Program-made: the position numbers and the translations under genes
The notes under the pieces: generated by a model
Database searches by the model: none
What the model saw: the letters and a program-made list of their open reading frames with translations, nothing else
Told to the model about the DNA's origin: nothing
In this document: one piece after another, positions 1-64,000 of the stretch
Numbering within the stretch: position 1 is the first letter of the stretch
How the letters are laid out: every line of letters begins with the position of its first letter
IMG/VR virus record: IMGVR_UViG_3300024344_003081
DNA from: a virus
Taxonomy: Duplodnaviria > Caudoviricetes
Reading direction: 5' to 3' (one strand)
DNA length: 64,000 nucleotides

Positions 1-17
1 AAGGTACCGATGAAGAC

Positions 18-383
18 ATGGATCCTTATTTTGGAAGTAGACGAATGCATCCAAATTTTTCAGAAGAAGATTTTAATGTATTTCTCTTTCCTGAATTGGA
101 TTATACGAATGCTATAATATATGATTTGAAAATGGTTAGGACTCGTATCATGATAATGAAACCTAAAACTTGTTTATCAGTACACGAGGATCCAGCAAAA
201 CGTATTCATATACCAATAGAGACAAATGAAAATTGTTTTCTTATGATAAATCAGTATGCACATCATTTGTTTGCTGATGGATCTGCATATCTTTGTGATA
301 CTACTCAACCTCATACTGCAATTAATGCGGGACTTGATATCAATCGTATGCATTTAGTTGGTATAAATCCAGAAATGTCTTGA
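18..383 (+). CDS. Asp/Asn beta-hydroxylase-like cupin oxygenase (may start upstream of window)
   Basis: RIMIMKP..VHED..RIHIPI..GSAYLCDT..PHTAIN..RMHL pattern; paralog at 40460. Confidence 0.65.
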   Translation: MDPYFGSRRMHPNFSEEDFNVFLFPELDYTNAIIYDLKMVRTRIMIMKPKTCLSVHEDPAKRIHIPIETNENCFLMINQYAHHLFADGSAYLCDTTQPHTAINAGLDINRMHLVGINPEMS

Positions 384-408
384 CACTTCTTTTCAAATTA
401 GAGATAAT
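380..408 (+). promoter_or_regulatory. sigma70-type phage early promoter
   Basis: TTGACA 380-385, 17 bp spacer, GATAAT 403-408; same consensus at 1325, 3736, 4802. Confidence 0.7.
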
Positions 409-530
409 GGATGTAGAAAAGGAGAAAATATGACTTTGAGTGAACTAAAAAAATATGATGCAGTTTTAAGAATGTCCCGTTACTCTACTAAGAGGAAGGG
501 GAATGAAAGGAAACGCATATCTAAAATGGC

Positions 531-761
531 ATGTCGTGGAAAGATTCGTATATGATTTGTACTAATTGTGGAATTGTTATAAACAAAGGAATTGATATAA
601 GTCATCTTTGGAATAATCCTGAAGATTCTGTATATGCATGTTCTGAAAGATGTGCCGAAGAGGCTCCTAAAAATTGGTTGTCAGATAATCCGACAACTCT
701 TTATAAAAATAAATTCAAACAAAAAGGAAACTACAAAAGCCCTAATTTTGAGAAAGGATAA
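531..761 (+). CDS. small Cys-rich (zinc-binding) hypothetical protein
   Basis: CTNCG and CSERC motifs. Confidence 0.5.
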   Translation: MSWKDSYMICTNCGIVINKGIDISHLWNNPEDSVYACSERCAEEAPKNWLSDNPTTLYKNKFKQKGNYKSPNFEKG

Positions 762-762
762 A

Positions 763-933
763 ATGGGAACAGAAAAAAAGAAATTTAATGATCATATGAT
801 TAAAGAAACTGAGAAAATTCCTCAACATGTCTTAGATGATATTCGTGGAGATGAGATTAGAATGTATAGAAAAGAACAGGCTCAAAGAGACATGTATAAC
901 GATCCCGATTTAAATTGGAGTGGTTTGAGATAA
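763..933 (+). CDS. hypothetical protein
   Basis: ATG 763 after AAGGA; shortened from track ORF 634..933. Confidence 0.5.
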   Translation: MGTEKKKFNDHMIKETEKIPQHVLDDIRGDEIRMYRKEQAQRDMYNDPDLNWSGLR

Positions 934-1217
934 TGGATCAATATTTAGGACCTCTCAAACATCGTGGAAGGTTCTTTTTGAAACTTAAAAAACGATTAAA
1001 TTTTCCTGCATTCACGATTCATGTATTAGTGAATAGACACGGAAATGAAGCTACTTTTTATAACATAAAGAATGAAAATAACGTTGTTATTGATGAAGGC
1101 GATTGTATTGCAGTAACCGCAACGGTTGCTAAACATAAAAAATACAAAGGAGAGCCTCAAACCTACCTTAATAGAGTTGTTTTGCTTGAAAATAAAGGAA
1201 AACTCTCTGCAGAATGA
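933..1217 (+). CDS. hypothetical phage protein, OB-fold-like C-terminus
   Basis: TAATG coupling at 931-935; GDCIAVTATVAKHKKYKGEPQTYLNRV motif. Confidence 0.55.
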   Translation: MDQYLGPLKHRGRFFLKLKKRLNFPAFTIHVLVNRHGNEATFYNIKNENNVVIDEGDCIAVTATVAKHKKYKGEPQTYLNRVVLLENKGKLSAE

Positions 1218-1221
1218 TATT

Positions 1222-1295
1222 GCGAGTGTCGTATAATGGCAATACCTGAGATTTCCAATCTTATAATGCGGGTTCGATTCCTGTCACTCGCTCCA
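1222..1295 (+). tRNA. trnG: tRNA-Gly(TCC)
   Basis: acceptor GCGAGTG/CACTCGC, anticodon loop ttTCCaa, TTCGA T-loop, U discriminator, encoded CCA. Confidence 0.9.
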
Positions 1296-1305
1296 ATTTC
1301 CCTCC

Positions 1306-1393
1306 AAAATAACCAATTTTTATCTTGACACTCCATCTCGTTTTTGAGATAATATACATGAAGGTCGGGAAGTCCTCCTGACTATAACCCCCC
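1306..1393 (+). promoter_or_regulatory. repeated early promoter + leader hairpin, copy 1
   Basis: TTGACA 1325-1330, GATAAT 1348-1353, hairpin GTCGGGA/TCCTGAC, then AACCCCCC. Confidence 0.8.
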
Positions 1394-1406
1394 ATAGAGA
1401 ATTAAA

Positions 1407-1574
1407 ATGTTTAAATTGACTGTGTTCTATGAAGGATTTGATGGAACTTTGTCATCTTCGGAATTTATCTTTCCTTATGATGGTGAAGACGAAGTTAAAG
1501 ATATCATTAGACATTATAAAACTGGTGGTAGAATTGTAATAACTGAACCTGTATCTGAATTACTGGGAGTTTAA
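1407..1574 (+). CDS. small hypothetical protein (55 aa)
   Basis: open frame MFKLTVFYEG..ELLGV directly after promoter copy 1; absent from the track. Confidence 0.5.
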   Translation: MFKLTVFYEGFDGTLSSSEFIFPYDGEDEVKDIIRHYKTGGRIVITEPVSELLGV

Positions 1575-1576
1575 TT

Positions 1577-1945
1577 ATGAGTGAAATAATAAAAGAAGCA
1601 ATGACCGATAAGATGGATGATCTGCTTGATCATATGAGAGAAAATTATGTCAAATGGTCAAGATCAGGACCAGATGGATCAACTGATATAAAAACTGAAA
1701 TGGAAGAAGAGTATGCTGATGGTCTTGTTTACGAATATGGTTCTAAATACATAAAAGTAATAAGCGGAAAGAGAAATCAAAATTCTGTTTGTCTTTTTGT
1801 TGTGAATACTGATCGTGATAAAAAATTTCGTTTTGGAGACATTTTGAAGCCTGCTGGTTGGGCCGCTCCTGCTAGAAATTTTGCTAGAGGAAATGTTTTC
1901 GAAGAAGATGGTTTTAACAGAGTACAATGGACAGGAGCCTACTAA
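1577..1945 (+). CDS. conserved T4-like phage hypothetical protein
   Basis: KYIKV..SV..FV..GDILKPAGWAAPARNFARGNV motif familiar from aquatic myophages. Confidence 0.65.
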   Translation: MSEIIKEAMTDKMDDLLDHMRENYVKWSRSGPDGSTDIKTEMEEEYADGLVYEYGSKYIKVISGKRNQNSVCLFVVNTDRDKKFRFGDILKPAGWAAPARNFARGNVFEEDGFNRVQWTGAY

Positions 1946-2515
1946 ATGAAAGTTAATCTTCATTGCAGAAATTTTGATCAAGGTGTTAAGGATGCAATTT
2001 ATGGTATGGTTGGTTACGGCCTAGCTAAATTGCTTCCTGATCGTGAGAGACTTTTAAATAATGTTGAAATAGATGTACATATGAGGCGCCATGATGATGG
2101 TGGCGAAGCAAGAATTAAACCTGGTACTAATACCTATAGACCAAGAAAGTTTCAAATCATTCTCGACCATCGTAAAATGAATGAAGATGAATATGGTCGT
2201 AGAAGAGGAGATGATGAATGGGTTCATCAGATACTTGAAACTTTGGCTCATGAATTAGTACATATTAAACAATATCTTCTTGGAGAATTAACCTGGAAAC
2301 ACGGTAAATTACTTTGGAAAAATCAACATTATATTACAGATGATTTAACAGAATATTTCGAACTACCATATGAAATAGAAGCACATGGTAGACAACGTGG
2401 TTTGTTTTTAGCATTCATTTCAGTTTGGGATGATTTTGTTAAAGACTTAGAAAAAATAGCTAAAGGGGAGACTGAGCAAGTGGCGAGCCCAACTGACTGT
2501 AAATCAGCCGTCTAA
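1946..2515 (+). CDS. HExxH putative zinc metallopeptidase-like protein
   Basis: LAHELVHIKQY..PYEIEA motif. Confidence 0.65.
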   Translation: MKVNLHCRNFDQGVKDAIYGMVGYGLAKLLPDRERLLNNVEIDVHMRRHDDGGEARIKPGTNTYRPRKFQIILDHRKMNEDEYGRRRGDDEWVHQILETLAHELVHIKQYLLGELTWKHGKLLWKNQHYITDDLTEYFELPYEIEAHGRQRGLFLAFISVWDDFVKDLEKIAKGETEQVASPTDCKSAV

Positions 2516-2549
2516 GACTGTGATGGTTCGACTCCATCTCTCCCCACCA
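2465..2549 (+). tRNA. trnY: tRNA-Tyr(GTA)
   Basis: GGGGAGA/TCTCCCC acceptor, ctGTAaa loop, long variable arm, TTCGA, CCA. Confidence 0.9.
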
Positions 2550-2569
2550 ATATATAATAAATAAATATT

Positions 2570-2701
2570 ATGAATCCATTTAAACCAAATAGTAGTAGAG
2601 TAGATAAATTAGAAAATCAGATATTAAATCTTAAAGAACGAATTGCTAAATTGGAAAGAGATTTAACGTATCACATTAAAAACGAAAAATGTTCGGATTA
2701 G
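2570..2701 (+). CDS. small coiled-coil hypothetical protein (43 aa)
   Basis: open frame MNPFKP..LENQILNLKERIAKLERDL.. Confidence 0.4.
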   Translation: MNPFKPNSSRVDKLENQILNLKERIAKLERDLTYHIKNEKCSD

Positions 2702-2794
2702 AAGTATTAATTCCATTTATACCATGGCTTACTTATTCTTGGTTATGGAAAAATTCAATATGGATTGCATTGATTAGTTCAACAATATATCATT

Positions 2795-2970
2795 GGGACA
2801 AGCCGCACGGATTTTGTTCAGTTGCATCAGGCTGTCCTTTCTAAAGATTAGCTAACCACTTCCCGAGAGAGTAGGGTGCAACCGTAGTACACTCCTACTA
2901 TAGAGTGAAGTGCTATGAGGGATAAGGTGATCATGGAGAATAACCTGCAGGCCATGTATAGACTTATCCC
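2795..2970 (+). ncRNA. candidate structured ncRNA upstream of tRNA-Asp
   Basis: three consecutive GC-rich hairpins in an AT-rich genome; no long ORF; strand inferred from neighbours. Confidence 0.5.
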
Positions 2971-2981
2971 TTGCTATTTAC

Positions 2982-3058
2982 GGTCCCATCGTCTAGGCGG
3001 CCTAGGACACCGGCCTGTCACGCCGGCAACATGGGTTCGAATCCCATTGGGACCGCCA
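2982..3058 (+). tRNA. trnD: tRNA-Asp(GTC)
   Basis: GGTCCCA/TGGGACC acceptor, CCGGC-ctGTCac-GCCGG arm, TTCGA, CCA. Confidence 0.95.
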
Positions 3059-3084
3059 CTCCACACTTGAACTATAAATTTATT

Positions 3085-3717
3085 ATGAAAAATGTATTTT
3101 ATTTTATTACAGCATTAATTTTAATCGCAGGATGTGCGAACATCGAAGAAGAACATGATGTAGATTCGACTTCAACTTCAACTAATTCAGTTGTAGCTAC
3201 AAGTGGAACAAAATTTTCTAGTCCACGAACTGCATCTATAGATACAAAAGAAATATGGAGAACAGGATGCTATTCTAATCAAAATGCAGAGGAGTTAGAA
3301 GGAAATGAAATAAGAGATAATTCAACCAATTATTTTTCATTTTCATTTGAAGATAATACAATATCTGCTAAAGTGGAAAAATATTCTGATGACAATTGTT
3401 CTGTGAAATATTATTCACATAATGAATTTTTTACTTATTCTATGATAGATTCTTCAAGATTTACAGCAACAAGTGGATCTTTTGTAGAATTGACTCCACA
3501 ATCTAATGAAGCAGTAGACTTTTTTAATAAAAATACTACATGTAAATATGACGAATGGGAGTTAAATGTTACAAAAAAATGTGATAATGAGATTTTAGGA
3601 CTTGAGTCGCAAACTGTTTATTGTTCTTATTATTATGAAGAAAATGCGTTATATTCAACGTGTGATCCTGATGATTATCCCACAGAAGATTATACTGAAT
3701 TTACTAGAATTTATTAA
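3085..3717 (+). CDS. putative lipoprotein
   Basis: MKN + hydrophobic stretch + lipobox LIAG-C; Ser/Thr-rich linker. Confidence 0.7.
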   Translation: MKNVFYFITALILIAGCANIEEEHDVDSTSTSTNSVVATSGTKFSSPRTASIDTKEIWRTGCYSNQNAEELEGNEIRDNSTNYFSFSFEDNTISAKVEKYSDDNCSVKYYSHNEFFTYSMIDSSRFTATSGSFVELTPQSNEAVDFFNKNTTCKYDEWELNVTKKCDNEILGLESQTVYCSYYYEENALYSTCDPDDYPTEDYTEFTRIY

Positions 3718-3803
3718 AAAAAACCATTTTTTAGCTTGACAGTCCCACCGGTTTTTGAGATAATATAAGTGAAGGTTAGGAATTCTCCTGACTATTAACC
3801 CCC
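3718..3803 (+). promoter_or_regulatory. repeated early promoter + leader hairpin, copy 2
   Basis: TTGACA 3736-3741, GATAAT 3759-3764, hairpin GTTAGGA/TCCTGAC, AACCCCC. Confidence 0.8.
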
Positions 3804-3820
3804 AAAAGAGATTTTTTATT

Positions 3821-4063
3821 ATGACAAAATCAAAGTTCGTTGCGAAATTGATGAAGAAAGGAGAATTTCTCTCTTCAGGAACGTTTGAATCTTTGGAAGA
3901 AGCAAGATTGTGGGCGATGAAAGAAGCCAAATTGCTGATTTCTGATTTGGAAATGTTGAGAAGCACCAATATTGGTGACATAGTTGTTGAAATTGATAAG
4001 CATTTTACTGAATATGAGATTTCAACTGATGAACTTTTTAAGAATAGTGTGAGGGCAATATGA
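3821..4063 (+). CDS. hypothetical protein
   Basis: ORF directly after promoter copy 2. Confidence 0.6.
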   Translation: MTKSKFVAKLMKKGEFLSSGTFESLEEARLWAMKEAKLLISDLEMLRSTNIGDIVVEIDKHFTEYEISTDELFKNSVRAI

Positions 4064-4362
4064 GAAAAACCGTTGCAAATGAAATTTTTAAACAGTTAGG
4101 TGGACAAAAATTTGTTACCATGACAGGAGCCAATAGTTTCATTGATCTTGAGAATGGTATTCGAATGAAGATTGGTCGAAACAAGACCAATGCAAACTTA
4201 TTAGAAGTTGTTCTAAACAGTATGGACACTTACGATGTAACTTTTGCTAAGTTGACTCGTTTGGGTGAGTGGAAGTCGGTTAGAGAATATAAGAATGTTT
4301 ATAATGATTCTCTGGTAGAACTTTTTGAAAGACATACTGGAATGTATACGAAATTATTTTAG
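4060..4362 (+). CDS. conserved phage hypothetical protein
   Basis: IFKQLGG.KF..MTGA..DTY..L..LFE.HTGMYTKL motif; ATGA coupling. Confidence 0.65.
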   Translation: MRKTVANEIFKQLGGQKFVTMTGANSFIDLENGIRMKIGRNKTNANLLEVVLNSMDTYDVTFAKLTRLGEWKSVREYKNVYNDSLVELFERHTGMYTKLF

Positions 4363-4782
4363 GAGAAATTATGAAAATGTTTCTTGAAGAAATTGCAACC
4401 CTAGTATTGTTATTTGGTATAGCATATTTGGCAATACTTTTTATGTTTATTCTTATATAGGAGATTTTATGATAAAATATATTGCAGTTGCTACAGTAGC
4501 TTATATGATATATGCTGGAGTATTTAGTGTTAGCTTTTCTAGTGATGAAGTTGGGGTTGGATTTAATCCCAGTAAAGTTGCTACTAGATTTGTATCTGAT
4601 GTTTCAACTATATTTGAAAGTGTAAAATGAGTATGATAATGTGTAAATATGGGTGTCTAAGTGATACCGATTACTTTCCAGAATTTGGATATGATGTAGT
4701 AACTGGTGAATACACTTGTGAACCTTGCTATGAAAATGAAGAATTTGTAGTTTCAGAAGAAGACGAACTCATTTTTTAATCC

Positions 4783-4870
4783 AAAAAAACCAATTTTTAT
4801 CTTGACACTATGGTGTGGTTTTGAGATAATATAAGTGAAGGTTAGGAATTCTTCCTGACTATTAACCCCC
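4783..4870 (+). promoter_or_regulatory. repeated early promoter + leader hairpin, copy 3
   Basis: TTGACA 4802-4807, GATAAT 4825-4830, hairpin GTTAGGAA/TTCCTGAC, AACCCCC. Confidence 0.8.
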
Positions 4871-4884
4871 AAAAAGAAATTATT

Positions 4885-5124
4885 ATGAATGCTAGTTTGA
4901 ATCATGCACTTGAAAAAGAAGTGACCCACGCAAGAAAATTTAAACTGAGAAAACTCAAAATGGTTTGTAATGAACTTGAAGCCGCAGAACGAAAAGTTGA
5001 TGAACTTAGAGGCGTTAAGTGGGGTTTGGTTACTGATCTCAAAAATTTAGGTCACGATTTTACAGCCACTACTGAGGGCATGGATATAGTTTTGTCTTCT
5101 TCACCTTCTTTTAATTGGAGTTAA
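4885..5124 (+). CDS. hypothetical protein
   Basis: ORF directly after promoter copy 3. Confidence 0.55.
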   Translation: MNASLNHALEKEVTHARKFKLRKLKMVCNELEAAERKVDELRGVKWGLVTDLKNLGHDFTATTEGMDIVLSSSPSFNWS

Positions 5125-5126
5125 TT

Positions 5127-5681
5127 ATGAGTACAAATAGTTTAGTAGCGTATTTAAGTAATGATGGAACAGTTACTACATCCTATGTGCATTGGGATGG
5201 AAATACAACAAGTGTTGGATGGACTTTGTTAGAACATTACAATACTGCAGAAAAAGCAAAGGAATTAGCTACAACTTTGGGTTATGCATCTTCCTTGTAT
5301 GAAACAATTGAAAAGTCTCATGCAGATCGTGCAAATACAGATGAAGCAATAGTTTACGAAAATTATCTTGATTTTGAGGAGTACATTCGTGAAAGTTCTT
5401 TTCTTGAGTATGTTTATATTTGGGTAGAACATAGAAATGAGTGGCAAGTTGCTACTTGGGAACACACAAAACTAGATACTATATCAGACGAAGGATTAGA
5501 ATTCCGATATGATTGGAATGGGTTTGGACTGCTGACTGATGTATTTACAAATGAAGCTGTTGAAGCTATAAAACGATTTAGAGACATTGCAGACAAAGGA
5601 AATTCTGATTATATAGGTTATGCAGAAGAACTGGAAGCAGGAATTTTAAAATATGCAATTGAAGAAACGACTTATGCTTAG
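5127..5681 (+). CDS. conserved phage hypothetical protein
   Basis: GGAG SD before ATG 5127; YVHWDG..VG..LLEHYNT motif. Confidence 0.65.
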   Translation: MSTNSLVAYLSNDGTVTTSYVHWDGNTTSVGWTLLEHYNTAEKAKELATTLGYASSLYETIEKSHADRANTDEAIVYENYLDFEEYIRESSFLEYVYIWVEHRNEWQVATWEHTKLDTISDEGLEFRYDWNGFGLLTDVFTNEAVEAIKRFRDIADKGNSDYIGYAEELEAGILKYAIEETTYA

Positions 5682-5871
5682 AATAAATATTGTTCGTGAA
5701 ATTTTTATTTTGCTTATTGCTCTTTTAATAATAAGTTATATTGCAAGCAGAATAAGTATTGAATATTACAATTTCATAAAGTATCATTTTATTTTGGGAT
5801 GTAGATATATGGAACTCCCACATGAAGTTTGGGCGTTCATGGATAAATATCTTTTCGAAGGACAATTATGA
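5674..5871 (+). CDS. small membrane protein
   Basis: hydrophobic segment IFILLIALLIISYIA. Confidence 0.45.
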   Translation: MLRINIVREIFILLIALLIISYIASRISIEYYNFIKYHFILGCRYMELPHEVWAFMDKYLFEGQL

Positions 5872-5946
5872 TCCCTCGTAGTTCAGTGGTAGAACGGTAG
5901 ACTGTTAATCTGCTTGTCGTTGGTTCGAATCCAGCCGAGGGAGCCA
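5872..5946 (+). tRNA. trnN: tRNA-Asn(GTT)
   Basis: TCCCTCG/CGAGGGA acceptor, ctGTTaa loop, TTCGA, CCA. Confidence 0.95.
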
Positions 5947-5975
5947 CTAGAATAAATACTTAATAGGAATTAATT

Positions 5976-6410
5976 ATGTTTGTAAAGATGGGTTCTCCTG
6001 CTAGAAAAAACAGAGCCTTTCATGTAAATATTGATAATCATGATGTTTGGAATTTAGATTCCACTCTTGCTCATATTATTCATCCTGCTCTTGTTCGTTT
6101 AAGGGAACGTGTACCACATTTTGGTTATCCAACCCCTTATGATGAAACAGAAGCATATCCAGAGCATTATTCTCAAGGATCATTTGAAGAAATTTTGGAT
6201 CGTGATGCAGAGAGCAAGTATTATGAAGAACTATGGATGGACAAACTTCAGAAAATGATTGATGCATTTGCAATGATTATTGATAAAGATGAAGACTATG
6301 ATGTTATTGCTCACCACGTAGATTATAAAGATGCAAGAAAAGCATGGTGGGATAAGATTGACGAAGGTCTGAATCTTTTCGCAGAGCATTATCAAGGTCT
6401 TTGGGATTAA
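5976..6410 (+). CDS. conserved phage hypothetical protein
   Basis: DVWNLDSTLA.II.P.L..W..KL.KMI.AF..GL.LF..Y..LWD motif; AGGA SD. Confidence 0.65.
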   Translation: MFVKMGSPARKNRAFHVNIDNHDVWNLDSTLAHIIHPALVRLRERVPHFGYPTPYDETEAYPEHYSQGSFEEILDRDAESKYYEELWMDKLQKMIDAFAMIIDKDEDYDVIAHHVDYKDARKAWWDKIDEGLNLFAEHYQGLWD

Positions 6411-6437
6411 AAATAAATTAAAATCCGAAAGGGGAGT

Positions 6438-6686
6438 ATGTTTGTACTTAAATATTGTGGTTCTTGAAATTATAGACCACAAGCAGAAAGTCTTTCCGCT
6501 AATATTAATAAATCTTTACTAGATACATGCGAAATTGAACAAGGAACAAAGGGCCAATTTGATTTATATCGAAACGGTGAATTGTTTTTAAGTAAAGATG
6601 AATTACAGAAATTTTTTACTTTTGAGGATGTACAATTCAAGTTGAAAGAGAAAGGACTTGGATTTTGGATGGAAAATTTGCGATAA
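6438..6686 (+). CDS. Rdx/SelW-like selenoprotein, 82 aa, in-frame UGA (Sec) at 6465-6467
   Basis: manual translation MFVLKYCGS(UGA)NYRPQAESLSANINKSLLDTCEIEQGTKGQFDLYRNGELFLSKDELQKFFTFEDVQFKLKEKGLGFWMENLR; CxxU and G..G.F.L..NG.L..SK motifs of the Rdx family. Confidence 0.8.
6482..6500 (+). promoter_or_regulatory. candidate bacterial SECIS hairpin
   Basis: AGC-A-GAAA[GTC]TTTC-C-GCT stem-loop, loop starting GU 23 nt after the UGA. Confidence 0.5.
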
Positions 6687-6689
6687 TGG

Positions 6690-6718
6690 TTGCTTTTTTT
6701 CTGATTTATTGCTATAAT
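6690..6718 (+). promoter_or_regulatory. sigma70-type promoter
   Basis: TTGCTT 6690-6695, 17 bp spacer, extended -10 TGC-TATAAT 6710-6718. Confidence 0.6.
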
Positions 6719-6737
6719 AATCTAATATAAGATTAAC

Positions 6738-6956
6738 ATGCCAAAAAAATATAAAAAGAAATTTAAAATATCAAGAGATGATCTGAATGTCAAAATTAAT
6801 GAATATTTGGAAAAGGGTGGGAAGATCACAAAACTGGAATGTATTATACCAGAACGACCTAGGACTGTACGGCAAGAAAGTCAAATGAAGAGTTTTAACA
6901 CTCCTGTAGTAGATCAAGATTTTTATGCTAGAGGAGCAGAAAAAGAAGCTGGATGA
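6738..6956 (+). CDS. hypothetical protein
   Basis: ORF after promoter; EYLEKGGKITKL motif. Confidence 0.55.
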   Translation: MPKKYKKKFKISRDDLNVKINEYLEKGGKITKLECIIPERPRTVRQESQMKSFNTPVVDQDFYARGAEKEAG

Positions 6957-7189
6957 AAATATTTATTTATCGTATTCCGATGTTATTAATGGGTTTTATA
7001 ACATCGGTTTTAGTAATTTTAAAATTGACAGATAAAATAAGTTGGAGTTGGAATGATGTGTTTCTTCCACTTCAGCTTTTTGTTATTTTGGGTGTATTTT
7101 TTGCACTTATACTTGTCTACTTAGACATAAAAAAGAAAAATTCTAAGAATTTTAACTTTTATTCCTTTAAGAGAAAAAAGAATAAATAA
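6953..7189 (+). CDS. small two-TM membrane protein
   Basis: two hydrophobic helices around LKLTDKISWSW. Confidence 0.55.
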   Translation: MKIFIYRIPMLLMGFITSVLVILKLTDKISWSWNDVFLPLQLFVILGVFFALILVYLDIKKKNSKNFNFYSFKRKKNK

Positions 7190-7209
7190 TAGAACAAGTT
7201 TTCAAAAAT

Positions 7210-7270
7210 GGCGCAGGGAGGTCTGAATGGACTAATGGATCTGCACCCCCACCATTCAGGCCGCGCCCCA
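7210..7270 (+). other. GC-rich intergenic stem-loop ending in CCA (possible small RNA)
   Basis: GGCGC/GCGCC plus 11-bp GGTCTGAATGG/CCATTCAGGCC stem. Confidence 0.45.
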
Positions 7271-7302
7271 CTACATAATCATTATATTATCAGGAGTTAA
7301 TA

Positions 7303-7557
7303 ATGTTGGGTTTTCCGACAACAAGAATAGAACTATTCTTTAGACCAGATCAAGATTGCTTGTTGGCACTTGAACCTGATGGTACATTTCATGAATTTGA
7401 TGTTAGAATGTTGCGAGAAGCAAAAGAATTATTTTCACGTTATCATGAAGCACATTTTCATGAAGAAGATAATTTAGACGAATTTCATGAGTTTTGTGGA
7501 AGAATGCAGGAGGAAAGTCCTGAAATGGAAGGAGTTATGTCTCCATATCTAAATTAA
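7303..7557 (+). CDS. hypothetical protein
   Basis: AGGAG SD, acidic ORF. Confidence 0.55.
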   Translation: MLGFPTTRIELFFRPDQDCLLALEPDGTFHEFDVRMLREAKELFSRYHEAHFHEEDNLDEFHEFCGRMQEESPEMEGVMSPYLN

Positions 7558-7567
7558 AAGGAGATCG

Positions 7568-7756
7568 ATGATAAAATTTATAGAAACATTTCAAAATAAA
7601 TTTATTAAAAAAGAAGAGTATGATGTAGAAATAGAACGGAATAAAAAATACGAAGTTAGATGGGTTTGGTATCATACAATTTTAGCAATAGAATTGTTAA
7701 TAACTAATGTTTTATTAATATGGATATTATTTAAAATATATGACTTACATACTTAG
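7568..7756 (+). CDS. small membrane protein
   Basis: AAGGAG SD; C-terminal hydrophobic helix. Confidence 0.5.
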   Translation: MIKFIETFQNKFIKKEEYDVEIERNKKYEVRWVWYHTILAIELLITNVLLIWILFKIYDLHT

Positions 7757-7773
7757 TATCCAGAAGGATCTAA

Positions 7774-7989
7774 ATGATTGAAAAATTGGCTCATAATCAT
7801 GAATATGTTTTTGAGATATTATATCATTTTAATTGTGGCAATGAAAAGTGTGGTAAGTGGTGGAGTTATGCAAAGACTCCTGATAATAAAGAAGAATTAC
7901 ATAAACAGAAGGTAGATGCTATGTATTGTCCACATTGTGGAATAAAAGGACATCTAAAAATAAAGGATAAATTTTTTAAAAATATTTAA
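7774..7989 (+). CDS. small zinc-ribbon protein
   Basis: CGNEKC and CPHC motifs. Confidence 0.55.
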   Translation: MIEKLAHNHEYVFEILYHFNCGNEKCGKWWSYAKTPDNKEELHKQKVDAMYCPHCGIKGHLKIKDKFFKNI

Positions 7990-7996
7990 GGACTAA

Positions 7997-8221
7997 ATGC
8001 AAAAAAAGCTATTATTAGTTTTTGTAATGATGGCGACATGGATGGTTGTAAGTTGTACAACAACATCTCAAACGGGATGTTATGGATTTTGGGAAGATAA
8101 TAAATGGGGATTAAAAAGGGGAACTATAGTTGGAAAAAATGCTAATTATAAGAAACCTTATCGACAATGTGTAGATGAGGATAATCATATATTAAATAAA
8201 GAAAAAAGACCTTATGGGTGA
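7997..8221 (+). CDS. small putative lipoprotein
   Basis: signal-like N-terminus ending VVS-C. Confidence 0.45.
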   Translation: MQKKLLLVFVMMATWMVVSCTTTSQTGCYGFWEDNKWGLKRGTIVGKNANYKKPYRQCVDEDNHILNKEKRPYG

Positions 8222-8312
8222 TTATGTTTAATAGAAACGAAATAATGTTTTGGATTTTTACACTTATTGTAGGTATCATGTTAGCATGGTCTTGTAGGTT
8301 AGAGGCAGTAGT

Positions 8313-8525
8313 ATGAATATTTGGGTAGAATATTTTAAAGTTCCTGAAAACAGTAAAAATAATCATGCTCAAATGAGAGAAAATCTTAAATGGGATCCTC
8401 CAGAACCTGAACATATAATGAAAAGATTTTGTCAATCAAGAGAAGATGCAACTACATTTGCTAATGCGATGTTACAGAAAGGGTACTATGCTACTATAAA
8501 AACGGACGGTGGGTGGAGAATTTAG
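8313..8525 (+). CDS. hypothetical protein
   Basis: ORF track; GAGG SD. Confidence 0.5.
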   Translation: MNIWVEYFKVPENSKNNHAQMRENLKWDPPEPEHIMKRFCQSREDATTFANAMLQKGYYATIKTDGGWRI

Positions 8526-8664
8526 AAAAAGAATCACTTATAGGTTTAAAATCGCATTATTCTGTTTATGGAGGACAAGATTTTTATATTGAAACTGTAT
8601 TACGATATAAAACTCCTGATGGATACAGGGGTAGCATAGTAAAAATTAGATCAAAAAAGGAGAA

Positions 8665-8877
8665 ATGAAAAAAAATAAACGTGTAAGACAAGAAAAGTCT
8701 ATTAAAAGGCTTGAAAACACCCTTAAAATGCATGAAGCTAATGCAGAACTAACAGTTGCTATTATGCAAGATAAAGTACTTTCTACCGGCTCTAAAGACA
8801 AAGTAGAGTCTGTTAGAAAGAAAAAGATAGAACGAATAAAGAAAACAATCGAAAACACAAAGAAAAGAATGTTATAA
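8665..8877 (+). CDS. basic hypothetical protein
   Basis: AAGGAG SD, Lys-rich ORF. Confidence 0.55.
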   Translation: MKKNKRVRQEKSIKRLENTLKMHEANAELTVAIMQDKVLSTGSKDKVESVRKKKIERIKKTIENTKKRML

Positions 8878-8880
8878 ATA
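8873..8880 (+). promoter_or_regulatory. T4-type late promoter
   Basis: exact TATAAATA upstream of the cell wall hydrolase gene. Confidence 0.6.
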
Positions 8881-8935
8881 TAGAACATACGGTTGATTTG
8901 TTATTCATGGAATCGTTAACAACCCGGAGAATTAC

Positions 8936-9544
8936 ATGTTAAAAAAGGTTTATGCTTTTTTGATGGTAATTGTCGCAACAATACTGATACCAGGAGTTGT
9001 AGGAGTACCACTTGGAAAATCAAGCACAAAAATTCTTATTCCACAACTGCCATCAGTCTCATTAGTCAAGACACAATCAATTAAAAATCCTAACTTAGAT
9101 ATAATCGTGCAAAATCAGGAGCAAATTACGTGTTTGGCAAAAAATATTTACTTTGAAGCGGCAACCCAATCAACTGCAGGAAAATTAGCAGTTGCATTTG
9201 TAACAAAAAATAGAGTAGATTCAACTCATTTTCCCAGTACTTTTTGTGATGTAATATATGAAGGCCCTCATTATGCCTCAGGACATCCAAAAAGAGATCG
9301 ATGCCAGTTTTCATGGTATTGTGATGGAATGGGAGATGATCCAAGAGAAGGATATGGTTGGAGAAATTCACAATCAGTAGCTAAATGGTTTTATGATCAT
9401 AAAGACAGACTTATGGATATAACAGATGGTGCAACGCATTATCATGCTAATTGGATGCAAAAATTTCCTAAGTGGTCGAGAAAATATAAAAAAAATGTAA
9501 CAATTGATGATCATATATTTTATAAACGGAGTTATAATTTTTAG
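8936..9544 (+). CDS. cell wall hydrolase, SleB/Hydrolase_2 family
   Basis: CLAKNIYFEA..AVAFVTKNRV..CQFSWYCDG..GATHYHA..DHIFY. Confidence 0.9.
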   Translation: MLKKVYAFLMVIVATILIPGVVGVPLGKSSTKILIPQLPSVSLVKTQSIKNPNLDIIVQNQEQITCLAKNIYFEAATQSTAGKLAVAFVTKNRVDSTHFPSTFCDVIYEGPHYASGHPKRDRCQFSWYCDGMGDDPREGYGWRNSQSVAKWFYDHKDRLMDITDGATHYHANWMQKFPKWSRKYKKNVTIDDHIFYKRSYNF

Positions 9545-9554
9545 AAAGTAAATT

Positions 9555-10559
9555 ATGATTGATAATGCAGATGTGAAAATTCCTCAGCATGAAAAAGGAA
9601 ATCTTGCGGAGAATTCTTTAGGAGGAACAGAACTTCTTTCAATGGAATTATTCCGCAGATTACCTGAGGAATATAAAGATAAATTTCAATTCGTGATTTC
9701 AAGAGTCCATAATATAGAAGAAGATAAACGTAGACTTTTTTGGATTCATGATCTTGCACAAGATCCTTCATACAATATTCTTAAAACTCAACTTGATCTT
9801 TTTAATAAATTAATTTTTGTTAGTCATTGGCAACAACAACAATTTAATACTATATTAAAAATTCCATATGATAATGGAGTAGTAATTAAGAATGCGATAG
9901 ATCCTATTCCGAAACATGAAGAAACAGAAACAAAGGATCTTCAATTAATATATGCTTCAACACCTCAGCGGGGTCTTGATGTTCTTGTGAATTCTTTAAA
10001 TTTAATAGATAGAAGTGATTTTCATTTACATGTTTTTTCTAGCTATAAATTATATGGTTGGGAAAAAAATGATGAGCCATATAAGCCTTTATTTGAAATG
10101 TGTGAAAAAGATCCAAGAGTAACTTATTATGGTGCAGTTCCTTATGATGAATTAAGGGAACATTGGAAAAATATGCATATATTAGCATATCCATCTACTT
10201 GGCTAGAAACTTCATGTAGAGTAGCTATGGAAGCAATGACGGCCCGTTGTGCAGTTGTTACTTCTAATTATGGTGCTTTACCTGAAACATGTGGTGAATA
10301 TGCTTACATGTACAATTATACAGAAGATAAAAATAAGCATGTTGAAAGATTTGCTGATGCACTTGAAGATGTTATGGATTCATATTGGACAAAAGATGTT
10401 CAAAAAAATCTTGACAATGCATTAGAATACGCATATACTCATTATAGTTGGGATAAACGTATCAATCAATGGATTGATTTTCTTGATAACTTAACATATG
10501 AACTAGATTATGCCGAAGAAGAAGTTAAAAAAGAAATCACTATTAACAAAAAAAATTAA
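9555..10559 (+). CDS. glycosyltransferase, GT4/GT-B family
   Basis: WIHD, YASTPQRGLDVL, YPSTWLETSCRVAMEAM..ALPET. Confidence 0.85.
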   Translation: MIDNADVKIPQHEKGNLAENSLGGTELLSMELFRRLPEEYKDKFQFVISRVHNIEEDKRRLFWIHDLAQDPSYNILKTQLDLFNKLIFVSHWQQQQFNTILKIPYDNGVVIKNAIDPIPKHEETETKDLQLIYASTPQRGLDVLVNSLNLIDRSDFHLHVFSSYKLYGWEKNDEPYKPLFEMCEKDPRVTYYGAVPYDELREHWKNMHILAYPSTWLETSCRVAMEAMTARCAVVTSNYGALPETCGEYAYMYNYTEDKNKHVERFADALEDVMDSYWTKDVQKNLDNALEYAYTHYSWDKRINQWIDFLDNLTYELDYAEEEVKKEITINKKN

Positions 10560-11703
10560 TAGAGTTATTGGTTCGGGAAGAACCTTTGATGAACAGAAGA
10601 TGGGAACAGAACCAGTCTTTGATGAAAATTCTACTCCATCAGATATCATGCATGGATTGAATTGGTATAGCCATTTTCATGAAGCAGATCAATCTAAAAA
10701 ATGGATGCTGGAATACATGAAACATTCTGGATATAGTAAAGAAGATATTCAGAAAGTAAGATCCTTTCCATGGGGAAAAGGTGGACTTCTTGTTGATGGA
10801 CCAAACGTTATTCATTTGAAGGGTGGAGGTTTTCTTGCTAGAATGATTATGAGAGGATATGAACATTTTCCCAAAGAGTATGTAGAAAAAATTAGTAATC
10901 TTATTGACTATAGTAGGAAAAAAGGCGAACTTGTTTCAAAAGAAAAATCTGCTGAAAAAGAAATTAACGGAAATGATAAACCGTCAATTCAAGATCATAT
11001 AAAAGAACAAGTTTCTTTATATGCTTCTGAACTAGAACAATCCATAGATGATTTTATAGACAACAATTATGAATCGACTATGAATGTATATGATTGGTTG
11101 GTTAGTAATAATGTAAAAGGATTGATTGCTAAAAAGATAGCAAAAAAGTTTGAACCTTATCTAGATGAAATAAGATTAATTCCTACAGATGAAGATATGG
11201 CTGAAGCATTTGCTCATATGAAGAAGAAACAACTTGTTAGTTATGAGAATTATATTCAATCAATTATTGATGACTGTGAACGATATTCTGAAAATGCTAA
11301 TAAGCAAAGAAAGCCACGAAAGAAAAAGCCCGTTTCAGTTTCGAAACAAATTGCTAAATTAAATTACAAAAAACAAGATGACGAATATAAAATAGCATCT
11401 ATCAATCCTTCTGAGATTGTTGGTGCTGATCGATTGTATGTATTCAATTCAAAGTATCGTAAACTTGGTGTGTATCAAGCAGAAGGTCATGCAGGACTAT
11501 CTGTAAAAGGAAGTACTCTCCGAGGATTTGATACATCACTTTCTAAATGTAAAAAAGTAAGAAAGCCAGAAGAAGTATTATCAAAAATGCTCTCTGGAGG
11601 TAAACTTGCTATTAAAAGACAGTACGAATCTATTAATTCTAAAGAAAAAGACTTAACGGGTCGTATTAACAATGAAACTATACTGCTTAAAGTTGTAAAA
11701 TGA
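10510..11703 (+). CDS. conserved T4-like phage hypothetical protein (upstream of rnh)
   Basis: SINPSEIVGA..YVFNSKYRKL..VKGSTL.GFD..RKPEE..GRIN.ETILLK motif. Confidence 0.7.
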   Translation: MPKKKLKKKSLLTKKINRVIGSGRTFDEQKMGTEPVFDENSTPSDIMHGLNWYSHFHEADQSKKWMLEYMKHSGYSKEDIQKVRSFPWGKGGLLVDGPNVIHLKGGGFLARMIMRGYEHFPKEYVEKISNLIDYSRKKGELVSKEKSAEKEINGNDKPSIQDHIKEQVSLYASELEQSIDDFIDNNYESTMNVYDWLVSNNVKGLIAKKIAKKFEPYLDEIRLIPTDEDMAEAFAHMKKKQLVSYENYIQSIIDDCERYSENANKQRKPRKKKPVSVSKQIAKLNYKKQDDEYKIASINPSEIVGADRLYVFNSKYRKLGVYQAEGHAGLSVKGSTLRGFDTSLSKCKKVRKPEEVLSKMLSGGKLAIKRQYESINSKEKDLTGRINNETILLKVVK

Positions 11704-12533
11704 TATTACTTGATTATTCACAAATCGTTATTGCGAATGTGATGATGAATAAGAAATCAATGTCTGAAGATTTTGTTAGACATGCGGTTTTAAATACTAT
11801 AAGAATGTATCATCATAAATTTACTGAAGAATATGGTGATCTGGTTGTTTGTTGTGATGCAACAAATAATTGGCGAAAAGAAGCATTTAAATATTATAAA
11901 GCACAAAGAAAAACAACAAGAGATAAATCTGATTTTGATTGGTCTGAATTATTCAGATTATTACACATGGTGCGAGAAGAAATAGCTGAAAATTTCCCTT
12001 ATAAGGTCGTATATATAGATAAAGCAGAGGCAGATGATATTATCGCCACTCTTATACTAAATAAAGATAAAGAAGAACCTGTTTTAATATTGTCAAGTGA
12101 TAAAGATTTTATTCAGTTACAAAAATACAAAAATGTTAATCAATATTCTCCTCTAAAGAAAAACTTTCTTGATACTGATAATCCAGAAAATTTTTTAAGA
12201 GAACATATTCTTAGGGGTGATGTAAGTGATGGTGTTCCTAATTTTTTGTCTAGTGATGATACATTTGTTACTGATAAAAGACAAACGCCATTATCAAAGA
12301 AAAAAGTTTCAGTTTGGTCCGAACTTGAGCCCGATGTATTTTGTCAGGGTGAACAATTACGTAATTATCGCAGAAATGAAATGTTAATTGATTTAACAAA
12401 GATTCCTGAATGGTTGCAAACTAATATTGTGGTTGAATATGATAAACAACCAGAGATTGGTAGAACTAAACTTTTTAATTATTTCGTAAAACATAAACTT
12501 AAAAATTTAATGGAGCATATAAATGAATTTTAG
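11700..12533 (+). CDS. rnh: T4-type RNase H / 5'-3' exonuclease
   Basis: ILLD.SQ, NWRK..YK..R, EADDIIA, SSDKDFIQL, GD.SDGVPN. Confidence 0.92.
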   Translation: MILLDYSQIVIANVMMNKKSMSEDFVRHAVLNTIRMYHHKFTEEYGDLVVCCDATNNWRKEAFKYYKAQRKTTRDKSDFDWSELFRLLHMVREEIAENFPYKVVYIDKAEADDIIATLILNKDKEEPVLILSSDKDFIQLQKYKNVNQYSPLKKNFLDTDNPENFLREHILRGDVSDGVPNFLSSDDTFVTDKRQTPLSKKKVSVWSELEPDVFCQGEQLRNYRRNEMLIDLTKIPEWLQTNIVVEYDKQPEIGRTKLFNYFVKHKLKNLMEHINEF

Positions 12534-12541
12534 GAGACATT

Positions 12542-13072
12542 ATGCCAGCTAAAATGACAAGTGATATATTATCAGTTGCAAATATGATGAAAACTGATGA
12601 AGAACGTAGTAATTATTTGCGACAAAATCCATCTAAAGCAGTAAAGGAATTACTGCGGCATAATTTTGATAAAGATATAAAGTTTTTGCTTCCCGAGGGA
12701 AGACCTGATTTAAAAGAAGATGAGTTTAATCCACGAAGAGGATTTATTGAAGGAGTTGATGATGGAGCTACTTTGAATTATGAAGTAAGAAAATTATATT
12801 TATTTATTGAGGGGGGACACCCAAATTTAACCAGCGTAAAGCGTGAAACTCTGTGGATCGAATTGGTTAATTCGTTACACCCCTCTGAGGCTGATGATCT
12901 TTGGCATATGAAGGATAAAAAACTTCAAGAAAAATATGATAAGATTACTCACCTCGTGGCTTATAACTCTTTTCCGGAGTATCTTCGACAACCCGAACCT
13001 GAACCTACTAGGGATAGTCAGGGCCGTTTTACAAGCACCAAAAAAACTAAGAAAAAGAAAGCAAAAAAATGA
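12542..13072 (+). CDS. conserved T4-like phage hypothetical protein
   Basis: LLPEG.P..LYLFIEGG..RETL..SLHPSEA motif typical downstream of rnh. Confidence 0.7.
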   Translation: MPAKMTSDILSVANMMKTDEERSNYLRQNPSKAVKELLRHNFDKDIKFLLPEGRPDLKEDEFNPRRGFIEGVDDGATLNYEVRKLYLFIEGGHPNLTSVKRETLWIELVNSLHPSEADDLWHMKDKKLQEKYDKITHLVAYNSFPEYLRQPEPEPTRDSQGRFTSTKKTKKKKAKK

Positions 13073-13779
13073 AAGTATTGATGACCTGTGCTGGCATGAA
13101 TACAGAGTTAAGGCCCTTTACGGATATGATGCCAAAGTGTTTATTGCCAGTGAAGGCGAAACCGATTCTATTTCACAATCTTGAATGGCTACAAAAATTT
13201 AATATTGATGAAGTAATTCTTACAACAAGTTATTATCATAATCAAATTGAATTAGCATTAAAAAAATTTGGAAGTTTTATAGTTAATACTCATAAACAAA
13301 AGGGCGGTGTTGGATCAGCACAGTCTTTGAGAAATTTAAGTTATAAATTTGAAAATGATGATTTTTTATTTTTACGTGGTGACAATTTATATAATTTTGA
13401 TATAGATAAACATTATAAATCACATAAAGATAATAAAAAAATGATTTCTGTTTTATCTCATATGACTATGGGAGATAGTAAATATAAAACTTTCATTAAA
13501 TATAAAAATGATTCTGATAAAATAGAAAAGATTTCAGTTAGACCTGATTATAAAATGACTAAAGAACTTTTAGCAACATCAGGAGCATGTTTTTTAAGTC
13601 CAACGATTTTTGATAAAATTGGAAAGAGGGACAGACATTTAATCGATGATATTTTTCCTAAACAATTGGAAGATATTAATGTAATAGTAGATAATGCTTC
13701 CGTTCAATTTTTTAATACTGCAAAAGAATATTTGTCAATTGCTAATTCAAAAGGCATGACTGGTATTAGTAGAATGTAA
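13069..13779 (+). CDS. sugar-phosphate nucleotidyltransferase (NTP_transferase)
   Basis: CAGMNTELRPFTDMMPKCLLPV (variant of G.GTRL.P.T...PK.L). Confidence 0.8.
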   Translation: MKVLMTCAGMNTELRPFTDMMPKCLLPVKAKPILFHNLEWLQKFNIDEVILTTSYYHNQIELALKKFGSFIVNTHKQKGGVGSAQSLRNLSYKFENDDFLFLRGDNLYNFDIDKHYKSHKDNKKMISVLSHMTMGDSKYKTFIKYKNDSDKIEKISVRPDYKMTKELLATSGACFLSPTIFDKIGKRDRHLIDDIFPKQLEDINVIVDNASVQFFNTAKEYLSIANSKGMTGISRM

Positions 13780-13789
13780 AAGGATTATT

Positions 13790-14071
13790 ATGCCAACATA
13801 TGATTATAAATGTACAAAATGTGGAAATGTCTTTGAAAAAGAATTAAAAATAGCTGACAGAAAGATTCCAACTGAATCTCCTTGTGCAGAAGATGTTCCT
13901 CAGACAAAACATATGAATTTTAAGTGTAATGGTGAAATAATACAACTGCTTTCTGCTCCAGGATTTGCTTATGATAATATCGGCCCAAAGAAACCAGATG
14001 CTTCTTTTAATGATAAACTAAAAGAAATAAAGAAGGCTCATAAGTATAGTACTTTACCTATAATTGAATAA
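13790..14071 (+). CDS. FmdB-family zinc ribbon protein
   Basis: MPTYDYKCTKCG..FE. Confidence 0.8.
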   Translation: MPTYDYKCTKCGNVFEKELKIADRKIPTESPCAEDVPQTKHMNFKCNGEIIQLLSAPGFAYDNIGPKKPDASFNDKLKEIKKAHKYSTLPIIE

Positions 14072-14721
14072 TGTTTATACATGAAAATGTTCTTGGTGAT
14101 TTAGAACTAAAAACTACAAATGAAAATGGAAAAAGATGTTATGTAACTCCTGATGGTGAAAAATATCCTTCCGTTACTACTGTACTTTCTGATTATAAAA
14201 AAGAAGGTATAATCAAATGGAGAAAACGTGTTGGTGAAAAACAGGCCAATAAGATTTCCACTCAAGCATCCCGCCGCGGTACAAAAGTTCATAAACTGTG
14301 TGAAGATTATTTGAATAACGAATTATCATTTGACGATTATACTCCTGATAATGTTGTTATGTTTAAAAGTATTCAATCTATTTTGGATGAAATAGAGTTG
14401 GTTTATGGCCAGGAACGTACACTATTTTCAAATCATTTAAGAGTAGGAGGAAGAGTCGATTGTGTTGGTAAATTTCGTGGAAAAAAACACATAATTGATT
14501 TTAAGACTTCAAGCAAACCCAAAAAAGAAGAATGGATTGATAATTATTTTATGCAAGGGTCAGCATATTCTGTTATGTGGGAAGAAATGACTGGCATATC
14601 TATACCTTATATCGCAATAATTATTGCTGTAGCAGATGAAATGCCACAGATTTTTATTGAACACAGAGATAATTGGATCGATAAGTTTATAGAGATTAGA
14701 AATAATTATGATAACACTTAA
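14071..14721 (+). CDS. PD-(D/E)XK exonuclease (T4-like cyanophage exonuclease type)
   Basis: YPSVTTVL..RGT.VH..E..GRVDC..IIDFKTS. Confidence 0.85.
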   Translation: MFIHENVLGDLELKTTNENGKRCYVTPDGEKYPSVTTVLSDYKKEGIIKWRKRVGEKQANKISTQASRRGTKVHKLCEDYLNNELSFDDYTPDNVVMFKSIQSILDEIELVYGQERTLFSNHLRVGGRVDCVGKFRGKKHIIDFKTSSKPKKEEWIDNYFMQGSAYSVMWEEMTGISIPYIAIIIAVADEMPQIFIEHRDNWIDKFIEIRNNYDNT

Positions 14722-15847
14722 TCTTGATGAGATCAAAAGAAAACCACAATTATTATCAATATTAGAAGAATTGAAACATGAAAAAGATTCAATTTTACTA
14801 TTTGATATGCCCGAAGGATCAAGATTATGGCCATTAGACGAAGAAGAAGACTTTTCTTATATTTTATTTTCAAAAGCACATGAAATTTTACAATATCACA
14901 AATTTGATGTTTGGTATTTGTGTTCTGATGTAAATATTAAGACCAGATATACAAAATGGTGTAAAAAAGTAGGTGTTGAAAAAAAGTTTAATGTATTATA
15001 TTTTCCATTTACTGTTAGATTAGATGTTATTGATTATATCAAACAAGAACACGTTGATTCTCTCGCCAATATTCCTAAGAAAAAAAATTTTATACAATTA
15101 ATTTGTAATCCTGATGTTTCTAGAATAGCAACTGTTAATCGTTATTATAAACATCTAAATTATGAATATTCTTTAGTTCCTCAGTTTCATAATGATCATG
15201 AAAATAATTTTGATATAAAAAATAGAATACTTACAGAAATTGAATTGTCTGATATATGGATTAATGATGTTGATGGAGGTAAAGAGTTAAAAGATTGGGA
15301 AACAATTACTGTAAATAATAAAAAACTTAATAAATATATTTTTAATGCATTTCTTCCTAAAGAAAGTTTTGAATCTTGTTGTGATGTAGTATTAGAAACT
15401 TATTTAGATGGTCCACTTTATTTTACTGAAAAAACATGGAAACAATTTTTGTTTCAAAAGCCTTTTATTATGATAGGCACAAAAGGTATTAATCATTATT
15501 TACAAGATTTAGGATTTGAATTATATGATGAAATTTTTGATTATGATTATGACTTAGAAGATAATAATATAAGAAGATTAGAGGGGTTTTGGACTCAAAT
15601 AGAACGATATTTAGACCTTGATGTTCCTGATTTTGAGAAGAAACTTATTATATTGAAAAAAAAGCTAATACATAATAGAAATACCTACATTAAATGGATA
15701 TCAAATATAGATAACGTATTAAATGATCATCGACCAGAATATGATGAGTTGGCTCATTATTTCTATCTTTATTCTACTTTTTACGAAAAAGAATATTTAC
15801 CAGATAAGGGGTTTAACATAATTAAAAAAATTTGTTTGGGGTGTTAA
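14708..15847 (+). CDS. GT10-like/GT-B-like hypothetical protein, copy 1
   Basis: DVVLET..FTEKTWK..KPFIMIG..LGFELYDEIFDYDYD; paralogs at 25561 and 41731. Confidence 0.5.
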   Translation: MITLNLDEIKRKPQLLSILEELKHEKDSILLFDMPEGSRLWPLDEEEDFSYILFSKAHEILQYHKFDVWYLCSDVNIKTRYTKWCKKVGVEKKFNVLYFPFTVRLDVIDYIKQEHVDSLANIPKKKNFIQLICNPDVSRIATVNRYYKHLNYEYSLVPQFHNDHENNFDIKNRILTEIELSDIWINDVDGGKELKDWETITVNNKKLNKYIFNAFLPKESFESCCDVVLETYLDGPLYFTEKTWKQFLFQKPFIMIGTKGINHYLQDLGFELYDEIFDYDYDLEDNNIRRLEGFWTQIERYLDLDVPDFEKKLIILKKKLIHNRNTYIKWISNIDNVLNDHRPEYDELAHYFYLYSTFYEKEYLPDKGFNIIKKICLGC

Positions 15848-16533
15848 TGGATTATGATTTTACAATAAGTAGTCATTGTAACGCCGCATGTCCTTCTTGT
15901 AAGAGATATGAAAGTCACAATAATCCGATTAATTTATATAATGAACCTTTGCATCCAGGATTAAATCAAATTCATATGGATTTTGATGAATTTAAATATA
16001 TTATTGAAAGAGATATTAATTTATTTAAAAACAAACTTGTAACATTTGAAGGTGAACTTGGGGATCCTATGGTTCATCCACATATAAAATCTTTTATAAA
16101 TTTTAGTACAGGTGTTTTTAAAAAATTAAAAATAGTTACTAATGGTGGAATTAGAAATGCAAAATTTTTTAATGATTTGGGAAATACATATAATAATTTA
16201 GAAATTATGTTTTCTATAGATGGTCTAGAAGATGATTTAAATGGGTTGTATAGAGTAAAAGTAAATACTAAAAAAGCAATTGGTAATATGGTTGCATTTG
16301 CTAAAAGTAAGTATGGAAAATCATGGGGAGTGAGTTGGCAATATCTTATTTTTGAACACAACTGGTTTGAAATACCAGAAGTTTTAGATTTTGCAAAATT
16401 ATACAATATACCTATTGTATTAAAAATAAATACTCGACCTAAATTTAGAATAGAAGATAGATTAATACCTAGTGTTGTTAAACAATATGAAAAAAATAAA
16501 TTTAAATTAAGCAATCTTGTTTTAGCGAATTAA
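15847..16533 (+). CDS. radical SAM protein (core only)
   Basis: CNAACPSC; GELGDP; TNGG; FSIDG. Confidence 0.88.
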   Translation: MDYDFTISSHCNAACPSCKRYESHNNPINLYNEPLHPGLNQIHMDFDEFKYIIERDINLFKNKLVTFEGELGDPMVHPHIKSFINFSTGVFKKLKIVTNGGIRNAKFFNDLGNTYNNLEIMFSIDGLEDDLNGLYRVKVNTKKAIGNMVAFAKSKYGKSWGVSWQYLIFEHNWFEIPEVLDFAKLYNIPIVLKINTRPKFRIEDRLIPSVVKQYEKNKFKLSNLVLAN

Positions 16534-17222
16534 TGTTACCTGCAGAAACTTTTATATACAATTTTGAAATTACATCGTATTGTAATGCTGATTGTCCTAG
16601 TTGTTTTAGAACAATGAATAAAAGTAAATTGCCACTTAGACATTTAAAAGTTGAAGATTTCGAATTTTTAATATTAAACAATATAAATTTTATAAAAAAT
16701 AATCGATACGAAATACAAATTGCAAAATTTTGTGGAGAAGTTGGAGATCCTCTGTTACATCCTAAGATTGATCAATTAATTGGTATAGCTGAAAGTGTGT
16801 TTAATAGAGTTGAAATTTATACAAATGGTGGACTTAGAAATACAACTTGGATAAAAAATCTATTTAGACGATATGGAAAAACTCGTTTTGTGTTTGGTAT
16901 TGATGGATTGTCTGATGAAACAAATCAAATGTATAGAGTTAATGTGAGAACTGATATTGCATTAAAAAATATGATTGAATCTGCAAAATATAGACCTACT
17001 AGATGGGAATATACGATATTTAGTCACAATTATTTAGAATTATTTGATGTGATAATGTTTGCAAAAAAACACGACTTAAAGTTATTATGTAGATTTAATG
17101 GCCGAACTTTTAATAAACTTGATGATGAAAATATAGTTAAGTGTGAAACATTACTTAAAAAACATAATACAGACTATTACATATGCAAAGAAGATGTGAG
17201 AATGAAGAAGAAATTAAAATAA
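16533..17222 (+). CDS. radical SAM protein (core only)
   Basis: CNADCPSC; GEVGDP; TNGG; FGIDG. Confidence 0.88.
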   Translation: MLPAETFIYNFEITSYCNADCPSCFRTMNKSKLPLRHLKVEDFEFLILNNINFIKNNRYEIQIAKFCGEVGDPLLHPKIDQLIGIAESVFNRVEIYTNGGLRNTTWIKNLFRRYGKTRFVFGIDGLSDETNQMYRVNVRTDIALKNMIESAKYRPTRWEYTIFSHNYLELFDVIMFAKKHDLKLLCRFNGRTFNKLDDENIVKCETLLKKHNTDYYICKEDVRMKKKLK

Positions 17223-17488
17223 AATGTGATTTTTATAATTATGAATCTGCTAGTTGGAGTCAATATGAAATAGATTTAGATTTAAATGTATTTCCTTGTT
17301 GTCATTATTATATGGACCACACTTTAACTAAAAAACCTAATAAGCATATTAGTCATATAGATAATAGTCTTAAAACCAATTCTTTAAATAATATTTTTAA
17401 AGAATATGATAAAGTATTAAATGAAAAACTTTGGAAAAATAAAAAAACATGTCCTCCTCTTTGTATGAAAATTTGCCGAAAAAAATAA
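17183..17488 (+). CDS. stand-alone SPASM/Twitch-like Fe-S domain
   Basis: C..EID...VFPCC..C..C...C, matching the C-termini of rSAMs at 49028, 50001, 56615. Confidence 0.65.
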   Translation: MQRRCENEEEIKIKCDFYNYESASWSQYEIDLDLNVFPCCHYYMDHTLTKKPNKHISHIDNSLKTNSLNNIFKEYDKVLNEKLWKNKKTCPPLCMKICRKK

Positions 17489-17808
17489 ATAATAATCAAC
17501 ATAATTTACCTGAAGAATTTGAAGATTTGGTTTATTGTATAGGATGGCATGAACATAAAAAATGGGCAGAAGTTGAAATAGCATCTGATTTTTCTGTATA
17601 TCCTTGTTGTGCTTTACATGCAGAGCATCAATTAAATAAAAGATTCTTAGATAAAAAATTAGATAGTTTTGATAAGGAATGGAATAATTTAAAGAAACAT
17701 AAATTGAAAGATATCTTAAAAATATGGAGAGAACATATTAAACCAGAATTTTGGAAAAAAGAAAAAACATTACCCGAATGCTGTAAAACATTATGCAAGA
17801 TAAAATAA
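17449..17808 (+). CDS. stand-alone SPASM/Twitch-like Fe-S domain
   Basis: C..EIA...VYPCC..CC..LC; start uncertain. Confidence 0.65.
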   Translation: MSSSLYENLPKKINNNQHNLPEEFEDLVYCIGWHEHKKWAEVEIASDFSVYPCCALHAEHQLNKRFLDKKLDSFDKEWNNLKKHKLKDILKIWREHIKPEFWKKEKTLPECCKTLCKIK

Positions 17809-18599
17809 TAATATTTGGAGATAGTTTTGCAGATCCTGCAGACAGAAAATACGAAAATAAAAATGTAACAACGTGGTATGAATTTTTGAAATCAGATTAT
17901 AAAATAACAAATCATGCTTTATCTGGTACAGGTCCTCACTATTCATTTAAAGAATATTATAATTTTATTTCTAGTGATAATAATAAAGAAGAGTATATTT
18001 GTATTTTTTTATTAAGTGGAGAAGATAGAATTCATTTCTATAATGCTGATCCCCAAACTATTACACATATTAATTGGAACTTTGATAAAAAAGAAAGTTG
18101 GTGGGCAGAAGATTCAAATTTAACGAAACAAAAAATATATTATGATACATTTAAATCTGAAATTGATTTTTTCTTTTTAACAATGCATGATGAATTAAAA
18201 TGGTCTAATTTTAAAAATTTAGGATTCCTTTATATGAATTCTTTATTATTAAATATGAAAACATTTGTATTTTGTACTTATGGTATTAAAATATTAAGTG
18301 GAATGGGTAATTTTTTAAATCTTACGCAACTTAATAATTCAAATTTTTATTTATATCCAACTGAATTGGGATATATTGCTCATCAAGAATTTGTTGATTT
18401 AGAAACTGCTGGTGGTTATGATTTTGTAGATTATAGAAGAAATCATTTATCACAAGAAAATCATAAAGTTTTATATGAAAATATAAAAAAAATGATTAAA
18501 AATGATTATGAATATATTCCGTTTGTTAAAAATATAAATCATTCTCAAAATCTTGGACAATTTCGTAATTCAAAAACAGGAAAATTTATTTATGAATAG
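17793..18599 (+). CDS. SGNH/GDSL-like protein
   Basis: IFGDSF..GTG..RNHLSQENH; ends FIYE. Confidence 0.65.
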   Translation: MQDKIIIFGDSFADPADRKYENKNVTTWYEFLKSDYKITNHALSGTGPHYSFKEYYNFISSDNNKEEYICIFLLSGEDRIHFYNADPQTITHINWNFDKKESWWAEDSNLTKQKIYYDTFKSEIDFFFLTMHDELKWSNFKNLGFLYMNSLLLNMKTFVFCTYGIKILSGMGNFLNLTQLNNSNFYLYPTELGYIAHQEFVDLETAGGYDFVDYRRNHLSQENHKVLYENIKKMIKNDYEYIPFVKNINHSQNLGQFRNSKTGKFIYE

Positions 18600-19455
18600 A
18601 TTATTTGTTTTTGGAGATAGTTTTAGTCATCCAAATAGAGTTGATATTGATAAATTGCCTTTATGTGAGTTTATTGATGATAAATTTTTTACATTTTATC
18701 GTATAGTAGCAGAAAAGTTAAAAGCTGAATGTTATAATTTTTCATTAAGTGGTTCTGGCCCACAATATACAATGCTTAAATTTCATCAGGCTTTGTATCA
18801 TTATAAATTTAAAAAAAATGATTATATAGTTTTATTATTGTCAGATCCTAGTAGAGATTATAACCCTATAGAAAATGATATAGAAGAAGTAAAATATGTT
18901 GAATTAGGGGACAGACCTCATTATGGATTTGAAAATATAAGAAATCTTATATATCTTCAATATATGTCAAAATATTTTTTTCCAGAAGTCAAGTTTTTTT
19001 GTAATGTTATATGGAAAGAAAGTTCATTTTTTGAAGGTGAATATTATTCAAGTAGAGAAGGTGAATTTGGAATACACCAAAATGATTTTCCATCTAAAGA
19101 TTTTAAATTTGAAAAGTTATATAATTTAAATGATAGTAATAATTGGTTTTATTTGTGCGATTGTGAATTAGGTATTATTCATATGAAAGAATTTAAAAAA
19201 AAATACAAGATTTATATGTCTCATGAACGATTGCATTTTACACACAATGAAGATTCACAATTTAAAGTAAAAGCAGAAGTCAATGATAGTAGAGTAAATC
19301 ATATGAGTCAAAGAACTCATAATACTTTTGCTAATATTATTTTGGATTTTTTTATTAATAATAAAAGACCTATAAATACTGATAATTTTTTCGAAACTGG
19401 TTTTTTAGATTATGATGATCCACATTTAATTCCACAGGAATTTATATATGAATGA
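18592..19455 (+). CDS. SGNH/GDSL-like protein
   Basis: VFGDSF..GSG..VNHMSQRTH; ends FIYE. Confidence 0.65.
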   Translation: MNRLFVFGDSFSHPNRVDIDKLPLCEFIDDKFFTFYRIVAEKLKAECYNFSLSGSGPQYTMLKFHQALYHYKFKKNDYIVLLLSDPSRDYNPIENDIEEVKYVELGDRPHYGFENIRNLIYLQYMSKYFFPEVKFFCNVIWKESSFFEGEYYSSREGEFGIHQNDFPSKDFKFEKLYNLNDSNNWFYLCDCELGIIHMKEFKKKYKIYMSHERLHFTHNEDSQFKVKAEVNDSRVNHMSQRTHNTFANIILDFFINNKRPINTDNFFETGFLDYDDPHLIPQEFIYE

Positions 19456-20182
19456 TTTTCATATTTTTGGAGATAGTTTTGGGGAAAATCCATTACATAG
19501 TGATTCTCCTGAATTTTGCTGGTTCAATAATTTAAAATTAAAAGTTGATGGAACAGTTTTTAATTATTGCTTAGGATGTACTGGTCCAATAGAAAATTTA
19601 AAACTGCTTCTAGAAAAAAAATTAAAAGATACTAATATAATATTTTTGTTATCTATAAAATACAGAATACCATTTCCTTTTTCGAAAGAACGTGGTCATA
19701 GTGAAGATTTTAAAGAAATTCATGATTCTCGCACTTCTCCTAGAAAAGAAGTTAATTATGCACTAGAATGGTTATATGAAATTGATATGGTTTATAACAT
19801 GTTTGGAGATGAAATAGAAATGTCTCCTTTCTTATGTATATTATATTTACATTTTTATGCTTTAAAAAATAATTGTAAAATATTGATTTTTTTATGTGAT
19901 CCAAATGATGTTGCAAATGAAAATTATTTTTATTTTAATAATGAACATTTTAAAGTACATAGAAAAAATATTTGGCATATGAGTCAAGAAGAATTTCGAA
20001 ACAGAATAATTGATCCTATTGAAGAAGAAAAAAGAGTTTCGCATATAAGTGAATGTAATCATACAATCATGTTTAATATTATTTTAAATTTTTTTATGAA
20101 TACTTCTTATAATGAATCATTTTATCAAAATTTATATGACGGATCAAAAGAAAAAATAAAAAATAGATTTATTTATGATTGA
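19448..20182 (+). CDS. SGNH/GDSL-like protein
   Basis: IFGDSF..GCTG..VSHISECNH; ends FIYD. Confidence 0.6.
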   Translation: MNDFHIFGDSFGENPLHSDSPEFCWFNNLKLKVDGTVFNYCLGCTGPIENLKLLLEKKLKDTNIIFLLSIKYRIPFPFSKERGHSEDFKEIHDSRTSPRKEVNYALEWLYEIDMVYNMFGDEIEMSPFLCILYLHFYALKNNCKILIFLCDPNDVANENYFYFNNEHFKVHRKNIWHMSQEEFRNRIIDPIEEEKRVSHISECNHTIMFNIILNFFMNTSYNESFYQNLYDGSKEKIKNRFIYD

Positions 20183-20867
20183 AAAAATAGAATACGATAC
20201 TAAAAAATATAATTTTGTTAAAGTTTTTCAAGAATATTTTGAAGAAGATTTAACAAAATTACATAAAAAACTTCAATTTGAACGTGAATTTTCGGAAATG
20301 GCAGGAGGAACAGAAGAGTTTGAAGTAGTATCACAAACTTATACAGATGTTATTAAAACTTTAGCTTTTAATGATTTATGGATTGAATTTGTTGAAAATG
20401 TTATTAAATCATATTTTGATAATAAATCTATTTACATTCAAAAACTTCCTTCTTTTAGAATATTTCCTGCAGGACATTCTGTAAAATATGTTGAAAATAC
20501 AACTGATGGATATAATAAACATTTAGATGCAGAGCCTCCTTATTATCATCCTAAATTTGAGAGCAGTTTTTGGATACCATTGACAGAATGTAATTATTTA
20601 AATGATTTTTATTATCAAGATGAATATGGATCATATCGAAGAGCAGATATACGTATAAATGAATTGCTAATTTTTAGTAGTGATGTGATACATGGAAATA
20701 GTGTACATAATAAATCTTCTCAAACTAGATGTTCTTTGGATTTTAAAGGTTTAGCAGTAGATGATTATGATGAAACTATGTTGAGTGATCAAATGATTTT
20801 AAAAAGAGGCTCACCATTTAAACAAAAAGATTGGTATAGTACAAAACATTATTATATGGAAATGTGA
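20175..20867 (+). CDS. StrG-like / 2OG-Fe(II) cupin oxygenase
   Basis: QKLPSFRI..HLD..YH...SFWIPLT..HGN..N....RCSLDF. Confidence 0.6.
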   Translation: MIEKIEYDTKKYNFVKVFQEYFEEDLTKLHKKLQFEREFSEMAGGTEEFEVVSQTYTDVIKTLAFNDLWIEFVENVIKSYFDNKSIYIQKLPSFRIFPAGHSVKYVENTTDGYNKHLDAEPPYYHPKFESSFWIPLTECNYLNDFYYQDEYGSYRRADIRINELLIFSSDVIHGNSVHNKSSQTRCSLDFKGLAVDDYDETMLSDQMILKRGSPFKQKDWYSTKHYYMEM

Positions 20868-21880
20868 TGGACGTTAATTCTCATAATGATTGGGATTCTC
20901 TTGAAGAAATAATTGTAGGTCGTGCAGATTTTGCACATATTCCTCCAGTGGATTCTTCAATGAAAAATTTCATGTTTGCAAATCTGTCAAATGAAGAAAT
21001 AAAAAAACATGTTGGATCATATAATCAGGATCTTCTTAAAGAAGCAAATGAGGATCTTGATATTTTATCTGAAGTATTGGAAGATTGTGGAGTTGTAGTT
21101 CATAGACCAGAAAGAACACAACATCATCAGCGAATTCAGACTCCAAAATGGAGAACTACTGGTTGGCATAATTATTGTCCCAGAGATATTTTTTTAATTT
21201 TGGGAAATAATATTATCGAAGTTCCTAGTGTTATGAGAAGTCGGGTGTTTGAAACTTGGTCTTATAATACAATTTTACACAAAGCATTTGAAGATGGTGC
21301 AAGATGGTTTTCTGCACCAAAGCAAATTATTAAAGATGAAAGTTTTGATTTTTCAGATTTATCAAAACCAACATTAATGAACAATGAGATTCTTTTTGAT
21401 GCCCCTAATGTAATAAGAATTAATAAAGATTTAATTTTTCAAATAAGTAATAGTGGGAATGAAAAAGGAGCCGAATGGTTAGAAAGAATGTTTCCTGAAT
21501 ATAAAATTCATATTGAACATGATGCATATTCAGGCGCCCATTTTGATAGTACAATAATTCCTTTAAGAGAAGGACTTGTATTATTAAATGGACTAAGATG
21601 TAATCAAGATAATTATCCTAAATTTTTTGATGATTGGGAAAGAATATTTTTTACTGATATTATTTCAACTAATTCTGAAGACTCTGGAATATCAAGCGAT
21701 TCAATTGGATTAAATTTATTAAACATTAATCCCAATTTAGTCATTGTTGATGAAAATCAAAAACCATTAATAAAAATTTTAGAACAATATAAAATAGATA
21801 GTATACCTTTATCTATGAAACATGCAAGAACATTAGGCGGTGGTTTCCACTGTGTAACATTGGATTTAAAGAGAAAATGA
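20867..21880 (+). CDS. amidinotransferase (AGAT/StrB1 family)
   Basis: NSHNDWDSLEEIIVG, CPRD, FDAPN, HFDST, LGGGFHCVT (Asp-His-Cys triad). Confidence 0.9.
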   Translation: MDVNSHNDWDSLEEIIVGRADFAHIPPVDSSMKNFMFANLSNEEIKKHVGSYNQDLLKEANEDLDILSEVLEDCGVVVHRPERTQHHQRIQTPKWRTTGWHNYCPRDIFLILGNNIIEVPSVMRSRVFETWSYNTILHKAFEDGARWFSAPKQIIKDESFDFSDLSKPTLMNNEILFDAPNVIRINKDLIFQISNSGNEKGAEWLERMFPEYKIHIEHDAYSGAHFDSTIIPLREGLVLLNGLRCNQDNYPKFFDDWERIFFTDIISTNSEDSGISSDSIGLNLLNINPNLVIVDENQKPLIKILEQYKIDSIPLSMKHARTLGGGFHCVTLDLKRK

Positions 21881-23658
21881 AACAAGTAGGATTTCTTGAA
21901 CTTTCTCATATTTTCACAAATCAAGTAAAATTACCATATTCTACTGGATGTATTTGGAGCTATTGTAAAACAGATGAAGAAATTTCAAATAATTATTCTT
22001 TTGATATTCATGATTGGTACTATGTACTTGATGGGTCTTTTGATGTTTCATCCACAGCTAGGAAACTCGCTGAATGTGATATTATAGGAGTATCATATTT
22101 TGTATGGAATACTCATACAAGCGATAGAGTTAGTGCAGAAATAAAAAGACTTAATCCCGCTTGTAGAATAATATATGGAGGATTGGGTACCCCTAAGTAT
22201 GGTAGATGTCAAGAATTTTTGAATGATCGACCATATATTGATGCTATTGTACACAATGAAGGAGAATTAGTTTTTGCAAACCTCTTAAAGAATGATGACT
22301 GGTCTAAAGTTAACGGAATTACAACTCATTCTTTTCAAACTCCCCTTGCAAATAGAATAAAAAATATTTCTGAAATGCCTAGTCCATATCTTGATGGGCT
22401 CTTTGATAATTTAGTTGCTACTAAAGATCATGATTATGAATGGGAAAGTTTAATTGAACTTGAACGAGGATGTCCATATACTTGTACTTTTTGTGAAGTT
22501 GGAGATAGACATTGGACTAAAGTTATTAAACAAGATTATGATAAGATGGTTAAAGAAATAAATTGGATTTCAGATCATAAGATTGATTATCTACATTTAA
22601 TCGATAATAATTTTGGAATGTATAAAGAACATAAAATTATATCAGATTTATTGATTGATAAATTAGAAACAAAAGGTTATCCAAATGCATTAAATATTAC
22701 TTGGGCAAAACATAAAAAACCTTATCTTTTTGATATTGCCGAAGATTTGTGGAAAGTGGGTCTGAATAAAAGTGTAACTCTTGCCTTACAGTCCACTAAT
22801 TCTTCTACTCTTAAAGCAGTTGAACGAGCAAATGAAAATACAAATTTGGAACAGGTTATAGCTTATTTAAAAAAGAAAGGAATGCCTGCGTATATTGAGA
22901 CTATTTTAGGATTACCAGAAGAGACTTTAAGTAGTTTTAAAGAAGGATTATATAGATTGATTGATGATATAGGATATCATAATTATATTGGAATTTATAC
23001 TATGGTAGCGTTACCAAATACACCATTTGGTGATCCCGAATATTTAAAAAAATATGGAGTAAAGATAGTTAAAACTGCTCCTTGTTTTTTTCATCATGAA
23101 CATCCTTCAGAAAAACTTATGGAAGATACAAATGATGTTGTTATTGGTTCTAGTGTTATGTCTTATGATGATTATTTAAAAGCATGTGGTTGGAAATGGT
23201 ATATGATATCTGTTCATTTTCTTGGTTGGTTAAGAGTTCTTGCAATAGATTTAAAAAAGAAACATAATATTACTCATAGACAATTTTATGATGATTTATT
23301 TAATTGGTCTATACAAAATTCGTCTACTTTATTATATAAAGAATATTATGTGACAATGAGATTATTAAATAAAGTATTTAAAAAAGAAATTCCTTGGGGA
23401 AGAAAAGTAAAAGGAGCTTCTGACATTTATTGGGAATATGAAGAAGCAACAGGTATTTATATCGCAAAAAACAAAAAAAGATTTTACAATGAAATCGGTG
23501 ATTTTTTGGAGAATACATATAATAGTAGATATCCCGTATTAGTAAAAAAACAATCAGACAAAATGCTTGATCCATTTCTTGTATATGAGGGAGATTTAGA
23601 AAAATATGCAAGAGAATGTTTGTGGTGGGGCAGACGAGCAGAAAGATTTTTTGTATGA
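21877..23658 (+). CDS. cobalamin-dependent radical SAM protein
   Basis: N-terminal B12-binding domain (LPYS, GVSYFVWN, YGG) plus RGCPYTCTFC. Confidence 0.88.
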   Translation: MKQVGFLELSHIFTNQVKLPYSTGCIWSYCKTDEEISNNYSFDIHDWYYVLDGSFDVSSTARKLAECDIIGVSYFVWNTHTSDRVSAEIKRLNPACRIIYGGLGTPKYGRCQEFLNDRPYIDAIVHNEGELVFANLLKNDDWSKVNGITTHSFQTPLANRIKNISEMPSPYLDGLFDNLVATKDHDYEWESLIELERGCPYTCTFCEVGDRHWTKVIKQDYDKMVKEINWISDHKIDYLHLIDNNFGMYKEHKIISDLLIDKLETKGYPNALNITWAKHKKPYLFDIAEDLWKVGLNKSVTLALQSTNSSTLKAVERANENTNLEQVIAYLKKKGMPAYIETILGLPEETLSSFKEGLYRLIDDIGYHNYIGIYTMVALPNTPFGDPEYLKKYGVKIVKTAPCFFHHEHPSEKLMEDTNDVVIGSSVMSYDDYLKACGWKWYMISVHFLGWLRVLAIDLKKKHNITHRQFYDDLFNWSIQNSSTLLYKEYYVTMRLLNKVFKKEIPWGRKVKGASDIYWEYEEATGIYIAKNKKRFYNEIGDFLENTYNSRYPVLVKKQSDKMLDPFLVYEGDLEKYARECLWWGRRAERFFV

Positions 23659-24254
23659 AATATTATGAAGACTTTTTAAAATATTTTTTAGATGTAGATT
23701 TGTTGAATGAATTAAAGTCTATTTCAGAATGGGAAAATTTTGATCGTAATACAAGTCATATGAAAGAATATTATGGCGAAGGTCAGTTAATTAATAAAAC
23801 ACGACAATATTTGCATTCTAAAAAATGTATAGAGTGGGTTGAAAAAGAATCAGGTGTAGATGGATTGGTTGTTGATGTTTATGGTACAGGTGAAGGAGTA
23901 TCATTAATGGAATCAGGAGATCAGTTAGATCCTCATATAGATTTTAATTGGAATAATCGAATAAAAATGAATCGTGCAGTAAATTTAACGGTTTATTTTG
24001 GTACTGTTACTGGTGGCGAATTTACAGTATGGGATGAAGATATGAAAACAGTAACTTTTTCTAAATCACCCAAACATAATTCTGCAATTTTATTTCAACA
24101 TAGTGAAACAAATGCTCATGGAGTTAAACCCGTAACTTCAGGTCAACGATATGCGATTAGACAATTTTATTATAAAAGCGAATCAACTTGTGATAATCCG
24201 CATCAGTCCCTTTATTGGTATAATCCAGAAAAAAATATGCCTACAAATACATAA
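23655..24254 (+). CDS. 2OG-Fe(II) oxygenase
   Basis: HID, GGEF, HGV, R..IRQFYY. Confidence 0.85.
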   Translation: MKYYEDFLKYFLDVDLLNELKSISEWENFDRNTSHMKEYYGEGQLINKTRQYLHSKKCIEWVEKESGVDGLVVDVYGTGEGVSLMESGDQLDPHIDFNWNNRIKMNRAVNLTVYFGTVTGGEFTVWDEDMKTVTFSKSPKHNSAILFQHSETNAHGVKPVTSGQRYAIRQFYYKSESTCDNPHQSLYWYNPEKNMPTNT

Positions 24255-24970
24255 TGGAAATATTTCTTCACGGACCTGGGGGATGTATGACAACTTGGCC
24301 CCTAACAAGATTTGCTTATAATTGGTGGAAAGATAAACCAAAAAAAATGATATTTGAATATTCTTGGAATCTTGAAGAAAATTGGAAAAATAACGAAGAT
24401 TATTCATATTTACCTAGACAAAAACTTCTTAAAAAATTCGAAGTGCCTAGGGCCGCAGACTTTTTGTATGACAAATATTGGGCTGAAAATGATACGGCTT
24501 TATATATGTGTGATTATGATAATTGCATAATTTTTGTTGAATATGATAATCGAGTATCTATGCATTATCCTGATGAATTATCATGTGTGAATTATGATAT
24601 AGAATATCAATTTTCAACCGAAATGTTTTATTCGGGAGTTTCTTCAGAAATAGGTAATTGGCAACATAAAAAATATAATACATTTATTCCGTTAAAAGAT
24701 TTTAGATTACATGTTAAAAAGATTAATGGTCGAAAATGGATTTTTGATCTTGATGTAGAAAAAACTAAAGCAATGTATAATCTCTATGTTGAAACACCAC
24801 ATGTAGTAGATTGGTATTATAGATTACATGTTAGAAATAAAACTGTTATTGATAATTTTAGTGAATATACAGGTATAGATTTATCTTATGATATGAATTC
24901 AGGAGATAATTTGCGAGGAGATCCTGATACTTTAGATGTTTCTGATTTTAAATTTCATATTAATCGTTAG
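24254..24970 (+). CDS. hypothetical protein
   Basis: coupled ORF in operon; no motif recognised. Confidence 0.6.
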   Translation: MEIFLHGPGGCMTTWPLTRFAYNWWKDKPKKMIFEYSWNLEENWKNNEDYSYLPRQKLLKKFEVPRAADFLYDKYWAENDTALYMCDYDNCIIFVEYDNRVSMHYPDELSCVNYDIEYQFSTEMFYSGVSSEIGNWQHKKYNTFIPLKDFRLHVKKINGRKWIFDLDVEKTKAMYNLYVETPHVVDWYYRLHVRNKTVIDNFSEYTGIDLSYDMNSGDNLRGDPDTLDVSDFKFHINR

Positions 24971-24976
24971 AAGTAT

Positions 24977-25564
24977 ATGTGGAAACATGTAGATTTATTT
25001 GAAAGAGAGGTTGCAAGAATAATAGGAGCGCCTTATGGAATTGCTACAGATTGTTGTACTCATGCAATTTTTATTTCTTTATTATGGGAAAAAGAACATG
25101 GATTAACTGAAATAGGATTACCTAAAAGAACATATATAAGTGTTCCTCAAGCATGTAGACATCTTAATTTAAAAATTCATTATCATAATACGCCTTGGAA
25201 AGGTTCTTATGATATTATTGGAAGCAACGTTGTGGATTCTGCTTGTCATTTTTCAGAGAACACATATAATGAAGGGTTTAGTCATTGTTTAAGTTTTCAT
25301 CATCGCAAAACTTTATCTACAATACGTGGTGGTATGATTTTGACAGATAATAAAGAGTTTGCAGATTGGGCTAGACTTATGATTTATGATGGTCGTGATA
25401 GAAATAAAATGATGAAAGACGACAATCCAACATTATGTGGATATCATTATTATATGTCCCCCGAAACAGCAATATTGGGAATGCAAAATTTAATGAAATT
25501 GGATACCTATATTCAAAAATCTATTGCAACATATAAAGACTACAAAGATATAAGTCATATATGA
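24977..25564 (+). CDS. short DegT/DnrJ/EryC1/StrS PLP aminotransferase
   Basis: ATDCCTHA, VDSA, SFHHRK (Lys), RGGMILT. Confidence 0.85.
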   Translation: MWKHVDLFEREVARIIGAPYGIATDCCTHAIFISLLWEKEHGLTEIGLPKRTYISVPQACRHLNLKIHYHNTPWKGSYDIIGSNVVDSACHFSENTYNEGFSHCLSFHHRKTLSTIRGGMILTDNKEFADWARLMIYDGRDRNKMMKDDNPTLCGYHYYMSPETAILGMQNLMKLDTYIQKSIATYKDYKDISHI

Positions 25565-26799
25565 TTTTTTGTGATATTCCTAAAATAGAAGATATTATTC
25601 CTCATTGTTGGACAGATCCAGTTGAGGGTTCTTTTCATTTACAAAAATATCTTAAAGAAAACATTCCTATAGATTCTGATGTTTGTATTATTGATAGGTC
25701 TGAAGTTGAACGATTGTGGCCTTTAGATTTATCAGAAAGCAAAATTGTTCATAATATACATGAAGCATTGTCAAACCATACAGGAAAAATATTTTATCTT
25801 AGCGGAGATTTGAATATTTTTAAACGTTATAATAAATGGGTATTGACAACAAAACCTGATCGAAAAGTAACACCTATTGTTTTTCCTTTTTGTTTTTTTC
25901 CAAAACCGGGTTTAGTAGAAGATTTTTGTGTTGAAAGTTTAGAATTAACTTATTCTGATGAAGAACGAGAATTATATAAACAAATACGTTTAAAAGATAA
26001 AACTAAAAATTTTATAAATTTAACTTGTAGTCCAAAATTATTAAGACTATTATTATTAAAAAGATATTATCATTATCAAAATTTTGATTATTCATTTTTT
26101 CCATGGCATCATGGAGAAAATTTTCCAGAAGTATCTATTGATTATCCTCTTGTATGGGATAAATCTGGTCAAAAAGTGAAAGGATCTGATGGTTTTTATC
26201 AATTGAGAGATACATGGTTTTTGTCTGAACCTATTCCTATAAGAGAATTGACAGAATTTTCTGGTGAATGGAAATCGGGAAGTAAAGATAAAATATTTTT
26301 TGATGATTCAATGCCTCAGGAAGTTTTTACAAGTTGTTGTGATATAGTAACAGAATCGTATTATTGTAATGATTCTGTGTTTTTTACTGAAAAAACTTTT
26401 AAAGAAATTATATTTAGAAGACCTTTTCTTATGTTGGGCGCTAAAAATCAATATAAATTTTTTAAAAAATTGGGATTTGTATTATATGATGAAATTTTTA
26501 ATTATGATTTTGATGATGCTGACAATCTTAAAGAAAGATATGAAGGATTTTGTGATCAAATAGATCGATATATACATTTATCACCAATCAAATTTAATAA
26601 AAAGTTAAAAATTTTAACTGAAAAAATAGAATATAATTTTCAATTATTAAATCAAAAAATATTAGAAAGTGTAAACATCTATGAGATGATTTCTAGATGT
26701 CATGATGATGAAAATATATTTGTTGAAAATTCAAAAATGGATAAAATGTTTGAAGATGTTTTACCACAATTAGAAGATTATACAACAGAGGTATTATGA
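25561..26799 (+). CDS. GT10-like/GT-B-like hypothetical protein, copy 2
   Basis: DIVTES..FTEKTFK..RPFLMLG..LGFVLYDEIFNYDFD. Confidence 0.5.
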   Translation: MIFCDIPKIEDIIPHCWTDPVEGSFHLQKYLKENIPIDSDVCIIDRSEVERLWPLDLSESKIVHNIHEALSNHTGKIFYLSGDLNIFKRYNKWVLTTKPDRKVTPIVFPFCFFPKPGLVEDFCVESLELTYSDEERELYKQIRLKDKTKNFINLTCSPKLLRLLLLKRYYHYQNFDYSFFPWHHGENFPEVSIDYPLVWDKSGQKVKGSDGFYQLRDTWFLSEPIPIRELTEFSGEWKSGSKDKIFFDDSMPQEVFTSCCDIVTESYYCNDSVFFTEKTFKEIIFRRPFLMLGAKNQYKFFKKLGFVLYDEIFNYDFDDADNLKERYEGFCDQIDRYIHLSPIKFNKKLKILTEKIEYNFQLLNQKILESVNIYEMISRCHDDENIFVENSKMDKMFEDVLPQLEDYTTEVL

Positions 26800-27704
26800 C
26801 AATTTATCTTTTTGGTGATAGTTATGTAGAAAACGAGCCTGCTCACTTTCTTAATGTAAGAGATCATGAAAGATGGTATGATATTCTTTCGAAAAGAATG
26901 AATGAAGAAAATGTTAATTATGGTCAAGCTGGTGAAGGTCCTATAGAAACCATGGAAAAATTTCAAACAGGTTTAGAGTCTGGTTATTATAATGAAAATG
27001 ATAAATTTGTTATTGCATTATCTTCACCATTTCGTATACCTTGGAAATGGAGAAGGAAGGGTAGAAAAGAAGATAAAGCTAATCAATTAAGAGCCGATGA
27101 TATTTTGAATTCTTCTGATTTTCTTTTTCGTTCTTTTAAACAAGAATTGGGTGTTGGGTTGGGGGGTGGTGTATCATCGGCTGTCATGGAAGATTCTTAT
27201 TTTTCAGGAATTGATGATGCAGATGTAAAATTTAATGAAATGCAAATATTTACTCTAAAATCTTTTTATGATTGTATGCATGATGAATTATCATATACAA
27301 ATGTAAAAAATATATGCTTATTGAAACACATTTCGATACAAAATAATTTACCTATAATTGTTTTTACAGTTTTTGATTGGAATAATACTCCTATGGAAAA
27401 AAAATCGAATAATATGTCTGTATATAATTTAGAAAATATTAATGATGATTTATTTTATTATTATCCTACGCCCTTATTTGAACATTCAATGCGTGAATGG
27501 AAAAATAAAGAAAAGATGAATGAAGGAATGTTAAATCATTTTTCTGAACGTAATCATGAAATAGTTGCAAATATTATTTGTAATCATTTTACTGATTCTG
27601 ATTATTCTGTAAAATTTCATGAGGGGTTTATTATAGGAGATAAAAATTCTGATAATCGAGGAAATATAGATTCAACAAAATATGTAGATTTTATTTATGA
27701 TTAA
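26796..27704 (+). CDS. SGNH/GDSL-like protein
   Basis: LFGDSY..GEG..LNHFSERNH; ends FIYD. Confidence 0.6.
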   Translation: MTIYLFGDSYVENEPAHFLNVRDHERWYDILSKRMNEENVNYGQAGEGPIETMEKFQTGLESGYYNENDKFVIALSSPFRIPWKWRRKGRKEDKANQLRADDILNSSDFLFRSFKQELGVGLGGGVSSAVMEDSYFSGIDDADVKFNEMQIFTLKSFYDCMHDELSYTNVKNICLLKHISIQNNLPIIVFTVFDWNNTPMEKKSNNMSVYNLENINDDLFYYYPTPLFEHSMREWKNKEKMNEGMLNHFSERNHEIVANIICNHFTDSDYSVKFHEGFIIGDKNSDNRGNIDSTKYVDFIYD

Positions 27705-29061
27705 ATGGGGAACAACATTTGGTTCTCATGATGGAGCATTAGCAGTTTTTGAAAATGATAAACTTGTATTTGCTTCTGATGCAGAACGATGGTCAAGAAA
27801 AAAAAATGATCCTATCATTCCAGGTAGATTGGTAGAATTTGCAGAGAATAAATGGGGGGTTCCTGAAACAGTATATTTTTATGAAGATTGGAATCTTAAA
27901 AATGAACGAAGAAAATTTGCAGGACAAACATCTCTTGATGAAGTTTATTTTAAATATCCCATCAGATATTGTAATCATCATTTGTCTCATGCTCGTTATG
28001 GCTATTGGACTTCTCCTTTTGTAGATTGTACAGTTTTAGTGTTAGATGCAATTGGTGAATGGAATACTATGACTCAATGGAAAGTGAAAGATGGTAATTT
28101 TTCATTAAGTAGAGAATGGAATTATCCTAAATCTCTTGGTTTGTTTTATTCTGCAATGACTCAGGCGGCAGGTTGGAAACCAAATGAAGAAGAATATATT
28201 TTGATGGGAGCATCAGCAGTCACACAAAACTACAATATACATGATTATCAATATATTAAATCAATGTGGGACGATAATAAAAGTTTTCATCAAGGAATAG
28301 ATATAGAAGGATTGACTGATGAGTTTGAGATAGCCGCTATAGCACAAGACATTTATGAAGAAGAATTTCAAAAAATTATAGGTGAAATTGATGATGAAAA
28401 TCTTGTTTTTGTTGGAGGATGTGCTTTAAACGTATCAGCAAATCGTTTTCTTACAAAATTTAATACATTTATTCCCTGCAACCCAGGTGATGGTGGATCT
28501 GCTATTGGGTGTGCTTTAGATCATAAAATAGAAGCAAATCCATATCTTGGTTACGAAATTGCAGGAGAATATCCCGTCACAGAAATTATCAAAGAACTTA
28601 AAGAAAATCATATGGTAGGTGTGGCGAAGGGTCGAGCAGAATTTGGACCAAGAGCATTGGGTAATAGATCATTTCTTGCTGATCCATCTCTTCCTGATAT
28701 GAAAGATAGAGTGAATAAAGTTAAAGGACGAGAAGAATTTAGACCATTTGCACCAATGATATTAAAAGAAGATGTAGACAGATATTTTGAAAAAGGTATT
28801 TCATCACCTTTTATGAATACAATTCGTAAGGCAAAGAAAGAAACATTGGATAAATATATGTGTATAGTACATTTAGATGGAACATCAAGAATACAAGAAG
28901 TGTCTGAGGAACCACACAGAACCCTACTTGAAGAATGGAAAAAAGAAACAGGATGTCCAATGCTATTGAATACTTCTTTGAATATTAAGGGAGAACCAAT
29001 AGTAAATACTGAACAAGATGCTAAAAAGTTTAAATTAAAAACAGGCATAGAAGTTTTATAG
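27697..29061 (+). CDS. carbamoyltransferase (CmcH/NodU/TobZ family)
   Basis: SHDGA, HHLSHA, DAIGE, GGCALN, EFGPRALGNRS, REEFRPFAP, LNTSLN. Confidence 0.93.
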   Translation: MIKWGTTFGSHDGALAVFENDKLVFASDAERWSRKKNDPIIPGRLVEFAENKWGVPETVYFYEDWNLKNERRKFAGQTSLDEVYFKYPIRYCNHHLSHARYGYWTSPFVDCTVLVLDAIGEWNTMTQWKVKDGNFSLSREWNYPKSLGLFYSAMTQAAGWKPNEEEYILMGASAVTQNYNIHDYQYIKSMWDDNKSFHQGIDIEGLTDEFEIAAIAQDIYEEEFQKIIGEIDDENLVFVGGCALNVSANRFLTKFNTFIPCNPGDGGSAIGCALDHKIEANPYLGYEIAGEYPVTEIIKELKENHMVGVAKGRAEFGPRALGNRSFLADPSLPDMKDRVNKVKGREEFRPFAPMILKEDVDRYFEKGISSPFMNTIRKAKKETLDKYMCIVHLDGTSRIQEVSEEPHRTLLEEWKKETGCPMLLNTSLNIKGEPIVNTEQDAKKFKLKTGIEVL

Positions 29062-29068
29062 GAGACAT

Positions 29069-29749
29069 ATGCACATGCATGGATCATTTAATAAGATGTT
29101 GAGAGAGACTATTCATGAATCTCAAAAATGTCAAAGAAACTGGGATTTAAGTAAGCAAATTTCAGAAGAAGATAAAAATTTAATAGTTGAAGCGGCTACA
29201 AATTCTCCTTCAAAACAAAATTTAAATTATTTTAAATTACATGTGATTGAAGATAGAGATATGATCGAAGACATACATGAAAATACTAGAGGATTTGGTC
29301 CAATTTATAAAAATTTTGATGCTGATAAAACTCCAAAAAAATTATCAGAAGAAGGAAAAGCTCATTATGAAGAAGGGGATGGTGATGGGAATTGGTACAC
29401 TAATTCTCAAGTTTTAGGACAACTGTTGTTAGCATTTACTAAAAATGAACCAACACAAATACGAGAAGAAGATGATTCTTATGAAGAAGATCGAGCCATG
29501 GCTATTGGAATAGCGGCGGGTTATGTAAATGTGATTGCTACTCAATTGGGATATTCTACTGGATGTTGTAAATGTATGGATTCTGATACAATACAGAATA
29601 TTTTAGGAGGAGAAGCCCCTATTTTGTTGATGGGAGTTGGTGTAGCAGATAAAACAAGAGATCGTAGAGAACATCATACAGAAACCAATTTTACATTTCC
29701 CTCATTAAAATCTCTGAAAAATATTGAGACTGTTACATATCCAGCATAA
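29069..29749 (+). CDS. nitroreductase-family flavoprotein
   Basis: QRNWD..AA.NSPSKQN..GIAAG..A..LGY.TGC. Confidence 0.7.
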   Translation: MHMHGSFNKMLRETIHESQKCQRNWDLSKQISEEDKNLIVEAATNSPSKQNLNYFKLHVIEDRDMIEDIHENTRGFGPIYKNFDADKTPKKLSEEGKAHYEEGDGDGNWYTNSQVLGQLLLAFTKNEPTQIREEDDSYEEDRAMAIGIAAGYVNVIATQLGYSTGCCKCMDSDTIQNILGGEAPILLMGVGVADKTRDRREHHTETNFTFPSLKSLKNIETVTYPA

Positions 29750-29768
29750 CAAAATAATATAGGATATT

Positions 29769-31004
29769 ATGAAAATATGCATAGTGGGAGGTAGTACCGC
29801 AGGTTGGTGGGCGGCAGGTTATCTGGAAAAAAATATGCCAGAGTGTGAAATTGTATTATATGATTCTCCTGATATACCAAATTTAGGTGTAGGGGAATCT
29901 ACCTTACCTCAAATAAAAACTTGGTTTGATGATATAGGAATAAAAGAAGAAAATTGGTTTGATAAGTGTAATGCCGTTAAGAAATATGGTAATTATAAGC
30001 AAGGTTGGAATACTCCCCCAATAGATGATTCAATGACATTGAGATTTTGGTATGATAGGGGATTATTTGAAGATTTATTTAATGAACCTCAAAATTGGAA
30101 TAAAGATCAAACTCCAAAGAAACAAAATTTTTATGATGTTTTTGAAACAAATTATGATTATGCTTATCATATTTGTGCAGAGTCATCTGGAAAAATGTTG
30201 AAGAATTTTTGTGAACGTACTGAAACACGATATGAGACACTTGATAAATTACCCCCTGGTTTTGATTTATATCTTGATTGTACAGGTTTTAGTAGAAAGT
30301 TTGTTAATGATTTTACTGAGATGTCTATCAGTAAATATCATATTCTAGATAATGCATGGGTTATAAATCTACAAAGAGAAAATGATGTTCCCATTTGTGA
30401 TTTTACAAAATCTATTGCAAAAAAATATGGATGGCAATTTCAAATAGATTTACAAAACAGAACAGGTATAGGTTATGTTTTTAGTAGTCAACATATTGAT
30501 GTTGAATCTGCTCTTTTAGAGTTTAGAACGTTTTATAAGAATCGTACTCCGGTGGAAAGTGGTCATTTATGTGAACCCAAATTATATCAATGGAAACCAC
30601 TTGTACTTCAAAATCCTTGGTCAAATAATATTGTAGCACTTGGTACTTCAGCGGGTTTTGTAGAACCTTTAGAAGCTACCACACTTTTTAATTTGCAAGC
30701 AGGTATAACTACTTTAGTAAGATGTTTGAAACATAAAATTCCATCAAAAGTGTATAACCGACAAATGAGAAATATTTGGAGAGACAGTTTACGGTTTATA
30801 GAATGTCATTATACGTTGAGTGATCGAAAAGATTCTAGTTTTTGGAGATATATAACAAAAGAAAAACCCAAATATCAAAAATTAATTTGGGAATATTATG
30901 ATAAATATAGTTCTGAATTTACAAATATTTTTCCATCAGGCGTCTGGGCTCAACAAATAATTTATATGAATGCATATGATAATAGGACCACTGCAACTAA
31001 CTGA
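29769..31004 (+). CDS. tryptophan halogenase-family FAD enzyme
   Basis: IVGGSTAGW, GVGEST, AVKKYG, DCTGF, GWQFQIDL, GFVEPLEAT. Confidence 0.85.
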   Translation: MKICIVGGSTAGWWAAGYLEKNMPECEIVLYDSPDIPNLGVGESTLPQIKTWFDDIGIKEENWFDKCNAVKKYGNYKQGWNTPPIDDSMTLRFWYDRGLFEDLFNEPQNWNKDQTPKKQNFYDVFETNYDYAYHICAESSGKMLKNFCERTETRYETLDKLPPGFDLYLDCTGFSRKFVNDFTEMSISKYHILDNAWVINLQRENDVPICDFTKSIAKKYGWQFQIDLQNRTGIGYVFSSQHIDVESALLEFRTFYKNRTPVESGHLCEPKLYQWKPLVLQNPWSNNIVALGTSAGFVEPLEATTLFNLQAGITTLVRCLKHKIPSKVYNRQMRNIWRDSLRFIECHYTLSDRKDSSFWRYITKEKPKYQKLIWEYYDKYSSEFTNIFPSGVWAQQIIYMNAYDNRTTATN

Positions 31005-31440
31005 TGATCATATTTTACAAGTTCATGAATTTTGTTCTAAGTGTAAAAAATATAATTATGTTAATAATGAATCTCTAGAATCTATGAAATGGGAAAAAGC
31101 AGATTGGTTTGCACATTTTATTAGTGATAAGATAGTTTCATTAAGTGGAGTACATGAATTTTTAGATGGTTTTAGAATAATGTTTAGAGGAGCAACATTA
31201 CCTGGTACGACAAATAAGTTATTAAATAGAGAACAGGCATATGCTCAAATGGCTTTCATACGTAATATTCACGATAAGCCCATTTTTTATTTTACTTTGA
31301 ATATATCAAATAATGTTGGAAGTAAGAGTAATAGATTAAGAAAATGGATGCATAATGGTAAATTTGGTCTGGGAGAATATGTTAAAACTGAAAAAATATT
31401 TGGTATTGAACAAGAGATTTGGCAAGTAAATAATACATGA
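30970..31440 (+). CDS. hypothetical protein (weak GNAT-like impression)
   Basis: coupled ORF; IVSLSGV..RIMFRGATL. Confidence 0.5.
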   Translation: MHMIIGPLQLTDDHILQVHEFCSKCKKYNYVNNESLESMKWEKADWFAHFISDKIVSLSGVHEFLDGFRIMFRGATLPGTTNKLLNREQAYAQMAFIRNIHDKPIFYFTLNISNNVGSKSNRLRKWMHNGKFGLGEYVKTEKIFGIEQEIWQVNNT

Positions 31441-32045
31441 AAATAACTATTTTTACAAGCGGTTCTACAGGACAATCTAAAAAGATTACACATGAAGAGA
31501 CTGATTTTTATAAACCCGCTAGATTTTTGTGTGAAAAATGGAAGTTGACATCTAATGATGTGATTTTAAATCCGTTTCCTTCTTGGACTATTGCAAATTG
31601 GTCTTTTTGTTTTTTTCCAGCACAACTGAGTGGTTGTCAAATGATTAATGTGAAAATGGAACCTTTGAAATTTTGGGATTTGGTTACAGAACTCAGACCT
31701 ACTGTATTAACTCTCCCCATACGTACTATACGTACAATATTAAAACGAAAAAATCCAGATTTAAGTTTTTTAAATATTTTTGCTACAGGTTCTGCTCCTG
31801 TTTCGGAATATGATATACAATTGATGAAAAGTACAGGTGCAAAAAATATTTGGAATATTTATGGTTCTACAGAATGTATTCCTCCAGTTTTAATGTCAAA
31901 TAATGATGAATTCGATTTTAAAGATTCTCCTTATTATCTTGAGTATGATAATACTTTAATCGTGAATGGTTTTGATACTAAAGATAAATTTGAATATAAT
32001 AAATGTTTAGGAAGAATGATTGTAAATGAAACATGGAAGAGTTAA
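31437..32045 (+). CDS. truncated AMP-binding (ANL adenylation) protein
   Basis: FTSGSTGQSK P-loop and YGSTE; only 202 aa. Confidence 0.75.
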   Translation: MKITIFTSGSTGQSKKITHEETDFYKPARFLCEKWKLTSNDVILNPFPSWTIANWSFCFFPAQLSGCQMINVKMEPLKFWDLVTELRPTVLTLPIRTIRTILKRKNPDLSFLNIFATGSAPVSEYDIQLMKSTGAKNIWNIYGSTECIPPVLMSNNDEFDFKDSPYYLEYDNTLIVNGFDTKDKFEYNKCLGRMIVNETWKS

Positions 32046-33223
32046 TCTGTACATATCAACAAAATCATTTATCGATAACACAACCTGAAGGTAAAATAAC
32101 TCCATGTTGTCATTTCGACAATAAACCTTATCCACATTGGGATGAAGTAAATTTAAACTCAGTAAATTCTTTAAGTAAATTACTCAAATCTTATAGATGG
32201 TTTGAATTGAGAGATATTTTTTCTGAAGGTATAAAATATGAAGGATGTATAAATTGCTGGAATGCTGAAAAAATAGGATATTTGAGTAAAAGAGAATATT
32301 ATAATCTTATTTCAGAGAAATATGAAAAAGAAAAAATAGAAGATTTAGAAATTGCTCTAGATTTTAATTGTAATTTCATGTGTAGATCATGTAGACCAGG
32401 TATAAGTTCAAAATGGAATACAGCAACATCTGTTATAGATCAATTAAAAGAATTTGAAAAAGATCATTATGAACCATTATCTATTGACAATTATTCTTTC
32501 AAGTTGCGAACAATATTAGAACAATCTGACCTTTCAAATTTAAAAAGAGTTGCGATAGTTGGAGGGGAGCCTTTTTTAAGTTATAATTTAAAATGGTTTT
32601 TAAATAGTTTAAATTTAGAAAATATACAATTAAAAATTACTACTAATGGAAGTATTTTTCCAGATAAAGAATTGATGGAATTGATGAATAGATGTAAAAA
32701 TGTTTATTTAGATATAAGTATTGATGCAATTGATGATTTAGCAGAAGTGATGAGATTTGGGGCTCCTTGGAAAATGATAGTTAATAATATTGAGAAATTT
32801 TTAAAAACAGATTTTATTGTTAAATTGGTAACTACTGTGAGTATAATGAATATAAATAAATTGCAAAGTATTTTAGAGTTTTCTAGAAAATATAATTTAC
32901 CACAAACATGTTATTCGCTTTTTTGGCCCAATCATTTAAGATCAAATATTGTTCCTTTAGATATAAGAAAATCTTGGACTATTAATCTTCCTCAAAAATT
33001 GAATATAATAGAATTTATGGGATATAAACATAAAAATTATAATGATGTTGAAGATTTTAATACTATAATATTAGATGAAACACAATCAGAGAATAATTTA
33101 TTAGAATTTGTCAAAACAATGAATTATCTTGATGAATTTCAAAATAAAAAATTTTCTGATGTAAATTCTGAAATATGGGAGTTAGCACATACATGCGAGA
33201 GAGTAAAAAAATATTATGCTTAG
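32033..33223 (+). CDS. radical SAM protein with N-terminal Twitch/SPASM-like domain
   Basis: C..PCC..C..C then CNFMCRSC, GGEP. Confidence 0.88.
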   Translation: MEELICTYQQNHLSITQPEGKITPCCHFDNKPYPHWDEVNLNSVNSLSKLLKSYRWFELRDIFSEGIKYEGCINCWNAEKIGYLSKREYYNLISEKYEKEKIEDLEIALDFNCNFMCRSCRPGISSKWNTATSVIDQLKEFEKDHYEPLSIDNYSFKLRTILEQSDLSNLKRVAIVGGEPFLSYNLKWFLNSLNLENIQLKITTNGSIFPDKELMELMNRCKNVYLDISIDAIDDLAEVMRFGAPWKMIVNNIEKFLKTDFIVKLVTTVSIMNINKLQSILEFSRKYNLPQTCYSLFWPNHLRSNIVPLDIRKSWTINLPQKLNIIEFMGYKHKNYNDVEDFNTIILDETQSENNLLEFVKTMNYLDEFQNKKFSDVNSEIWELAHTCERVKKYYA

Positions 33224-33918
33224 GATGTAGTTATACAGATAAAAATTATAGACCTGATCTTACATTTTTAAGATGGCCTGAAATTTTAGGTCAAGAGTTA
33301 AATGTTGAAATTATTAATTTAGGTCAAACTGCAGTTGGAAATGAAAAAATTTTTTATATTTTATATGATTATTTATATGATAATTCTGATATAACTGATG
33401 TATGCATTTTATGGACAGGATGGGATAGACAAAGTTTTTTCGAAACAGATTCTAAAGACATAACCTCTTCTCTTATTATGAGAATGATACAAGAATATGA
33501 AAGAGGCCTGCCGCATGGTTTTGCATATAAACATTTTTCATTAGAAAAAGTGGTTAATTTAAATTTAAGAATGTTTTATATGACTAAACAATTATGTGAA
33601 TCTAAAGATATAAATTATCTTTGTAGTCAAGGCATTAGTCCTTTACAAATATCAAAACTTGAAAAATTTAAACTTCAAGGTTATAATGCTCCCTATGATA
33701 TTTTTAATCTTGGTGAATTTACAAATTTATGTAAGAAAAATCGTTATTGGGAAGGACATATGCCCAATCTTTTACATATTTTAGATTATGAAAATAAAAA
33801 AGAGTTTCATATAAGTAAAGAAGATTTTCATCCTAATGAATTGGGACATAAAGCTATATCAAATTATTTTTTAACATATTATAAAAATGATATGGAAGGT
33901 GATTTTATATATGAATGA
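33193..33918 (+). CDS. SGNH/GDSL-like protein
   Basis: CLGCSY, GN, DFHPNELGH; ends FIYE. Confidence 0.7.
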   Translation: MRESKKILCLGCSYTDKNYRPDLTFLRWPEILGQELNVEIINLGQTAVGNEKIFYILYDYLYDNSDITDVCILWTGWDRQSFFETDSKDITSSLIMRMIQEYERGLPHGFAYKHFSLEKVVNLNLRMFYMTKQLCESKDINYLCSQGISPLQISKLEKFKLQGYNAPYDIFNLGEFTNLCKKNRYWEGHMPNLLHILDYENKKEFHISKEDFHPNELGHKAISNYFLTYYKNDMEGDFIYE

Positions 33919-34741
33919 AACATATAGTGCTATAAAAGGAGGAAGAAGATATTTTGGTGAAATGAAAAATAATTTAGAACATGGATTGGGTTTTTATGAT
34001 ATTGAATTATGGAATCAAAAGTTTGTTGGAGAATTTTTAAATGATAAAGCAACAGGAATAGGTTTAAAAATTCAAGGTTCAGGAACAGATTGGGAACGAA
34101 AAATTGTTTGTGAATTTAATAATAATTCACATGAAGGTATAGGAATGTATAAGTGGCCTTCGGGAGCAACATATGTTGGCGAATTTAAAGATGATCGTGC
34201 TTATGGTATGGGATGTTTCAGGATATGGAATGGAAATAAATATTTTGGAAAAATGGGTATTGGTCCTATGGGAATGAAGGGTGATGATTTTTGGATAATG
34301 GGTGATGGAAAATGGACAGACTCTTTATCGCATAATTTTGATGAACATGGTTTTTGTAAAAAAAAGAATAAAGAGATATGGCCTGATGGAACTTACTATG
34401 TTGGCGAATTTGATGATCATGAAAATTATTGTGGAACTGGTACATTGATATTTTCTAAAAGTAGATTTTATGAAGGTGAATTTTTAAATGGGTATTTTCA
34501 TGGACAGGGTATTTTTTATCATGGAAATGAATATGTGATGGGCGAATTTAAAGATGGTCATGTGCATGGATATGGTGAAGCAATATTTAACACAGGAAGT
34601 TATAAAGGATATTGGCAAAAAAATAGATTTCATGGAAAAGGAATTTTAAAATTTAAAGATGAAACATATGATGGTGAATTTTATAACATAAACATAAATG
34701 ATTCAGGAGGTCGTGATACAGGTTTTCGTAGGTTACGATAA
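33911..34741 (+). CDS. MORN-repeat protein
   Basis: repeated Y.GEF..G..HG.G units. Confidence 0.85.
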   Translation: MNETYSAIKGGRRYFGEMKNNLEHGLGFYDIELWNQKFVGEFLNDKATGIGLKIQGSGTDWERKIVCEFNNNSHEGIGMYKWPSGATYVGEFKDDRAYGMGCFRIWNGNKYFGKMGIGPMGMKGDDFWIMGDGKWTDSLSHNFDEHGFCKKKNKEIWPDGTYYVGEFDDHENYCGTGTLIFSKSRFYEGEFLNGYFHGQGIFYHGNEYVMGEFKDGHVHGYGEAIFNTGSYKGYWQKNRFHGKGILKFKDETYDGEFYNININDSGGRDTGFRRLR

Positions 34742-35303
34742 TGAAAGATCATGGATACATGATAATTGTATAGACAGTTTAAAAAAATTTGGATGTCAAT
34801 CAAATCCCATAGGCTCTTCTTTATTAAGTTCAACTATATGGTATAGAGAAAGGAATATTAAAGATTCAACTGAGTTTTCTGTGTGTAGATTTTTAGTTCC
34901 GTTTCTTTCTAATTTTGAAGGATGGTCTATTTTTATGGATGATGATTTTATATGGAAAGTAGATCCAATGGAATTAAAACAATTTTGTGATCCATCAAAA
35001 TCAGTATTGGTATGTCAGCATAATTATACACCCAAAACTGAAAAAAAATGGGGTGATTTAATTCAGTTTAAATACGAAAGAAAAAATTGGTCTTCATTGA
35101 TGTTATTTAATAATTCACATTCAGATTGCCGAAAATTATCAGTTCGAATGATTAATAGCATTCAGCCTTTGTGGTTGCATCAATTTAAATGGACCTCATC
35201 AATTGGAAGCATACCTTTAGAATATAATCATCTTGTGGGAGAATATGATAACATAGAAGAAGCAAAAGCATTGCATTATACAAACGGATATGATAACAGT
35301 TAA
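34698..35303 (+). CDS. GT8-like glycosyltransferase
   Basis: TEFS..RFLVP, FMDDD, RKNWSSLMLFN, LHYTNG. Confidence 0.8.
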   Translation: MIQEVVIQVFVGYDNERSWIHDNCIDSLKKFGCQSNPIGSSLLSSTIWYRERNIKDSTEFSVCRFLVPFLSNFEGWSIFMDDDFIWKVDPMELKQFCDPSKSVLVCQHNYTPKTEKKWGDLIQFKYERKNWSSLMLFNNSHSDCRKLSVRMINSIQPLWLHQFKWTSSIGSIPLEYNHLVGEYDNIEEAKALHYTNGYDNS

Positions 35304-36333
35304 AACAATAATAGAAAGTCCAAAAGAATTTAAAGATAAAGAATCTTTTAAATCTTTTATGGTAAAAGAATATGCTCCAGAATCTTCTAGTATTAGAAAA
35401 TATAATTTCGATTTAATGGATAAATATGGACATTGTTTCTTCAATTTACAATTTCTTCCTCCAAATACAGGAGTTCTTTATCATAGATATCATACACAAG
35501 AAGAATATGAAAAAAGTATTCCTTTAAGAGAAGAACAGGAGAGAGAATTTATAAATGCGGGATTAAAATATGAATATGAACTTAACTCAAAAATATCTAT
35601 TATTGATGAAGAAGAATATGAAAAATTACATATATCAGAACTTGCCCCAATAGATATAAAAATTGATGTAGAATATTTTTTAGAAGAAATTGTACAATAT
35701 AAAAAATATTTTAAACAATGGGGTGATAAATTTCAAGATTATGGAAGATTTGGATTACCATTAGTTAACATGAACGGAATGATTGATAATGAAATAGAAC
35801 CTTCATGTTGGCCTTTAGATAGATGGAATTTTGTTAATTTGGGTTATAGAGATACTCCAGAAGATTTTACTAAATTTTATACAAATTCTTTTGATATGTC
35901 TACTATGGTAAATGAAACAGATTTTACATTTAAAACAGAAGTTATGAACATACCTTCATTAAAAGTTTTAAAGCCCATTGAAAAATATATGATTCGTTCT
36001 TGTATTTTAAAATTTCATACACTTGCACATTTTAAACCCCATGTAGACACCTGGAAAGAAAAATCTTCTTGGTTACGATTGTGGGGCACTACTCATCCTG
36101 ATTCTGTAAAATTACGTTATAAATCTGATGAAGGGGAAAAATTAGTGTGGAATGATATTAAAAAAGAATATGAAAGTTATATTCCTATAGAAAATATAGA
36201 AGCAGGAAGATTATATTTACATGATAGTTCAATATGGCATGATGCAATGTCATTTGAAGATAATACATATCAATTTTTTATTGCATTATCACCAAATGCT
36301 TTTCAAACATTGGGAGCGTTATGTATAGAGTAG
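35290..36333 (+). CDS. protein with C-terminal cupin/2OG oxygenase domain
   Basis: RSCIL..PHVD..GRLYL..WHDA. Confidence 0.55.
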   Translation: MITVKTIIESPKEFKDKESFKSFMVKEYAPESSSIRKYNFDLMDKYGHCFFNLQFLPPNTGVLYHRYHTQEEYEKSIPLREEQEREFINAGLKYEYELNSKISIIDEEEYEKLHISELAPIDIKIDVEYFLEEIVQYKKYFKQWGDKFQDYGRFGLPLVNMNGMIDNEIEPSCWPLDRWNFVNLGYRDTPEDFTKFYTNSFDMSTMVNETDFTFKTEVMNIPSLKVLKPIEKYMIRSCILKFHTLAHFKPHVDTWKEKSSWLRLWGTTHPDSVKLRYKSDEGEKLVWNDIKKEYESYIPIENIEAGRLYLHDSSIWHDAMSFEDNTYQFFIALSPNAFQTLGALCIE

Positions 36334-36842
36334 AAGATAATTTTTATGATTTTCCAATATTTTTAGAAATATTGAATTTAATTAAAGATAGACCTCTTAA
36401 TCAAATACCAGAGAAATATGATGGGAAGAGATGTTCTTATGGTGAAACTAGACAATATTTAACTGAAGATTCTGTTCTTGCTGATCTTATACTTTCTAAA
36501 TTTCCTTATAAAAAAGATTATAGAAGAAAAATAGAAATAGGTAATGATGTAAATGGTTTTTGGTTAAAACCGCATTCTGATCATTCAGCAAAAAAAGATG
36601 TTACAGTAATTTATTTTGAAGGTCAACAAAATAACGGAACTACTTTTCATTATGAAGATCATAATGAAACAACGGAATTTATTCCTAATAGAGCGGTTCA
36701 TTTTTATCCTGATTTAAAAGATACTTATGATTCTGAAAGTTGGAAACATTCAGTTAAAAAAATTGATATGAATGTTAGACGAACTATAGTTGTAAATTAT
36801 GTTGATAATACTTGGAGGGATATAGAAGATTGTTATGATTGA
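36321..36842 (+). CDS. 2OG-Fe(II) oxygenase-like protein
   Basis: LKPHSD..FIPNRA..WKHSV..RR. Confidence 0.65.
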   Translation: MYRVEDNFYDFPIFLEILNLIKDRPLNQIPEKYDGKRCSYGETRQYLTEDSVLADLILSKFPYKKDYRRKIEIGNDVNGFWLKPHSDHSAKKDVTVIYFEGQQNNGTTFHYEDHNETTEFIPNRAVHFYPDLKDTYDSESWKHSVKKIDMNVRRTIVVNYVDNTWRDIEDCYD

Positions 36843-37419
36843 TCGAATAGGAAAATTGTTGGATCTGAATAAAATAAAAGAATTTTTTAACAGATCAGAT
36901 AAAGAACAATTTGAATATACAGGATTAGAACGTACAGATGGATTAGCAAATCATGGATATAGAGGATTAGGAGAAGAATTAGCGGCAAAGGAAAGTTATA
37001 ATTTTTCAAGACATCATGGATATAATCCTTTTGAATCTGAAGAAATTTTTGATTCTTTAGATGATATTGTTAGAAAATATTATGATGAAGATTTTGATGC
37101 AATTCTTAGAATAACACATTACCCTAAAATAAAATTAAAAATTACTGGCAATGATAGTGAAGGAGAAGGTGATAAAATTTTTAGATTATGTTCACATAAA
37201 GATTATGGTCCCCTAACCTTATATTATGAATATACTCCCAATACAGGATTTCAAATTTTTAGAAATGAAGAATGGATAGATCCTGGATCTTGTATTATTT
37301 GGAATGAACTACATCGGGTAGTATATACAGATCCCATAAAAGAAAGATGGACTGTGACTTATCATGTAGATTATAAAGATTGTAAGATTTCAATGAATAC
37401 TAGATTAGGAATAAAATGA
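36835..37419 (+). CDS. IPNS-type 2OG-Fe(II) oxygenase
   Basis: LRITHYP, HKDYGPLTL, GFQI, LHRV, ERW. Confidence 0.75.
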   Translation: MIDRIGKLLDLNKIKEFFNRSDKEQFEYTGLERTDGLANHGYRGLGEELAAKESYNFSRHHGYNPFESEEIFDSLDDIVRKYYDEDFDAILRITHYPKIKLKITGNDSEGEGDKIFRLCSHKDYGPLTLYYEYTPNTGFQIFRNEEWIDPGSCIIWNELHRVVYTDPIKERWTVTYHVDYKDCKISMNTRLGIK

Positions 37420-38234
37420 ATGAATTTACTTCTAGCAATCATATTAATTTTAGAGCCGCCCAATATAGTAATTTAAATTCTGTTTTAGGAATGTCTACTC
37501 TTGAAATAAATCCAACAGAACTTTGTAATAGGACATGTAGTTTTTGTCCCAGAGGAGATTGGTATCCCAATAAAAATGAACATTTATCAATAGATGATAC
37601 ATATTTAATTAAAAAAAGACTTGATGAATTTGAATATCAAGGAATTATTATTATAAGCGGTAAAGGGGAGCCTCTACTACATCCAAATATTTTTAAGATT
37701 GTTAATGTATTTAAAAATGAATGGATAGAATTAATCACAAATGGTGATAATATATTAGAATCACCAGATATATTAGATAAATTGTTTGATAGCGGATTAA
37801 GTAGAATAATTTTAGATGAATATGATAATGAAGAAAATTATAATAAAAAAATAGAAATTTTGGGCGATAGATGTGGAGTAGTAAAAAATCATTTTACAGG
37901 AATATTACAATCTTCAATTTATAACAATAGATCGGGATCTTTTAAAACTATAGAAAAGTCATTAGATAGAAAATGTTATTTACCTTTTTATAAAGGATAT
38001 ATTGATTTGACCATGGACCTTAGATTTTGTTGTAATGATTGGAAATATAAAGAAAGTTTGGGAAATTTAAGAGAAAATACATTAAAAGAACTTTGGATGT
38101 CTGATAAAATGAATAGATATAGAAAAGAATTATCTAAAGGTAATAGATGTAATATAATATCGTGTAAAGAATGTGATGCAAATGGATTGTTATTGGGTGA
38201 AAATAGTTATAATGAATTGATGGAGATTATATGA
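37416..38234 (+). CDS. radical SAM/SPASM protein
   Basis: CNRTCSFC; C-terminal C..CC.D..GN..W..C..C. Confidence 0.9.
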   Translation: MNEFTSSNHINFRAAQYSNLNSVLGMSTLEINPTELCNRTCSFCPRGDWYPNKNEHLSIDDTYLIKKRLDEFEYQGIIIISGKGEPLLHPNIFKIVNVFKNEWIELITNGDNILESPDILDKLFDSGLSRIILDEYDNEENYNKKIEILGDRCGVVKNHFTGILQSSIYNNRSGSFKTIEKSLDRKCYLPFYKGYIDLTMDLRFCCNDWKYKESLGNLRENTLKELWMSDKMNRYRKELSKGNRCNIISCKECDANGLLLGENSYNELMEII

Positions 38235-38902
38235 AATATGCAATGATAGCTTGCAGACTTGGTAGCACAAGAGCAAAATTTAAAAATTTAGCATTAATAG
38301 GTGGAGAGCCCATGATGGCATGGGCTACAAAAGCCGCTCTTGAATCAAATTGTTTTGATAAAGTCATAATTAATGGAGATAATGATATTTTTAAGCAGAT
38401 TGCAGAAGAATATGGTGTTGAATATTATGAAAGACCTATAGAATTGGGTTCATCTGAAACATTAATTGATGATGTATTTTATGATTTTATAGAAAAAAAT
38501 CCATGTGAAACTGCCGCAATAGTAAATACAGTTAATCCTCTGCAAACAGGAGAAGAAGTTGCTAAAGCAATGGCTTATTATGAAGATAATAAATTAGATT
38601 CTTGTAATACATATGAATTAAAATATGTTCATACGTGTTTAGGAGATACTCCTATTAATTTTGAATACGGTAAGATGTGTAAGACTCAAGATTTAGAACC
38701 TATAAAGTCAATAGCTTATTCTGTTCAAATAGTAAGAACGAAAGTTTTTATGAAAGAAAAACATATTTTTTGTGGAAAACATGGAATGTATGGTCCTATA
38801 TCAAAAAAAGCAGGAATGTTAGTTAAAACTCCCGAAGATATTAAGATAATAAATGCTATATTGCATTATCATTCATCAATTGGATATTATGAGGGACGAT
38901 AA
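38231..38902 (+). CDS. acylneuraminate cytidylyltransferase-like (NeuA/KdsB family)
   Basis: ACRLGSTRAKFKNL..GGEPM; ERP.ELG. Confidence 0.8.
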   Translation: MKYAMIACRLGSTRAKFKNLALIGGEPMMAWATKAALESNCFDKVIINGDNDIFKQIAEEYGVEYYERPIELGSSETLIDDVFYDFIEKNPCETAAIVNTVNPLQTGEEVAKAMAYYEDNKLDSCNTYELKYVHTCLGDTPINFEYGKMCKTQDLEPIKSIAYSVQIVRTKVFMKEKHIFCGKHGMYGPISKKAGMLVKTPEDIKIINAILHYHSSIGYYEGR

Positions 38903-39845
38903 AAAACATATAAAACTTCTTAAACGTGAAAGATCAAAAGGAGTTAATAAAAAAGGACTACCATTAGATAAAAATGAAAGAATTATTCCATTTTCTAAAT
39001 TTGAATTAGATGATTTGAGAAAACATTTGGGTACTAATCTTTGGAAATATCCTGATGTAGATGCATATTATAAAATTTTTGCCGATTGGTTGAAAATAGA
39101 TGAAAAGAAATTATTTTTTACTGAAGGAGTGTCTGGTGCTATTAGGTCTTTAATGGAATTATATGCCTCAAAAACAGTATATTATGATACTCCTACTTAT
39201 GCTATGTATGATGTTTATTCTGAAATTTTTAATTTGATTCATGCTCCTATGGAAAATGCTGATATAATATTTTTACAAAATCCAAATATTCCTTATGGCA
39301 CTACTTATAGTGAAGATCAAATTCGTAAAATATGTTTACTTAATTCAATGAAATTAATTGTATTAGATGATGTATATTTCGAATTTAATATGCCAGATCA
39401 TCTTTGGTTGATAGATGAAATTAAAAATTTGGTAATTATGAGAAGTTTTTCTAAAGCATTTGGATTAGCAAGTATTAGATTGGGTTATATAGTTTCAAAT
39501 GAAGAAAATATTAAATTTATTTCGAATAATAGAAATGGATATGAAACTAATTTATTATCTTTACAAACGGCTCATTATTTTATTCGTAATGAATCAATAA
39601 AAAATAATTATATTAATCAATTAAATTTTGGTCGTGATTATTTAATGGAACAATTGGATAGAATGAATATTGAAAGAGAAGGAGGATATTGTGGTAATTT
39701 TGTTTTTATTCGTACAGATCCTAAAAATACAGACAAACTTGCGGAAAAAGGTATTCTTGTAAGAAAATGTGATGATGGTATAAGAGTAACATTGGGTCCT
39801 AGAAATGAAATGGAGAAATTTATTGCTGTATTCAGAGACCTCTAA
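38889..39845 (+). CDS. PLP aminotransferase class I/II (HisC-like)
   Basis: LDKNE, NPN.PYG, DDVY, RSFSKAFGLASIRLGY. Confidence 0.88.
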   Translation: MRDDKKHIKLLKRERSKGVNKKGLPLDKNERIIPFSKFELDDLRKHLGTNLWKYPDVDAYYKIFADWLKIDEKKLFFTEGVSGAIRSLMELYASKTVYYDTPTYAMYDVYSEIFNLIHAPMENADIIFLQNPNIPYGTTYSEDQIRKICLLNSMKLIVLDDVYFEFNMPDHLWLIDEIKNLVIMRSFSKAFGLASIRLGYIVSNEENIKFISNNRNGYETNLLSLQTAHYFIRNESIKNNYINQLNFGRDYLMEQLDRMNIEREGGYCGNFVFIRTDPKNTDKLAEKGILVRKCDDGIRVTLGPRNEMEKFIAVFRDL

Positions 39846-40485
39846 TTTTGCTTTTTTCTTATGTCATAGTAATGCTAATCATTCTATTTGTATGGCTTTA
39901 GAAACTTTAATGGATCGTGAACACGATTATTCTTGGGACTGGGAAAATAGAAGCGAATATGGTTATAAACATGTATCACCATCGGGATTATTGTCTACAG
40001 ATTCTTTTAATTTTAAAGAAATAATAGGAGACGAATGGTATGATTTAAAAAAAATAACTACTGTTAGAAATCCCTGGTCTCGATTATATGATTTTTATAC
40101 TTGGCATTTTACTATAGAACGACCAATAAAAAAAATAGAACAAAAAATTTATGATTTTACAATATCAAAAAGTAGTTTTGATGAATGGATATCTTCTTTA
40201 GAAAAAGATAAAACTTTTGATTGGTGGGGAGAAATTTTTAATCAAGAAATTATGAGAAGACATTGTAATTATGTTATTAGATATGAGTATTTGAATGAAG
40301 ATATTAATAATATATTTCCAGGATTAAAGATTCCTTCTGCATCTGTATCTCATCCTGGTCAATGGTATGCGGAAGACAATAAATATTTAATGACTATTAA
40401 AACTAAAAATATTATTAACTATTTTTGTAAAGAAGATATTATAAATTACGAATATACATATGACGGAGAACAAACACTTAGTTAG
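39805..40485 (+). CDS. sulfotransferase family 2-like protein (start uncertain)
   Basis: TVRNPWSRLYDFY and IRYEYLNED; N-terminal PAPS loop degenerate. Confidence 0.6.
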   Translation: MKWRNLLLYSETSNFAFFLCHSNANHSICMALETLMDREHDYSWDWENRSEYGYKHVSPSGLLSTDSFNFKEIIGDEWYDLKKITTVRNPWSRLYDFYTWHFTIERPIKKIEQKIYDFTISKSSFDEWISSLEKDKTFDWWGEIFNQEIMRRHCNYVIRYEYLNEDINNIFPGLKIPSASVSHPGQWYAEDNKYLMTIKTKNIINYFCKEDIINYEYTYDGEQTLS

Positions 40486-40888
40486 AAAAGTGGGAGAAAT
40501 AGATTTAGATAAATTGATCGCCGCTTGTGAAGAACGTAGCTGGTTGAATCCCATTTTTGTTCATGATGATTCACCAAAAACATGGGAAGGTGGAGAGTTA
40601 CCAGATATACTACAAGAAATTAGTGAAGAATTTAACGTTACTCAATCGAGAATACTATGTTTGCCTCCTTTGTCTACATTAGATTATCACATGGATTCTA
40701 ATAATAGAATTAATATTCCTATACTTACTAATGATTATTGTTTTTTTATTTTTGATGATGTATTATATAAGTTTCCTGCAGATGGTAGTGTTTATTTAAC
40801 AAATACTAAAGTTTTACATACTGCAGTAAATGCATCTTATACACATCGTTTTCATTTAATAGGTTTTACAGATGTTGAATTTGATTGA
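40460..40888 (+). CDS. Asp/Asn beta-hydroxylase-like cupin oxygenase
   Basis: SRIL..YHMD..RINIPI..GSVYL..LHTAVN..RFHL. Confidence 0.7.
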   Translation: MTENKHLVRKVGEIDLDKLIAACEERSWLNPIFVHDDSPKTWEGGELPDILQEISEEFNVTQSRILCLPPLSTLDYHMDSNNRINIPILTNDYCFFIFDDVLYKFPADGSVYLTNTKVLHTAVNASYTHRFHLIGFTDVEFD

Positions 40889-41246
40889 AGACATGAATAT
40901 CGCATTAAAATATGGTTTAAAATTGATAAAAGAAGAATCTGTTCGAATGCCTGATATGACAACTTTACAATTACAATTGATTATAGAATGTGTGAGGGGA
41001 GGCGGTGGAACCGTTCCAGAAAGTACACAATCTGTTATTGGATATGATGACTTGACAGATAAAGATATAGATGTTTTTAGAAAAACAATTCAAAAAGAAT
41101 TGAATTTGTCGGATGATGATATGATTATAAATGATAATGATGAATTAAAAAATTATGTTTCAAAGACTGTTCATAGTAGTGCATGTTTGATAGGAAATGC
41201 TAAAAAAATTAATGGATCCACTGAATATTGGCAAGATGTCGGATGA
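40872..41246 (+). CDS. hypothetical protein
   Basis: coupled ORF. Confidence 0.55.
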   Translation: MLNLIEDMNIALKYGLKLIKEESVRMPDMTTLQLQLIIECVRGGGGTVPESTQSVIGYDDLTDKDIDVFRKTIQKELNLSDDDMIINDNDELKNYVSKTVHSSACLIGNAKKINGSTEYWQDVG

Positions 41247-41734
41247 TTTTTGATAAAATTTTACATAAAAATATTTATAATTATGGTATAGATTATGAAT
41301 TTAGAAAAAGAAATAAAGGCGATAGTATAGAATTTTATATTATTGAAGAATGTAGTAATGAAAAAGAATATAAATTTTATGTTTCTTCATATAGACCTTT
41401 GATAAAAAAATCGGGTTTAAAAAATCGAAATGGAGATTCTGATTATGCTTTGTTGTGGACTGATTTTCCAGAAAGAATTGATGATGCATTTGATAAGCAA
41501 ATGCAATGGCATTATAATAGAAATGTGGGTCTTGCTGATGTTGATTATAAAATTTCTTCTTTGATAATAAATCCTCATGGTATATTTTTTTATAGTTTGG
41601 GTAGTAATTTATATGTTCATGATTTAAAAATTTCAAACTATCAATTTTTTAATTCAACAGTATTAGAAAAAAATGTTTATTGGCAAATTGATCCTGTAAA
41701 ATTAAACTTTATACGTAAATATGAGATAATATGA
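41243..41734 (+). CDS. hypothetical protein
   Basis: ATGA coupling. Confidence 0.55.
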   Translation: MIFDKILHKNIYNYGIDYEFRKRNKGDSIEFYIIEECSNEKEYKFYVSSYRPLIKKSGLKNRNGDSDYALLWTDFPERIDDAFDKQMQWHYNRNVGLADVDYKISSLIINPHGIFFYSLGSNLYVHDLKISNYQFFNSTVLEKNVYWQIDPVKLNFIRKYEII

Positions 41735-43011
41735 AATGGACTGGTGATCCCAATTGGAATTATATTTTTGATGGCAGATTCTATACAAAAGAAGATTTAA
41801 AATGGATGGGGGCTAGTGAATCTCCAGGAGAAATATTAAAAACTCCTGAGGATTGGGATGCTTCTATAAAAAAATTAAGTGAAAAAACGGATCGATATAC
41901 GTGTATATATGAACCAGTGAAATGGGAACGTAATGATGTATTAAAAAAAATTTATGAAAATATACATCCCGAAAATGCTTCAAATACATTTTATTGTAAT
42001 GGAGATTTGAGACTTGAACAAAATCATGAAAAATTATTAAAAACATATAATTTTGATTTTCGTATAAATGTATATACATTTCCATGGATACCTATACAAT
42101 CTTGGATATGGAGAGATAAAAAATATACAGAAAAAAGTGGAATGAAGGGATGTTTTGGAGATACGTATATAAAACATGCGAAATTAGATTATCATAAAAA
42201 GTATAAAATAGTTTGTCCAGTTAATCATCCAAAAATTAACAGAGTAATGACTTTAGGTAAATTTGCTCAACATCATGAATTTGCATATTCATTTAAAAAT
42301 ACTGATACTGTAAATATTGATGGTTCTTTTAATGATGATGAGTTTTGGTATTATTTAACTCATGACATAGAATGTAGAGATAAGAAAAAATGGTCTTGGT
42401 CTAAAGATGGTAATTATATTGAAGGAGATGATTTTGTATTACCGGTTGATCATGGTATTAAATTTCCTATAAATGATTTTGATATTAGCACACAAAAAAG
42501 TTTAACAGATATATTACAAGTCCCATCAGTTTGGCCCGAAGATTTACAAGAAAATGATTATCACAATTATTTTCCAACATTGGAATGGTTACAATCTCAT
42601 ATTGAACTAATACATGAAACTTATTGTGTTAATAGTGGTGTTTTTAGTGAAAAAACAGCTAAGGTAATCGGACTTCAAAAACCCTTTCTTACCATTGGTT
42701 GTCAAAATTGGTATAAGCATTTTAAATCTTTTGGATTTAAATTATATGATGAATTATTTGATTATACGTTTGATTCAATGCCTTCTTATAAAGATAGATG
42801 GGAAAATATTATGCAACAATGTGAAAATATTTTAGAAACTTCACATGATGAATTGAATGATAAAATAGAAAAAATACAACCAAAACTTGACCACAATAAA
42901 GAAGTAATGAAAAGTATTGGAAGATCATATATGAATAGAGTTGTTGATGCTTGGTTATTAGCTAATAGAATTCTATCACTTTCTTTTGGATTTGCAAATG
43001 ATAAAAAATGA
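41731..43011 (+). CDS. GT10-like/GT-B-like hypothetical protein, copy 3
   Basis: ELIHET..FSEKTAK..KPFLTIG..FGFKLYDELFDYTFD. Confidence 0.5.
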   Translation: MKWTGDPNWNYIFDGRFYTKEDLKWMGASESPGEILKTPEDWDASIKKLSEKTDRYTCIYEPVKWERNDVLKKIYENIHPENASNTFYCNGDLRLEQNHEKLLKTYNFDFRINVYTFPWIPIQSWIWRDKKYTEKSGMKGCFGDTYIKHAKLDYHKKYKIVCPVNHPKINRVMTLGKFAQHHEFAYSFKNTDTVNIDGSFNDDEFWYYLTHDIECRDKKKWSWSKDGNYIEGDDFVLPVDHGIKFPINDFDISTQKSLTDILQVPSVWPEDLQENDYHNYFPTLEWLQSHIELIHETYCVNSGVFSEKTAKVIGLQKPFLTIGCQNWYKHFKSFGFKLYDELFDYTFDSMPSYKDRWENIMQQCENILETSHDELNDKIEKIQPKLDHNKEVMKSIGRSYMNRVVDAWLLANRILSLSFGFANDKK

Positions 43012-43978
43012 ATGGGATAAATTAAAAGAAGTTATTGTAGGAATTTCATATTCTAATTGTAATATAAATGGATTAGATAGAGTTATTGAAGAAACAAATG
43101 AAGATTTGGATGATCTAGAAAATATTTTTAAAGATTTAGGAGTAACTGTATATCGACCAAATCAACCAAAATTTTCTTTAGATGTACATCATCCAATAAT
43201 GCCTAGAGATATTTTAGGTTTTTTTGATGATGTAATTGTTAAAGCATATGGCGCAGTTTATTCACGTATTGAAGAACATAAATGTTATGAAGATATAATA
43301 AACGGACAATGTTTATTAGAAATGCCAGTTCCTAAAATAATTAAAACTGAGGAATATGAAATTGTACAAAATCATACGAATAAAATAAAAATGCAACAAC
43401 GATATGATAAATATGAAGATGAAGTGCTTTTTGAAACTGCGAATATTTTGAAATGTAATGATATGTTATTACATACACAGACCGCCAGTAAAGATACTGC
43501 AAATGGTAAAGGAACAGAAAAAGGATTAAACTGGTTGAAATCAAAATTTCCTGAAAAACAATGGGTGGAAATTCCTGCAGGAGGACATGCAGATGGAAAA
43601 TTAGCATTATTAAGAGAAGGTCTATTGTTGACTTGGAGAGAAGATTATATTCCTGATGAGTTGAAACATTGGGATAAAATAATAGTTCAGGATAATGCAG
43701 AGTTTCCTAAAGAATTTGTTGAGCAAAGAAAAAAACAATATTATACAGAATATGTAATGAAATATCTTTCTGATTGGGTTGGGTATGCAAGTGAAACTTG
43801 GTTTGATGTTAATTGTATTTCAGTAGATCCTAATACGATTATTACTGTAGGTAAAAATAAAGAAAATATTAAACAACTTGAAAAATATGATATTAATGTA
43901 GTTGTATGGAATTATAGACATCGTTATTTTTGGGATGGAGGGGCTCATTGTTGTACTCAGGACATATCAAGAATATAG
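42998..43978 (+). CDS. amidinotransferase-family protein (divergent)
   Basis: NEWDKLKEVIVG, MPRD, GHADG, DGGAHCCT. Confidence 0.85.
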   Translation: MIKNEWDKLKEVIVGISYSNCNINGLDRVIEETNEDLDDLENIFKDLGVTVYRPNQPKFSLDVHHPIMPRDILGFFDDVIVKAYGAVYSRIEEHKCYEDIINGQCLLEMPVPKIIKTEEYEIVQNHTNKIKMQQRYDKYEDEVLFETANILKCNDMLLHTQTASKDTANGKGTEKGLNWLKSKFPEKQWVEIPAGGHADGKLALLREGLLLTWREDYIPDELKHWDKIIVQDNAEFPKEFVEQRKKQYYTEYVMKYLSDWVGYASETWFDVNCISVDPNTIITVGKNKENIKQLEKYDINVVVWNYRHRYFWDGGAHCCTQDISRI

Positions 43979-44030
43979 CAGGAAGATAAATAGTTAAAAA
44001 TAATTAAGAACAATCTCAGAGGAACAAATT

Positions 44031-44630
44031 ATGTATATAACAAACAATAAAATTACAACAGATTTGGATCTATCTTCTTCTATAGAACTATTAAATAAAA
44101 TAAAATTTGCTCTTTTTTCTTCAGATGAAAGTTTGTTAAATTTTGATCTTTCTAATGCATTGAATTATGAACTTCCTAGATTGTATGTTATGGAAAGTAA
44201 TAATATTATGAATTTTATTGAATTTTATAAATCTGAACCAGATATAGATACAAAGAATTCATTAAAATCCTATTGTGCCCAACATCTTACTTGGACAAAT
44301 ACTTTATTTCATGTAACTGTATCTGATGCATTAGTAACTACAATTAACAAAGTTTTTACTAATTTTACAACAGCAATGGGTAGTGATGTAGATGAAAGAA
44401 TTGAATCTGCTACTGGTAGTCCATTATATGATGCAACAACTACAATAGGAACAAATTTGGACTCTGTTGATTTGACTAATATTGATTCAGAGACAGCTAA
44501 AACTTCATGGACGGAAAAAGAATTAAAAGATTTGGGAATTTTTATGTTACAAGCATCAGGAAGTATTCCATATGATTTAATTAAAGATGATGTATTGGTT
44601 GTTTTAAGTGATTCACCTACAAGTTTATAG
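44031..44630 (+). CDS. hypothetical protein
   Basis: own SD (GAGGA) and upstream GATAAATA; no enzyme motif. Confidence 0.6.
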   Translation: MYITNNKITTDLDLSSSIELLNKIKFALFSSDESLLNFDLSNALNYELPRLYVMESNNIMNFIEFYKSEPDIDTKNSLKSYCAQHLTWTNTLFHVTVSDALVTTINKVFTNFTTAMGSDVDERIESATGSPLYDATTTIGTNLDSVDLTNIDSETAKTSWTEKELKDLGIFMLQASGSIPYDLIKDDVLVVLSDSPTSL

Positions 44631-44653
44631 ATTTTTTAAAAATATATTATTTA

Positions 44654-46084
44654 ATGATTGATAAAGATCCTGAAAATCTTCCCTCATCTACTTTTTGTGC
44701 ATTACCGTGGATGCACATTTCTACTCGCCCCAATGGACATATGCGTGTATGTTGTACTGCAAATGCATCCGCAGTACAAGATAAAGATTCAACAAATAAA
44801 ACAATTTCAGAAGCAGGTGTTCTTAGGAGAGATGATGGAAAGCCTGCCAATTTAGCAACAACAAGTTTACTAGATGCATGGAATAATGAATATATGAAAT
44901 CCGTGCGAAAGATGATGCTTAGAGGTGAACGTCCTGCATCTTGTCTAAAATGTTTTAAGGAGGAAGATGCTGGACATAGATCAAAACGACAATGGGAAAC
45001 AGCAAAATGGGTTAACGAAATTGGACTTGAAGAAATTATTGATGAAACCACAGTTGAAGGAGCCGTTCCACCTAAAGTACGGTATATTGATCTTCGGCTT
45101 GGTAGTAAGTGTCAGCTTGCATGTGTTATGTGTAGTCCTCATGATTCATCTAAGTGGGTAAAAGAGTATAAAGAAATATATCCAGAAATAAAAAATCCTA
45201 GATTAAAAGATTCGCAATTATGGGAAAAGGAATCTGGAAAATTAGCTTGGTCTGGTGGATCATATGCTTGGCATAAATCAAATCCCAATTTCTGGGAAGA
45301 ATTTTATACTCAAGTGCCAACTCTTAAACAATTATATTGGGCTGGCGGTGAATCATTAATTATGAAAGAACATTATGAAGTTCTTGAAAAAATTATTGAG
45401 ATGGGTTATGCTAAAGATATTGAAGTTAGATATAATTCGAATGGACTTGAATGGGATTCTAATTTGTTTGATCTTTGGAAAGAATATAAGAATGTTATTT
45501 TTCATTTTAGTGTAGATTCATATAAAGAAAAAAATCATTTCATTAGATATCCTTCTCGTTGGAAAAGAATTGTAAAACAAATGCATGTGTTAGATGATTA
45601 TCCTCATGGTAATCTTAGATTGACAACAGCAACTACAATTACTGCTCTCAATATTTTTTATCTTCCAGAATTTATAAGTTGGAAATTAGAAGAAGATTGG
45701 AAATTACTTAATAAATTTCCTGCTGGTGCTGGTATGATTGATTTGCATCTTGCATATTGGCCCCCCCAATTAAATTGTAAGGTATTACCTAAATGGTTTA
45801 AACGAGATGTAACTGATAAATTCGAAGAGTTTTATCCATGGCTTGAAGAGAATTGGAAAAAATGTAATGGAGTTGAGGTCGAAAATATCGACTTCAAAGA
45901 GTGGAGAGAATTGCCGTATGGTATAAAAAGACTTGAGGGCCTTGTGTCTTTTATGAACTCTGAAGATTGGTCTGAAAGATTGCCCGAAACTGCTGAATGG
46001 TGTTTTACTATTGCAAAGACAAGAAACTTAGATTTTATAAAAATATTTCCTGATTTAGAATGGCTGGAGTGGTATGCAAATTGA
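44654..46084 (+). CDS. radical SAM protein with N-terminal Twitch domain
   Basis: FCALPW..CC..C..C; CQLACVMC; GGE. Confidence 0.9.
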   Translation: MIDKDPENLPSSTFCALPWMHISTRPNGHMRVCCTANASAVQDKDSTNKTISEAGVLRRDDGKPANLATTSLLDAWNNEYMKSVRKMMLRGERPASCLKCFKEEDAGHRSKRQWETAKWVNEIGLEEIIDETTVEGAVPPKVRYIDLRLGSKCQLACVMCSPHDSSKWVKEYKEIYPEIKNPRLKDSQLWEKESGKLAWSGGSYAWHKSNPNFWEEFYTQVPTLKQLYWAGGESLIMKEHYEVLEKIIEMGYAKDIEVRYNSNGLEWDSNLFDLWKEYKNVIFHFSVDSYKEKNHFIRYPSRWKRIVKQMHVLDDYPHGNLRLTTATTITALNIFYLPEFISWKLEEDWKLLNKFPAGAGMIDLHLAYWPPQLNCKVLPKWFKRDVTDKFEEFYPWLEENWKKCNGVEVENIDFKEWRELPYGIKRLEGLVSFMNSEDWSERLPETAEWCFTIAKTRNLDFIKIFPDLEWLEWYAN

Positions 46085-46826
46085 AATTCCCAAAACAATA
46101 CGTAGATTGAAACAAAAATTCATTGAAGAACTTTATTCAAAATATGAGGGCGAAGATGTTTGGAAAAATCTAAGACATTATAAAGACAAATGTTATGAAG
46201 AAAAGTTTGTAAATACTATAGGTATTTGGATGTCGGGTGGAGCAGATAGTTCAATGTTAGCATATTTACTTGCTAAAAAAATTAAAGAAGAAAATTTAAA
46301 TATAAAAATTCAACCTTTGTCTGTTAGAAGAGGAAGACCTAATAATCCAATATATGCTGGAAATGTTATAGATTGGATTGAAGAAGAATTAAATATTAAA
46401 ATGAATGATCATATCATATATTTTCCAGATATTACAGATAAGCATCAACGAGAAATAAAAGAATTTTGGGATAGAGATGATGAAAATTTTAGAAATGATT
46501 TATTTCAAATTCTTTATTCTGGAATAACGTGTAATCCTCCTGTTAATGATAAAACTATTCCTTTAAATAAAGAACGTAGTAGAGATGAAAATGCGGATAG
46601 ACCTTTAATATCAGAAAATGGAATTCGTTATTATTTAAATCCTTTTTTTGATATAAACAAAAAACAATTAGCAGAATTATATAAAGAAAATAATTTATTA
46701 AATACTCTTTTTTCTCAAACTTATAGTTGTGAGGGAGAGGCCGAAGACACTAAAACACATACTCAGCATTGTGAAAAATGTTGGTGGTGTCAAGAAAGAT
46801 TTTGGGCGTTTGGAAGATATGTATAA
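46074..46826 (+). CDS. QueC-like PP-loop ATPase
   Basis: SGGADSS PP-loop; TYSC..CEKCWWC.ER zinc site. Confidence 0.7.
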   Translation: MQIEIPKTIRRLKQKFIEELYSKYEGEDVWKNLRHYKDKCYEEKFVNTIGIWMSGGADSSMLAYLLAKKIKEENLNIKIQPLSVRRGRPNNPIYAGNVIDWIEEELNIKMNDHIIYFPDITDKHQREIKEFWDRDDENFRNDLFQILYSGITCNPPVNDKTIPLNKERSRDENADRPLISENGIRYYLNPFFDINKKQLAELYKENNLLNTLFSQTYSCEGEAEDTKTHTQHCEKCWWCQERFWAFGRYV

Positions 46827-47955
46827 TATTGAAGATCAATCAAATCGATATCAAATAATATGGGATCTTGGAAGAAGATGTTCATATGCATGTTCCTATT
46901 GTCCGCCTCATAGAAATAATAAAACATCCTCGTTTGTAAATTATAAAACATTATGTAAGTCTATGGATAATGTTGCAGAATATGCGTTGCTTTATGATAC
47001 ATTTAGAAAAAAACCTGCTAAGAAAAAATTGAGCTTTACTGGTGGTGAACCAACAGTACACCCTGATTTTTTTAGATTTTTAAAATATGTAAAAAAAGAA
47101 TATCCTGATTTTAGTCGAGGATTGACAACTAATGGATGGTTTGGTAATAATATTTTAGATAAAGTTTTATCATTGACTACGGGAGGAACATTATCTTATC
47201 ATTGTGAAGCAACAAAGAAACAAAAACAACAAGTAATATCAAATGCAATATATTTAAGACAAAAATATAAAGTTAATGTGATGTTTCATAAAGATTATTT
47301 TGAAGAATGTATAGATGTATGTGAAAAATTAGAAAAAAATAGTGTAGATTATGTACCAAGAATTATAGGAGATGATAATCCTAACGATAAAAAGTCTATA
47401 ATATTGGGTTATACACATAAGTATAATAAAGATCAAATGAAATGGTTTCGTAACTATTGGAAACAAAGGGGACAAAATGTCTCAGAAAAAGGAAACACTC
47501 AAAAAGGACTGGGAAGACCGTGTTGTGGAGGAAGGTGTTTCAAGGCAGACGGTGTGGATACTTATTTTTTGCCTGACACTAATTTTTTGGGGTGGAATTG
47601 CATGGTTAATTGGTACTTTCTTTTTTTAAATTCTGAATTAGATGCAGTTTATACACATCAAACTTGTGGAGTTAATTTAAATGGTGAAGTTGCTCCTTTA
47701 GGAAAAATATCAGAGTTTGATAAAATCATAGATGACTTAGCAGATAATATGTATCAAAAAAAGGTACCTATGATTACTTGCCCAAAAACTTTTTGTGGAT
47801 GCGGTATGTGCATTACAAAATCTAAAGACTCTATAGATGAAATGTTTAATCGACACGTAATTGATGAGTTAAATTATGAAAAAGTATCTCAAAAAACAAG
47901 TGATTGGAATACAGATTTAACAGTTAAAAAATTATTTGAAAATAATGTGTTATGA
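46819..47955 (+). CDS. radical SAM protein
   Basis: WDLGRRCSYACSYC; FTGGEP; C-terminal Cys cluster. Confidence 0.9.
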   Translation: MYNIEDQSNRYQIIWDLGRRCSYACSYCPPHRNNKTSSFVNYKTLCKSMDNVAEYALLYDTFRKKPAKKKLSFTGGEPTVHPDFFRFLKYVKKEYPDFSRGLTTNGWFGNNILDKVLSLTTGGTLSYHCEATKKQKQQVISNAIYLRQKYKVNVMFHKDYFEECIDVCEKLEKNSVDYVPRIIGDDNPNDKKSIILGYTHKYNKDQMKWFRNYWKQRGQNVSEKGNTQKGLGRPCCGGRCFKADGVDTYFLPDTNFLGWNCMVNWYFLFLNSELDAVYTHQTCGVNLNGEVAPLGKISEFDKIIDDLADNMYQKKVPMITCPKTFCGCGMCITKSKDSIDEMFNRHVIDELNYEKVSQKTSDWNTDLTVKKLFENNVL

Positions 47956-49040
47956 AACATTTTTGCATGGCTCCTTTTGTACACATTCAAAGAAATTCTT
48001 TTGGTGAATTTAATCCTTGTTGTATGTTTAGTGATAGAATTTATTCTGAATATAATTCTATATACGAAGCATTCAATAGTGGAGAGAATAATAATCTTAG
48101 ACAAAGAATGTTAAATGATGAAAAAATAGAAGGATGTAATAAATGTTATAGAGATGAGTCTTTGGGAAAACACAGTTATAGACAACGTTTTAATGAAAGA
48201 TATAAACAAGAATATATTGATAATCCAAAAATAAAAGAATTAGAATTAGCATTAAGTAATAAATGTAATTATAAATGTGTAGACTGTAATACGAAATTTA
48301 GTTCTTCTTGGTATGAAGATGATCTGTTATTAGAAAGAACTCACTATACTTTTAAAGGACGAGATGTAAAAAATACAATTCATGAAGAAGATTTTAAAAT
48401 CATGGATTTGAATGAAATAAAAATTTTAGGGGGCGAGCCATTTTTAGATAAAAGATATATTGATGTTTTTAAAAAAATAGATGCTGAAAATATTAAGTTG
48501 TTTCTTGTTACAAATAATTCTGTTTTCCCTAATAAAGAATGGATAGAACAATTAAAAAGATTTAAACATATTAATTTTAATATTAGTATTGATGGTGTTC
48601 ATGAAGTTGCAGAATTTGTAAGATATGGAACTAAATTTATAAAATTTGAAAAAAATTATAAAAAATGGTTGGATTTAAATTTTCATAATATAGACATAAT
48701 TCCTCATTTTGTTTTTCATTCTTTAAATGTTTTAAACTTTGATCAGACGATAGATTGGTTAATTGATGTTTATGATTCAGATATAGAAACAATATTAAAT
48801 TATATTTCCTATGATTTTTTATCAATGCCTGAAATGTTAAATTGTTCATTTTTAACGGATGAATGTAAAAATATGATTGTTGATAATAGTGTTTATTTTA
48901 AAAATGAATTAGAAAATTTTCTTGAAAGCAATTCATATAATTCGACATATATTGATGAATTGAAAAAATTTGTTTCTTTTTTGAATTTAAGAAGTGAAAT
49001 ACCCAATCAATCTTTTCAAGTTATATCATGTTTAAAATAA
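47952..49040 (+). CDS. radical SAM protein with N-terminal Twitch domain
   Basis: FCMAPF..PCC..C..C; CNYKCVDC; GGEP. Confidence 0.9.
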   Translation: MKHFCMAPFVHIQRNSFGEFNPCCMFSDRIYSEYNSIYEAFNSGENNNLRQRMLNDEKIEGCNKCYRDESLGKHSYRQRFNERYKQEYIDNPKIKELELALSNKCNYKCVDCNTKFSSSWYEDDLLLERTHYTFKGRDVKNTIHEEDFKIMDLNEIKILGGEPFLDKRYIDVFKKIDAENIKLFLVTNNSVFPNKEWIEQLKRFKHINFNISIDGVHEVAEFVRYGTKFIKFEKNYKKWLDLNFHNIDIIPHFVFHSLNVLNFDQTIDWLIDVYDSDIETILNYISYDFLSMPEMLNCSFLTDECKNMIVDNSVYFKNELENFLESNSYNSTYIDELKKFVSFLNLRSEIPNQSFQVISCLK

Positions 49041-50014
49041 ATGTTATAGAAATAGAATTGTCATCTCTTTGTAACGCAAAATGTTCTGCATGTATGCGTA
49101 CTATATTAGATGAACGTGGAAAATATTATTTAAAAGATAATTTGCCTTTGAATGAAATTGAATCGTGGTTTAATGACATAGATTTATCAAATACTAAAAT
49201 AAAAATGTGTGGAGTATTGGGTGATCCAATGATTAATCCGGAATTGCATGATATTGTTTTTTATTTTTTATATGAAAAACATGTAAGAGATATTGAAATG
49301 TCTACGAATGGTGGTACTCGTACACTTGATTTCTGGAAAGAATTGGGTATGTTATCAAAAAATTCGAATAAAAGATTTTATGTTCATTGGGCTATTGATG
49401 GAGTTACAAAAAATGACTATAGAGAAAACGTTGTACTCGATAGAGTATGGAATAATATTAATGCTTACCATTCTACTGGCGGCCATAGTATCTGGCAGTA
49501 TATCATTTTTGATTATAATGAAGACGAAGTTGAAATGGCCAGAGAAAAAGCAAAAGAAAATGGAATGAAATTTGCAACTCGTAAAAGTTGGAGAAATAAT
49601 TCAGATTTTGCTAAAGTTAAATCTAGGGCCGCTAAAGAAATTGATGCTGAAAAGTATGAAGAAGTTGAAAAACGAGCATATGAGAAATCATATGAAGATG
49701 CAAAAATTGTATGTAGACATAAAGTAAAAGGAGAAATATACATTGGTGCAAATAGAAGATTGTGGCCTTGTTGTCATTTATATGATGAAGATGTTGCTCA
49801 AAAAAATAATTCTATGAAACATTTATTTGAGTCTGTGGGACACAATTTTAATGATTTAAATAAACATAGTATAAAAGATATTTTATCTGGTGAGTGGTAT
49901 AAAAAGACTTTAGAAGATAGTTGGAATAAATTTCATCCTATGCATTTGCCTAGATGTTATTTGACATGTGGAGATGAAGGAAAACGAGCGGTTATTAAAA
50001 ATGTGGAAAACTAA
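49028..50014 (+). CDS. radical SAM protein with C-terminal Twitch/SPASM domain
   Basis: CNAKCSAC; GDP; WPCC..CYLTC. Confidence 0.9.
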   Translation: MFKINVIEIELSSLCNAKCSACMRTILDERGKYYLKDNLPLNEIESWFNDIDLSNTKIKMCGVLGDPMINPELHDIVFYFLYEKHVRDIEMSTNGGTRTLDFWKELGMLSKNSNKRFYVHWAIDGVTKNDYRENVVLDRVWNNINAYHSTGGHSIWQYIIFDYNEDEVEMAREKAKENGMKFATRKSWRNNSDFAKVKSRAAKEIDAEKYEEVEKRAYEKSYEDAKIVCRHKVKGEIYIGANRRLWPCCHLYDEDVAQKNNSMKHLFESVGHNFNDLNKHSIKDILSGEWYKKTLEDSWNKFHPMHLPRCYLTCGDEGKRAVIKNVEN

Positions 50015-50930
50015 AACAGTAGAATGGATCGATGTTGAATTAACATCATTTTGTAATATAGCATGTCCTGGTTGTTTGAGACAAGAAAAAAGAAAACAAG
50101 TAGATCATATTTTAGATAAAGATATGATACAATTTTCTGATTTGCAAAAATGGATCAAAAAAGAAGATTTCCCTAATTTAAAATTGCTTAATTTTTGTGG
50201 ATCTGTAGATGAGCCCACAACACATCCTGAATTATTAGATATAGTAGAATATTTTTTAACATTTACAGAGATAAATATTGCATCCAATGGATCGACTAAG
50301 ACAAAAGATTTTTGGAAAAAATTAGGAGAATATGGTGTATCTGTATTTTTTGGTATTGATGGTATAGATCAGAAATCGTTAGAGAAATATAGAATAGGTT
50401 CTAGTTTTAAAAAAATACAGGAAAATTATAGAGCATTTATTAAAGCGGGGGGTAATGCTACTTGGCAATTTATAGTATTTGAACATAATGAACATCTTTT
50501 GGAAGATGCAAAAGCTCTTTCAGAAAAAGAAGGATTTACAAATTTTAGAACAATATTTTCTCATAGAAAAGGAAGTGGAGAGATTGAAAAAAAGACAGTT
50601 GAAGAACAAGAGATATATTGTAAGTATGGACATCAAAAAAGACTTTTTATAAATCATACAGGAGCTTTGATACCATGTTGTTATTTAAACTCTGAAGCAC
50701 TTGAATTACATGCTAATGAAACTATTAAAACTAAATTTGGGACAAAATATATGGAATTAGATGGAGTGTTATCAAATAATCTTAAATATAATACAGTATC
50801 GGAAGTATTGAATGGAGAATTATTTAAATATATTATTGAATCTTGGAATGATGATCCAGTTGAAAAGTGTTGGCAAACATGTAAACAGAAAAAAAGAGAT
50901 ATTTTTATAGATGAGAAAGTAACATGCTGA
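50001..50930 (+). CDS. radical SAM protein with C-terminal Twitch/SPASM domain
   Basis: CNIACPGC; IPCC..CWQTC. Confidence 0.9.
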   Translation: MWKTKTVEWIDVELTSFCNIACPGCLRQEKRKQVDHILDKDMIQFSDLQKWIKKEDFPNLKLLNFCGSVDEPTTHPELLDIVEYFLTFTEINIASNGSTKTKDFWKKLGEYGVSVFFGIDGIDQKSLEKYRIGSSFKKIQENYRAFIKAGGNATWQFIVFEHNEHLLEDAKALSEKEGFTNFRTIFSHRKGSGEIEKKTVEEQEIYCKYGHQKRLFINHTGALIPCCYLNSEALELHANETIKTKFGTKYMELDGVLSNNLKYNTVSEVLNGELFKYIIESWNDDPVEKCWQTCKQKKRDIFIDEKVTC

Positions 50931-52270
50931 CTTGTTTTTACGCCCTTGGTGGAATTAATTATAAAAATGGAGTTATAACAACTTGTCCAAGACAAGCAAA
51001 TCAATTAGTATTTGCTCATGAAACAATATTGCCCTCAGAAATATTTAATCATAAAAATTTTAAAGAACTTAGAAAATCATTATATCAAAATAAATGGCCT
51101 AGTGGATGTGATACATGTGAGAATATGGAACAGGTAGGAGCAAAGTCTATGAGAAAAGATTATGTTTTAAATTCTGATAATTTTTTTCATAAGCCACAAA
51201 AAGACGATTATTCGGACGGAGATCCACAAAAAAATAAATTAAAAGATGAAAAAACAGAAATAAGATTATATGATTGTTATAATCCTATAACACATGAAGT
51301 AAATAGAAAAGGATTGCGACATGTTGAGTTTAGATTTAGTACGGCTTGTAATTTTTCTTGTTTACATTGTTCAAAAGTTTATTCCTCGGGATGGACTAAA
51401 AAATTACGTAATTATGAACCCGATCAAGAAGTTATACTAAATGATTTAAGACAATTGTTAGGAACAGAACATAGACATGGCCCAAATGATAGAAATGAAA
51501 TGTCTTTATCTATTGAAGAATCTTTAAAAATTGTAGAAGACCTGAATGAAAATTTTCCATTATTACAATATGTGGATTTTGCAGGAGGAGAATTACTATA
51601 TCAAAAGCAATTTTTTCCCACATTGAAAAAATTAGCAGATCATCCTAATGCAAAAAATATAAAAATATCTTTTCATACAAATTTTAATGCTGATTTTGAT
51701 GTTGCACTTTTGTCTAAACATCTGGAATGTTTTGGCTCTTCAGCAATAATAATATCTGTTGATGCGGGTAAAACATTTTATTCTTATTTTAGAAATGGGG
51801 GTGAATGGGACAAATTGAAAAATAATATTCAAGAATTTAAAAAAATAAATGATTTTACTTGGGTTGATATGAGTTGTACAACTTCAATTTATCAAATGTT
51901 GGATATATATGATGTTTTTGATTCGTTTTATGATTTGAATTTAAACTTTGATGCATCTATAGTTCAAACTCCACAATATTTGGATCCGTCATTAATACTT
52001 TATGATTTTTATGATGAGACTATGAAAGATATTGAAAAAACATATGAGTTAATTGAAAAAAGACAAAAAAATCCTGAAGGAAAAAGTGATTATTCAAAAT
52101 ATTGGTTTAATTATATTGTGGATTATGTAAAGCAAACGAAAATAAGTTATAATAATTTTAATAGATTTTTAATATATCGAAAAAAATCAGATGAGATTTG
52201 GAATCAAGATTTTAATGATTATTTTGAAAATTATCAAATCGAAAATAATGAATTAGTGAGAGTTAAGTGA
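50924..52270 (+). CDS. radical SAM protein with N-terminal Twitch domain
   Basis: CFY..TCP..CDTC; CNFSCLHC; GGE. Confidence 0.88.
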   Translation: MLTCFYALGGINYKNGVITTCPRQANQLVFAHETILPSEIFNHKNFKELRKSLYQNKWPSGCDTCENMEQVGAKSMRKDYVLNSDNFFHKPQKDDYSDGDPQKNKLKDEKTEIRLYDCYNPITHEVNRKGLRHVEFRFSTACNFSCLHCSKVYSSGWTKKLRNYEPDQEVILNDLRQLLGTEHRHGPNDRNEMSLSIEESLKIVEDLNENFPLLQYVDFAGGELLYQKQFFPTLKKLADHPNAKNIKISFHTNFNADFDVALLSKHLECFGSSAIIISVDAGKTFYSYFRNGGEWDKLKNNIQEFKKINDFTWVDMSCTTSIYQMLDIYDVFDSFYDLNLNFDASIVQTPQYLDPSLILYDFYDETMKDIEKTYELIEKRQKNPEGKSDYSKYWFNYIVDYVKQTKISYNNFNRFLIYRKKSDEIWNQDFNDYFENYQIENNELVRVK

Positions 52271-53334
52271 AATTAAGTGAATATGATTTTACCAAGATAC
52301 CTTGGAATAAAATTGAACGAGTTGGGACTTGGAAGATGCTGGAGTCTGACTTATTTACAGTTTCATGGTTGTTAGGGAGATTTTGTAATTATAGATGTTC
52401 ATATTGCTGGCCATATGCAAGAAGTAATACTAAAGATCATCGTCCTGTGAAATTATGTCTCAATACAATTGATGAAATTAAACGACAAGCCAGAGAAAGA
52501 AATTTTAATTCCTTTCATTTTAGTCTATCTGGAGGTGAGCCCACTTTTCATCCAGCATATCTTGATATACTTGAACATCTTGCAGATGATGTAGTATACA
52601 CTAATTATTCATCTGTCCATATGACTTCAAATTGTTCTCGACCTATGAAGTGGTTTGAACGATATGTTGAGTCAGCAAAGAAATTTTCAAGAGCATCTAT
52701 TACTGCATCATTTCATCGTGAATATATTACAAAAAATAAACTTAATGATTTTGCAGATAAACTTGATTTTTGTCAACGTAATGGTGTAAGAGTAACAATT
52801 AATTCTGTAATGGTACCAGAAAAATTTGATGAAATATATAAAGACTTATTGTATTTTTATGAACGAGGCATAAACGTAACACTTAAACCACAAAGTGATC
52901 CTACTGCATCATTTGTTGTTGATGGATATTCTGAAGAACAGATGCAAGTATTGCATAATGGTATGCCTCAGATTACAAACATGGAAGTTAAATCAAAAAA
53001 ACTTCAAAACATTCGTCAAGAATTTGAAATTGTTATGAATGATGATGAAGGAAAAGAGTGGTATCTTGATCAAGCAGAAAGATTTAATGCATTTAATTTT
53101 AATAATTTTAAAGGATGGACTTGCTCTACTGGTTATCGTAGTTGCATTATTCGTGAACCTGATGGAAGCATTAAACGATCTTATTCTTGTGGAGATGCTC
53201 CTTTAGGAAATATAGAAACAGGATTTAAATTATTTGATTCGCCTGTGATATGTACTACAAATGCGTGTGTAAGTTCTGCTGATAGTAAAATTCCTAAAAA
53301 GAAATCTAATTGTACCTTACCATTATGGAAATAG
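52267..53334 (+). CDS. radical SAM protein
   Basis: WLLGRFCNYRCSYC; SGGEP; C-terminal Cys cluster. Confidence 0.9.
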   Translation: MKLSEYDFTKIPWNKIERVGTWKMLESDLFTVSWLLGRFCNYRCSYCWPYARSNTKDHRPVKLCLNTIDEIKRQARERNFNSFHFSLSGGEPTFHPAYLDILEHLADDVVYTNYSSVHMTSNCSRPMKWFERYVESAKKFSRASITASFHREYITKNKLNDFADKLDFCQRNGVRVTINSVMVPEKFDEIYKDLLYFYERGINVTLKPQSDPTASFVVDGYSEEQMQVLHNGMPQITNMEVKSKKLQNIRQEFEIVMNDDEGKEWYLDQAERFNAFNFNNFKGWTCSTGYRSCIIREPDGSIKRSYSCGDAPLGNIETGFKLFDSPVICTTNACVSSADSKIPKKKSNCTLPLWK

Positions 53335-53534
53335 ATAATATTATAAATGATTATTCTTTGAGAGAATTACAAATTATTTCTTCAAGAATATTATCAGAAC
53401 ATGAAGCTACAAATAATTTTATAAAACAATTTAAAGCAGATCATGATAGTCATCAATTTTATAAAAACGTTATTAAATGGTATATTGAAAAATATAAACA
53501 TTTTCCTGAATTGAAAAAATATGATTCCTTCTAA
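53325..53534 (+). CDS. small hypothetical protein
   Basis: coupled ORF between rSAM genes. Confidence 0.5.
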   Translation: MEIDNIINDYSLRELQIISSRILSEHEATNNFIKQFKADHDSHQFYKNVIKWYIEKYKHFPELKKYDSF

Positions 53535-55050
53535 AGATAATACTTTTTGTTTTTATCCTTTTTATGCCATGGTTTTTAAACTATGGAAAAAGAATAGTAA
53601 TGAATTAAGAGCAGTTGCACCATGTTGTATGATGCATGACACTAAAGATATAACAGGAATTAAAATAGATGTTTCATATACTGCTACAAATCCTGTGGTT
53701 ATTACAAGTATAAATCATGAATTAATTGATGATGATAAAATAGAAATTTATGAAGTAAATGGAGATGGAGTTGATGTGGGGCCATATACAGTAACAGTAC
53801 TTTCTTCAGATACATTTTCTATTCCTGAAGATGCTACAAAGGGCAATGTTGGTAAATTGAATTATCATATGAGAGAACCGAATTCAATTTTAACTAGAAG
53901 AGATTTAAAAGGATTGTCTCCTCATGATATTTTTCATCATAAAAAATTTGAAGAATTAAGAAAAAACTTACTTAATAATGTGCGGGATTCTCGTTGTTCC
54001 ACATGTTGGAATCAGGAAGATTTGGGAATAATGTCTCATAGAATGTATACACGATGGCAATTTCCAGAAAAATTTAAAACAAGTTTAAAAGAAATAGACA
54101 TATCAATATCTAATAAGTGTAATTTAGCATGTAGAATGTGTAATACAGGATCTTCACATCAACTAAATGAAGATGTGAATAAATTAAGAAAAAATAATAA
54201 ATTGCTTTTATTTGAAGAAGTTTCAGATAATGGTTTAGGATCACTTAATTTACCATTGGATGTTAAAAATAATCATTTAATACAATGGATATATCACAAT
54301 ACTGATAAAATAAAAATTTTAAAAGCATCTGGAGGAGAGCCACTATATGATAGAAATATATTAAATTTGTTAAGAAAATATGTGAAAGATGGTAATAGTA
54401 AATCAACAGAATTACAATTCCATACAAATGCAATGTTAATAACAGATAAAATTATTAAACTCATGGACGAATTTAAATTACAAAGACATTCATTTAGTAT
54501 AGATGGAGTTGATAAGACTTATAATTACATAAGACATAAAGCAAATTTTTCGATTTTAGAAAAAAATATTAAAAATTGGTTTAACAAATCTAATAACATT
54601 TATGCAGTAAATATTAATTTAGTATTGTCTGCGTTAAATATAGGTAATGTTGTTGAGTTTTTGGAATGGACAGCTTTGATGTTTCATGATAAGATTAGAT
54701 GTAATGTTTTTATTTCTGAAGTGCGGCCTCATGGTAGAGGACTCGATATTGCAAATTTACCAATCTCTTATTTAGAAAAAATACGAAAAGATATTATAGA
54801 ATATAGAGATGGTTTTGAAACATTTAGAACTAAAATATATAATTATATGCATAAAGGAAATTTTTTCCATTATGAAATTGATAAATTATTATCGTTAATT
54901 GATCATGCAATAACAAATAATGTATGTGATATTTTTCGTTTATATACTGAAATAACATTATTAGATGAAACAAGAAATCAAAGTTATAAAAATTTTTTAG
55001 ATTCTTCTTTAGTTTCTATTTTAGAAAACTATGAATCGCAAGAAAAATAA
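53521..55050 (+). CDS. radical SAM protein with N-terminal Twitch domain and inserted FCCH-like beta domain
   Basis: FCFYPF..PCC [insert] C..C; CNLACRMC; GGEP. Confidence 0.88.
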   Translation: MIPSKDNTFCFYPFYAMVFKLWKKNSNELRAVAPCCMMHDTKDITGIKIDVSYTATNPVVITSINHELIDDDKIEIYEVNGDGVDVGPYTVTVLSSDTFSIPEDATKGNVGKLNYHMREPNSILTRRDLKGLSPHDIFHHKKFEELRKNLLNNVRDSRCSTCWNQEDLGIMSHRMYTRWQFPEKFKTSLKEIDISISNKCNLACRMCNTGSSHQLNEDVNKLRKNNKLLLFEEVSDNGLGSLNLPLDVKNNHLIQWIYHNTDKIKILKASGGEPLYDRNILNLLRKYVKDGNSKSTELQFHTNAMLITDKIIKLMDEFKLQRHSFSIDGVDKTYNYIRHKANFSILEKNIKNWFNKSNNIYAVNINLVLSALNIGNVVEFLEWTALMFHDKIRCNVFISEVRPHGRGLDIANLPISYLEKIRKDIIEYRDGFETFRTKIYNYMHKGNFFHYEIDKLLSLIDHAITNNVCDIFRLYTEITLLDETRNQSYKNFLDSSLVSILENYESQEK

Positions 55051-55810
55051 TCTTAGATTTGTATTTCCAGTAAATCAACCTGGACTTGGTGATAGATTTA
55101 TCATGACTTCAAATATTCTTTATGCTAGAAAAGAAGTTGAGCATGAATGTTGTATTATTGATATTTTTCTTAAAAATATCAAGCCAAGTAAGGATTATGA
55201 GTTTGATCAAAAACAATATTTAAATCTTACAGATTTTTATGATATTATAGATTTTTTTCATTTTAAAAGACCAGATAAAAGTGAACCATTAATAATTTCA
55301 AATATAATAGATGAAGAACCTCCTCCATTTCATGCCAGCACAGGTCACCGTAATATTGAGTATGAAATAACAAATAATGAATATAAGAGAAGCCACAATT
55401 TTCTTTATAATCGAGAACAATATTGGCCTATAAATTATGATAAAACTATAAAAAAAGATATTATAACATTTATGTTTTATGTAGATGATTCATTACCCGA
55501 ACATAAATTTATTACAGTAGAGGAAGAAAAAGAATTTCAATTATTAAAAACGAATTTATCATCATTTAATTTTCATCGTTTAGAAGATTTTAATTTTAAA
55601 AAAAATGTAGAATTATTATCTAGAAGTAAGTTATTAATATCATCAGAAGGAATGTGGACACATCTTTCAAGAGCAATGGATATTGATACTATTACGATTT
55701 CAAGAGATTCTAAGTTTATTAAAGAATTTACTCGACAAGGTTATTTTTGTTCTGGAATTCAAGAATGTTTAAATGAATTAGAAAAAAGATGTCATGAATC
55801 ACAGGTCTAG
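55031..55810 (+). CDS. GT-B (GT9-like) putative glycosyltransferase, tandem copy A
   Basis: PGLGD N-terminal motif; ELLSRSKLLISSEGMWTHLSRAM. Confidence 0.5.
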   Translation: MNRKKNNLRFVFPVNQPGLGDRFIMTSNILYARKEVEHECCIIDIFLKNIKPSKDYEFDQKQYLNLTDFYDIIDFFHFKRPDKSEPLIISNIIDEEPPPFHASTGHRNIEYEITNNEYKRSHNFLYNREQYWPINYDKTIKKDIITFMFYVDDSLPEHKFITVEEEKEFQLLKTNLSSFNFHRLEDFNFKKNVELLSRSKLLISSEGMWTHLSRAMDIDTITISRDSKFIKEFTRQGYFCSGIQECLNELEKRCHESQV

Positions 55811-56663
55811 TTATTGGGAAACAGGTTATTTTAAAAAAAAGAATCTTAGATTTGTATTTCCAGTAAATCAACCTGGACTGGGTGATAGATTTATCATGGC
55901 CTCAAATATTCTTTTTACTATGAAAGAAGTTGAACACGAATCTTGTATTGTTGATATTTTTCTTAAAAACACAAAGACGGTGCATAAAAGCCAGTATTTA
56001 AATCTTATAGATTTTTATGATATTATAGATTTTTTTCATTTTAAAAGACCAGATGAAAGTGAATCATCAATAATTACAAATATAATAGATGAAGCTCCTC
56101 CTACATATAAAGAGATATTGGCTTCAAAACGAAAAAATATTACAGGTGATGTTGCTTGTCATGATTTTAATTCTAGATATAATGAATATGTTATAAGTAA
56201 TTATTTTCTTTATAACGAAGCACGATATTGGCCTATAAATTATGATAAAACTGCAAAAAAGCAACTTATAACATTTATGTTTTATGTAGATGATTCAGTA
56301 CCCGAACATAAATTTATCACAACAGAGGAAGAAAAAGAATTTAATAAGGTAAAAGATTATTATGGACATTATTTTCATCGACATGAATATTATTTTGTTC
56401 GTTTAGAAGATTTTAATTATAAAAGAAATATAGAATTATTATCTAAAAGTTTGTTTTTAATAGCATCAGAAGGAATGTGGACCCATTTATCTAGAGCAAT
56501 GAAAGTTAATACCATAGCATATTCTAGGGATATTACTTTTATTGAGGAATTTAATAAACAGGGACATTTTTGTTCTGGATTTTTTGAAAAATGTTTAATT
56601 GAATTAGAAAAAAAATGTATAGAATTAAAAAAGAAGAGCAACTTTATAAGTTTGAAGAGATAA
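55794..56663 (+). CDS. GT-B (GT9-like) putative glycosyltransferase, tandem copy B
   Basis: near-duplicate of copy A. Confidence 0.5.
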   Translation: MNHRSSYWETGYFKKKNLRFVFPVNQPGLGDRFIMASNILFTMKEVEHESCIVDIFLKNTKTVHKSQYLNLIDFYDIIDFFHFKRPDESESSIITNIIDEAPPTYKEILASKRKNITGDVACHDFNSRYNEYVISNYFLYNEARYWPINYDKTAKKQLITFMFYVDDSVPEHKFITTEEEKEFNKVKDYYGHYFHRHEYYFVRLEDFNYKRNIELLSKSLFLIASEGMWTHLSRAMKVNTIAYSRDITFIEEFNKQGHFCSGFFEKCLIELEKKCIELKKKSNFISLKR

Positions 56664-57682
56664 AACATATACATTTTGAACCTACGCAAAGATGTCAGGC
56701 GGCGTGTCCTATGTGTGATAGAACTAATAATCCACATATAAAAAATGCTGAACTTTCTATAGAACAATTTAAACAAATTGTAAATGCTAATTTAGCAAAA
56801 CAATTAAATAGTTTTCTTATGTGTGGTAATCATGGAGATCCTATGATTGCAAAGGATACCCTTGAAATGTTTGACTGGTTACGCTATAATAATAATGAAC
56901 TATATCTTCATATGACTACAAATGCTGGAGGACGATCTGATGATTGGTGGAAAAGACTTGCGGAAATTTTTGGTGATTATGGAAAAGTATCTTTTTCAGT
57001 AGATGGTTTAGAAGACACAAATCATTTATATCGAGTAAATGTAGATTGGAATCGTGTTGAAAATTCAATGGATGTTTTTACTCAAGCAGGAGGAAAAGGT
57101 TATTGGGTATTTTTAATATTTGAACATAATGAACATCAAGTAGAAGAAGCAGAACGAATGGCTAAATTATTTGGACTTGAATTTGTGAGAAAAAAGTCTG
57201 GAAGATGGGTGCAAAGTTATAAAAATAAGAAAATTGACAAAAAGATAACCACTAAGGGGAATGAGATTAAGCCACCAGCTAATCCAGAGAATCAGAATAA
57301 GAGTGTTAACAGTTATGATAAATTGATTAAAAGTCATGGTTCCTTTCAAGAGTATTTAGATAAAACAAAAATAAAATGTAAGTCAATAGATACTAAAGAA
57401 ATTTTTATTTCAGCAGAAGGTCTTGTGACTCCTTGTTGTTGGACTGCTGGAAAATTATATAAAGTATATGAAAAAATAGGACAAAATCAAATATGGTCTT
57501 ATATAGATGATATTAAAAATATTAATGCTTTATATAAACCTTTAAATGAAATTATTGAAGGAGATTTTTTTAAAAAGATTAAACAATCTTGGAATTTGCC
57601 TTCTTGTTCACAAGGAAAATCAAAAGTTTGTGCAGAGAAGTGTGGTACTGATTTTAACGCATTTGCAGATCAATGGAAATAA
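56615..57682 (+). CDS. radical SAM protein with C-terminal Twitch/SPASM domain
   Basis: CQAACPMC; GNHGDP; TPCC..CAEKC. Confidence 0.9.
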   Translation: MYRIKKEEQLYKFEEIKHIHFEPTQRCQAACPMCDRTNNPHIKNAELSIEQFKQIVNANLAKQLNSFLMCGNHGDPMIAKDTLEMFDWLRYNNNELYLHMTTNAGGRSDDWWKRLAEIFGDYGKVSFSVDGLEDTNHLYRVNVDWNRVENSMDVFTQAGGKGYWVFLIFEHNEHQVEEAERMAKLFGLEFVRKKSGRWVQSYKNKKIDKKITTKGNEIKPPANPENQNKSVNSYDKLIKSHGSFQEYLDKTKIKCKSIDTKEIFISAEGLVTPCCWTAGKLYKVYEKIGQNQIWSYIDDIKNINALYKPLNEIIEGDFFKKIKQSWNLPSCSQGKSKVCAEKCGTDFNAFADQWK

Positions 57683-58395
57683 AAATTAATTGTCTTAAAT
57701 GGGGAACAAAATATGATTCTTCATATGTTAATAGAACATATGGTGGGTTATTAAAACATTGTAATGAATCATTTCATTTCGTTTGTTATACTGATAATCC
57801 TAAGGGAATATCTTCTAAAATTGAAACAAAAGATATTGAAGAACTTAGACCATATAATACAAATATGATGTTTACATATGAAAAATTAATGCTGATAGAC
57901 AAAGACGAATATGATAAGAATCTCTGGATAGATTTAGATGTATTAGTACATGAAAATGTAACTGAATTAATAACAAGAAAGCATAATAATATTACATTTA
58001 TATGGAATTATTGGAATGATTATGAAAAAATAAGTTTATTTAATTTTGGTAGGGGAGTTTCTTGTCATGTAAATTCTTCATTTGTTGCATGGGATAAGGG
58101 AACAGCTTCTTGGCTTTTAAAATATACTAAAGAAAATTGGAAAAAAATAGAATGGACATATAAAAGTCTTGATAAGTATTTGTTTTATCAACATTACAGA
58201 AATAATAAAATTAATTTATGGGAAGATGGATTTTTTTCAAATTATAATAAAGAAAATTATAAATTAAAAAATAAAGTAACATTATTTAATACATCACATC
58301 TTTATAACAATAAAAATATGAAAGAAATTAAACATTACGAATTAGATGAATCACCAGTACAGGAATTATGGAAAAGTTATTCTCTTGGGTTGTAA
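57673..58395 (+). CDS. GT-A fold phage glycosyltransferase
   Basis: CLKWGTKY, FVCYTD, IDLDV, NSS. Confidence 0.75.
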   Translation: MEIKINCLKWGTKYDSSYVNRTYGGLLKHCNESFHFVCYTDNPKGISSKIETKDIEELRPYNTNMMFTYEKLMLIDKDEYDKNLWIDLDVLVHENVTELITRKHNNITFIWNYWNDYEKISLFNFGRGVSCHVNSSFVAWDKGTASWLLKYTKENWKKIEWTYKSLDKYLFYQHYRNNKINLWEDGFFSNYNKENYKLKNKVTLFNTSHLYNNKNMKEIKHYELDESPVQELWKSYSLGL

Positions 58396-58787
58396 ATCAT
58401 GAAAAAATTTCTGTATTATGTTGTCCAAGTTTTAAATTTATTAAAACATTAAAAGGACTGGATATGGAGATTGATAATATAAATTATGATATTAATTTTA
58501 GAGATATGCCAAATGTGATTTGTAAAGATTTTGTATTTGATAATGTTAAATTATATAATTGTGTATTGCATTATAATTGTGAGAAAACATATCCTGTGGG
58601 ACGAATGCATGAAGGAATTTTTATATTAAGGGGTGATGATAAAGAACATAATGGTGATTGTAATCCTATTCATTCGATTGATAAATTAATAGATGATAAT
58701 GAATTGACAGAAGTTTTTGATTCATTTGAAATACAAAGTAAAAATAAAAAATACAAACATTATTGTGTATATGGAACAAATCTATAA
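58368..58787 (+). CDS. hypothetical protein
   Basis: coupled ORF. Confidence 0.55.
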   Translation: MEKLFSWVVNHEKISVLCCPSFKFIKTLKGLDMEIDNINYDINFRDMPNVICKDFVFDNVKLYNCVLHYNCEKTYPVGRMHEGIFILRGDDKEHNGDCNPIHSIDKLIDDNELTEVFDSFEIQSKNKKYKHYCVYGTNL

Positions 58788-59541
58788 TTGGAGAAAAAAT
58801 AAAAACGATATAAGTTTGCACAATATTGAAATAGGTTCTTATAATGAAAAGATTGGAGAACTTAAAGAAGAAATAGGTTCTATTAGAGAGACTATTGGAG
58901 AACATAGAGAACAAATTTCTATATGTGAAAATGATAATAGAGAAACACCATATTATTGGGTCAATCAATGGGTTAATAATAATTTGCCTTCATATTCTAA
59001 TAGTTTTGAAGACTCTGTATCTCAAGGACAATATGAATCTAAATTATGGTTAAATGAAAAATTAGAAAAATTTATTTCTATGCCAGAACTTCATATTGAT
59101 ATTATCGGTTCTTGGTTTGGATTTCCTTTAATAGAAATGTTAGCAAATGCGTTTGATATAAAACAAATAGATTTATATGATATTGATGAGGATTGTCATA
59201 AAGTAACTGCTCAATATATAAATCATTTTGATTGTGATTTTAAAATAGTGCAATTTAAAGATTTTTTTGAACGTAAAGAAATGAGAAGAAGACATTTAAT
59301 TATTAATACATCATCTGAACATATGTCTGATATAGTTCTTATGAAAGAATATTATAAAGATTATCCAGTAAAACCTATTTTAGCAATACAATCAAATAAT
59401 TATTTTGATGTTGAAGATCATATAAATTGTGTAAAAGAGGTTGATGAATTAATAGAAAAAAATCAAATTAAAAATGTTTTGTATAAAGGAAAACGTTCTT
59501 TGCCATTATATGATAGATTTATGGTGATAGGTAAATGGTAG
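58771..59541 (+). CDS. class I SAM-dependent methyltransferase-like protein with N-terminal coiled coil
   Basis: GQ..SK.WL, IIGSWFG, LYDID, IINTSSEHM. Confidence 0.65.
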   Translation: MEQIYNWRKNKNDISLHNIEIGSYNEKIGELKEEIGSIRETIGEHREQISICENDNRETPYYWVNQWVNNNLPSYSNSFEDSVSQGQYESKLWLNEKLEKFISMPELHIDIIGSWFGFPLIEMLANAFDIKQIDLYDIDEDCHKVTAQYINHFDCDFKIVQFKDFFERKEMRRRHLIINTSSEHMSDIVLMKEYYKDYPVKPILAIQSNNYFDVEDHINCVKEVDELIEKNQIKNVLYKGKRSLPLYDRFMVIGKW

Positions 59542-60104
59542 TTATTGTTCTTGTACGCACAGGAAGTAAATATGATGAATGGTATGAAAATAATATCATT
59601 TATATGATACGTAAATTTGGAGAAATGAAAAGATGTGAATATTATATTATAAGAGAGGGAGAAGGTAGTGTATATGATAAACTTAAAATGTTTAAGGAAT
59701 GTACTGATGATGTAAATTATTTATATTTTGACTTAGATATTATTATTAAGAAGCCCATAGACTATTTAATTAAAGATGATTTTACACTTGTTAATGCTTG
59801 GTGGAGGGCGCCATTTCATACTCCTTTGAATTCTTCAATAATGTCATGGAAAGGAAATTATTCTCATATTTATGACAAATTTTATGAAGATGAAGATTAT
59901 AGCAGAGTAAAATATTGGAAAGGTATTGATGAATATATTTACAAAGAAATGGAGTATAATACTTATGATGATAAAGTATGTTGGTCTTATCCCTGGAATA
60001 GACAAGAATTAGATTATTCTATTTGTTTGTTCAATCATGAATTTGCTCCTGCAATGAGAATAAAAGGATGGATGGAAAAATATGTGTTATTAGAAACTTC
60101 TTAA
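59535..60104 (+). CDS. GT-A fold phage glycosyltransferase
   Basis: VRTGSKY, YFDLDII, LNSSIMSW, GIDEYI. Confidence 0.75.
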   Translation: MVVIVLVRTGSKYDEWYENNIIYMIRKFGEMKRCEYYIIREGEGSVYDKLKMFKECTDDVNYLYFDLDIIIKKPIDYLIKDDFTLVNAWWRAPFHTPLNSSIMSWKGNYSHIYDKFYEDEDYSRVKYWKGIDEYIYKEMEYNTYDDKVCWSYPWNRQELDYSICLFNHEFAPAMRIKGWMEKYVLLETS

Positions 60105-60601
60105 CAGAAGAAGAATGTTTTAATTTTATTATAACTTATAGAAAAAAAGTTCGGCGAGCCGGAGTTATAAATGAAGAATTTTCTGATTATCGAAGATCAA
60201 AAGTTTTTATTTGGCATAAAGATTCTTTTTTAGAAAACAAATTTAATTGTTCTAATATGATATTTCAATTTTCAGAATATTCTAAATTAAATTATTATCA
60301 TTGGCATAATGATTTTAATACTACTCAATCGGAGCGTAAAAGAATAGAAACATGTGTGGTGCCTTTAAATGAGGAATATCAAGGAGGTCTTTTTGAAATT
60401 AAAGATCAAGATCCAATTGAATTAAATGTAGGAGATTGTCTTAGATTTGATTCAAAATTAGAACATAGAGTTAATCCTGTATTAAAAGGAAAAAGATATT
60501 CTTTAACTGCTTGGGTTATTGAACAAAAGTCAATAAAACATTATTTTGAAGATGAAATTTATAAACATCTTGTAATTGCAAACGATTTGGAATTAATATG
60601 A
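60068..60601 (+). CDS. 2OG-Fe(II) oxygenase (prolyl-hydroxylase-like)
   Basis: YHWHND, LNEEYQGG, HRVNPV..GKRYSLTAW. Confidence 0.88.
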   Translation: MDGKICVIRNFLTEEECFNFIITYRKKVRRAGVINEEFSDYRRSKVFIWHKDSFLENKFNCSNMIFQFSEYSKLNYYHWHNDFNTTQSERKRIETCVVPLNEEYQGGLFEIKDQDPIELNVGDCLRFDSKLEHRVNPVLKGKRYSLTAWVIEQKSIKHYFEDEIYKHLVIANDLELI

Positions 60602-61677
60602 CAGATAAAACATCCGATATAGTTTTGATACATGCTTATTTGTCTGATGAAGAAAGAAAATCAGTTTGTCATAAATTTATAAAACAATTTAAATCTTTTG
60701 GGTATGATGTTATAATCACAAGTCATTTGCCCCTTGATAAAGATACACAAGAATTGGTTGATTATGCAATTTATGATAAAGATAATATTTTGTTAAATGA
60801 TCCTACACTTAAAGGATATTTGGTAAATTATGCTTATGCTCCTGATGATGAAGGAAATCCTATACCCCTTTTTAATATTGCAAGTAGAGAATTTTTTAAA
60901 AATAATACAATACTTGCAGTTTTACGTTTATTGCTTGCTGGTGTTACGTATGCAAAACTTCTTAATAAAAAAATAATACATTTATTTGATTATGATGGAT
61001 TTTTGCCTACTGATGAAGAGTTAATAAAAAATAGCGATATTATATTGAATCAAGGAAAACAAGCAGTATTTTATGAACGTGAGACAGAAAATTTAGATGC
61101 CGAACATTGGGGCGAAAGAAGAATTAGACATTGGCAAATTATGACATTAATTATGTCTTGTAATGTAGATTTTTTATATCGAAGATTGAATATGTATTCT
61201 GATGATCATCTTAAAAAAATGATTACTTATAAAGGTATGCAAATGGGAGAAGAGTTATTAGGATATGTTCTTGGGGTGTCTTATTTAAATAAAGAAAAAG
61301 ATACTTTTGAAGAAAACATTGAAATAAAAAATCTTGAAGAAAGTTCTCAAAGAATAGGTTTTGAAAAACAAAAAGTTTATACTGATGCTGAATTTCCTTG
61401 GATATGTCTTGCAAAAGATCCGGCACAAGATGGATATAGATTTTTTGCTATGCCACCGAAAGGAACAATTCATGTGAAAGTTTTTTATAATCATAATTTA
61501 TATTCTGCATTTACTTGTTCTGATTGGGGATATAGAACAGATTATTTTGCTTCAGAAGGACTTGAAAATATAACAATTCATGTGAATGATGAATTTTTTA
61601 GAGAATATGATTTTACTGATCCAAAAACAGAAGCACTTATTTTAATGAATAGTATTTGGACTGATGCACCAAAATAA
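60598..61677 (+). CDS. hypothetical protein (possible glycosyltransferase-associated)
   Basis: long coupled ORF; IITSHLP..YAIYDKDN. Confidence 0.55.
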   Translation: MTDKTSDIVLIHAYLSDEERKSVCHKFIKQFKSFGYDVIITSHLPLDKDTQELVDYAIYDKDNILLNDPTLKGYLVNYAYAPDDEGNPIPLFNIASREFFKNNTILAVLRLLLAGVTYAKLLNKKIIHLFDYDGFLPTDEELIKNSDIILNQGKQAVFYERETENLDAEHWGERRIRHWQIMTLIMSCNVDFLYRRLNMYSDDHLKKMITYKGMQMGEELLGYVLGVSYLNKEKDTFEENIEIKNLEESSQRIGFEKQKVYTDAEFPWICLAKDPAQDGYRFFAMPPKGTIHVKVFYNHNLYSAFTCSDWGYRTDYFASEGLENITIHVNDEFFREYDFTDPKTEALILMNSIWTDAPK

Positions 61678-62452
61678 AATAACTATTATAATTCATACAT
61701 GTGATGAATACAGTCATTTTTGGGATGGTTGGTATACCATGTTCGATCATTTTGGATTTTTAGATTTAGGATGGCCCATACATTTTTGCAATGAAGAAGT
61801 AGATTTGCCTTTTAATGATCAGAGAATAACTCAGATTAAAACAGGTAAAAGTAAAAAGTATATGGGAGTTGAATGGAGAGAATGGTTACCTACTTTTGGG
61901 GGACCTAAACAAGTTGATGAAGGATGGAGTGATAGACTTATAGCATCTTTAAATTCAACTCAAACAAAGTATGTTTTATACATGCAAGAAGATCAATGGC
62001 CTTTTAAACAGATTAATGTAAATTTATTTAATAAATTATTAAATTTCGTATCTATTCATGATATAAATGGATTAAGATTACATCGACTTATATCTTCTTA
62101 TGATCTAAATGAATTTGAAGAAACAGACTATTATATAGACAATAAAAAAGTTTTAAGAGTCAAAAGGGATGCCGGTTTTTTATTATGTCATCAACCTACT
62201 ATTTGGAATAAAGACTTTTTATTAGATGTGAGTATTCATGGAGAAGGGTTTAGAGATAATGAATATGCTGGAAGTGAAAGAGTTAGAGAAAAATATAAAG
62301 ATCCAAAAATTTTTGTATATAATCATCATTGGTTTTTAGAAAAATCTGCTTCTTCTGCTGGTTTATGGATACCAGAAATTGAATGGGAATATAGAGAAGT
62401 TGCAAGAGAACGTGATGTTTATAAACATTTTAATATGATTAAAAATGAATAA
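61664..62452 (+). CDS. GT-A-like hypothetical protein
   Basis: IIIHTCD.Y, YVLYMQED, HQPTIWNK. Confidence 0.55.
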   Translation: MHQNKITIIIHTCDEYSHFWDGWYTMFDHFGFLDLGWPIHFCNEEVDLPFNDQRITQIKTGKSKKYMGVEWREWLPTFGGPKQVDEGWSDRLIASLNSTQTKYVLYMQEDQWPFKQINVNLFNKLLNFVSIHDINGLRLHRLISSYDLNEFEETDYYIDNKKVLRVKRDAGFLLCHQPTIWNKDFLLDVSIHGEGFRDNEYAGSERVREKYKDPKIFVYNHHWFLEKSASSAGLWIPEIEWEYREVARERDVYKHFNMIKNE

Positions 62453-63170
62453 AACAAAAGTTTTTGCAGTTAGAATAGGCGACAAGTATGGACAAGATGT
62501 AGAAAATTACATTGAATCCAAAATTTCAAATGTAACTTGGATTCGTGATGAATTACCAGATGTAAAATTACAATGGAATAAGTTACGAGTTATGAATATG
62601 GACATAGATGAACCTGTTCTTGTGATTGATATAGATATGCTTTTTATGAATGATTATGTTAAAGCAATAGATTATCCAATTAAAAAAGGTGAATTTTTAA
62701 CTGCAAAGTCTTGGTGGAAAGATACTTGGAATGAAAATTATTCTTTATGTGGGGGATTTCAAAAATATTATCCAAAAGATTGTAAATACATTTATGATGA
62801 ATTTATGAGTAATATTGATTATTGGTCACAATATTATATTACACGTAAAATAACAATTGGACCAGTTAATGGAGAGCAATATTTTGTAGAAGATCAAGTA
62901 AAGAATCGACTAAAATTAAAATATCTTCCAGAAACATGGATGTCTAGGATGTGTAATAAAAATGATTTAGAAGAACTTGCTTTAATAAATTCTCAATATC
63001 CAGGAGAATATGTTTATTTAGATGGGTTTCATAATGATATCAAAATAATACATTTTAAAGATTATGAAATAGATTATTCTTTTTCTTCTGGATATAGTTC
63101 CGCATCTCTTTCTGCTTCAACATCAGGTGTTTCTTCTTCACCTTCACCCTCATTAAGAATTTCAGAATAA
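62445..63170 (+). CDS. GT-A fold phage glycosyltransferase
   Basis: VRIGDKYG, WNKL, IDIDM, GEQYFV, IIHF. Confidence 0.7.
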   Translation: MNKTKVFAVRIGDKYGQDVENYIESKISNVTWIRDELPDVKLQWNKLRVMNMDIDEPVLVIDIDMLFMNDYVKAIDYPIKKGEFLTAKSWWKDTWNENYSLCGGFQKYYPKDCKYIYDEFMSNIDYWSQYYITRKITIGPVNGEQYFVEDQVKNRLKLKYLPETWMSRMCNKNDLEELALINSQYPGEYVYLDGFHNDIKIIHFKDYEIDYSFSSGYSSASLSASTSGVSSSPSPSLRISE

Positions 63171-63961
63171 GCCGCAAATAATGAAACTAAATCTTCAGCT
63201 TTTCTAATTCTGGATCTGGCATCTTTATTTTCACTATTTTGTACATTTTCTTTTTCGAAAAGTTGTAATTTCCATTTAAAAATTTGTTCGGAACTTCCAC
63301 CAAGTAATACTTCTATATTTGTAGGAATTTTTTCTGCTGTATCTTCCGGTACATCACCATTAACTATCAAATAATACCAATACATTGCTTCAATAATTGA
63401 ACTAGCTTTTCTGATATTTTGACGATACTCTTTATTTTCACATTCTTGTACTGGAGGGGATTCAAATATTTCAAGTTTTGTTTGAAATAATTCTTCTGTT
63501 GAAGCATTTCTTATTGAGTCCCATGTAATAGGTCTTGTTTCATCAATAGTTTCTATTTTAATATTGCCATTTGCTCTATATTCTAGATACTCTTGAAAAT
63601 CTTTTTCTCTTTGTAAATTATCATTATGCCATGCCTCAGTAAATTTTTCTATTTCTTCAAATGTCTTGAATTTGTGATCATCAGGCATAGAATCTATCAA
63701 TGCTCGACATAATTCTGTTTCAACCATTGTTTCTAATTGTTGTACATCAATCTCGGGATGAGGAACAGTCAAATCTTCACCTTCAGGAATTTCTCTCCAA
63801 CGAACCCATAAGGGATTATCTACATCAGGTGTATTCAATGGATATTTGTAAAATATACCAGTAATTCTACATTGCTTCCAATATGATGTCCATGTTTCAT
63901 AATCTGAAGCGTGATATGCTTCTGCAAGAGTAGTTCTTTTTTGGACACTTTGTTCAGCCAT
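63074..63961 (-). CDS. acidic hypothetical protein with two C-terminal repeats
   Basis: AAGGAG SD upstream on the minus strand; two ELF..KL.IFE...V...ENK..R..IRKA units. Confidence 0.75.
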   Translation of the reverse strand: MAEQSVQKRTTLAEAYHASDYETWTSYWKQCRITGIFYKYPLNTPDVDNPLWVRWREIPEGEDLTVPHPEIDVQQLETMVETELCRALIDSMPDDHKFKTFEEIEKFTEAWHNDNLQREKDFQEYLEYRANGNIKIETIDETRPITWDSIRNASTEELFQTKLEIFESPPVQECENKEYRQNIRKASSIIEAMYWYYLIVNGDVPEDTAEKIPTNIEVLLGGSSEQIFKWKLQLFEKENVQNSENKDARSRIRKAEDLVSLFAAYSEILNEGEGEEETPDVEAERDAELYPEEKE

Positions 63962-64000
63962 TATATTTTCTCCTTTAAGGTGTTCTTTGTCCTGGTGTTA

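What the first reader, a model, noticed from the sequence alone, without database searches (positions are those of the whole stretch)
6438..6686. Hidden phage-encoded selenoprotein (Rdx/SelW-like, CxxU)
Seen: the unannotated gap between 6410 and 6738 is one 83-codon frame interrupted only by TGA at codon 10, reading Y-C-G-S-[UGA]-N-Y-R-P-Q-A and later G-T-K-G-Q-F-D-L-Y-R-N-G-E-L-F-L-S-K. Known: Rdx/SelW/SelT proteins have an N-terminal YCxxC/U redox motif followed by Y..A..L and G..G.F.V..NG.L..SK, and the UGA falls exactly at the Sec position. Many other genes here end in TGA, so UGA is not globally recoded. Inference: the phage uses host SelA/SelB/tRNA-Sec to make a redox selenoprotein, which would restrict the host to Sec-utilising bacteria. 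Phage selenoproteins are rarely reported to my knowledge.
Basis: partly seen in the sequence, partly recalled or inferred. Interest (0 to 1): 0.93.

Follow-up and report, generated by a model that had tools for sequence, protein, structure and literature searches.

The report
Selenoprotein gene in marine phage
An uncultured marine T4-like phage carries a small SelW-type redox-protein gene whose internal UGA "stop" is almost certainly read as selenocysteine, and I found no published report of a selenoprotein encoded by a bacteriophage.

Summary
Window 6438-6686 (+) is an 82-codon frame with one in-frame TGA, at codon 10, in the motif Y-C-G-S-[UGA]-N-Y-R-P.

- **Family.** It matches Pfam Rdx above the curated cut-off, and the predicted fold matches solved SelW-related proteins.
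- **TGA kept and read through.** TGA stands at this codon in 86 of 93 related marine loci. None has a Cys codon. The frame after it is under purifying selection (median dN/dS 0.16).
- **Sec position.** Distant Rdx homologues carry either TGA or Cys at this column.
- **No recoding.** TGA is a normal stop elsewhere in the window.
- **SECIS.** A 17-nt hairpin with a G-U-C loop starts 16 nt after the UGA. It shows compensatory changes and frozen synonymous sites. Five more distant SelW-like Sec-form genes have a hairpin at the same place.
- **Carrier.** Flanking genes in relatives are T4-like phage genes. No GenBank phage has the gene.

The host is unidentified. About 190 kb of related phage contigs show no Sec machinery. 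The Chloroflexota bin that holds them has selA, selB, selD and tRNA-Sec.

This scan has already found the same family on another genome (e1-5349111).

Verdict: a real, probably functional phage selenoprotein, and a new member of a known family.

The parts
6427..6436 (+). Shine-Dalgarno-like purine run (GAAAGGGGAG) just before the start codon
   Evidence: Read. Relatives have AGGAG-type sites 5-8 nt before their ATG or GTG start (alignment). The spacing in the window's own copy is short.
6438..6686 (+). SelW-like (Rdx family) selenoprotein gene: 82 codons plus TAA
   Evidence: Pfam PF10262 33.1 bits (cut-off 22.6); AlphaFold2 pLDDT 85.9 with a beta-alpha-beta-beta-beta-alpha fold; the top 23 PDB fold matches are all Rdx family members.
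6456..6458 (+). Cys7 codon (TGT), first residue of the CxxU redox motif
   Evidence: Invariant in 55 distinct sequences, with TGT/TGC synonymous variation.
6465..6467 (+). In-frame UGA (codon 10), proposed selenocysteine codon
   Evidence: TGA in 86 of 93 related loci, CGA in 3, deleted in 4, never TGT or TGC. It aligns with the second Cys of CxxC in MIEN1 and in the V. cholerae SelW-related protein and in Cys-form homologues.
6483..6499 (+). SECIS-type hairpin: stem 6483-6489 with 6493-6499, loop GUC 6490-6492 (G is nt 26 counting the U of UGA as 1). The window's copy has an A.C mismatch at the third pair and can add an A6482-U6500 pair.
   Evidence: 93.6% of cells paired over 49 distinct sequences; 0 of 500 shuffles reach the observed value; compensatory changes at three pairs; synonymous sites frozen; a hairpin at the same place in five more distant SelW-like Sec-form genes.
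6528..6530 (+). Cys31 codon (TGC) in the DTCEIE motif, a third conserved thiol specific to the phage clade
   Evidence: Cys in 55 of 55 distinct sequences. Its role was not tested.
5872..5946 (+). tRNA-Asn(GUU) about 500 nt upstream, syntenic with the gene in the closest relatives
   Evidence: the same tRNA sits at the same distance in L001-L007, L012-L014, L018, L019 and L092.
5976..6410 (+). Upstream neighbour, a phage protein of unknown function
   Evidence: phrog_11543, E 2.4e-16.
6738..6956 (+). Downstream neighbour, a small ORF with no family match, preceded by a TGCTATAAT extended -10-like box at 6710-6718
   Evidence: The box was read from the sequence only and was not tested.

Best explanation
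Window 6438-6686 is a functional gene for an 82-residue SelW-like (Rdx family) thiol/selenol oxidoreductase carried by an uncultured marine T4-like phage. During infection the ribosome reaches UGA at codon 10. The hairpin that starts 16 nt downstream, with an apical G-U, is bound by the host's SelB.GTP.Sec-tRNA(Sec), and selenocysteine is inserted instead of termination. The product has a Cys7-x-x-Sec10 centre in the loop between strand 1 and helix 1 of a thioredoxin-like fold, and it probably cycles through a selenenylsulfide. Shown here: the frame, the family and fold, the conservation of UGA with purifying selection after it, the Cys/UGA alternation in the wider family, the selected hairpin, the phage context, and the absence of global recoding. 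Inferred: that the inserted residue is selenocysteine, that host SelA/SelB/SelC/SelD supply it, and the physiological substrate. The protein may act as a redox helper during infection, in the way T4-type phages carry their own thioredoxin and glutaredoxin, but nothing here tests that.
For: - **Family:** Pfam Rdx 33.1 bits against a 22.6 cut-off. NCBIfam SelT/SelW/SelH models E 8e-13 and 3e-7.
- **Fold:** AlphaFold2 pLDDT 85.9. Foldseek's top 23 PDB hits are all Rdx proteins, including 3dex, 2p0g, 2fa8, 2obk, MIEN1 and mouse SelW.
- **UGA position:** it aligns with the second Cys of CxxC in MIEN1 and in 2p0g. Distant homologues have either Cys or W at this column, and W means TGA translated with code 4.
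- **Conservation:** TGA in 86 of 93 loci at 53-99% protein identity. All 13 database proteins show W there.
- **Selection after the UGA:** median dN/dS 0.164 for codons 11-47 over 1539 pairs with dS > 0.3.
- **Hairpin:** 93.6% of cells paired, 0 of 500 shuffles as good, slid controls at most 64%. Pair 27-39 is seen as A-U, G-C, C-G and G-U.
- **Synonymous sites:** Glu17 is GAA in 44 of 44, Ser18 is AGT in 46 of 46, and Leu19 is only CTT or TTG.
- **Hairpin energy:** relatives' 17-mers fold at -3.6 to -7.8 kcal/mol, six of them with z-scores of -1.7 to -3.5.
- **Positive controls:** five more distant SelW-like Sec-form genes, from loci of 28-67% GC, have a hairpin with the loop G-U at nt 26-27. 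One of them has the same 17 nt as a phage subclade. Two Cys-form genes lack it.
- **No recoding:** TGA is a stop elsewhere in the window.
- **Phage context:** phage neighbours in the window. Relatives have a T4-type major head protein (E 4.5e-112), a RuvC-like resolvase and purN next to the gene. Eleven hits are in IMG/VR.
- **RNA:** a 151-nt contig in a metatranscriptome library spans 6403-6545 with the UGA unchanged. This is weak evidence, because DNA carry-over is not excluded.
Against: - No direct evidence that selenium is incorporated.
- The window's own hairpin is weak: -1.2 kcal/mol for the 17-mer, z-score about 0, with an A.C mismatch.
- RNAalifold keeps only the three outer pairs, and no Rfam SECIS model matches.
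- Five of the seven stem pairs are largely fixed by the conserved peptide A-E-S-L-S-A, so only part of the pairing is independent evidence.
- The clade that has lost the UGA still keeps most of the hairpin.
- No Cys-codon orthologue exists inside the phage clade. The only substitutions are Arg (CGA) and a two-codon deletion.
- The host is unknown. T4-like myophages of SAR11 with radical SAM cassettes are described (PMC7029224), and a 2026 preprint reports that Pelagibacter genomes lack selC (10.64898/2026.04.03.716425). A SAR11 host would therefore be a problem for this reading.
Confidence: 0.82

Rival explanations
1. The family does encode selenocysteine, but this window's own copy, and its closest relatives that share the TCC codon, decode UGA poorly or not at all because the A.C mismatch has weakened the hairpin.
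For: The window's 17-mer folds at -1.2 kcal/mol against -3.6 to -7.8 in relatives. The 66-nt fold has a z-score of 0.02.
Against: The mismatch is shared by several diverged sequences (the window, L013, L061), and their frames stay intact. The window lineage gains an extra A6482-U6500 pair. The loop G-U and the spacing are unchanged. An RNA-library contig covers the site.
Confidence: 0.08
2. The UGA is read through with a standard amino acid, such as Trp or Cys from a near-cognate tRNA, or by a phage-encoded suppressor tRNA. The hairpin would then act only as a read-through stimulator.
For: Incorporation of selenium is unproven. Phages with stop-codon suppression exist. Gene callers translate these genes with W.
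Against: The UGA sits exactly at the Cys/Sec column of the CxxC/CxxU redox motif. Five more distant SelW-like Sec-form genes have the same UGA and a hairpin at the same place. No suppressor tRNA is in the window, which holds only Gly, Tyr, Asp and Asn tRNAs. No other gene in the window needs suppression. If Cys were inserted, TGT or TGC variants would be expected, and none is seen in 93 loci.
Confidence: 0.06
3. The gene is a pseudogene or a decaying remnant inactivated by a nonsense mutation.
For: There is a single premature stop 9 codons into the frame, and standard gene callers leave the region unannotated.
Against: The same TGA stands in 86 loci with 58 distinct N-terminal translations, and none has a further stop in the 37 codons after it. 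Median dN/dS after the TGA is 0.164. The SD site and start codon are conserved.
Confidence: 0.02
4. The phage or its host uses a genetic code in which UGA is a sense codon (table 4 or table 25).
For: The ENA gene calls for this family were made with TGA=W.
Against: 30 of 85 ORFs in the window end in TGA, with ATGA overlaps. Code 11 gives 95.7% coding cover. Making TGA a sense codon joins no other genes.
Confidence: 0.01

Closest known systems
Bacterial SelW-like selenoproteins (Pfam PF10262 Rdx; NCBIfam TIGR02174 CXXU_selWTH). [quoted passage not shown]
   Same: The same fold and the same CxxU motif. The UGA is at the same column, and the in-ORF hairpin is at the same distance with a G-U loop. 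The habitat is marine, and Sec forms far outnumber Cys forms.
   Different: The gene is carried by T4-like phage genomes, which those studies did not report. PMC9402790 says that families other than RNR II, plastocyanin and Cu-Zn SOD have few or no viral sequences. The phage clade also has an extra conserved Cys31 (DTCEIE) and no Cys-form members.
E. coli fdhF, the prototype of bacterial UGA/SECIS/SelB recoding (my own knowledge of the system, including the bSECIS consensus of Zhang and Gladyshev 2005)
   Same: The hairpin lies inside the ORF shortly after the UGA and exposes G-U in the apical loop. The stem core GCAG...CUGC resembles fdhF's GCAGGUCUGC. Here the loop G-U lies at nt 26-27; in fdhF, as I recall it, at about nt 23-24.
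   Different: The stem is much weaker, A-U rich and 7 bp long, without the bulged U. No Rfam SECIS model matches. Binding by SelB was not tested.
Poxvirus glutathione peroxidase selenoproteins of molluscum contagiosum virus and fowlpox virus (PMC8310308, PMC1802603)
   Same: A virus-encoded redox selenoprotein that relies on the host's selenocysteine machinery.
   Different: Those are eukaryotic viruses with a GPx fold and a eukaryotic SECIS. This is a bacteriophage with an Rdx fold and a bacterial-type SECIS inside the ORF.
Thioredoxin and glutaredoxin genes of T4-type phages (NrdC, NrdH; my own knowledge)
   Same: A small phage-encoded thioredoxin-fold redox protein located among small phage genes.
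   Different: Those use CxxC with sulfur only and belong to other families. A link of this gene to ribonucleotide reductase is not shown.

Membership tests
Rdx / SelT-SelW-SelH family (PF10262) | Profile HMM score at or above the curated cut-off | tested here: met
   PF10262 33.1 bits against 22.6, E 6.4e-8, covering residues 5-65.
Rdx / SelT-SelW-SelH family (NCBIfam models) | Score at or above the NCBIfam cut-offs (TIGR02174 34.2; NF041051 88) | tested here: not met
   TIGR02174 scores 30.6 bits, just under its cut-off. NF041051 (the Campylobacter equivalog) scores 48.4 bits against 88. The protein is a family member by Pfam and by fold, but it is not an equivalog of the Campylobacter protein.
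Rdx / SelT-SelW-SelH family | CxxC or CxxU motif in the loop between strand 1 and helix 1 | tested here: met
   C7-G-S-U10 lies between E2-6 and H13-26 of the model. It aligns with the CxxC of MIEN1 and of 2p0g.
Rdx / SelT-SelW-SelH family | Thioredoxin-like beta-alpha-beta-beta-beta-alpha fold | tested here: met
   AlphaFold2 pLDDT 85.9, pTM 0.74. Foldseek PDB ranks 1-23 are all Rdx proteins, with TM up to 0.78.
Rdx / SelT-SelW-SelH family | Thiol/selenol oxidoreductase activity | not testable with these tools
   This needs biochemistry.
Bacterial selenoprotein gene (UGA + bSECIS + SelB) | In-frame UGA at a position where homologues have Cys | tested here: met
   Cys-form homologues P0044, P0048, P0076 and P0077 have Cys at the same column, and many others have TGA there.
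Bacterial selenoprotein gene (UGA + bSECIS + SelB) | UGA conserved among orthologues, with purifying selection on the downstream frame | tested here: met
   86 of 93 loci have TGA. Median dN/dS after it is 0.164.
Bacterial selenoprotein gene (UGA + bSECIS + SelB) | Stem-loop shortly downstream of the UGA with G (usually G-U) in the apical loop | tested here: met
   The stem occupies nt 19-35 and the loop G26-U27-C28. Covariation and synonymous constraint support it. The stem is weak in the window's own copy, and no Rfam SECIS model matches.
Bacterial selenoprotein gene (UGA + bSECIS + SelB) | selA, selB, selC and selD available in the translating cell | tested here: inconclusive
   The host is unknown. 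None of these genes is in the window or on the related phage contigs C1, C18 and C19 of bin G001. The cellular contigs of that bin carry tRNA-Sec (61.8 bits), selA (532.6), selB (318.5) and selD (360.7, itself with a TGA). Sharing a bin is not proof of a host link.
Bacterial selenoprotein gene (UGA + bSECIS + SelB) | Selenium incorporated at the UGA position | not testable with these tools
   This needs 75Se labelling or mass spectrometry.
Genome-wide UGA reassignment (tables 4 and 25) | In-frame TGA in many genes, and TGA not used as a terminator | tested here: not met
   30 of 85 ORFs end in TGA, with ATGA overlaps. Only this gene needs TGA read-through.

The most novel reading that the evidence does not exclude
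These phages infect an abundant marine lineage that lacks selenocysteine machinery of its own, for example SAR11, whose T4-like myophages also carry radical SAM cassettes. They would then decode the UGA with factors supplied by the phage or by a route not yet known. In that case the UGA-plus-hairpin would not mark a Sec-using host. It would point to a virus-borne recoding system.
Probability: 0.04. Interest if true: 0.95.

Novelty: new member of a known kind. Interest (0 to 1): 0.72.

Why it matters
In the papers I could search, the only virus-encoded selenoproteins described are the glutathione peroxidases of two poxviruses. I found nothing on bacteriophages.

This gene belongs to a whole clade of uncultured marine T4-like phages. 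At least 131 metagenome contigs carry a relative, and they come from many different metagenome assemblies, some of them Tara Oceans records.

Three things follow if the reading is right:
- Part of what ocean surveys count as the most abundant marine selenoprotein family, SelW-like, is probably viral.
- Standard gene callers miss these genes or translate them with the wrong code, giving W at the Sec site. Phage annotation pipelines should take note.
- A phage gene that works only with selA, selB, selC and selD is a built-in marker of host range. It could narrow the host of a deep-branching phage group that has no cultured relative.

It also offers a simple natural system for asking what advantage selenium chemistry gives during infection.

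Tried and rejected
- **GenBank phages.** Nucleotide and protein searches found no copy of the gene, so no cultured reference is available.
- **Rfam.** Both the gathering and the permissive scans gave no SECIS hit. This is expected, because bacterial SECIS elements are poorly modelled there.
- **RNAalifold.** It kept only three pairs of the hairpin, so I relied on explicit pair counts instead.
- **Single-sequence folding of the window's region.** The result was not better than shuffles.
- **Whole genome.** No whole genome is held for the window, and the large metagenome contigs that carry relatives could not be searched. The rest of this phage was therefore not scanned for tRNA-Sec or selB. Related phage contigs in bin G001 served as a stand-in.
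- **Host from sequencing runs.** Only bulk marine and subsurface metagenomes hold the sequence. No single-cell or culture runs do.
- **Co-binned MAGs.** The Chloroflexota MAG (G001) and the Nitrososphaerales MAG (G002) were examined as a host lead. G001's cellular contigs have 38-40% GC against 31% for the phage contigs. Its own SelW-like SECIS sits in a different register. The link therefore stays a weak lead.
- **The long 97-nt tRNA near the gene in L010.** I checked it as a possible tRNA-Sec. It is a long-arm tRNA with a GUU anticodon.
- **Rejected readings.** Global recoding, pseudogene and an internal start were considered and rejected, as set out above.

Full report
**1. The observation**

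- ATG stands at 6438, preceded by a purine-rich SD-like run.
- TGA stands at 6465-6467 (codon 10) and TAA at 6684-6686. There is no other stop.
- The translation reads MFVLKYCGS-[UGA]-NYRPQAESLSA ... GTKGQFDLYRNGELFLSK.
- The neighbouring ORFs end at 6410 and begin at 6738.
- The first in-frame start after the TGA is a TTG at 6582, which would give only 34 residues.

**2. UGA is not generally a sense codon here**

- In a greedy set of 85 non-overlapping + strand ORFs, 30 end in TGA.
- Several of them overlap the next start as ATGA (4060, 4627, 6953, 8665, 11700, 13069).
- Under code 11 the + strand is already 95.7% coding.
- Of the few uncovered stretches, only 6411-6737 is filled by a frame that needs one TGA read through.
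- The window's four tRNAs are Gly, Tyr, Asp and Asn. None is a suppressor or a tRNA-Sec.

**3. What the protein is**

With Cys written in place of Sec, the protein scores as follows:
- Pfam Rdx (PF10262): 33.1 bits against a gathering score of 22.6.
- NCBIfam SelT/SelW/SelH models: E 8e-13 and 3e-7, both below their own cut-offs.

An AlphaFold2 model built on 14 homologues has pLDDT 85.9. Its order of elements is beta-alpha-beta-beta-beta-alpha.

Foldseek's first 23 PDB matches are all Rdx proteins. They are bacterial SelW-related proteins (3dex, 2p0g, 2ojl, 2oka, 2fa8, 2obk), human MIEN1 and mouse SelW.

The UGA aligns with the second Cys of the CxxC motif in MIEN1 and in the Vibrio cholerae SelW-related protein.

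**4. The UGA is conserved and translated**

- IMG/VR gave 11 related loci.
- The JGI and ENA metagenome contigs gave 131 relatives, of which 80 were kept.
- Two more relatives sit in MAGs.
- Of these 93 loci, 86 have TGA at the homologous codon. Three have CGA (one lineage). Four belong to a clade with a two-codon deletion that removes the site. None has TGT or TGC.
- Protein identity to the window runs from 53 to 99%.
- All 13 homologous proteins in the 5.8-billion-protein collection show W at the site. Their gene callers chose code 4 because the DNA has TGA.
- For codons 11-47, after the UGA, the median pairwise dN is 0.21 and dS is 1.19. The median dN/dS is 0.164 over 1539 pairs with dS > 0.3.
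- The nine codons before the UGA vary at synonymous sites (Tyr6, Cys7, Gly8) while the residues stay the same.

Both sides of the UGA are therefore translated as one protein.

**5. Cys/Sec alternation in the wider family**

A profile search of 1.84 billion representative proteins found 108 relatives. The more distant ones carry one of two motifs at the same column:
- YCxxC, as in P0044, P0048, P0076 and P0077.
- YCxxW, which the fetched DNA shows to be TGA.

This is the classical signature of a selenocysteine site.

**6. The recoding signal**

Count the U of UGA as nt 1. Nt 19-35 then read GCAGAAA-GUC-UUUCUGC in the family consensus. That is a 7-bp stem with a 3-nt loop whose G and U are nt 26-27.

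Pair counts over 49 distinct sequences:
- 93.6% of pair cells are standard pairs, against at most 64% when the 3' partners are slid by one to three columns.
- None of 500 shuffles reaches the observed pairing or covariation score.
- The pair formed by the two free wobble positions occurs as A-U, G-C, C-G and G-U.
- Two inner pairs change on both sides in one subclade.
- A further subclade keeps a slipped hairpin with a bulge.

Synonymous sites inside the element are frozen:
- Glu17 is GAA in 44 of 44 sequences. Glu32 and Glu34 mix GAA and GAG.
- Ser18 is AGT in 46 of 46. This codon supplies the loop G-U.
- Leu19 uses only CTT or TTG. Leu27 uses mostly TTA.

Folding energies:
- The 17-mers of six relatives fold at -3.6 to -7.8 kcal/mol, with z-scores of -1.7 to -3.5.
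- The window's own copy has an A.C mismatch at the third pair and folds at only -1.2 kcal/mol. It can add an A6482-U6500 pair.

Positive and negative controls:
- I fetched five more distant Sec-form SelW-like genes from loci of 28-67% GC.
- All five have a hairpin at the same place, with a GUY or GGUCU loop that puts G-U at nt 26-27.
- One of them has the same 17 nt as a phage subclade.
- Two Cys-form genes have AGC at the Ser codon and no equivalent hairpin.

The phage hairpin is therefore the family's own SECIS.

Caveats:
- Five of the seven pairs are largely dictated by the conserved peptide A-E-S-L-S-A.
- RNAalifold keeps only three pairs.
- Rfam has no matching model.
- The clade that lost the UGA still keeps most of the hairpin.

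**7. The carrier is a phage**

In the window:
- The gene's neighbours match PHROG families: phrog_11543, phrog_1987, an endolysin and two exonucleases.
- tRNA genes lie nearby.
- A long island of radical SAM, glycosyltransferase, carbamoyltransferase and halogenase genes follows.

In relatives:
- tRNA-Asn(GUU) lies about 500 nt upstream in the closest relatives as well.
- In more distant loci the gene sits next to a T4-type major head protein. That protein hits phrog_138 at E 4.5e-112 and is about 74% identical to those of Methylophilales phage Melnitz, Pelagibacter phage HTVC008M and cyanophage S-CAM9.
- Other distant loci have a RuvC-like resolvase or a cyanophage-type purN next to the gene.

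Relation to cultured phages:
- No GenBank phage carries the gene.
- The window's core exonuclease is at most 50% identical to that of any cultured phage.

This is therefore an uncultured, deep-branching marine T4-like group.

**8. Host and machinery**

The host is not identified.

A Chloroflexota bin (G001) holds three contigs related to the window:
- Two are 95-96% identical to it: C18, which is PAAV01000009.1 (28 kb), and C19 (at least 27 kb).
- The third, C1, is at least 134 kb long and 74-89% identical across the radical SAM island.
- All three have about 31% GC.

Searches of the whole bin for tRNA-Sec, selA, selB and selD gave no hit on these three contigs. All strong hits lie on cellular contigs of 38-40% GC:
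- tRNA-Sec at 61.8 bits, selA at 532.6 bits, and selD at 360.7 bits with its own TGA, all on C61.
- selB at 318.5 bits on C20.

The cellular part also encodes its own SelW-like selenoprotein.

This fits reliance on host machinery, and it gives a weak host lead. Sharing a bin is not proof of a host link.

A 2026 preprint reports that Pelagibacter genomes lack selC, while Actinomarina, at about 33% GC, has a complete Sec system (10.64898/2026.04.03.716425).

T4-like myophages of SAR11 with radical SAM cassettes have been described (PMC7029224). The host question therefore matters and stays open.

Runs that hold the window's DNA are bulk marine or subsurface metagenomes. One metatranscriptome library has a 151-nt contig over 6403-6545 with the UGA intact. 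That is weak evidence of expression.

**9. Comparison with what is known**

[quoted passage not shown] There were 427 Sec forms against 56 Cys forms (PMC2398784), or 11.3% of selenoprotein genes (PMC9402790).
- The later paper states that families other than RNR II, plastocyanin and Cu-Zn SOD have few or no viral sequences.
- Reviews list only poxvirus glutathione peroxidases as viral selenoproteins (PMC8310308).
- Phrase searches for phage-encoded or phage selenoproteins returned nothing.
- The gene is therefore an ordinary member of a known family that uses the known mechanism. What is unreported is its carrier.
- This scan has already followed up the same family on another genome (e1-5349111). 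It holds several other phage selenoprotein candidates of other families.

**10. Verdict**

- I put the probability that the window's UGA is decoded as selenocysteine by host machinery at about 0.82.
- The main residual doubts are three: there is no direct chemical evidence, the hairpin in this particular copy is weak, and the host is unknown.

Noticed in passing
L025, L026, L027 (codon 10); L011, L073, L084, L087: Two lineages of the phage family have lost the Sec codon. One carries CGA (Arg) in place of TGA, with the hairpin intact. The other has a two-codon deletion (KYCSS--YYSQA). No lineage replaced Sec with Cys. These may be adaptations to hosts without Sec machinery.
   Followed up: partly
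G001 contigs C1, C18, C19 (L092 lies in C18); L093 in G002: Two public MAGs contain contigs of this phage group. They are Chloroflexota NAT137 and a Nitrososphaerales MAG from ALOHA. In NAT137 the phage contigs add up to about 190 kb at 31% GC, against 38-40% for the cellular contigs. This is either bin contamination or a host signal.
   Followed up: partly
P0002-P0014 and many of P0015-P0120: Public protein collections hold Sec-form SelW-like proteins translated with code 4, so they show W at the selenocysteine position. This systematic annotation artefact hides selenoproteins.
   Followed up: partly
L010:4786-4882: A 97-nt tRNA with a long variable arm and a GUU (Asn) anticodon lies about 1.6 kb downstream of the SelW-like gene in a relative (Rfam tRNA 48.6 bits). 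It is not a tRNA-Sec.
   Followed up: partly
window 14708-63170: A long co-oriented island holds many radical SAM enzymes, a carbamoyltransferase, a tryptophan-halogenase-like protein and glycosyltransferases. The related phage contig G001:C1 matches it at only 74-89% identity, so this part of the genome varies more than the rest.
   Followed up: partly
window 6710-6718: A TGCTATAAT extended -10-like box lies 20 nt before the start of the downstream ORF (6738). It suggests that the SelW-like gene and its downstream neighbour may be transcribed separately.
   Followed up: no
window 6528-6530 (Cys31, DTCEIE motif): A third Cys is conserved across the phage clade but not across the wider Rdx family. 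It could act as a resolving thiol or a glutathione-binding thiol.
   Followed up: no
L116 (G001:C61:24536-25459) and L109 (G001:C58:127049-127264): The Chloroflexota bin's own selD carries an in-frame TGA followed by a GCAG-GUA-CUGC hairpin. The bin also encodes its own SelW-like selenoprotein, so this marine Chloroflexota lineage uses selenocysteine.
   Followed up: partly

Follow-up and report, generated by a model that had tools for sequence, protein, structure and literature searches.

A radical SAM-rich gene island in an uncultured T4-like phage, with a possible role in sugar or glycan tailoring

The island and its phage context

We analysed a 64,000-nucleotide stretch of viral DNA (IMG/VR record IMGVR_UViG_3300024344_003081), hereafter the window. 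Positions 14708–63170, about 48 kb, hold 58 open reading frames (ORFs) of at least 80 amino acids, every one on the + strand, and one 68-amino-acid ORF that occupies the sole sizeable intergenic gap (53334–53521). Neighbouring genes overlap at 51 of 57 junctions. The first-pass annotation had described about 60 co-oriented, mostly overlapping genes that start straight after a core exonuclease, and both parts of that description hold: the block begins directly behind a nuclease gene whose orthologues (68–98% identity, found at 12 of 14 related loci) immediately precede the island wherever the flank is covered. The landmarks are as follows.

11700–12533, +: T4-type RNase H/flap endonuclease rnh, the left core-gene anchor (phrog_107; 5_3_exonuc_N and RNaseH_C)
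14071–14721, +: PD-(D/E)XK nuclease (PF12705); the island begins after it in all relatives
53326–53532, +: 68-residue ORF in the one large gap, not cysteine-rich (read from the sequence; a 69-residue gene call on an independent contig)
60598–63170, +: three unassigned ORFs ending the co-oriented block (no Pfam match; also on independent contigs)

The island is bounded upstream by rnh, which is 48% identical to rnh of Melnitz and cyanomyophages, and downstream by gp33-like and gp59 genes. The phage is best explained as an uncultured T4-like jumbo myovirus of marine origin and low GC content, and the island as a hypervariable accessory block inserted between rnh and gp33/gp59. Promoter and terminator scans of the island gave results at chance level.

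The island genes are real and maintained under purifying selection. Identical proteins occur in the same order on 21–25 independent contigs (ENA, JGI and Logan samples), an 8.7-kb radical SAM (rSAM) block turns up in 20 or more DNA runs belonging to 6 named studies, and dN/dS is 0.10–0.37 for the 30 island genes that gave a usable value. With T4-type flanks, this recurrence and these dN/dS values, the island is neither chimeric nor decaying. The synteny comparison proposed by the first-pass annotation returned the same gene order on these contigs, and a mosaic gene content among the 14 related loci compared. A metatranscriptome signal, with 5–8% k-mer shares in four runs, hints at expression.

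Radical SAM enzymes

The 14 rSAM enzymes reported at first pass are all present. Thirteen exceed the Pfam cut-off; the other, at 15832, scores below it and is yet 36% identical to the neighbouring paralogue at 16533. The CX3CX2C motif is intact in 14 of 14, and lies at residues 16 and 17 in these two short proteins. For the N-terminal-twitch (N-twitch) family NF033640 the cut-off is 170 bits.

15832–16533 and 16533–17222, +: two short rSAM core proteins without a SPASM domain of their own (PF04055, 20 and 32 bits)
17183–17808, +: two stand-alone SPASM-like paralogues of 101 and 119 residues, 6–7 cysteines each
21877–23658, +: B12-binding (class B) rSAM, methyltransferase-like (PF04055, weak PF02310)
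32033–33223, +: N-twitch rSAM, paralogue 1 of 5 (NF033640, 202 bits)
37416–38234, +: rSAM with C-terminal SPASM domain (PF04055, PF13186)
44654–46084, +: N-twitch rSAM, paralogue 2 of 5, the best conserved (NF033640, 398 bits)
46729–47955, +: rSAM, weakly viperin/MoaA-like, 16 cysteines (Pfam and family profiles)
47952–49040, +: N-twitch rSAM, paralogue 3 of 5 (NF033640, 236 bits)
49028–50014 and 49968–50930, +: two rSAM-SPASM enzymes (PF04055, PF13186)
50924–52270, +: N-twitch rSAM, paralogue 4 of 5 (NF033640, 199 bits)
52267–53334, +: rSAM with Bdellovibrionota orthologues at 54–62% (PF04055, E 1e-15)
53521–55050, +: N-twitch rSAM, paralogue 5 of 5, with an inserted module of ~75 residues (NF033640, 209 bits)
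56615–57682, +: rSAM-SPASM with Bdellovibrionota orthologues at 38–42% (Pfam)

The stand-alone ORF at 17449 matches residues 231–313, the SPASM part, of the rSAM at 49028. The class B enzyme matches the KedN5 family (NF033712) at 215 bits, under that family's cut-off. The N-twitch protein at 44654 has 3360 metagenomic homologues, a dN/dS of 0.10 and Bdellovibrionota orthologues at 50–53% identity. The module in 53521 (about 53647–53870), visible as an insert in the family alignment, is 55% identical (E 8e-21) to part of a 1304-residue ORF that a relative encodes between gp5 and gp25/gp6; this similarity to a baseplate-cluster protein weakly suggests a link to the virion.

Tailoring enzymes and glycosyltransferases

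Between and around the rSAM genes lie group-transfer, redox and sugar-activating enzymes.

9555–10559, +: glycosyltransferase (GT) upstream of the island (phrog_2170, E 1e-34)
13069–13779, +: sugar-phosphate nucleotidyltransferase (NTP_transferase) upstream of the island (PF00483 on an identical protein)
14708–15847, +: GT-B-like paralogue 1 of 3 (paralogy; fold of the family model)
17793–20182, +: three SGNH/GDSL-like paralogues at 17793, 18553 and 19448 (invariant G-D-S and G-P blocks)
20175–20867, +: conserved protein with HxD...H...R pattern, possibly a 2OG oxygenase (motif only)
20864–21880, +: amidinotransferase 1, StrB1-like (family profile against 1bwd, E 2e-99)
23616–24254, +: 2OG-Fe(II) oxygenase (PF13640, E 7.5e-15)
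24977–25564, +: short DegT-type aminotransferase-like protein, 195 residues (PF01041, E 2e-19)
25561–26799, +: GT-B-like paralogue 2 of 3, the member modelled (AF2 pTM 0.76)
26796–27704, +: SGNH/GDSL-like paralogue 4 (paralogy, G-D-S/G-P blocks, Atlas neighbours)
27697–29061, +: carbamoyltransferase, NodU/CmcH/TobZ family (Carbam_trans_C E 7e-53, Carbam_trans_N E 1.5e-27)
29069–29749, +: nitroreductase-family flavoprotein (PF00881)
29769–31004, +: flavin-dependent halogenase-family protein, degenerate WxWxIP motif (PF04820, Trp_halogenase, E 5e-64)
30970–32045, +: split adenylate-forming (ANL) enzyme, ORFs of 156 and 202 residues (PF00501, profile positions 168–333 only)
36835–37419, +: weak 2OG-Fe(II) oxygenase-like protein (PF03171, E 0.0027, under cut-off)
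38231–38902, +: CMP-sugar-type cytidylyltransferase (PF02348, CTP_transf_3, E 2e-15)
38853–39845, +: class I/II PLP aminotransferase (PF00155, E 3e-23)
39805–41734, +: four small ORFs, including a weakly Asp/Arg-hydroxylase-like one at 40460–40888 (PF05118, 22.5 bits; cut-off 22.6)
41731–43011, +: GT-B-like paralogue 3 of 3 (paralogy; family alignment A1)
42986–43978, +: amidinotransferase 2 (26% identical to 20864; same family alignment, A3)
46074–46826, +: PP-loop ATP pyrophosphatase with QueC-like C-terminal cysteine cluster (PF06508 C-terminal match)
58717–59541, +: class I SAM-dependent transferase fold (AF2 pTM 0.67)
60068–60601, +: 2OG-Fe(II) oxygenase (PF13640, E 1e-14)

About 18 island ORFs stayed without assignment; ORFs of no clear family include the following.

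24254–24970, +: ORF missing here in several relatives (no Pfam match; unmatched in all 14 related loci)
33175–36842, +: ORFs 33175, 34698, 35290 and 36321 (no Pfam match; Atlas uninformative for 35290) and a MORN-repeat protein at 33887–34741 (PF02493); dN/dS 0.20–0.34
44031–44630, +: one ORF (no Pfam match)
55031–56663, +: tandem duplicate pair (62% identical; hhalign probability 100)
57673–58787, +: two ORFs (no Pfam match)
59535–60104, +: one ORF (no Pfam match)

Most of the enzyme classes named at first pass were recovered: amidinotransferase and aminotransferase (two of each), carbamoyltransferase, cytidylyltransferase, nitroreductase, a halogenase by family, an adenylase, here split, a QueC-like enzyme, and a methyltransferase as a class I fold. 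The amidinotransferase alignment has invariant D, H and GGxHC Cys residues, with a dN/dS of 0.14 for 20864. The short DegT protein is not a pseudogene but a conserved short form: identity is 41% over all 195 residues to ORF305 of cyanophage S-SCSM2R and 42–45% to Bdellovibrio, and its dN/dS is 0.25. The 202-residue ANL ORF carries the A3 and A5 core motifs, and both ORFs are retained in loci L001 and L005. SGGxDS and C..CxxCxxC are invariant in the PP-loop protein, which weakly matches AsnB, ThiI and QueC. Halogenase-family homologues occur in cyanophages and a pelagiphage; the nitroreductase is possibly the flavin reductase partner of 29769, and orthologues of the two lie within 1–2 kb, non-abutting, in loci L006, L007, L009, L010 and L011. 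The model of 58717 has more than 500 Foldseek matches in the PDB at E ≤1e-3, the 50 shown being nearly all methyl- or aminoalkyl-transferases, and its Bdellovibrionota orthologues (27–33%) are co-conserved with the rSAM core.

Other counts were too high. No sulfotransferase was found in the island, and four SGNH-like proteins (Atlas neighbours DUF6071 and Lipase_GDSL) were found where five had been listed. Some seven oxygenases become about five to six: two firm 2OG enzymes (23616, 60068), two weak (36835, 40460), one by motif only and the flavin halogenase-family protein. The motif-only protein, 20175, has invariant H116, H173 and R185 in family alignment A7; searched against PDB sequences it gave no meaningful match, just two short marginal ones to OspG kinase. 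Instead of about ten GT-like proteins, the island holds three, which appear GT-B-like on a medium-confidence model: that of 25561 (pLDDT 71, TM about 0.3–0.5) has only GT-B enzymes as its best PDB matches (E 7e-3 to 1e-1, TM about 0.3) and GT1/fucosyltransferase-like matches in AFDB (E to 4e-9). Further GTs lie outside, at 9555 and directly downstream, where an 886-residue GT1+FkbM protein and a 1137-residue GT2+GT1+GT9 protein carry five GT domains.

Relatives and a proposed sugar pathway

Homologues of the rSAM core (27–62% identity) form arrays on chromosomes of Bdellovibrionota, predatory Bdellovibrio-like bacteria, beside UDP-sugar dehydrogenase, epimerase, DegT, GT2 and GT-C genes; orthologues of 44654, 52267, 56615, 58717, 46729, 46074, 20864 and 24977 cluster there. 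One isolate, Bdellovibrio sp. HCB2-146, has its N-twitch rSAM gene overlapping that of a UDP-sugar dehydrogenase; an epimerase and a short DegT come next, and an amidinotransferase is encoded upstream. Two further Bdellovibrionota chromosomes have 8–10 rSAM genes beside GT2, UDP-sugar dehydrogenase, AsnB and GT-C (PMT_2). Cultured cyanophage S-SCSM2R carries a miniature version, an overlapping run of 2OG, GT, GT25, GT, short DegT, rSAM, GT, 2OG, amidinotransferase and GT2 genes, in which the short DegT, rSAM and amidinotransferase are as in the island and interleaved with five GTs. The claim that such rSAM density lacks a characterised precedent therefore stands only in its adjective: a 2017 paper (PMC5332604) presented a T4-like genome from Tara that has 12 rSAM genes, a 2020 paper (PMC7029224) noted rSAM cassettes in the islands of pelagimyophages, and neither these nor S-SCSM2R is characterised.

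On balance we lean towards a cytoplasmic pathway that tailors sugars or glycans. Genes for sugar activation and GTs are found within the island and on both flanks, the bacterial arrays related to the rSAM core adjoin nucleotide-sugar enzymes and GTs, and S-SCSM2R interleaves the same genes with GTs. The first-pass proposal, tailoring of a glycan carried by virion proteins or by the host surface, fits the evidence best. Its label of a cluster 'without a scaffold synthase' is correct in that Pfam detects no NRPS/PKS; it misleads because GTs make the scaffold of a glycan, and they are present. Several observations count against sugars. The top match of the N-twitch profile among PDB sequences is SkfB, SPASM/twitch rSAM enzymes modify peptides or proteins at least as often, and we know of no NF033640 member with a known function. 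Only three GT-like proteins lie within 14708–63170, the halogenase-family, nitroreductase and adenylase genes are atypical for glycan enzymes, and homologues of the amidinotransferases are also found in Campylobacter phages, a group with modified guanine in its DNA.

The island may also comprise several independent cassettes, not one pathway, since the relatives differ in a mosaic fashion in which of its genes they carry. Modification of DNA bases is weakened as an alternative: no TGT/DpdA, Tet/JBP or thymidylate-synthase-type gene was found in the window or on the relatives' 161 kb and 80 kb contigs, and Pfam, like the first-pass annotation, detects no TET/JBP, DNA methylase or dNMP hydroxymethylase.

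In the sugar pathway that we infer, to which all genes would belong and whose every chemical step is a prediction, sugars would be activated by the NTP-transferase (13069) and cytidylyltransferase (38231). Oxidation, transamination, amidination, carbamoylation and acylation would follow, together with O-acylation or de-acylation. The enzymes proposed for these steps are the 2OG oxygenases, both aminotransferases (DegT and class I/II), both StrB1-like amidinotransferases, the carbamoyltransferase of the TobZ/NodU type, the split adenylase, the SGNH-like proteins and the PP-loop enzyme. The 14 rSAM enzymes would rebuild the sugars at unactivated carbons, possibly by C-methylation, epimerisation, dehydration, or C–C or C–O chemistry, and the three GT-B-like paralogues and downstream multi-GT polypeptides would transfer them. 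None of the island proteins shows a clear membrane helix, and none is a flippase, polymerase or initiating transferase, which points to a cytoplasmic acceptor: probably a macromolecule, with fibre or baseplate proteins of the virion the likeliest candidates. In this sugar pathway, the product would most likely be an unusual, heavily decorated sugar coat.

Layout and persistence of the island

Coding in the window lies almost wholly on the + strand. The GC content ranges from 0.23 to 0.34, with a mean of about 0.27 in the island and values of 0.30-0.34 upstream of it. Between 14708 and 63170 we identified 58 open reading frames (ORFs) with a length of 80 aa or more; every one lies on the + strand, and they overlap at 51 of 57 junctions. 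The sole sizeable gap (53334-53521) is occupied by an ORF of 68 aa, and a gene is also called there on an independent contig. ORFs are named here by their start positions in the window and were assigned using Pfam, NCBIfam and profile-to-PDB searches together with two AlphaFold models.

Inventory of the island (14708-63170, all + strand)
Radical SAM (rSAM) proteins: 14
Stand-alone SPASM-like domain proteins: 2
2-Oxoglutarate (2OG)-type oxygenases: two firm, two weak, one by motif only
Trp-halogenase-family flavoprotein, adjoining a nitroreductase-family protein
StrB1-like amidinotransferases: 2 (E = 2e-99)
Carbamoyltransferase of the NodU/TobZ type
Aminotransferases: one short DegT, one class I/II
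Cytidylyltransferase of the CMP-sugar type
Adenylate-forming enzyme, split
PP-loop ATPase with a QueC-like Cys cluster
Class I SAM-dependent transferase fold
GT-B-like paralogues: 3
SGNH-like paralogues: 4
MORN-repeat protein

The first-pass annotation had counted 14 rSAM enzymes, and all were confirmed, with CX3CX2C, the motif that binds the SAM-cleaving [4Fe-4S] cluster, kept in 14 of 14. Its other counts were lowered: the roughly ten glycosyltransferases (GTs) that it listed became three GT-B-like paralogues inside the island, the fifth of its SGNH-like proteins was not reproduced, and no sulfotransferase was found. About one-third of the island ORFs (~18) could be assigned to no family by these methods, and an all-against-all hhalign comparison of the ORFs without a family detected only the known tandem pair. 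Profile searches against PDB sequences returned nothing usable for the GT-B-like, SGNH-like, 58717 and 20175 families, and Atlas gave no informative neighbour for 35290 (best score, 0.80). A tandem duplicate protein pair (62% identity) is encoded at 55031-56663, within the rSAM block.

The rnh gene upstream of the island is 48% identical to that of the OM43 phage Melnitz and cyanomyophages, and a gp33-like coactivator and gp59 follow downstream. As rnh, gp33 and gp59 adjoin one another in T4, the replication module appears to be where the island was inserted. Exact island proteins were found in identical order on 21-25 contigs, which come from assemblies of ENA, JGI and Logan; these proteins also sit on a contig of 0.2-1 Mb. 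An 8.7-kb rSAM block recurs in at least 20 DNA runs of marine water from six named studies. The B12 rSAM protein is present at 70-92% identity in 14 related IMG/VR loci, and the PD-(D/E)XK nuclease that precedes the island in the window does so as well wherever the upstream flank of these loci is covered. Homologous blocks with 13 rSAM genes each occur on two contigs of relatives (PAAV01000055.1, 161 kb; PBYV01000081.1, 80 kb), which are filed in 'Chloroflexota' and 'Acidimicrobiaceae' MAGs and are evidently mis-binned phage relatives. The same seems to hold for four further loci, L017-L019 and L021, whose labels are Verrucomicrobiales, Rickettsiales, Gammaproteobacteria and Planctomycetota; these too appear to be mis-binned phage DNA. 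Genes for an Fe-S A-type carrier and for NeuB were not found on the relatives' phage contigs.

The first pass had allowed that the contig might prove chimeric or cellular, or its genes decaying. The same-order proteins on independent contigs and the recurrence across DNA runs rule out the former, and Nei-Gojobori dN/dS values of 0.10-0.37 for the 30 island genes with a usable estimate indicate purifying selection. Gene content is mosaic among relatives, with cassettes present, absent or reordered, as expected of a hypervariable island, and the island may comprise several independent cassettes instead of one pathway.

A sign of expression came from four metatranscriptome runs, with k-mer shares of 5-8%. 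Scans of the window for sigma-70 promoters and terminators were at or below chance, and the T4 late-promoter TATAAATA is under-represented in the window (8 found, 20 expected). One of its only three + strand sites (8873-8880) is intergenic, ~55 nt upstream of the endolysin-like gene 8936, and could be a T4-type late promoter.

Radical SAM enzymes and their companions

Thirteen of the 14 rSAM proteins exceed the Pfam gathering score for PF04055; 15832 scores only 20 bits, yet is 36% identical to 16533. Five belong to the N-twitch family NF033640 (N_Twi_rSAM), with whole-protein scores of 202 (32033), 398 (44654), 236 (47952), 199 (50924) and 209 bits (53521) against a curated cut-off of 170 bits. 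In our alignment of this family, C15, C33, C97 and C100 are invariant and C34 is near-invariant, and all lie before C153/C157/C160; an N-terminal Cys set for an auxiliary Fe-S cluster therefore precedes the rSAM core. The twitch domain of BtrN aligns with profile positions 59-95, and both this domain and BlsE are weak sequence matches to the profile. SkfB is its best PDB sequence match, and the weak NCBIfam matches of the island rSAM enzymes include many RiPP maturases. The family has 3360 metagenomic matches and nearly none among deposited phage genomes; a literature search found no function for NF033640.

The B12 rSAM protein 21877 combines a B12-binding match (E = 9e-4, below the Pfam cut-off) with PF04055 (E = 3e-13). 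Judged by these domains, it is class-B-like (the cobalamin-dependent class) and lies outside the KedN5 subfamily (NF033712), membership of which was rejected at 215 bits against a cut-off of 700 bits. At 15832-17808, two rSAM cores that lack an auxiliary domain come before two individual Cys-rich ORFs (101 and 119 aa) with matches to the SPASM portion of a full-length paralogue. The order suggests a 'split' rSAM/SPASM arrangement and is kept in the relatives L001-L005.

The N-twitch protein 53521 (53521-55050) carries in its N-terminal region an inserted module of ~75 aa (window 53647-53870) that is missing from its four N-twitch paralogues. A close relative has a 1304-aa ORF (L097:6025-9939) between gp5 (hub/lysozyme) and the gp25/gp6 baseplate genes, and the insert shares 55% identity with residues 264-338 of its product (E = 8e-21). 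This shared module may tie the island to the virion, as weak and circumstantial evidence.

Among the remaining enzymes, the amidinotransferases have a profile that matches StrB1 (1bwd) across 334 positions (E = 2e-99), and the invariant D108, H226, D228 and C330 (GGxHC) appear from the alignment to occupy the Asp-His-Cys triad positions of StrB1. The GT-B-like family has no sequence-profile match. Its AF2 model (pTM 0.76, pLDDT 71) finds nearly only GT-B enzymes as top PDB fold matches, all weak (E = 7e-3 to 1e-1, TM ~0.3), and its AFDB matches, with E values down to 4e-9, comprise GT1 and fucosyltransferase entries among others. In the SGNH-like paralogues, the G-D-S and G-P blocks are invariant and the C-terminal block reads NHxSxxNH, not DxxH; Atlas neighbours carry DUF6071 or Lipase_GDSL, and the sole PDB sequence match is AlgJ, a weak one (E = 0.34). 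The PP-loop protein matches the Pfam QueC family in its C-terminal part only, and QueD, QueE and FolE were not seen.

The halogenase-family protein matches PF04820 over its full length (E = 5e-64) and has the FAD motif GGSTAG, with WQFQID where WxWxIP is expected. We class it as a member of the family whose halogenating activity is uncertain. The nitroreductase-family protein and this one (together 29069-31004) have orthologues that lie no more than 1-2 kb apart in several relatives, and could be a reductase/halogenase two-component pair; given the degenerate WxWxIP motif, the second protein may not halogenate.

Two genes are unusually short or divided. The 195-aa DegT-like protein (24977-25564) spans only about half of the Pfam profile. 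We considered whether the same-frame pair 24254/24977 is a DegT broken by a recoded stop or by decay, and rejected this on the strength of the conserved 195-aa form. Because the short length recurs in ORF305 of the cyanophage S-SCSM2R, in Bdellovibrio (222 aa) and on contigs of related phages, the protein represents a distinct short family, not a pseudogene. The adenylate-forming (ANL) enzyme (30970-32045) appears to be divided between two ORFs, one of 156 aa and one of 202 aa, the latter starting at the A3 motif; it has no C-terminal subdomain, and both ORFs are conserved in L001 and L005.

Links to sugar chemistry and to known systems

Four observations argue for sugar chemistry: the flanking genes, the enzyme families inside the island, a cellular counterpart and a reduced version in a cultured phage. 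Genes of sugar metabolism border the island on both sides. The upstream flank encodes a sugar-phosphate nucleotidyltransferase (13069) and a GT (9555), and immediately downstream lie an 886-aa protein with GT1 and FkbM-methyltransferase domains and a 1137-aa protein with GT2, GT1 and GT9 domains. Characterised relatives of the cytidylyltransferase, DegT, amidinotransferase, carbamoyltransferase, SGNH-like and GT-B-like proteins act on sugars or small amines (StrB1, TobZ, KdsB/NeuA).

Once mis-binned phage contigs were set aside, the matches to the N-twitch alignment in a genome-wide scan came almost exclusively from Bdellovibrionota. Their loci hold orthologues of at least eight island genes: 44654 (50-53% identity), 52267 (54-62%), 56615 (38-42%), 58717 (27-33%), 46729, 46074, 20864 and 24977. 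The isolate Bdellovibrio sp. HCB2-146 carries an N-twitch gene that overlaps one for a UDP-glucose/GDP-mannose dehydrogenase and is followed by an epimerase and a short DegT, with an amidinotransferase and more rSAM genes upstream. Two other Bdellovibrionota chromosomes carry 8 and 10 consecutive rSAM genes adjoining GT2, a UDP-sugar dehydrogenase, an asparagine-synthase-type amidotransferase and GT-C (PMT_2). The Bdellovibrionota arrays are a cellular system in their own right, located on the chromosome together with genes for membrane GT-C and GT2 proteins; in the phage set, all proteins are soluble. We found no paper on this link between phage and Bdellovibrionota rSAM arrays. The arrays of 8-10 consecutive rSAM genes in the Bdellovibrionota chromosomes L092, L098 and L100 adjoin GT2, PMT_2-type GT-C, UDP-sugar dehydrogenase and polysaccharide-lyase-like genes.

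A reduced counterpart exists in the cultured Synechococcus phage S-SCSM2R (ORF298-310; PQ898602.1, PMC12801897). Like the island, it has overlapping, co-oriented genes for 2OG oxygenases, GTs, a short DegT, a SPASM rSAM and an inosamine-type amidinotransferase, in a single run of 2OG oxygenase, GT, GT25, GT, DegT, SPASM rSAM, GT, 2OG, amidinotransferase and GT2, with a PrnA-like halogenase nearby. Its 195-aa DegT is 41% identical over the full length and its amidinotransferase 36% identical. It differs in having 1 rSAM gene instead of 14 and no N-twitch member, and the 18.6 kb examined contain no match to the carbamoyltransferase 27697 or to 21877.

The islands of pelagimyophages and cyanomyophages, described as hypervariable 'host recognition cluster' or LPS-gene islands (PMC7029224, Zaragoza-Solas et al. 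2020; PMC3037559, Sullivan et al. 2010), likewise belong to marine T4-like phages and are large, non-syntenic and equipped with GTs, sugar enzymes, 2OG oxygenases and halogenase-like genes; two pelagimyophage islands differ from each other by rSAM 'gene cassettes' (PMC7029224). The islands of these phages belong to the structural module, where VrlC and gp14 delimit them and tail fibres lie beside them. The present island, in contrast, lies in the replication module between rnh and gp33/gp59, has far more rSAM genes (14) and contains no tail-fibre gene. A comparable number of rSAM genes (12) occurs in the 183-kb marine T4-like genome TARA_ERS488813_N000010 (Nishimura et al. 2017, PMC5332604), where they are treated only as Fe-S-cluster clients and no pathway, glycan link or cellular counterpart is proposed. 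The first-pass statement that there is no characterised precedent accordingly needs qualification: GT-rich islands with rSAM cassettes (PMC7029224), a T4-like genome with 12 rSAM genes (PMC5332604) and the S-SCSM2R genes (PMC12801897) had been described, and none of them is characterised.

Acceptor, alternatives and significance

Island ORFs have no clear transmembrane segment, the nearest being one marginal stretch in 60598 (1.76), and Pfam finds no initiating transferase, flippase, ABC exporter, polymerase or ligase in the island. The island does not have the make-up of an Und-P-dependent surface polysaccharide locus of the Wzx/Wzy or ABC kind, and the lack of membrane helices and of a flippase, polymerase or exporter favours a cytoplasmic acceptor or a soluble product. 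Within the cytoplasmic sugar or glycan tailoring pathway towards which we lean, we favour virion proteins as the acceptor, with host envelope precursors second. In work by Freeman et al. (2023, cited in PMC12801897), soluble GTs encoded by mycobacteriophages reportedly decorate virion proteins in the cytoplasm. Those cassettes reportedly have few GTs and no rSAM array, and through their functional resemblance may serve as a working model for the acceptor of the island.

The same sugar chemistry might instead be aimed at the host envelope, with the phage flooding the nucleotide-sugar pool or altering LPS or capsule precursors. A changed surface could keep out superinfecting phages or affect grazing, a role that has been suggested for the 'LPS genes' of P-SSM2, S-SCSM1 and pelagimyophages. 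The GT-rich islands of marine myophages have been interpreted in this way in the literature (PMC7029224, PMC12801897), and the Bdellovibrionota counterparts adjoin GT-C (PMT_2), which acts on the periplasmic side. With neither the membrane machinery listed above nor a transporter, however, the island would depend wholly on host machinery that accepts exotic sugars, and the module of 53521 is shared with a baseplate-cluster protein. We regard an envelope target as unlikely, if credible.

It is less probable still that the rSAM, 2OG and halogenase-family enzymes mature ribosomal products (virion proteins or a RiPP-like peptide), possibly by thioether or C-C cross-links, hydroxylation or epimerisation, and that the sugar genes form a separate cassette. 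Peptide maturases are common among SPASM and twitch enzymes, the N-twitch profile has SkfB as its best PDB sequence match, and this reading also draws on three rSAM genes at 102-108 kb on a relative's contig, an Asp/Arg-hydroxylase-like ORF and the rSAM with a virion-protein module. Yet the island does not resemble a RiPP cluster: the ORFs leave no free coding space in which a precursor gene could lie, the single small ORF (68 aa) is not Cys-rich, and Pfam finds neither a peptidase nor an exporter. The overlap of the N-twitch gene with a UDP-sugar dehydrogenase gene in Bdellovibrio also speaks against this reading, and, to our knowledge, amidino-, carbamoyl- and cytidylyltransferases have small-molecule substrates in all characterised cases (StrB1, AGAT, TobZ, KdsB/NeuA).

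A diffusible aminoglycoside-like or guanidino-sugar metabolite, made during infection to inhibit competitors or modulate the host, for example, is improbable to a greater degree. Its case comes from 20175-29061, where a putative dioxygenase, a StrB1-like amidinotransferase, the B12 rSAM, a 2OG oxygenase, DegT, a GT-B-like protein and a TobZ-like carbamoyltransferase make up an aminoglycoside family set, and from three homologous S-SCSM2R genes that its authors label 'antibiotic synthesis genes' (PMC12801897). Carbohydrate-acting systems (BtrN, DesII, BlsE and GenK; StrB1; TobZ) show the same combination of twitch or B12 rSAM, DegT, amidino- and carbamoyltransferase, a likeness at the superfamily level only; in the island, the auxiliary-cluster domain is N-terminal. 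Unlike those sets, the island has no cyclitol synthase or resistance gene, nor has it an exporter or membrane protein; the S-SCSM2R homologues are interleaved with five GTs, and a lytic phage would probably have little time to profit from a secreted product.

Hypermodification of phage DNA by a glycosyl, amino-acyl or deazapurine-like adduct that evades restriction is very improbable. In its favour, T4 DNA beta-glucosyltransferase is the top PDB fold match of the GT-B-like family, a weak match that ordinary GT-B enzymes equal, a QueC-like PP-loop enzyme is present, amidinotransferase homologues occur in Campylobacter phages and rSAM enzymes take part in some thymidine hypermodifications. Against it, searches of the window (Pfam, PHROGs) and of the relatives' contigs G001:C1 (161 kb) and G002:C81 (80 kb) detected neither TGT/DpdA nor Tet/JBP, and neither a thymidylate-synthase-type hydroxymethylase nor a DNA methylase; for Tet/JBP this negative is weak because the Tet_JBP search recovered nothing in any control genome.

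Returning to sugar tailoring, we tentatively propose that the rSAM core (N-twitch, 52267- and 56615-type enzymes, the PP-loop protein and the class I SAM transferase) might represent an undescribed pathway of radical nucleotide-sugar remodelling common to marine jumbo phages and predatory Bdellovibrionota. In the phage, this would give a hyper-decorated glycan (guanidino, carbamoyl, C-alkyl) that is joined to proteins of the baseplate or fibres while still in the cytoplasm, and cassette swaps would change the surface chemistry of the virion.

Marine T4-like phages are among the most abundant ocean viruses and their hypervariable islands are thought to set host range; we know of no such island with a known product. 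The present one is among the densest rSAM collections in any virus, and its N-twitch family has thousands of metagenomic members, none of them characterised. Experimental routes are offered by the culturable Bdellovibrio isolate, in which the rSAM core is tied to nucleotide-sugar operons, and by the reduced version in cultured S-SCSM2R. If the product is a virion glycan, phage virion glycosylation would extend to a major marine group and new radical carbohydrate chemistry would be revealed.

Follow-up and report, generated by a model that had tools for sequence, protein, structure and literature searches.

Enzymes of the SPASM/twitch branch of the radical-SAM superfamily mostly modify peptides (Grell, Goldman and Drennan 2015, as cited in PMC5332604). 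In marine T4-like phages, a genome with 12 radical-SAM genes has been described (PMC5332604), and hypervariable islands of pelagimyophages carry radical-SAM cassettes together with glycosyltransferases (PMC7029224). Many radical-SAM copies are not unusual for this phage group, and related phages hold up to about 14 copies with an N-terminal twitch module (N-twitch). The N-twitch family is named in NCBIfam (NF033640, N_Twi_rSAM) and comprises at least 1,644 clusters at 50% identity. The literature searched contained no dedicated paper on the family and no reported activity for any member, and 14 control genomes had no copy over its cut-off.

The window analyzed here is one whole stretch of viral DNA of 64,000 nucleotides (IMG/VR record IMGVR_UViG_3300024344_003081). 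Its sequence points to an uncultured marine T4-like myophage as the source: it has four tRNA genes, matches to endolysin and exonuclease PHROG families, and an RNase H with ~48% identity to those of Methylophilales phage Melnitz and cyanomyophages. An island of ~45 kb lies 3' of the RNase H and exonuclease genes, with all genes on one strand (+ for all coordinates below), and it appears to have been built up from mobile gene cassettes. An assembly artefact was rejected because identical proteins with the same neighbors occur on contigs of three metagenome samples, and because 20 runs belonging to 6 named studies contain the cassette DNA. No family could be assigned to about 25 of the island ORFs, and several of the "sugar" genes seem to be cut short (DegT, 195 aa; AMP-binding, 202 aa). 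Two genes outside the radical-SAM set, 55031 and 55794, are duplicates with 62% identity, so local duplication does occur in this island.

Radical-SAM genes of the island

A sequence-only reading of this DNA had counted 14 radical-SAM genes with an intact CxxxCxxC, and exactly 14 of the ~55 plus-strand ORFs between 15.8 and 57.7 kb have C-x3-C-x2-C. Pfam PF04055 matches all 14, with 13 above the gathering score; the remaining gene, 15832, scores 20.1 bits and matches group-B cores at E 1e-12 to 1e-18. Three start codons differ slightly from those given earlier (46729 vs. 46819, 49968 vs. 50001, and 15832 vs. 15847). Thirteen of the enzymes belong to the SPASM/twitch branch and one is of B12 type. 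The latter (21877..23658), predicted to be a probable C-methyltransferase, had been called B12-dependent. It is of this type by resemblance only (NF033712 KedN5, E 1.9e-63; PF04055, 50.5 bits): its KedN5 score of 214.7 bits is below the cut-off of 700, and its B12-binding score (PF02310) is 19.5 bits against 32.1.

Five genes were thought to have a C..(P)CC..CxxC module before the core. Four have it: 32033..33223 (C6, C25/26, C72, C75; NF033640 201.6 bits), 44654..46084 (C15, C33/34, C97, C100; 397.5 bits), 47952..49040 (C5, C23/24, C62, C65; 235.6 bits), and 53521..55050 (C10, C35/36, C159, C162; 208.8 bits), the last with an insert of ~95 aa inside the twitch module seen in the alignment. 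In the fifth, 50924..52270 (198.7 bits), a single cysteine replaces the CC pair, and there are only four N-terminal cysteines (C4, C21, C62, C65). All five pass the curated NF033640 cut-off of 170, so the permuted layout is an already named family and is not new as such.

The cysteine modules that had been seen after the core in three genes are C-terminal twitch modules: 49028..50014 (C229, C248/249, C310, C314), 49968..50930 (C218, C237/238, C301, C305; PF13186 25.0 bits, above cut-off), and 56615..57682 (orthologues at 36-45% in 43 cellular loci). A short enzyme with a C-terminal SPASM/twitch (37416..38234; PF04055 43.9 bits) had been taken for a canonical SPASM protein. It passes Pfam SPASM (PF13186, 33.9 bits), and residues 186-256 align with positions 4-72 of NF033640, its twitch part. 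However, as a short protein of 272 aa with 6 C-terminal cysteines, it does not amount to a complete canonical SPASM enzyme.

The two group C genes, 46729..47955 (CxxxCxxC, PF04055) and 52267..53334, share W.LGR.C.Y.CSYC as described before, but their C-terminal cysteine clusters had been overlooked. The first has nine cysteines after residue 260 and orthologues at 75-89% in phage loci; the second is 54-62% identical to Bdellovibrionota orthologues, and C286, C308, C329, and C334 are invariant in its family. The C-terminal cysteine module of 52267 has no profile similarity to twitch modules, and the kind of cluster is uncertain in both proteins.

Twitch modules and their three layouts

The N-terminal modules are of twitch/SPASM type. 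Pfam SPASM (PF13186) matches residues 15-100 of 44654 (24.1 bits, cut-off 21.5), and a search of the entire PDB with the module profile ranks the BtrN twitch region first (E 0.034). When folded by itself (pLDDT 82), the module matched only 2 of 48,161 PDB chains at Z >= 2; it aligns with BtrN residues 163-248 (Z 3.6, 83 aa, rmsd 3.9) and with the SPASM region of ChlB (Z 2.0). BtrN also gave the top two Foldseek matches (E 0.44). In absolute terms, this modeled match to BtrN is weak. The earlier proposal depended on whether the N-terminal modules model as SPASM/twitch, and the BtrN twitch is indeed their best match by both profile and fold.

The module motif is C-x12-G-x4-C(C)...CxxC, with C15, C33, C97, and C100 (44654 numbering) invariant among 33 sequences. 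In 44654, the most conserved member (3,360 homologues; AF2 model pLDDT 85.9, pTM 0.86), C153, C157, and C160 are also invariant. Its core (residues 142-438) aligns at Z 11-12 to anSME, viperin-like enzymes, CteB, BlsE, and SkfB.

Two genes had been described as core-only. These cores, 15832..16533 (CNAACPSC at residue 16; group B type, 27-29% identity to 49028, 49968, and 56615) and 16533..17222 (CxxxCxxC, PF04055; 36% identity to 15832), do lack a twitch, but two free-standing twitch ORFs follow them, 17183..17488 (101 aa, 7 Cys) and 17449..17808 (119 aa, 6 Cys). By hhalign, 17183/17449 match the group-B C-terminal modules with a probability of 96.3% (E 1.6e-9, 91 columns), and by BLASTP 17449 matches the 49028 C-terminus (34% over 83 aa, E 3e-6). 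Orthologues of 17449 (72-81%) occur in 11 viral contigs, and the block core-core-twitch-twitch is kept in seven viral contigs (L131-L136, L141). Four other viral contigs have the reverse order, twitch before core, with a TAATG overlap, and a 15832 orthologue (65%) lies directly 3' of a 17449-like ORF in L011, L012, and L023.

The modeled complex of 15832 with its proposed partner 17449 scored 0.85 (best control 0.01). Of 80 solved complexes, 58 attained this mark, as did 2 of 110 mismatched pairs. Contact agreement between runs was at least 67%, and partner pLDDT was at least 64. The twitch hairpin of 17449 (residues 40-48) is predicted to pair with the 15832 strand preceding CxxxCxxC (residues 5-14), although resemblance to fused enzymes of known structure may account for this pass. 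Because both core-only genes are matched by free-standing twitch proteins, the island has three layouts of one two-module enzyme. The twitch precedes the core in the five NF033640 genes, follows it in 49028, 49968, 56615, and the short form 37416, and is a separate protein (17183, 17449) for the cores 15832 and 16533. The free-standing partners are the new point relative to the earlier reading.

Sugar genes and proposed glycan tailoring

Many neighbors of the radical-SAM genes resemble sugar-activating or sugar-decorating genes. A GT4-like glycosyltransferase lies 5' of the island (9555..10559; phrog_2170, E 1e-34; weak matches to NCBIfam GT4 families), and there is a sugar-1-phosphate nucleotidyltransferase at 13069..13779 (its counterpart in L129, the same gene, matches PF00483; NCBIfam AglF/RmlA-like, E 1e-18 to 1e-20). 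Other genes encode a short DegT/PseC/LegC-type sugar aminotransferase piece (24977..25564, 195 aa; PF01041 70.5 bits over positions 166-252 of 360; best NCBIfam matches PseC and LegC), a NodU-type carbamoyltransferase (27697..29061; PF16861 179 bits, PF02543 97 bits; NodU E 6.7e-39), a CMP-sugar-type cytidylyltransferase (38231..38902; PF02348 57.6 bits; best NCBIfam match PseF, 55.8 bits full length, far under the cut-off of 205.7), and a HisC/CobD-like PLP enzyme (38853..39845; PF00155 83 bits; hisC model E 8.7e-50, below cut-off). Two amidinotransferase-like paralogues (26% identity over 366 aa, E 3e-23), at 20864..21880 and 42986..43978 (weak PF02274), both end in a GG(G/A)xHC motif. The second is directly 5' of the radical-SAM cassette, and its orthologues (58-79%) are beside 44654 orthologues.

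Three further genes travel with the cassette. The protein at 46074..46826 has a QueC-like C-terminal part (PP-loop ATPase family; PF06508 27.2 bits, residues 189-248); it is syntenic with 44654 in 17 viral loci, and related copies occur in Bdellovibrionota loci. A possible glycosyltransferase at 57673..58395 (phrog_1962 glycosyltransferase, E 6e-5; Atlas GT8 cluster 0.95, rank 85) adjoins 44654/56615 orthologues in many phage loci; it is only a lead, and no glycosyltransferase above a curated threshold is present inside the island proper. The third, at 58717..59541, is a conserved non-radical-SAM protein that is possibly class I methyltransferase-like (motifs GGWxG, DID, and NTSCEH; Atlas methyltransferase lead), and it had no match in PDB or Pfam.

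The genes 44654, 52267, 56615, and 58717 are common to phages and Bdellovibrionota chromosomes. Bdellovibrionota orthologues of 44654 and 52267 have 50-62% identity, and 29 Bdellovibrionota loci have a 58717 orthologue (27-33%) beside the 44654/52267/56615 trio. The 44654 orthologue of Bdellovibrio sp. HCB2-146 is located amid GT2 glycosyltransferase genes and an acetyltransferase gene, and other Bdellovibrionota loci repeatedly contain GT2, PP-loop, SDR, and carbamoyltransferase genes.

We consider it moderately probable that this island of twitch-type radical-SAM enzymes tailors a glycan. The enzymes most likely modify sugar residues of a glycan, because they stand amid nucleotidyl- and cytidylyltransferases, aminotransferases, a carbamoyltransferase, amidinotransferase-like proteins, and glycosyltransferase candidates. 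In each core, a [4Fe-4S] cluster on CxxxCxxC would cleave SAM to a 5'-deoxyadenosyl radical, which would take a hydrogen atom from the substrate. The twitch module would hold a second [4Fe-4S] cluster on its four cysteines and move an electron from or to the substrate radical. Oxidation, epimerisation, deoxygenation, or alkylation would be the most likely reactions, and the target glycan may be on the phage's own fibers or the infected cell's surface. It is plausible that each enzyme has a different site or substrate.

Alternative explanations and known relatives

Modification of a protein or peptide (RiPP-like), for example cross-linking or oxidation of a fiber or other virion protein with the sugar genes as unrelated cargo, is rather unlikely, although the peptide preference of SPASM/twitch enzymes speaks for it and against a glycan. 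Whole-protein Foldseek matches were led by the peptide maturases SkfB, CteB, ChlB, and SuiB, and anSME, and the HCB2-146 cluster adjoins a 1,959-aa Peptidase_S74 protein. However, Pfam and NCBIfam scans detected a PqqD/RRE-type recognition domain in none of the 14 enzymes, the cassette has no short Cys-, Ser-, or Gly-rich ORF, the single small gene left unassigned there (53325-53534, 69 aa) encodes no cysteine, and no common N-terminal tag was found among island ORFs. Genes traveling with the cassette in phages and Bdellovibrionota are instead of glycosyltransferase, PP-loop, carbamoyltransferase, and amidinotransferase types. Another alternative is a diffusible small molecule made during infection (aminocyclitol, aminoglycoside-like, or halogenated), with the twitch enzymes as BtrN-like dehydrogenases or epimerases on a free intermediate, which we regard as distinctly improbable. 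Among solved structures, the twitch module is closest to BtrN, from the butirosin pathway, and the island has two amidinotransferase-like genes, two aminotransferases, and a carbamoyltransferase. The island also has a Trp-halogenase, an AMP-binding piece, a nitroreductase, and the KedN5-like B12 enzyme, and for the first three a small-molecule pathway is as good a fit as a glycan one. Cyanophage S-SCSM2R is reported to carry a radical-SAM gene together with an AHBA_syn-type aminotransferase and an inosamine amidinotransferase, termed "antibiotic synthesis genes" (PMC12801897). The halogenase, AMP-binding, and nitroreductase genes are variable cargo, however, and in other phages they are seldom syntenic with the radical-SAM cassette; the AMP-binding gene spans its family profile only in part, the window showed no gene for an exporter, a carrier protein, or self-resistance, and the conserved partners in cellular genomes are glycosyltransferases.

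The sequence-only reading had proposed paralogous expansion of a permuted enzyme. As recent duplication and on-the-spot diversification in this genome, this is very improbable and the claim is not upheld. Many related genes do lie side by side on one strand, 15832 and 16533 are mutual best matches (36%), and the 55031/55794 pair is a local duplicate. Against this, the radical-SAM copies are only 19-36% identical to each other, whereas 12 of the 14 have phage orthologues at 48-93%; the tree places the five N-twitch genes in five separate supported clades, requiring five separate origins, and whole cassettes recur in varying combinations in 45 viral contigs. The set appears from sequence to comprise at least five old, diverged subfamilies rather than a local expansion. 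Even less credence is given to nucleotide or phage-DNA modification, by 7-deazapurine-like hypermodification or viperin-like nucleotide chemistry. The QueC likeness of 46074 covers only ~60 residues, and the best matches of 46729 and 52267, prokaryotic viperin models at 38.6 and 44 bits, stay far under the cut-off of 180. Some of the best structural matches to the core are viperin-like. DNA hypermodification pathways are common in phages (PMC13458397; 10.1101/2023.04.13.536721), but scans of the window gave no transglycosylase (DpdA/TGT), QueD, or QueE family, and the same gene set is amid GT2 genes in Bdellovibrionota.

Glycan tailoring remains our preferred reading. An electron role has been proposed for the BtrN twitch cluster, and the twitch modules of the island may have the same role. 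Because their N-terminal cysteine modules are of twitch/SPASM type, the architecture of the N-twitch enzymes is permuted compared with that of BtrN, anSME, and enzymes like them, in which the domain order is opposite.

Fourteen radical SAM genes and their auxiliary modules

The CxxxCxxC motif is present in exactly 14 ORFs of the window, named here by their start positions on the + strand. All 14 match PF04055, 13 of them above its gathering score (29.5 bits); ORF 15832 scores only 20.1 bits, yet its kinship with the other cores is clear. Motif and profile thus bear out the count of 14 radical SAM genes with an intact CxxxCxxC in the sequence-only reading, and its motif groupings are correct apart from small corrections. 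All five proposed N-terminal Cys modules (32033, 44654, 47952, 50924, and 53521) are present, although 50924 has four N-terminal Cys and not five. ORFs 46729 and 52267 form a pair by motif as described, but each has clustered Cys at its C-terminus as well; in the 52267 family, four of these Cys are invariant. An identity as prokaryotic viperin (NF038283) was rejected for this pair, with 38.6 and 44.0 bits over the core only against a cut-off of 180. A twitch identity for the 52267 C-terminal module was also rejected, with hhalign probabilities <1% against the N- and C-terminal twitch modules of the other ORFs and the free twitch proteins. ORF 37416 matches the SPASM profile PF13186 at 33.9 bits (cut-off 21.5), but for a canonical SPASM protein it is short (272 aa). 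ORF 21877, described as B12-dependent, does resemble KedN5-type B12 enzymes (NF033712, KedN5-type C-methyltransferases; 214.7 bits, E 1.9e-63), but it is far under that family's cut-off of 700 bits, and it reaches 19.5 of the 32.1 bits needed for the B12-binding profile PF02310. It is, as judged by profile scores, a relative of the KedN5-type class outside the KedN5 subfamily.

Three ORFs (49028, 49968, and 56615) carry the auxiliary module after the core. PF13186 exceeds its cut-off in 49968 (25.0 bits) and in the N-terminus of 44654 (24.1 bits), and falls below it in 49028 (17.6 bits) and 56615 (18.3 bits). SPASM-matching modules in the window hold four to six Cys, compared with the seven-Cys motif for two clusters. 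Because four to six Cys suffice for one cluster, these modules look more like twitch than full SPASM domains.

The five proteins with an N-terminal module score 201.6 (32033), 397.5 (44654), 235.6 (47952), 198.7 (50924), and 208.8 bits (53521) against NF033640 (N_Twi_rSAM; cut-off 170 bits), and they match nearly the full model, in which a four-Cys twitch module precedes the CxxxCxxC core. Since all five exceed the curated cut-off, the permuted layout is a named family. The remaining nine give partial matches at 26.8-47.2 bits or none, so they are non-members. The placement of the auxiliary module before the core was therefore described correctly, as NF033640 and the Cys positions in the five proteins indicate. 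In 44654 numbering, C15, C33, C97, and C100 are invariant in 33 aligned sequences, the module motif C-x12-G-x4-C(C)...CxxC matches the SPASM signature over its first half, and the Pfam SPASM match covers residues 15-100. Database relatives 400-470 aa long have the module starting within their first ~30 residues. In ORF 53521 (53521-55050), an insert of ~95 residues (residues ~37-130) separates the CC pair of the twitch module from its CxxC; this insert is missing from the other family members aligned.

Searched against the whole PDB, the module profile has its best match in the twitch region of BtrN (E 0.034), the butirosin 2-deoxy-scyllo-inosamine dehydrogenase (PDB 4M7S/4M7T) and founding twitch enzyme. 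The 44654 module modelled alone (pLDDT 82; hairpin region at residues 21-31, helices at 79-105) has only two matches at Z >= 2 among 48,161 PDB representatives, both specific but weak: BtrN at residues 163-248 (Z 3.6) and ChlB in its SPASM region (Z 2.0). These agree with the expectation that the N-terminal Cys modules would model as SPASM/twitch. With Foldseek, the top two matches of the isolated module are BtrN. These independent scores, each weak alone, agree on one element, which suggests a twitch/SPASM-like module. The full-length 44654 model (pLDDT 85.9, pTM 0.86) has a core (residues 142-438) that aligns to anSME, viperin-like, CteB, BlsE, and SkfB structures with Z 10.7-11.8 and rmsd 3.8-4.5 Å across 195-233 residues. 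Aligned directly, the N-terminal modules and the C-terminal modules of 49028, 49968, and 56615 give a hhalign probability of 45% (E 2e-4), which is suggestive but no proof of direct homology; the link between them rests more on Pfam SPASM and BtrN.

Split genes and the origin of the array

ORFs 15832 and 16533 had been described as core-only. Both are cores without a fused twitch module (27-33% identity to the cores of 49028, 49968, and 56615), but two small twitch ORFs, 17183 (101 aa) and 17449 (119 aa), lie directly 3'. Over their full length and at every cysteine, these Cys-rich ORFs align with the C-terminal twitch modules of the same three proteins (hhalign probability 96.3%, E 1.6e-9), and 17449 matches 49028 by BLASTP (E 3e-6). 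The four-gene block is kept in seven other viral contigs at 55-81% identity, and in four further contigs a twitch ORF is immediately 5' of a core ORF with the stop/start overlap TAATG. Complex prediction for 15832 and 17449 scored 0.85 (best control 0.01), a mark reached in 58 of 80 cases for solved complexes and in 2 of 110 for mismatched pairs. Across runs at least 67% of contacts agree, with a partner pLDDT of at least 64, and in the model the hairpin of the twitch protein pairs with the core strand just N-terminal to CxxxCxxC. The score is no demonstration of binding, and it may reflect likeness to solved enzymes, because fused core-twitch enzymes have solved structures. On sequence evidence, twitch-core, core-twitch, and split forms coexist in the island, and the twitch-then-core gene order of the sister phages is possibly a permutation intermediate. 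With the twitch as a free protein, core activity can be measured in the presence and in the absence of its partner, which offers a direct test of the role of the auxiliary cluster.

The array had been interpreted as a paralogous expansion; in the sense of duplication within this genome, the comparisons contradict it. Identity among the 14 is only 19-36%, compared with 48-93% between 12 of them and their orthologues in other phage contigs, and in a tree of 143 N-twitch proteins the window's five occupy five separate supported clades. Recent local expansion is highly unlikely as the source of the array. Many IMG/VR contigs keep the gene order 44654-46074-46729-47952-49028-49968-50924-52267, but the cassettes occur in other combinations in other phages. 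A single 21-kb locus has up to 16 radical-SAM-like ORFs. Two adjacent ORFs (55031-55810 and 55794-56663) are mutually 62% identical and are the sole clearly recent duplication in the island.

Distribution among marine phages and Bdellovibrionota

Clusters of tRNA genes among short ORFs are typical for T4-like phages. The window has tRNA genes for Gly-TCC, Tyr-GTA, Asp-GTC, and Asn-GTT among short ORFs at 1222-5946 (ARAGORN four of four, Rfam three of four), followed by endolysin-like, glycosyltransferase, RNase H, and PD-(D/E)XK exonuclease genes (PHROG family matches). The RNase H shares ~48% identity with its counterparts in Methylophilales phage Melnitz and marine cyanomyophages. Because of the tRNAs, the PHROG matches, and the RNase H likeness, the source is identified as an uncultured marine T4-like myophage. 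All sizeable ORFs between 9 and 63 kb are on the + strand, densely packed, with a GC content of 25-33%. Contigs with identical proteins and the same neighbours come from three metagenome samples, and DNA of the radical SAM cassette was found in 20 sequencing runs from six named studies; the island is real DNA of a widespread phage. No RNA data set was among the runs listed with the cassette. A tblastn search of cultured phages with 44654 gave only four weak matches (21-26% identity) and no close cultured carrier.

A search of a genome collection found ~60 loci in Bdellovibrionales and Bacteriovoracaceae; a cultured isolate is among the sources, as are complete chromosomes. The 44654 orthologues in Bdellovibrionota (~50% identity) have as neighbours those of 52267 (54-62%), 56615 (36-45%), and the non-radical-SAM ORF 58717 (27-33%). 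In Bdellovibrio sp. HCB2-146, whose 44654 orthologue is 53% identical, this set is amid GT2 glycosyltransferase genes and an acetyltransferase gene; other loci encode a GT2 fusion protein, PP-loop ATPases, an SDR, and carbamoyltransferases. Peptidase_S74 is a self-cleaving chaperone domain of phage tail fibres and spikes, and a 1,959-aa Peptidase_S74 protein (17278-21377 of locus L126) adjoins the radical SAM/GT2 cluster of strain HCB2-146. Our literature search found nothing on radical SAM enzymes with Bdellovibrio glycans. Orthologues of 44654, 52267, and 56615 in a cultured Bdellovibrio isolate provide a genetically tractable system, unlike the uncultured marine phages. The five best "genome" matches (L046-L050) are marine MAG contigs labelled Chloroflexota, Acidimicrobiaceae, Verrucomicrobiales, Rickettsiales, and Gammaproteobacteria; they carry the cassette at 55-91% identity with low GC and phage-like gene order, and they are probably phage contigs misbinned into bacterial MAGs. 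In the N-twitch tree, phage and cellular sequences are intermixed, with at least 13 forced label changes; because this tree lacks a root and many of its branches are long, no direction of transfer between phages and Bdellovibrionota was inferred.

Against 1.84 billion proteins, the module profile matched 5,462 clusters at 50% identity, and for at least 1,644 of these the match had E <= 1e-10. Related phages of 167, 306, 177, and 328 kb have about 7, 9, 10, and 14 NF033640 copies above the cut-off, respectively, compared with none in 14 control genomes. This large family is almost restricted to large phages of aquatic habitats and to predators like Bdellovibrio, and a phage genome can have 14 or more copies. 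Several database proteins (P0125, P0129, P0134, P0139, P0143, and others) are ~800-1,400 aa long with two to four N-twitch modules each, and by sequence resemble two or more N-twitch radical SAM enzymes fused in tandem. The literature search found no paper naming NF033640 or giving it an activity, and none on phage "twitch domain-containing radical SAM" proteins. A family so expanded within sugar-gene islands suggests a whole undescribed class of radical carbohydrate chemistry; its name and the existence of the islands are not new, and the substrate is a guess.

Sugar genes of the island and comparison with known systems

The + strand of the island and its surroundings encodes a GT4 (9555), a sugar-1-phosphate nucleotidyltransferase (13069), a CMP-sugar-type cytidylyltransferase (38231; best match PseF), a HisC/CobD-like PLP enzyme (38853), amidinotransferase-like proteins (20864 and 42986), a protein with a QueC-like (PP-loop) C-terminal part (46074), and a weak glycosyltransferase candidate (57673). 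Several 2OG-Fe(II) oxygenases are in and around the island. A PseC/LegC-type aminotransferase piece (24977-25564, +; 195 aa, DegT profile positions 166-252 of 360), an AMP-binding gene (31437-32045; 202 aa, profile positions 168-333 of 384), and a NodU-type carbamoyltransferase (27697-29061, +; N-domain match partial) may be split, shortened, or decaying; the same partial gene calls recur on contigs of independent assemblies.

GDSL/SGNH hydrolases are often sugar O-acetyl esterases or transferases. Five diverged paralogues (17793-18599, 18553-19455, 19448-20182, 26796-27704, and 33175-33918) start with (I/L/V)FGDS(F/Y), or LGCSY in 33175, and end with (F)IY(E/D); their FGDS start resembles block I of these hydrolases, and none of the five has a Pfam or PHROG match. 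Another paralogue set (14708-15847, 25561-26799, and 41731-43011; ~380-430 aa, 23-34% identical) matches no assigned family and has relatives in other phage and a few cellular loci. An Atlas lead for this set as GT10 (0.79) was at chance level only and was rejected. For the 58717 family, the PDB profile search gave nothing meaningful and Pfam, NCBIfam, and PHROG gave no match; an Atlas lead would make it a methyltransferase.

Because of the sugar genes of the island and the GT2-rich setting in Bdellovibrionota, we favor, with some reserve, the tailoring of a glycan by twitch enzymes acting on sugars. The reactions would be oxidation, epimerisation, deoxygenation, or C-C/C-methyl chemistry by a radical route, and electrons would pass through the auxiliary cluster, as proposed for BtrN. 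Modification of a protein or peptide is unlikely: Pfam and NCBIfam scans of the 14 found no recognition domain, and there is no short Cys- or Ser-rich precursor ORF and no shared N-terminal tag. A 69-aa ORF (53325-53534) between 52267 and 53521, overlapping both, is called as a gene in public assemblies; it has no Cys and many charged residues, and its sequence is unlike that of a peptide precursor. A diffusible aminocyclitol-like or halogenated metabolite as the product is less likely still, and nucleotide or DNA modification is most improbable.

Glycan tailoring and the gene layouts can be joined in one broader proposal, which we regard as speculative and unlikely to hold in full. The island and its sister phages would preserve stages of a permutation (core-twitch fused, separate genes in both orders, and twitch-core fused), and the N-twitch family would have arisen by fission, reordering, and re-fusion. 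The enzymes would be a radical glycan-editing toolkit common to two kinds of predators that attack Gram-negative cells (Bdellovibrio-like bacteria and large marine phages), diversifying the sugars of attachment fibres or of the prey surface via reactions new to glycobiology.

Among characterized enzymes, BtrN shares with the N-twitch proteins a single auxiliary cluster site (predicted here), four Cys, and a terminal CxxC, and its substrate is sugar-like. It differs in that its twitch is C-terminal and it is a single antibiotic-pathway enzyme and not part of an array; its identity to the N-terminal module is ~20%, with weak scores. The core of 44654 aligns, at the Z-scores given above, to the SPASM enzymes anSME (4K36-39), CteB (5WGG), and SkfB (6EFN) and to the sugar- or nucleotide-acting BlsE (7VOB), DesII (8HZV), and viperin. 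However, the auxiliary domain of anSME, CteB, SkfB, and similar enzymes follows the core, whole-chain TM-scores against 44654 are only 0.3-0.44, and no peptide-recognition domain is present in the window enzymes. NF033640 is an annotation model only, and the C-terminal-twitch and split forms that adjoin its five members here are outside it. A T4-like marine phage genome (TARA_ERS488813_N000010) has 12 radical SAM genes (Nishimura et al., 2017, PMC5332604), and radical SAM cassettes are mentioned in the hypervariable host-recognition islands of pelagimyophages (Zaragoza-Solas et al., 2020, PMC7029224). Those phages are like the window in phage kind, hypervariable island, and gene counts, but the genes were counted or mentioned with no domain order, split forms, subfamilies, or Bdellovibrionota link. 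The curated permuted family and radical-SAM-rich T4-like marine phages are thus already known; new from the window are the split core/twitch pairs, the occurrence of all three layouts together, and a four-gene set in common with a culturable predator.
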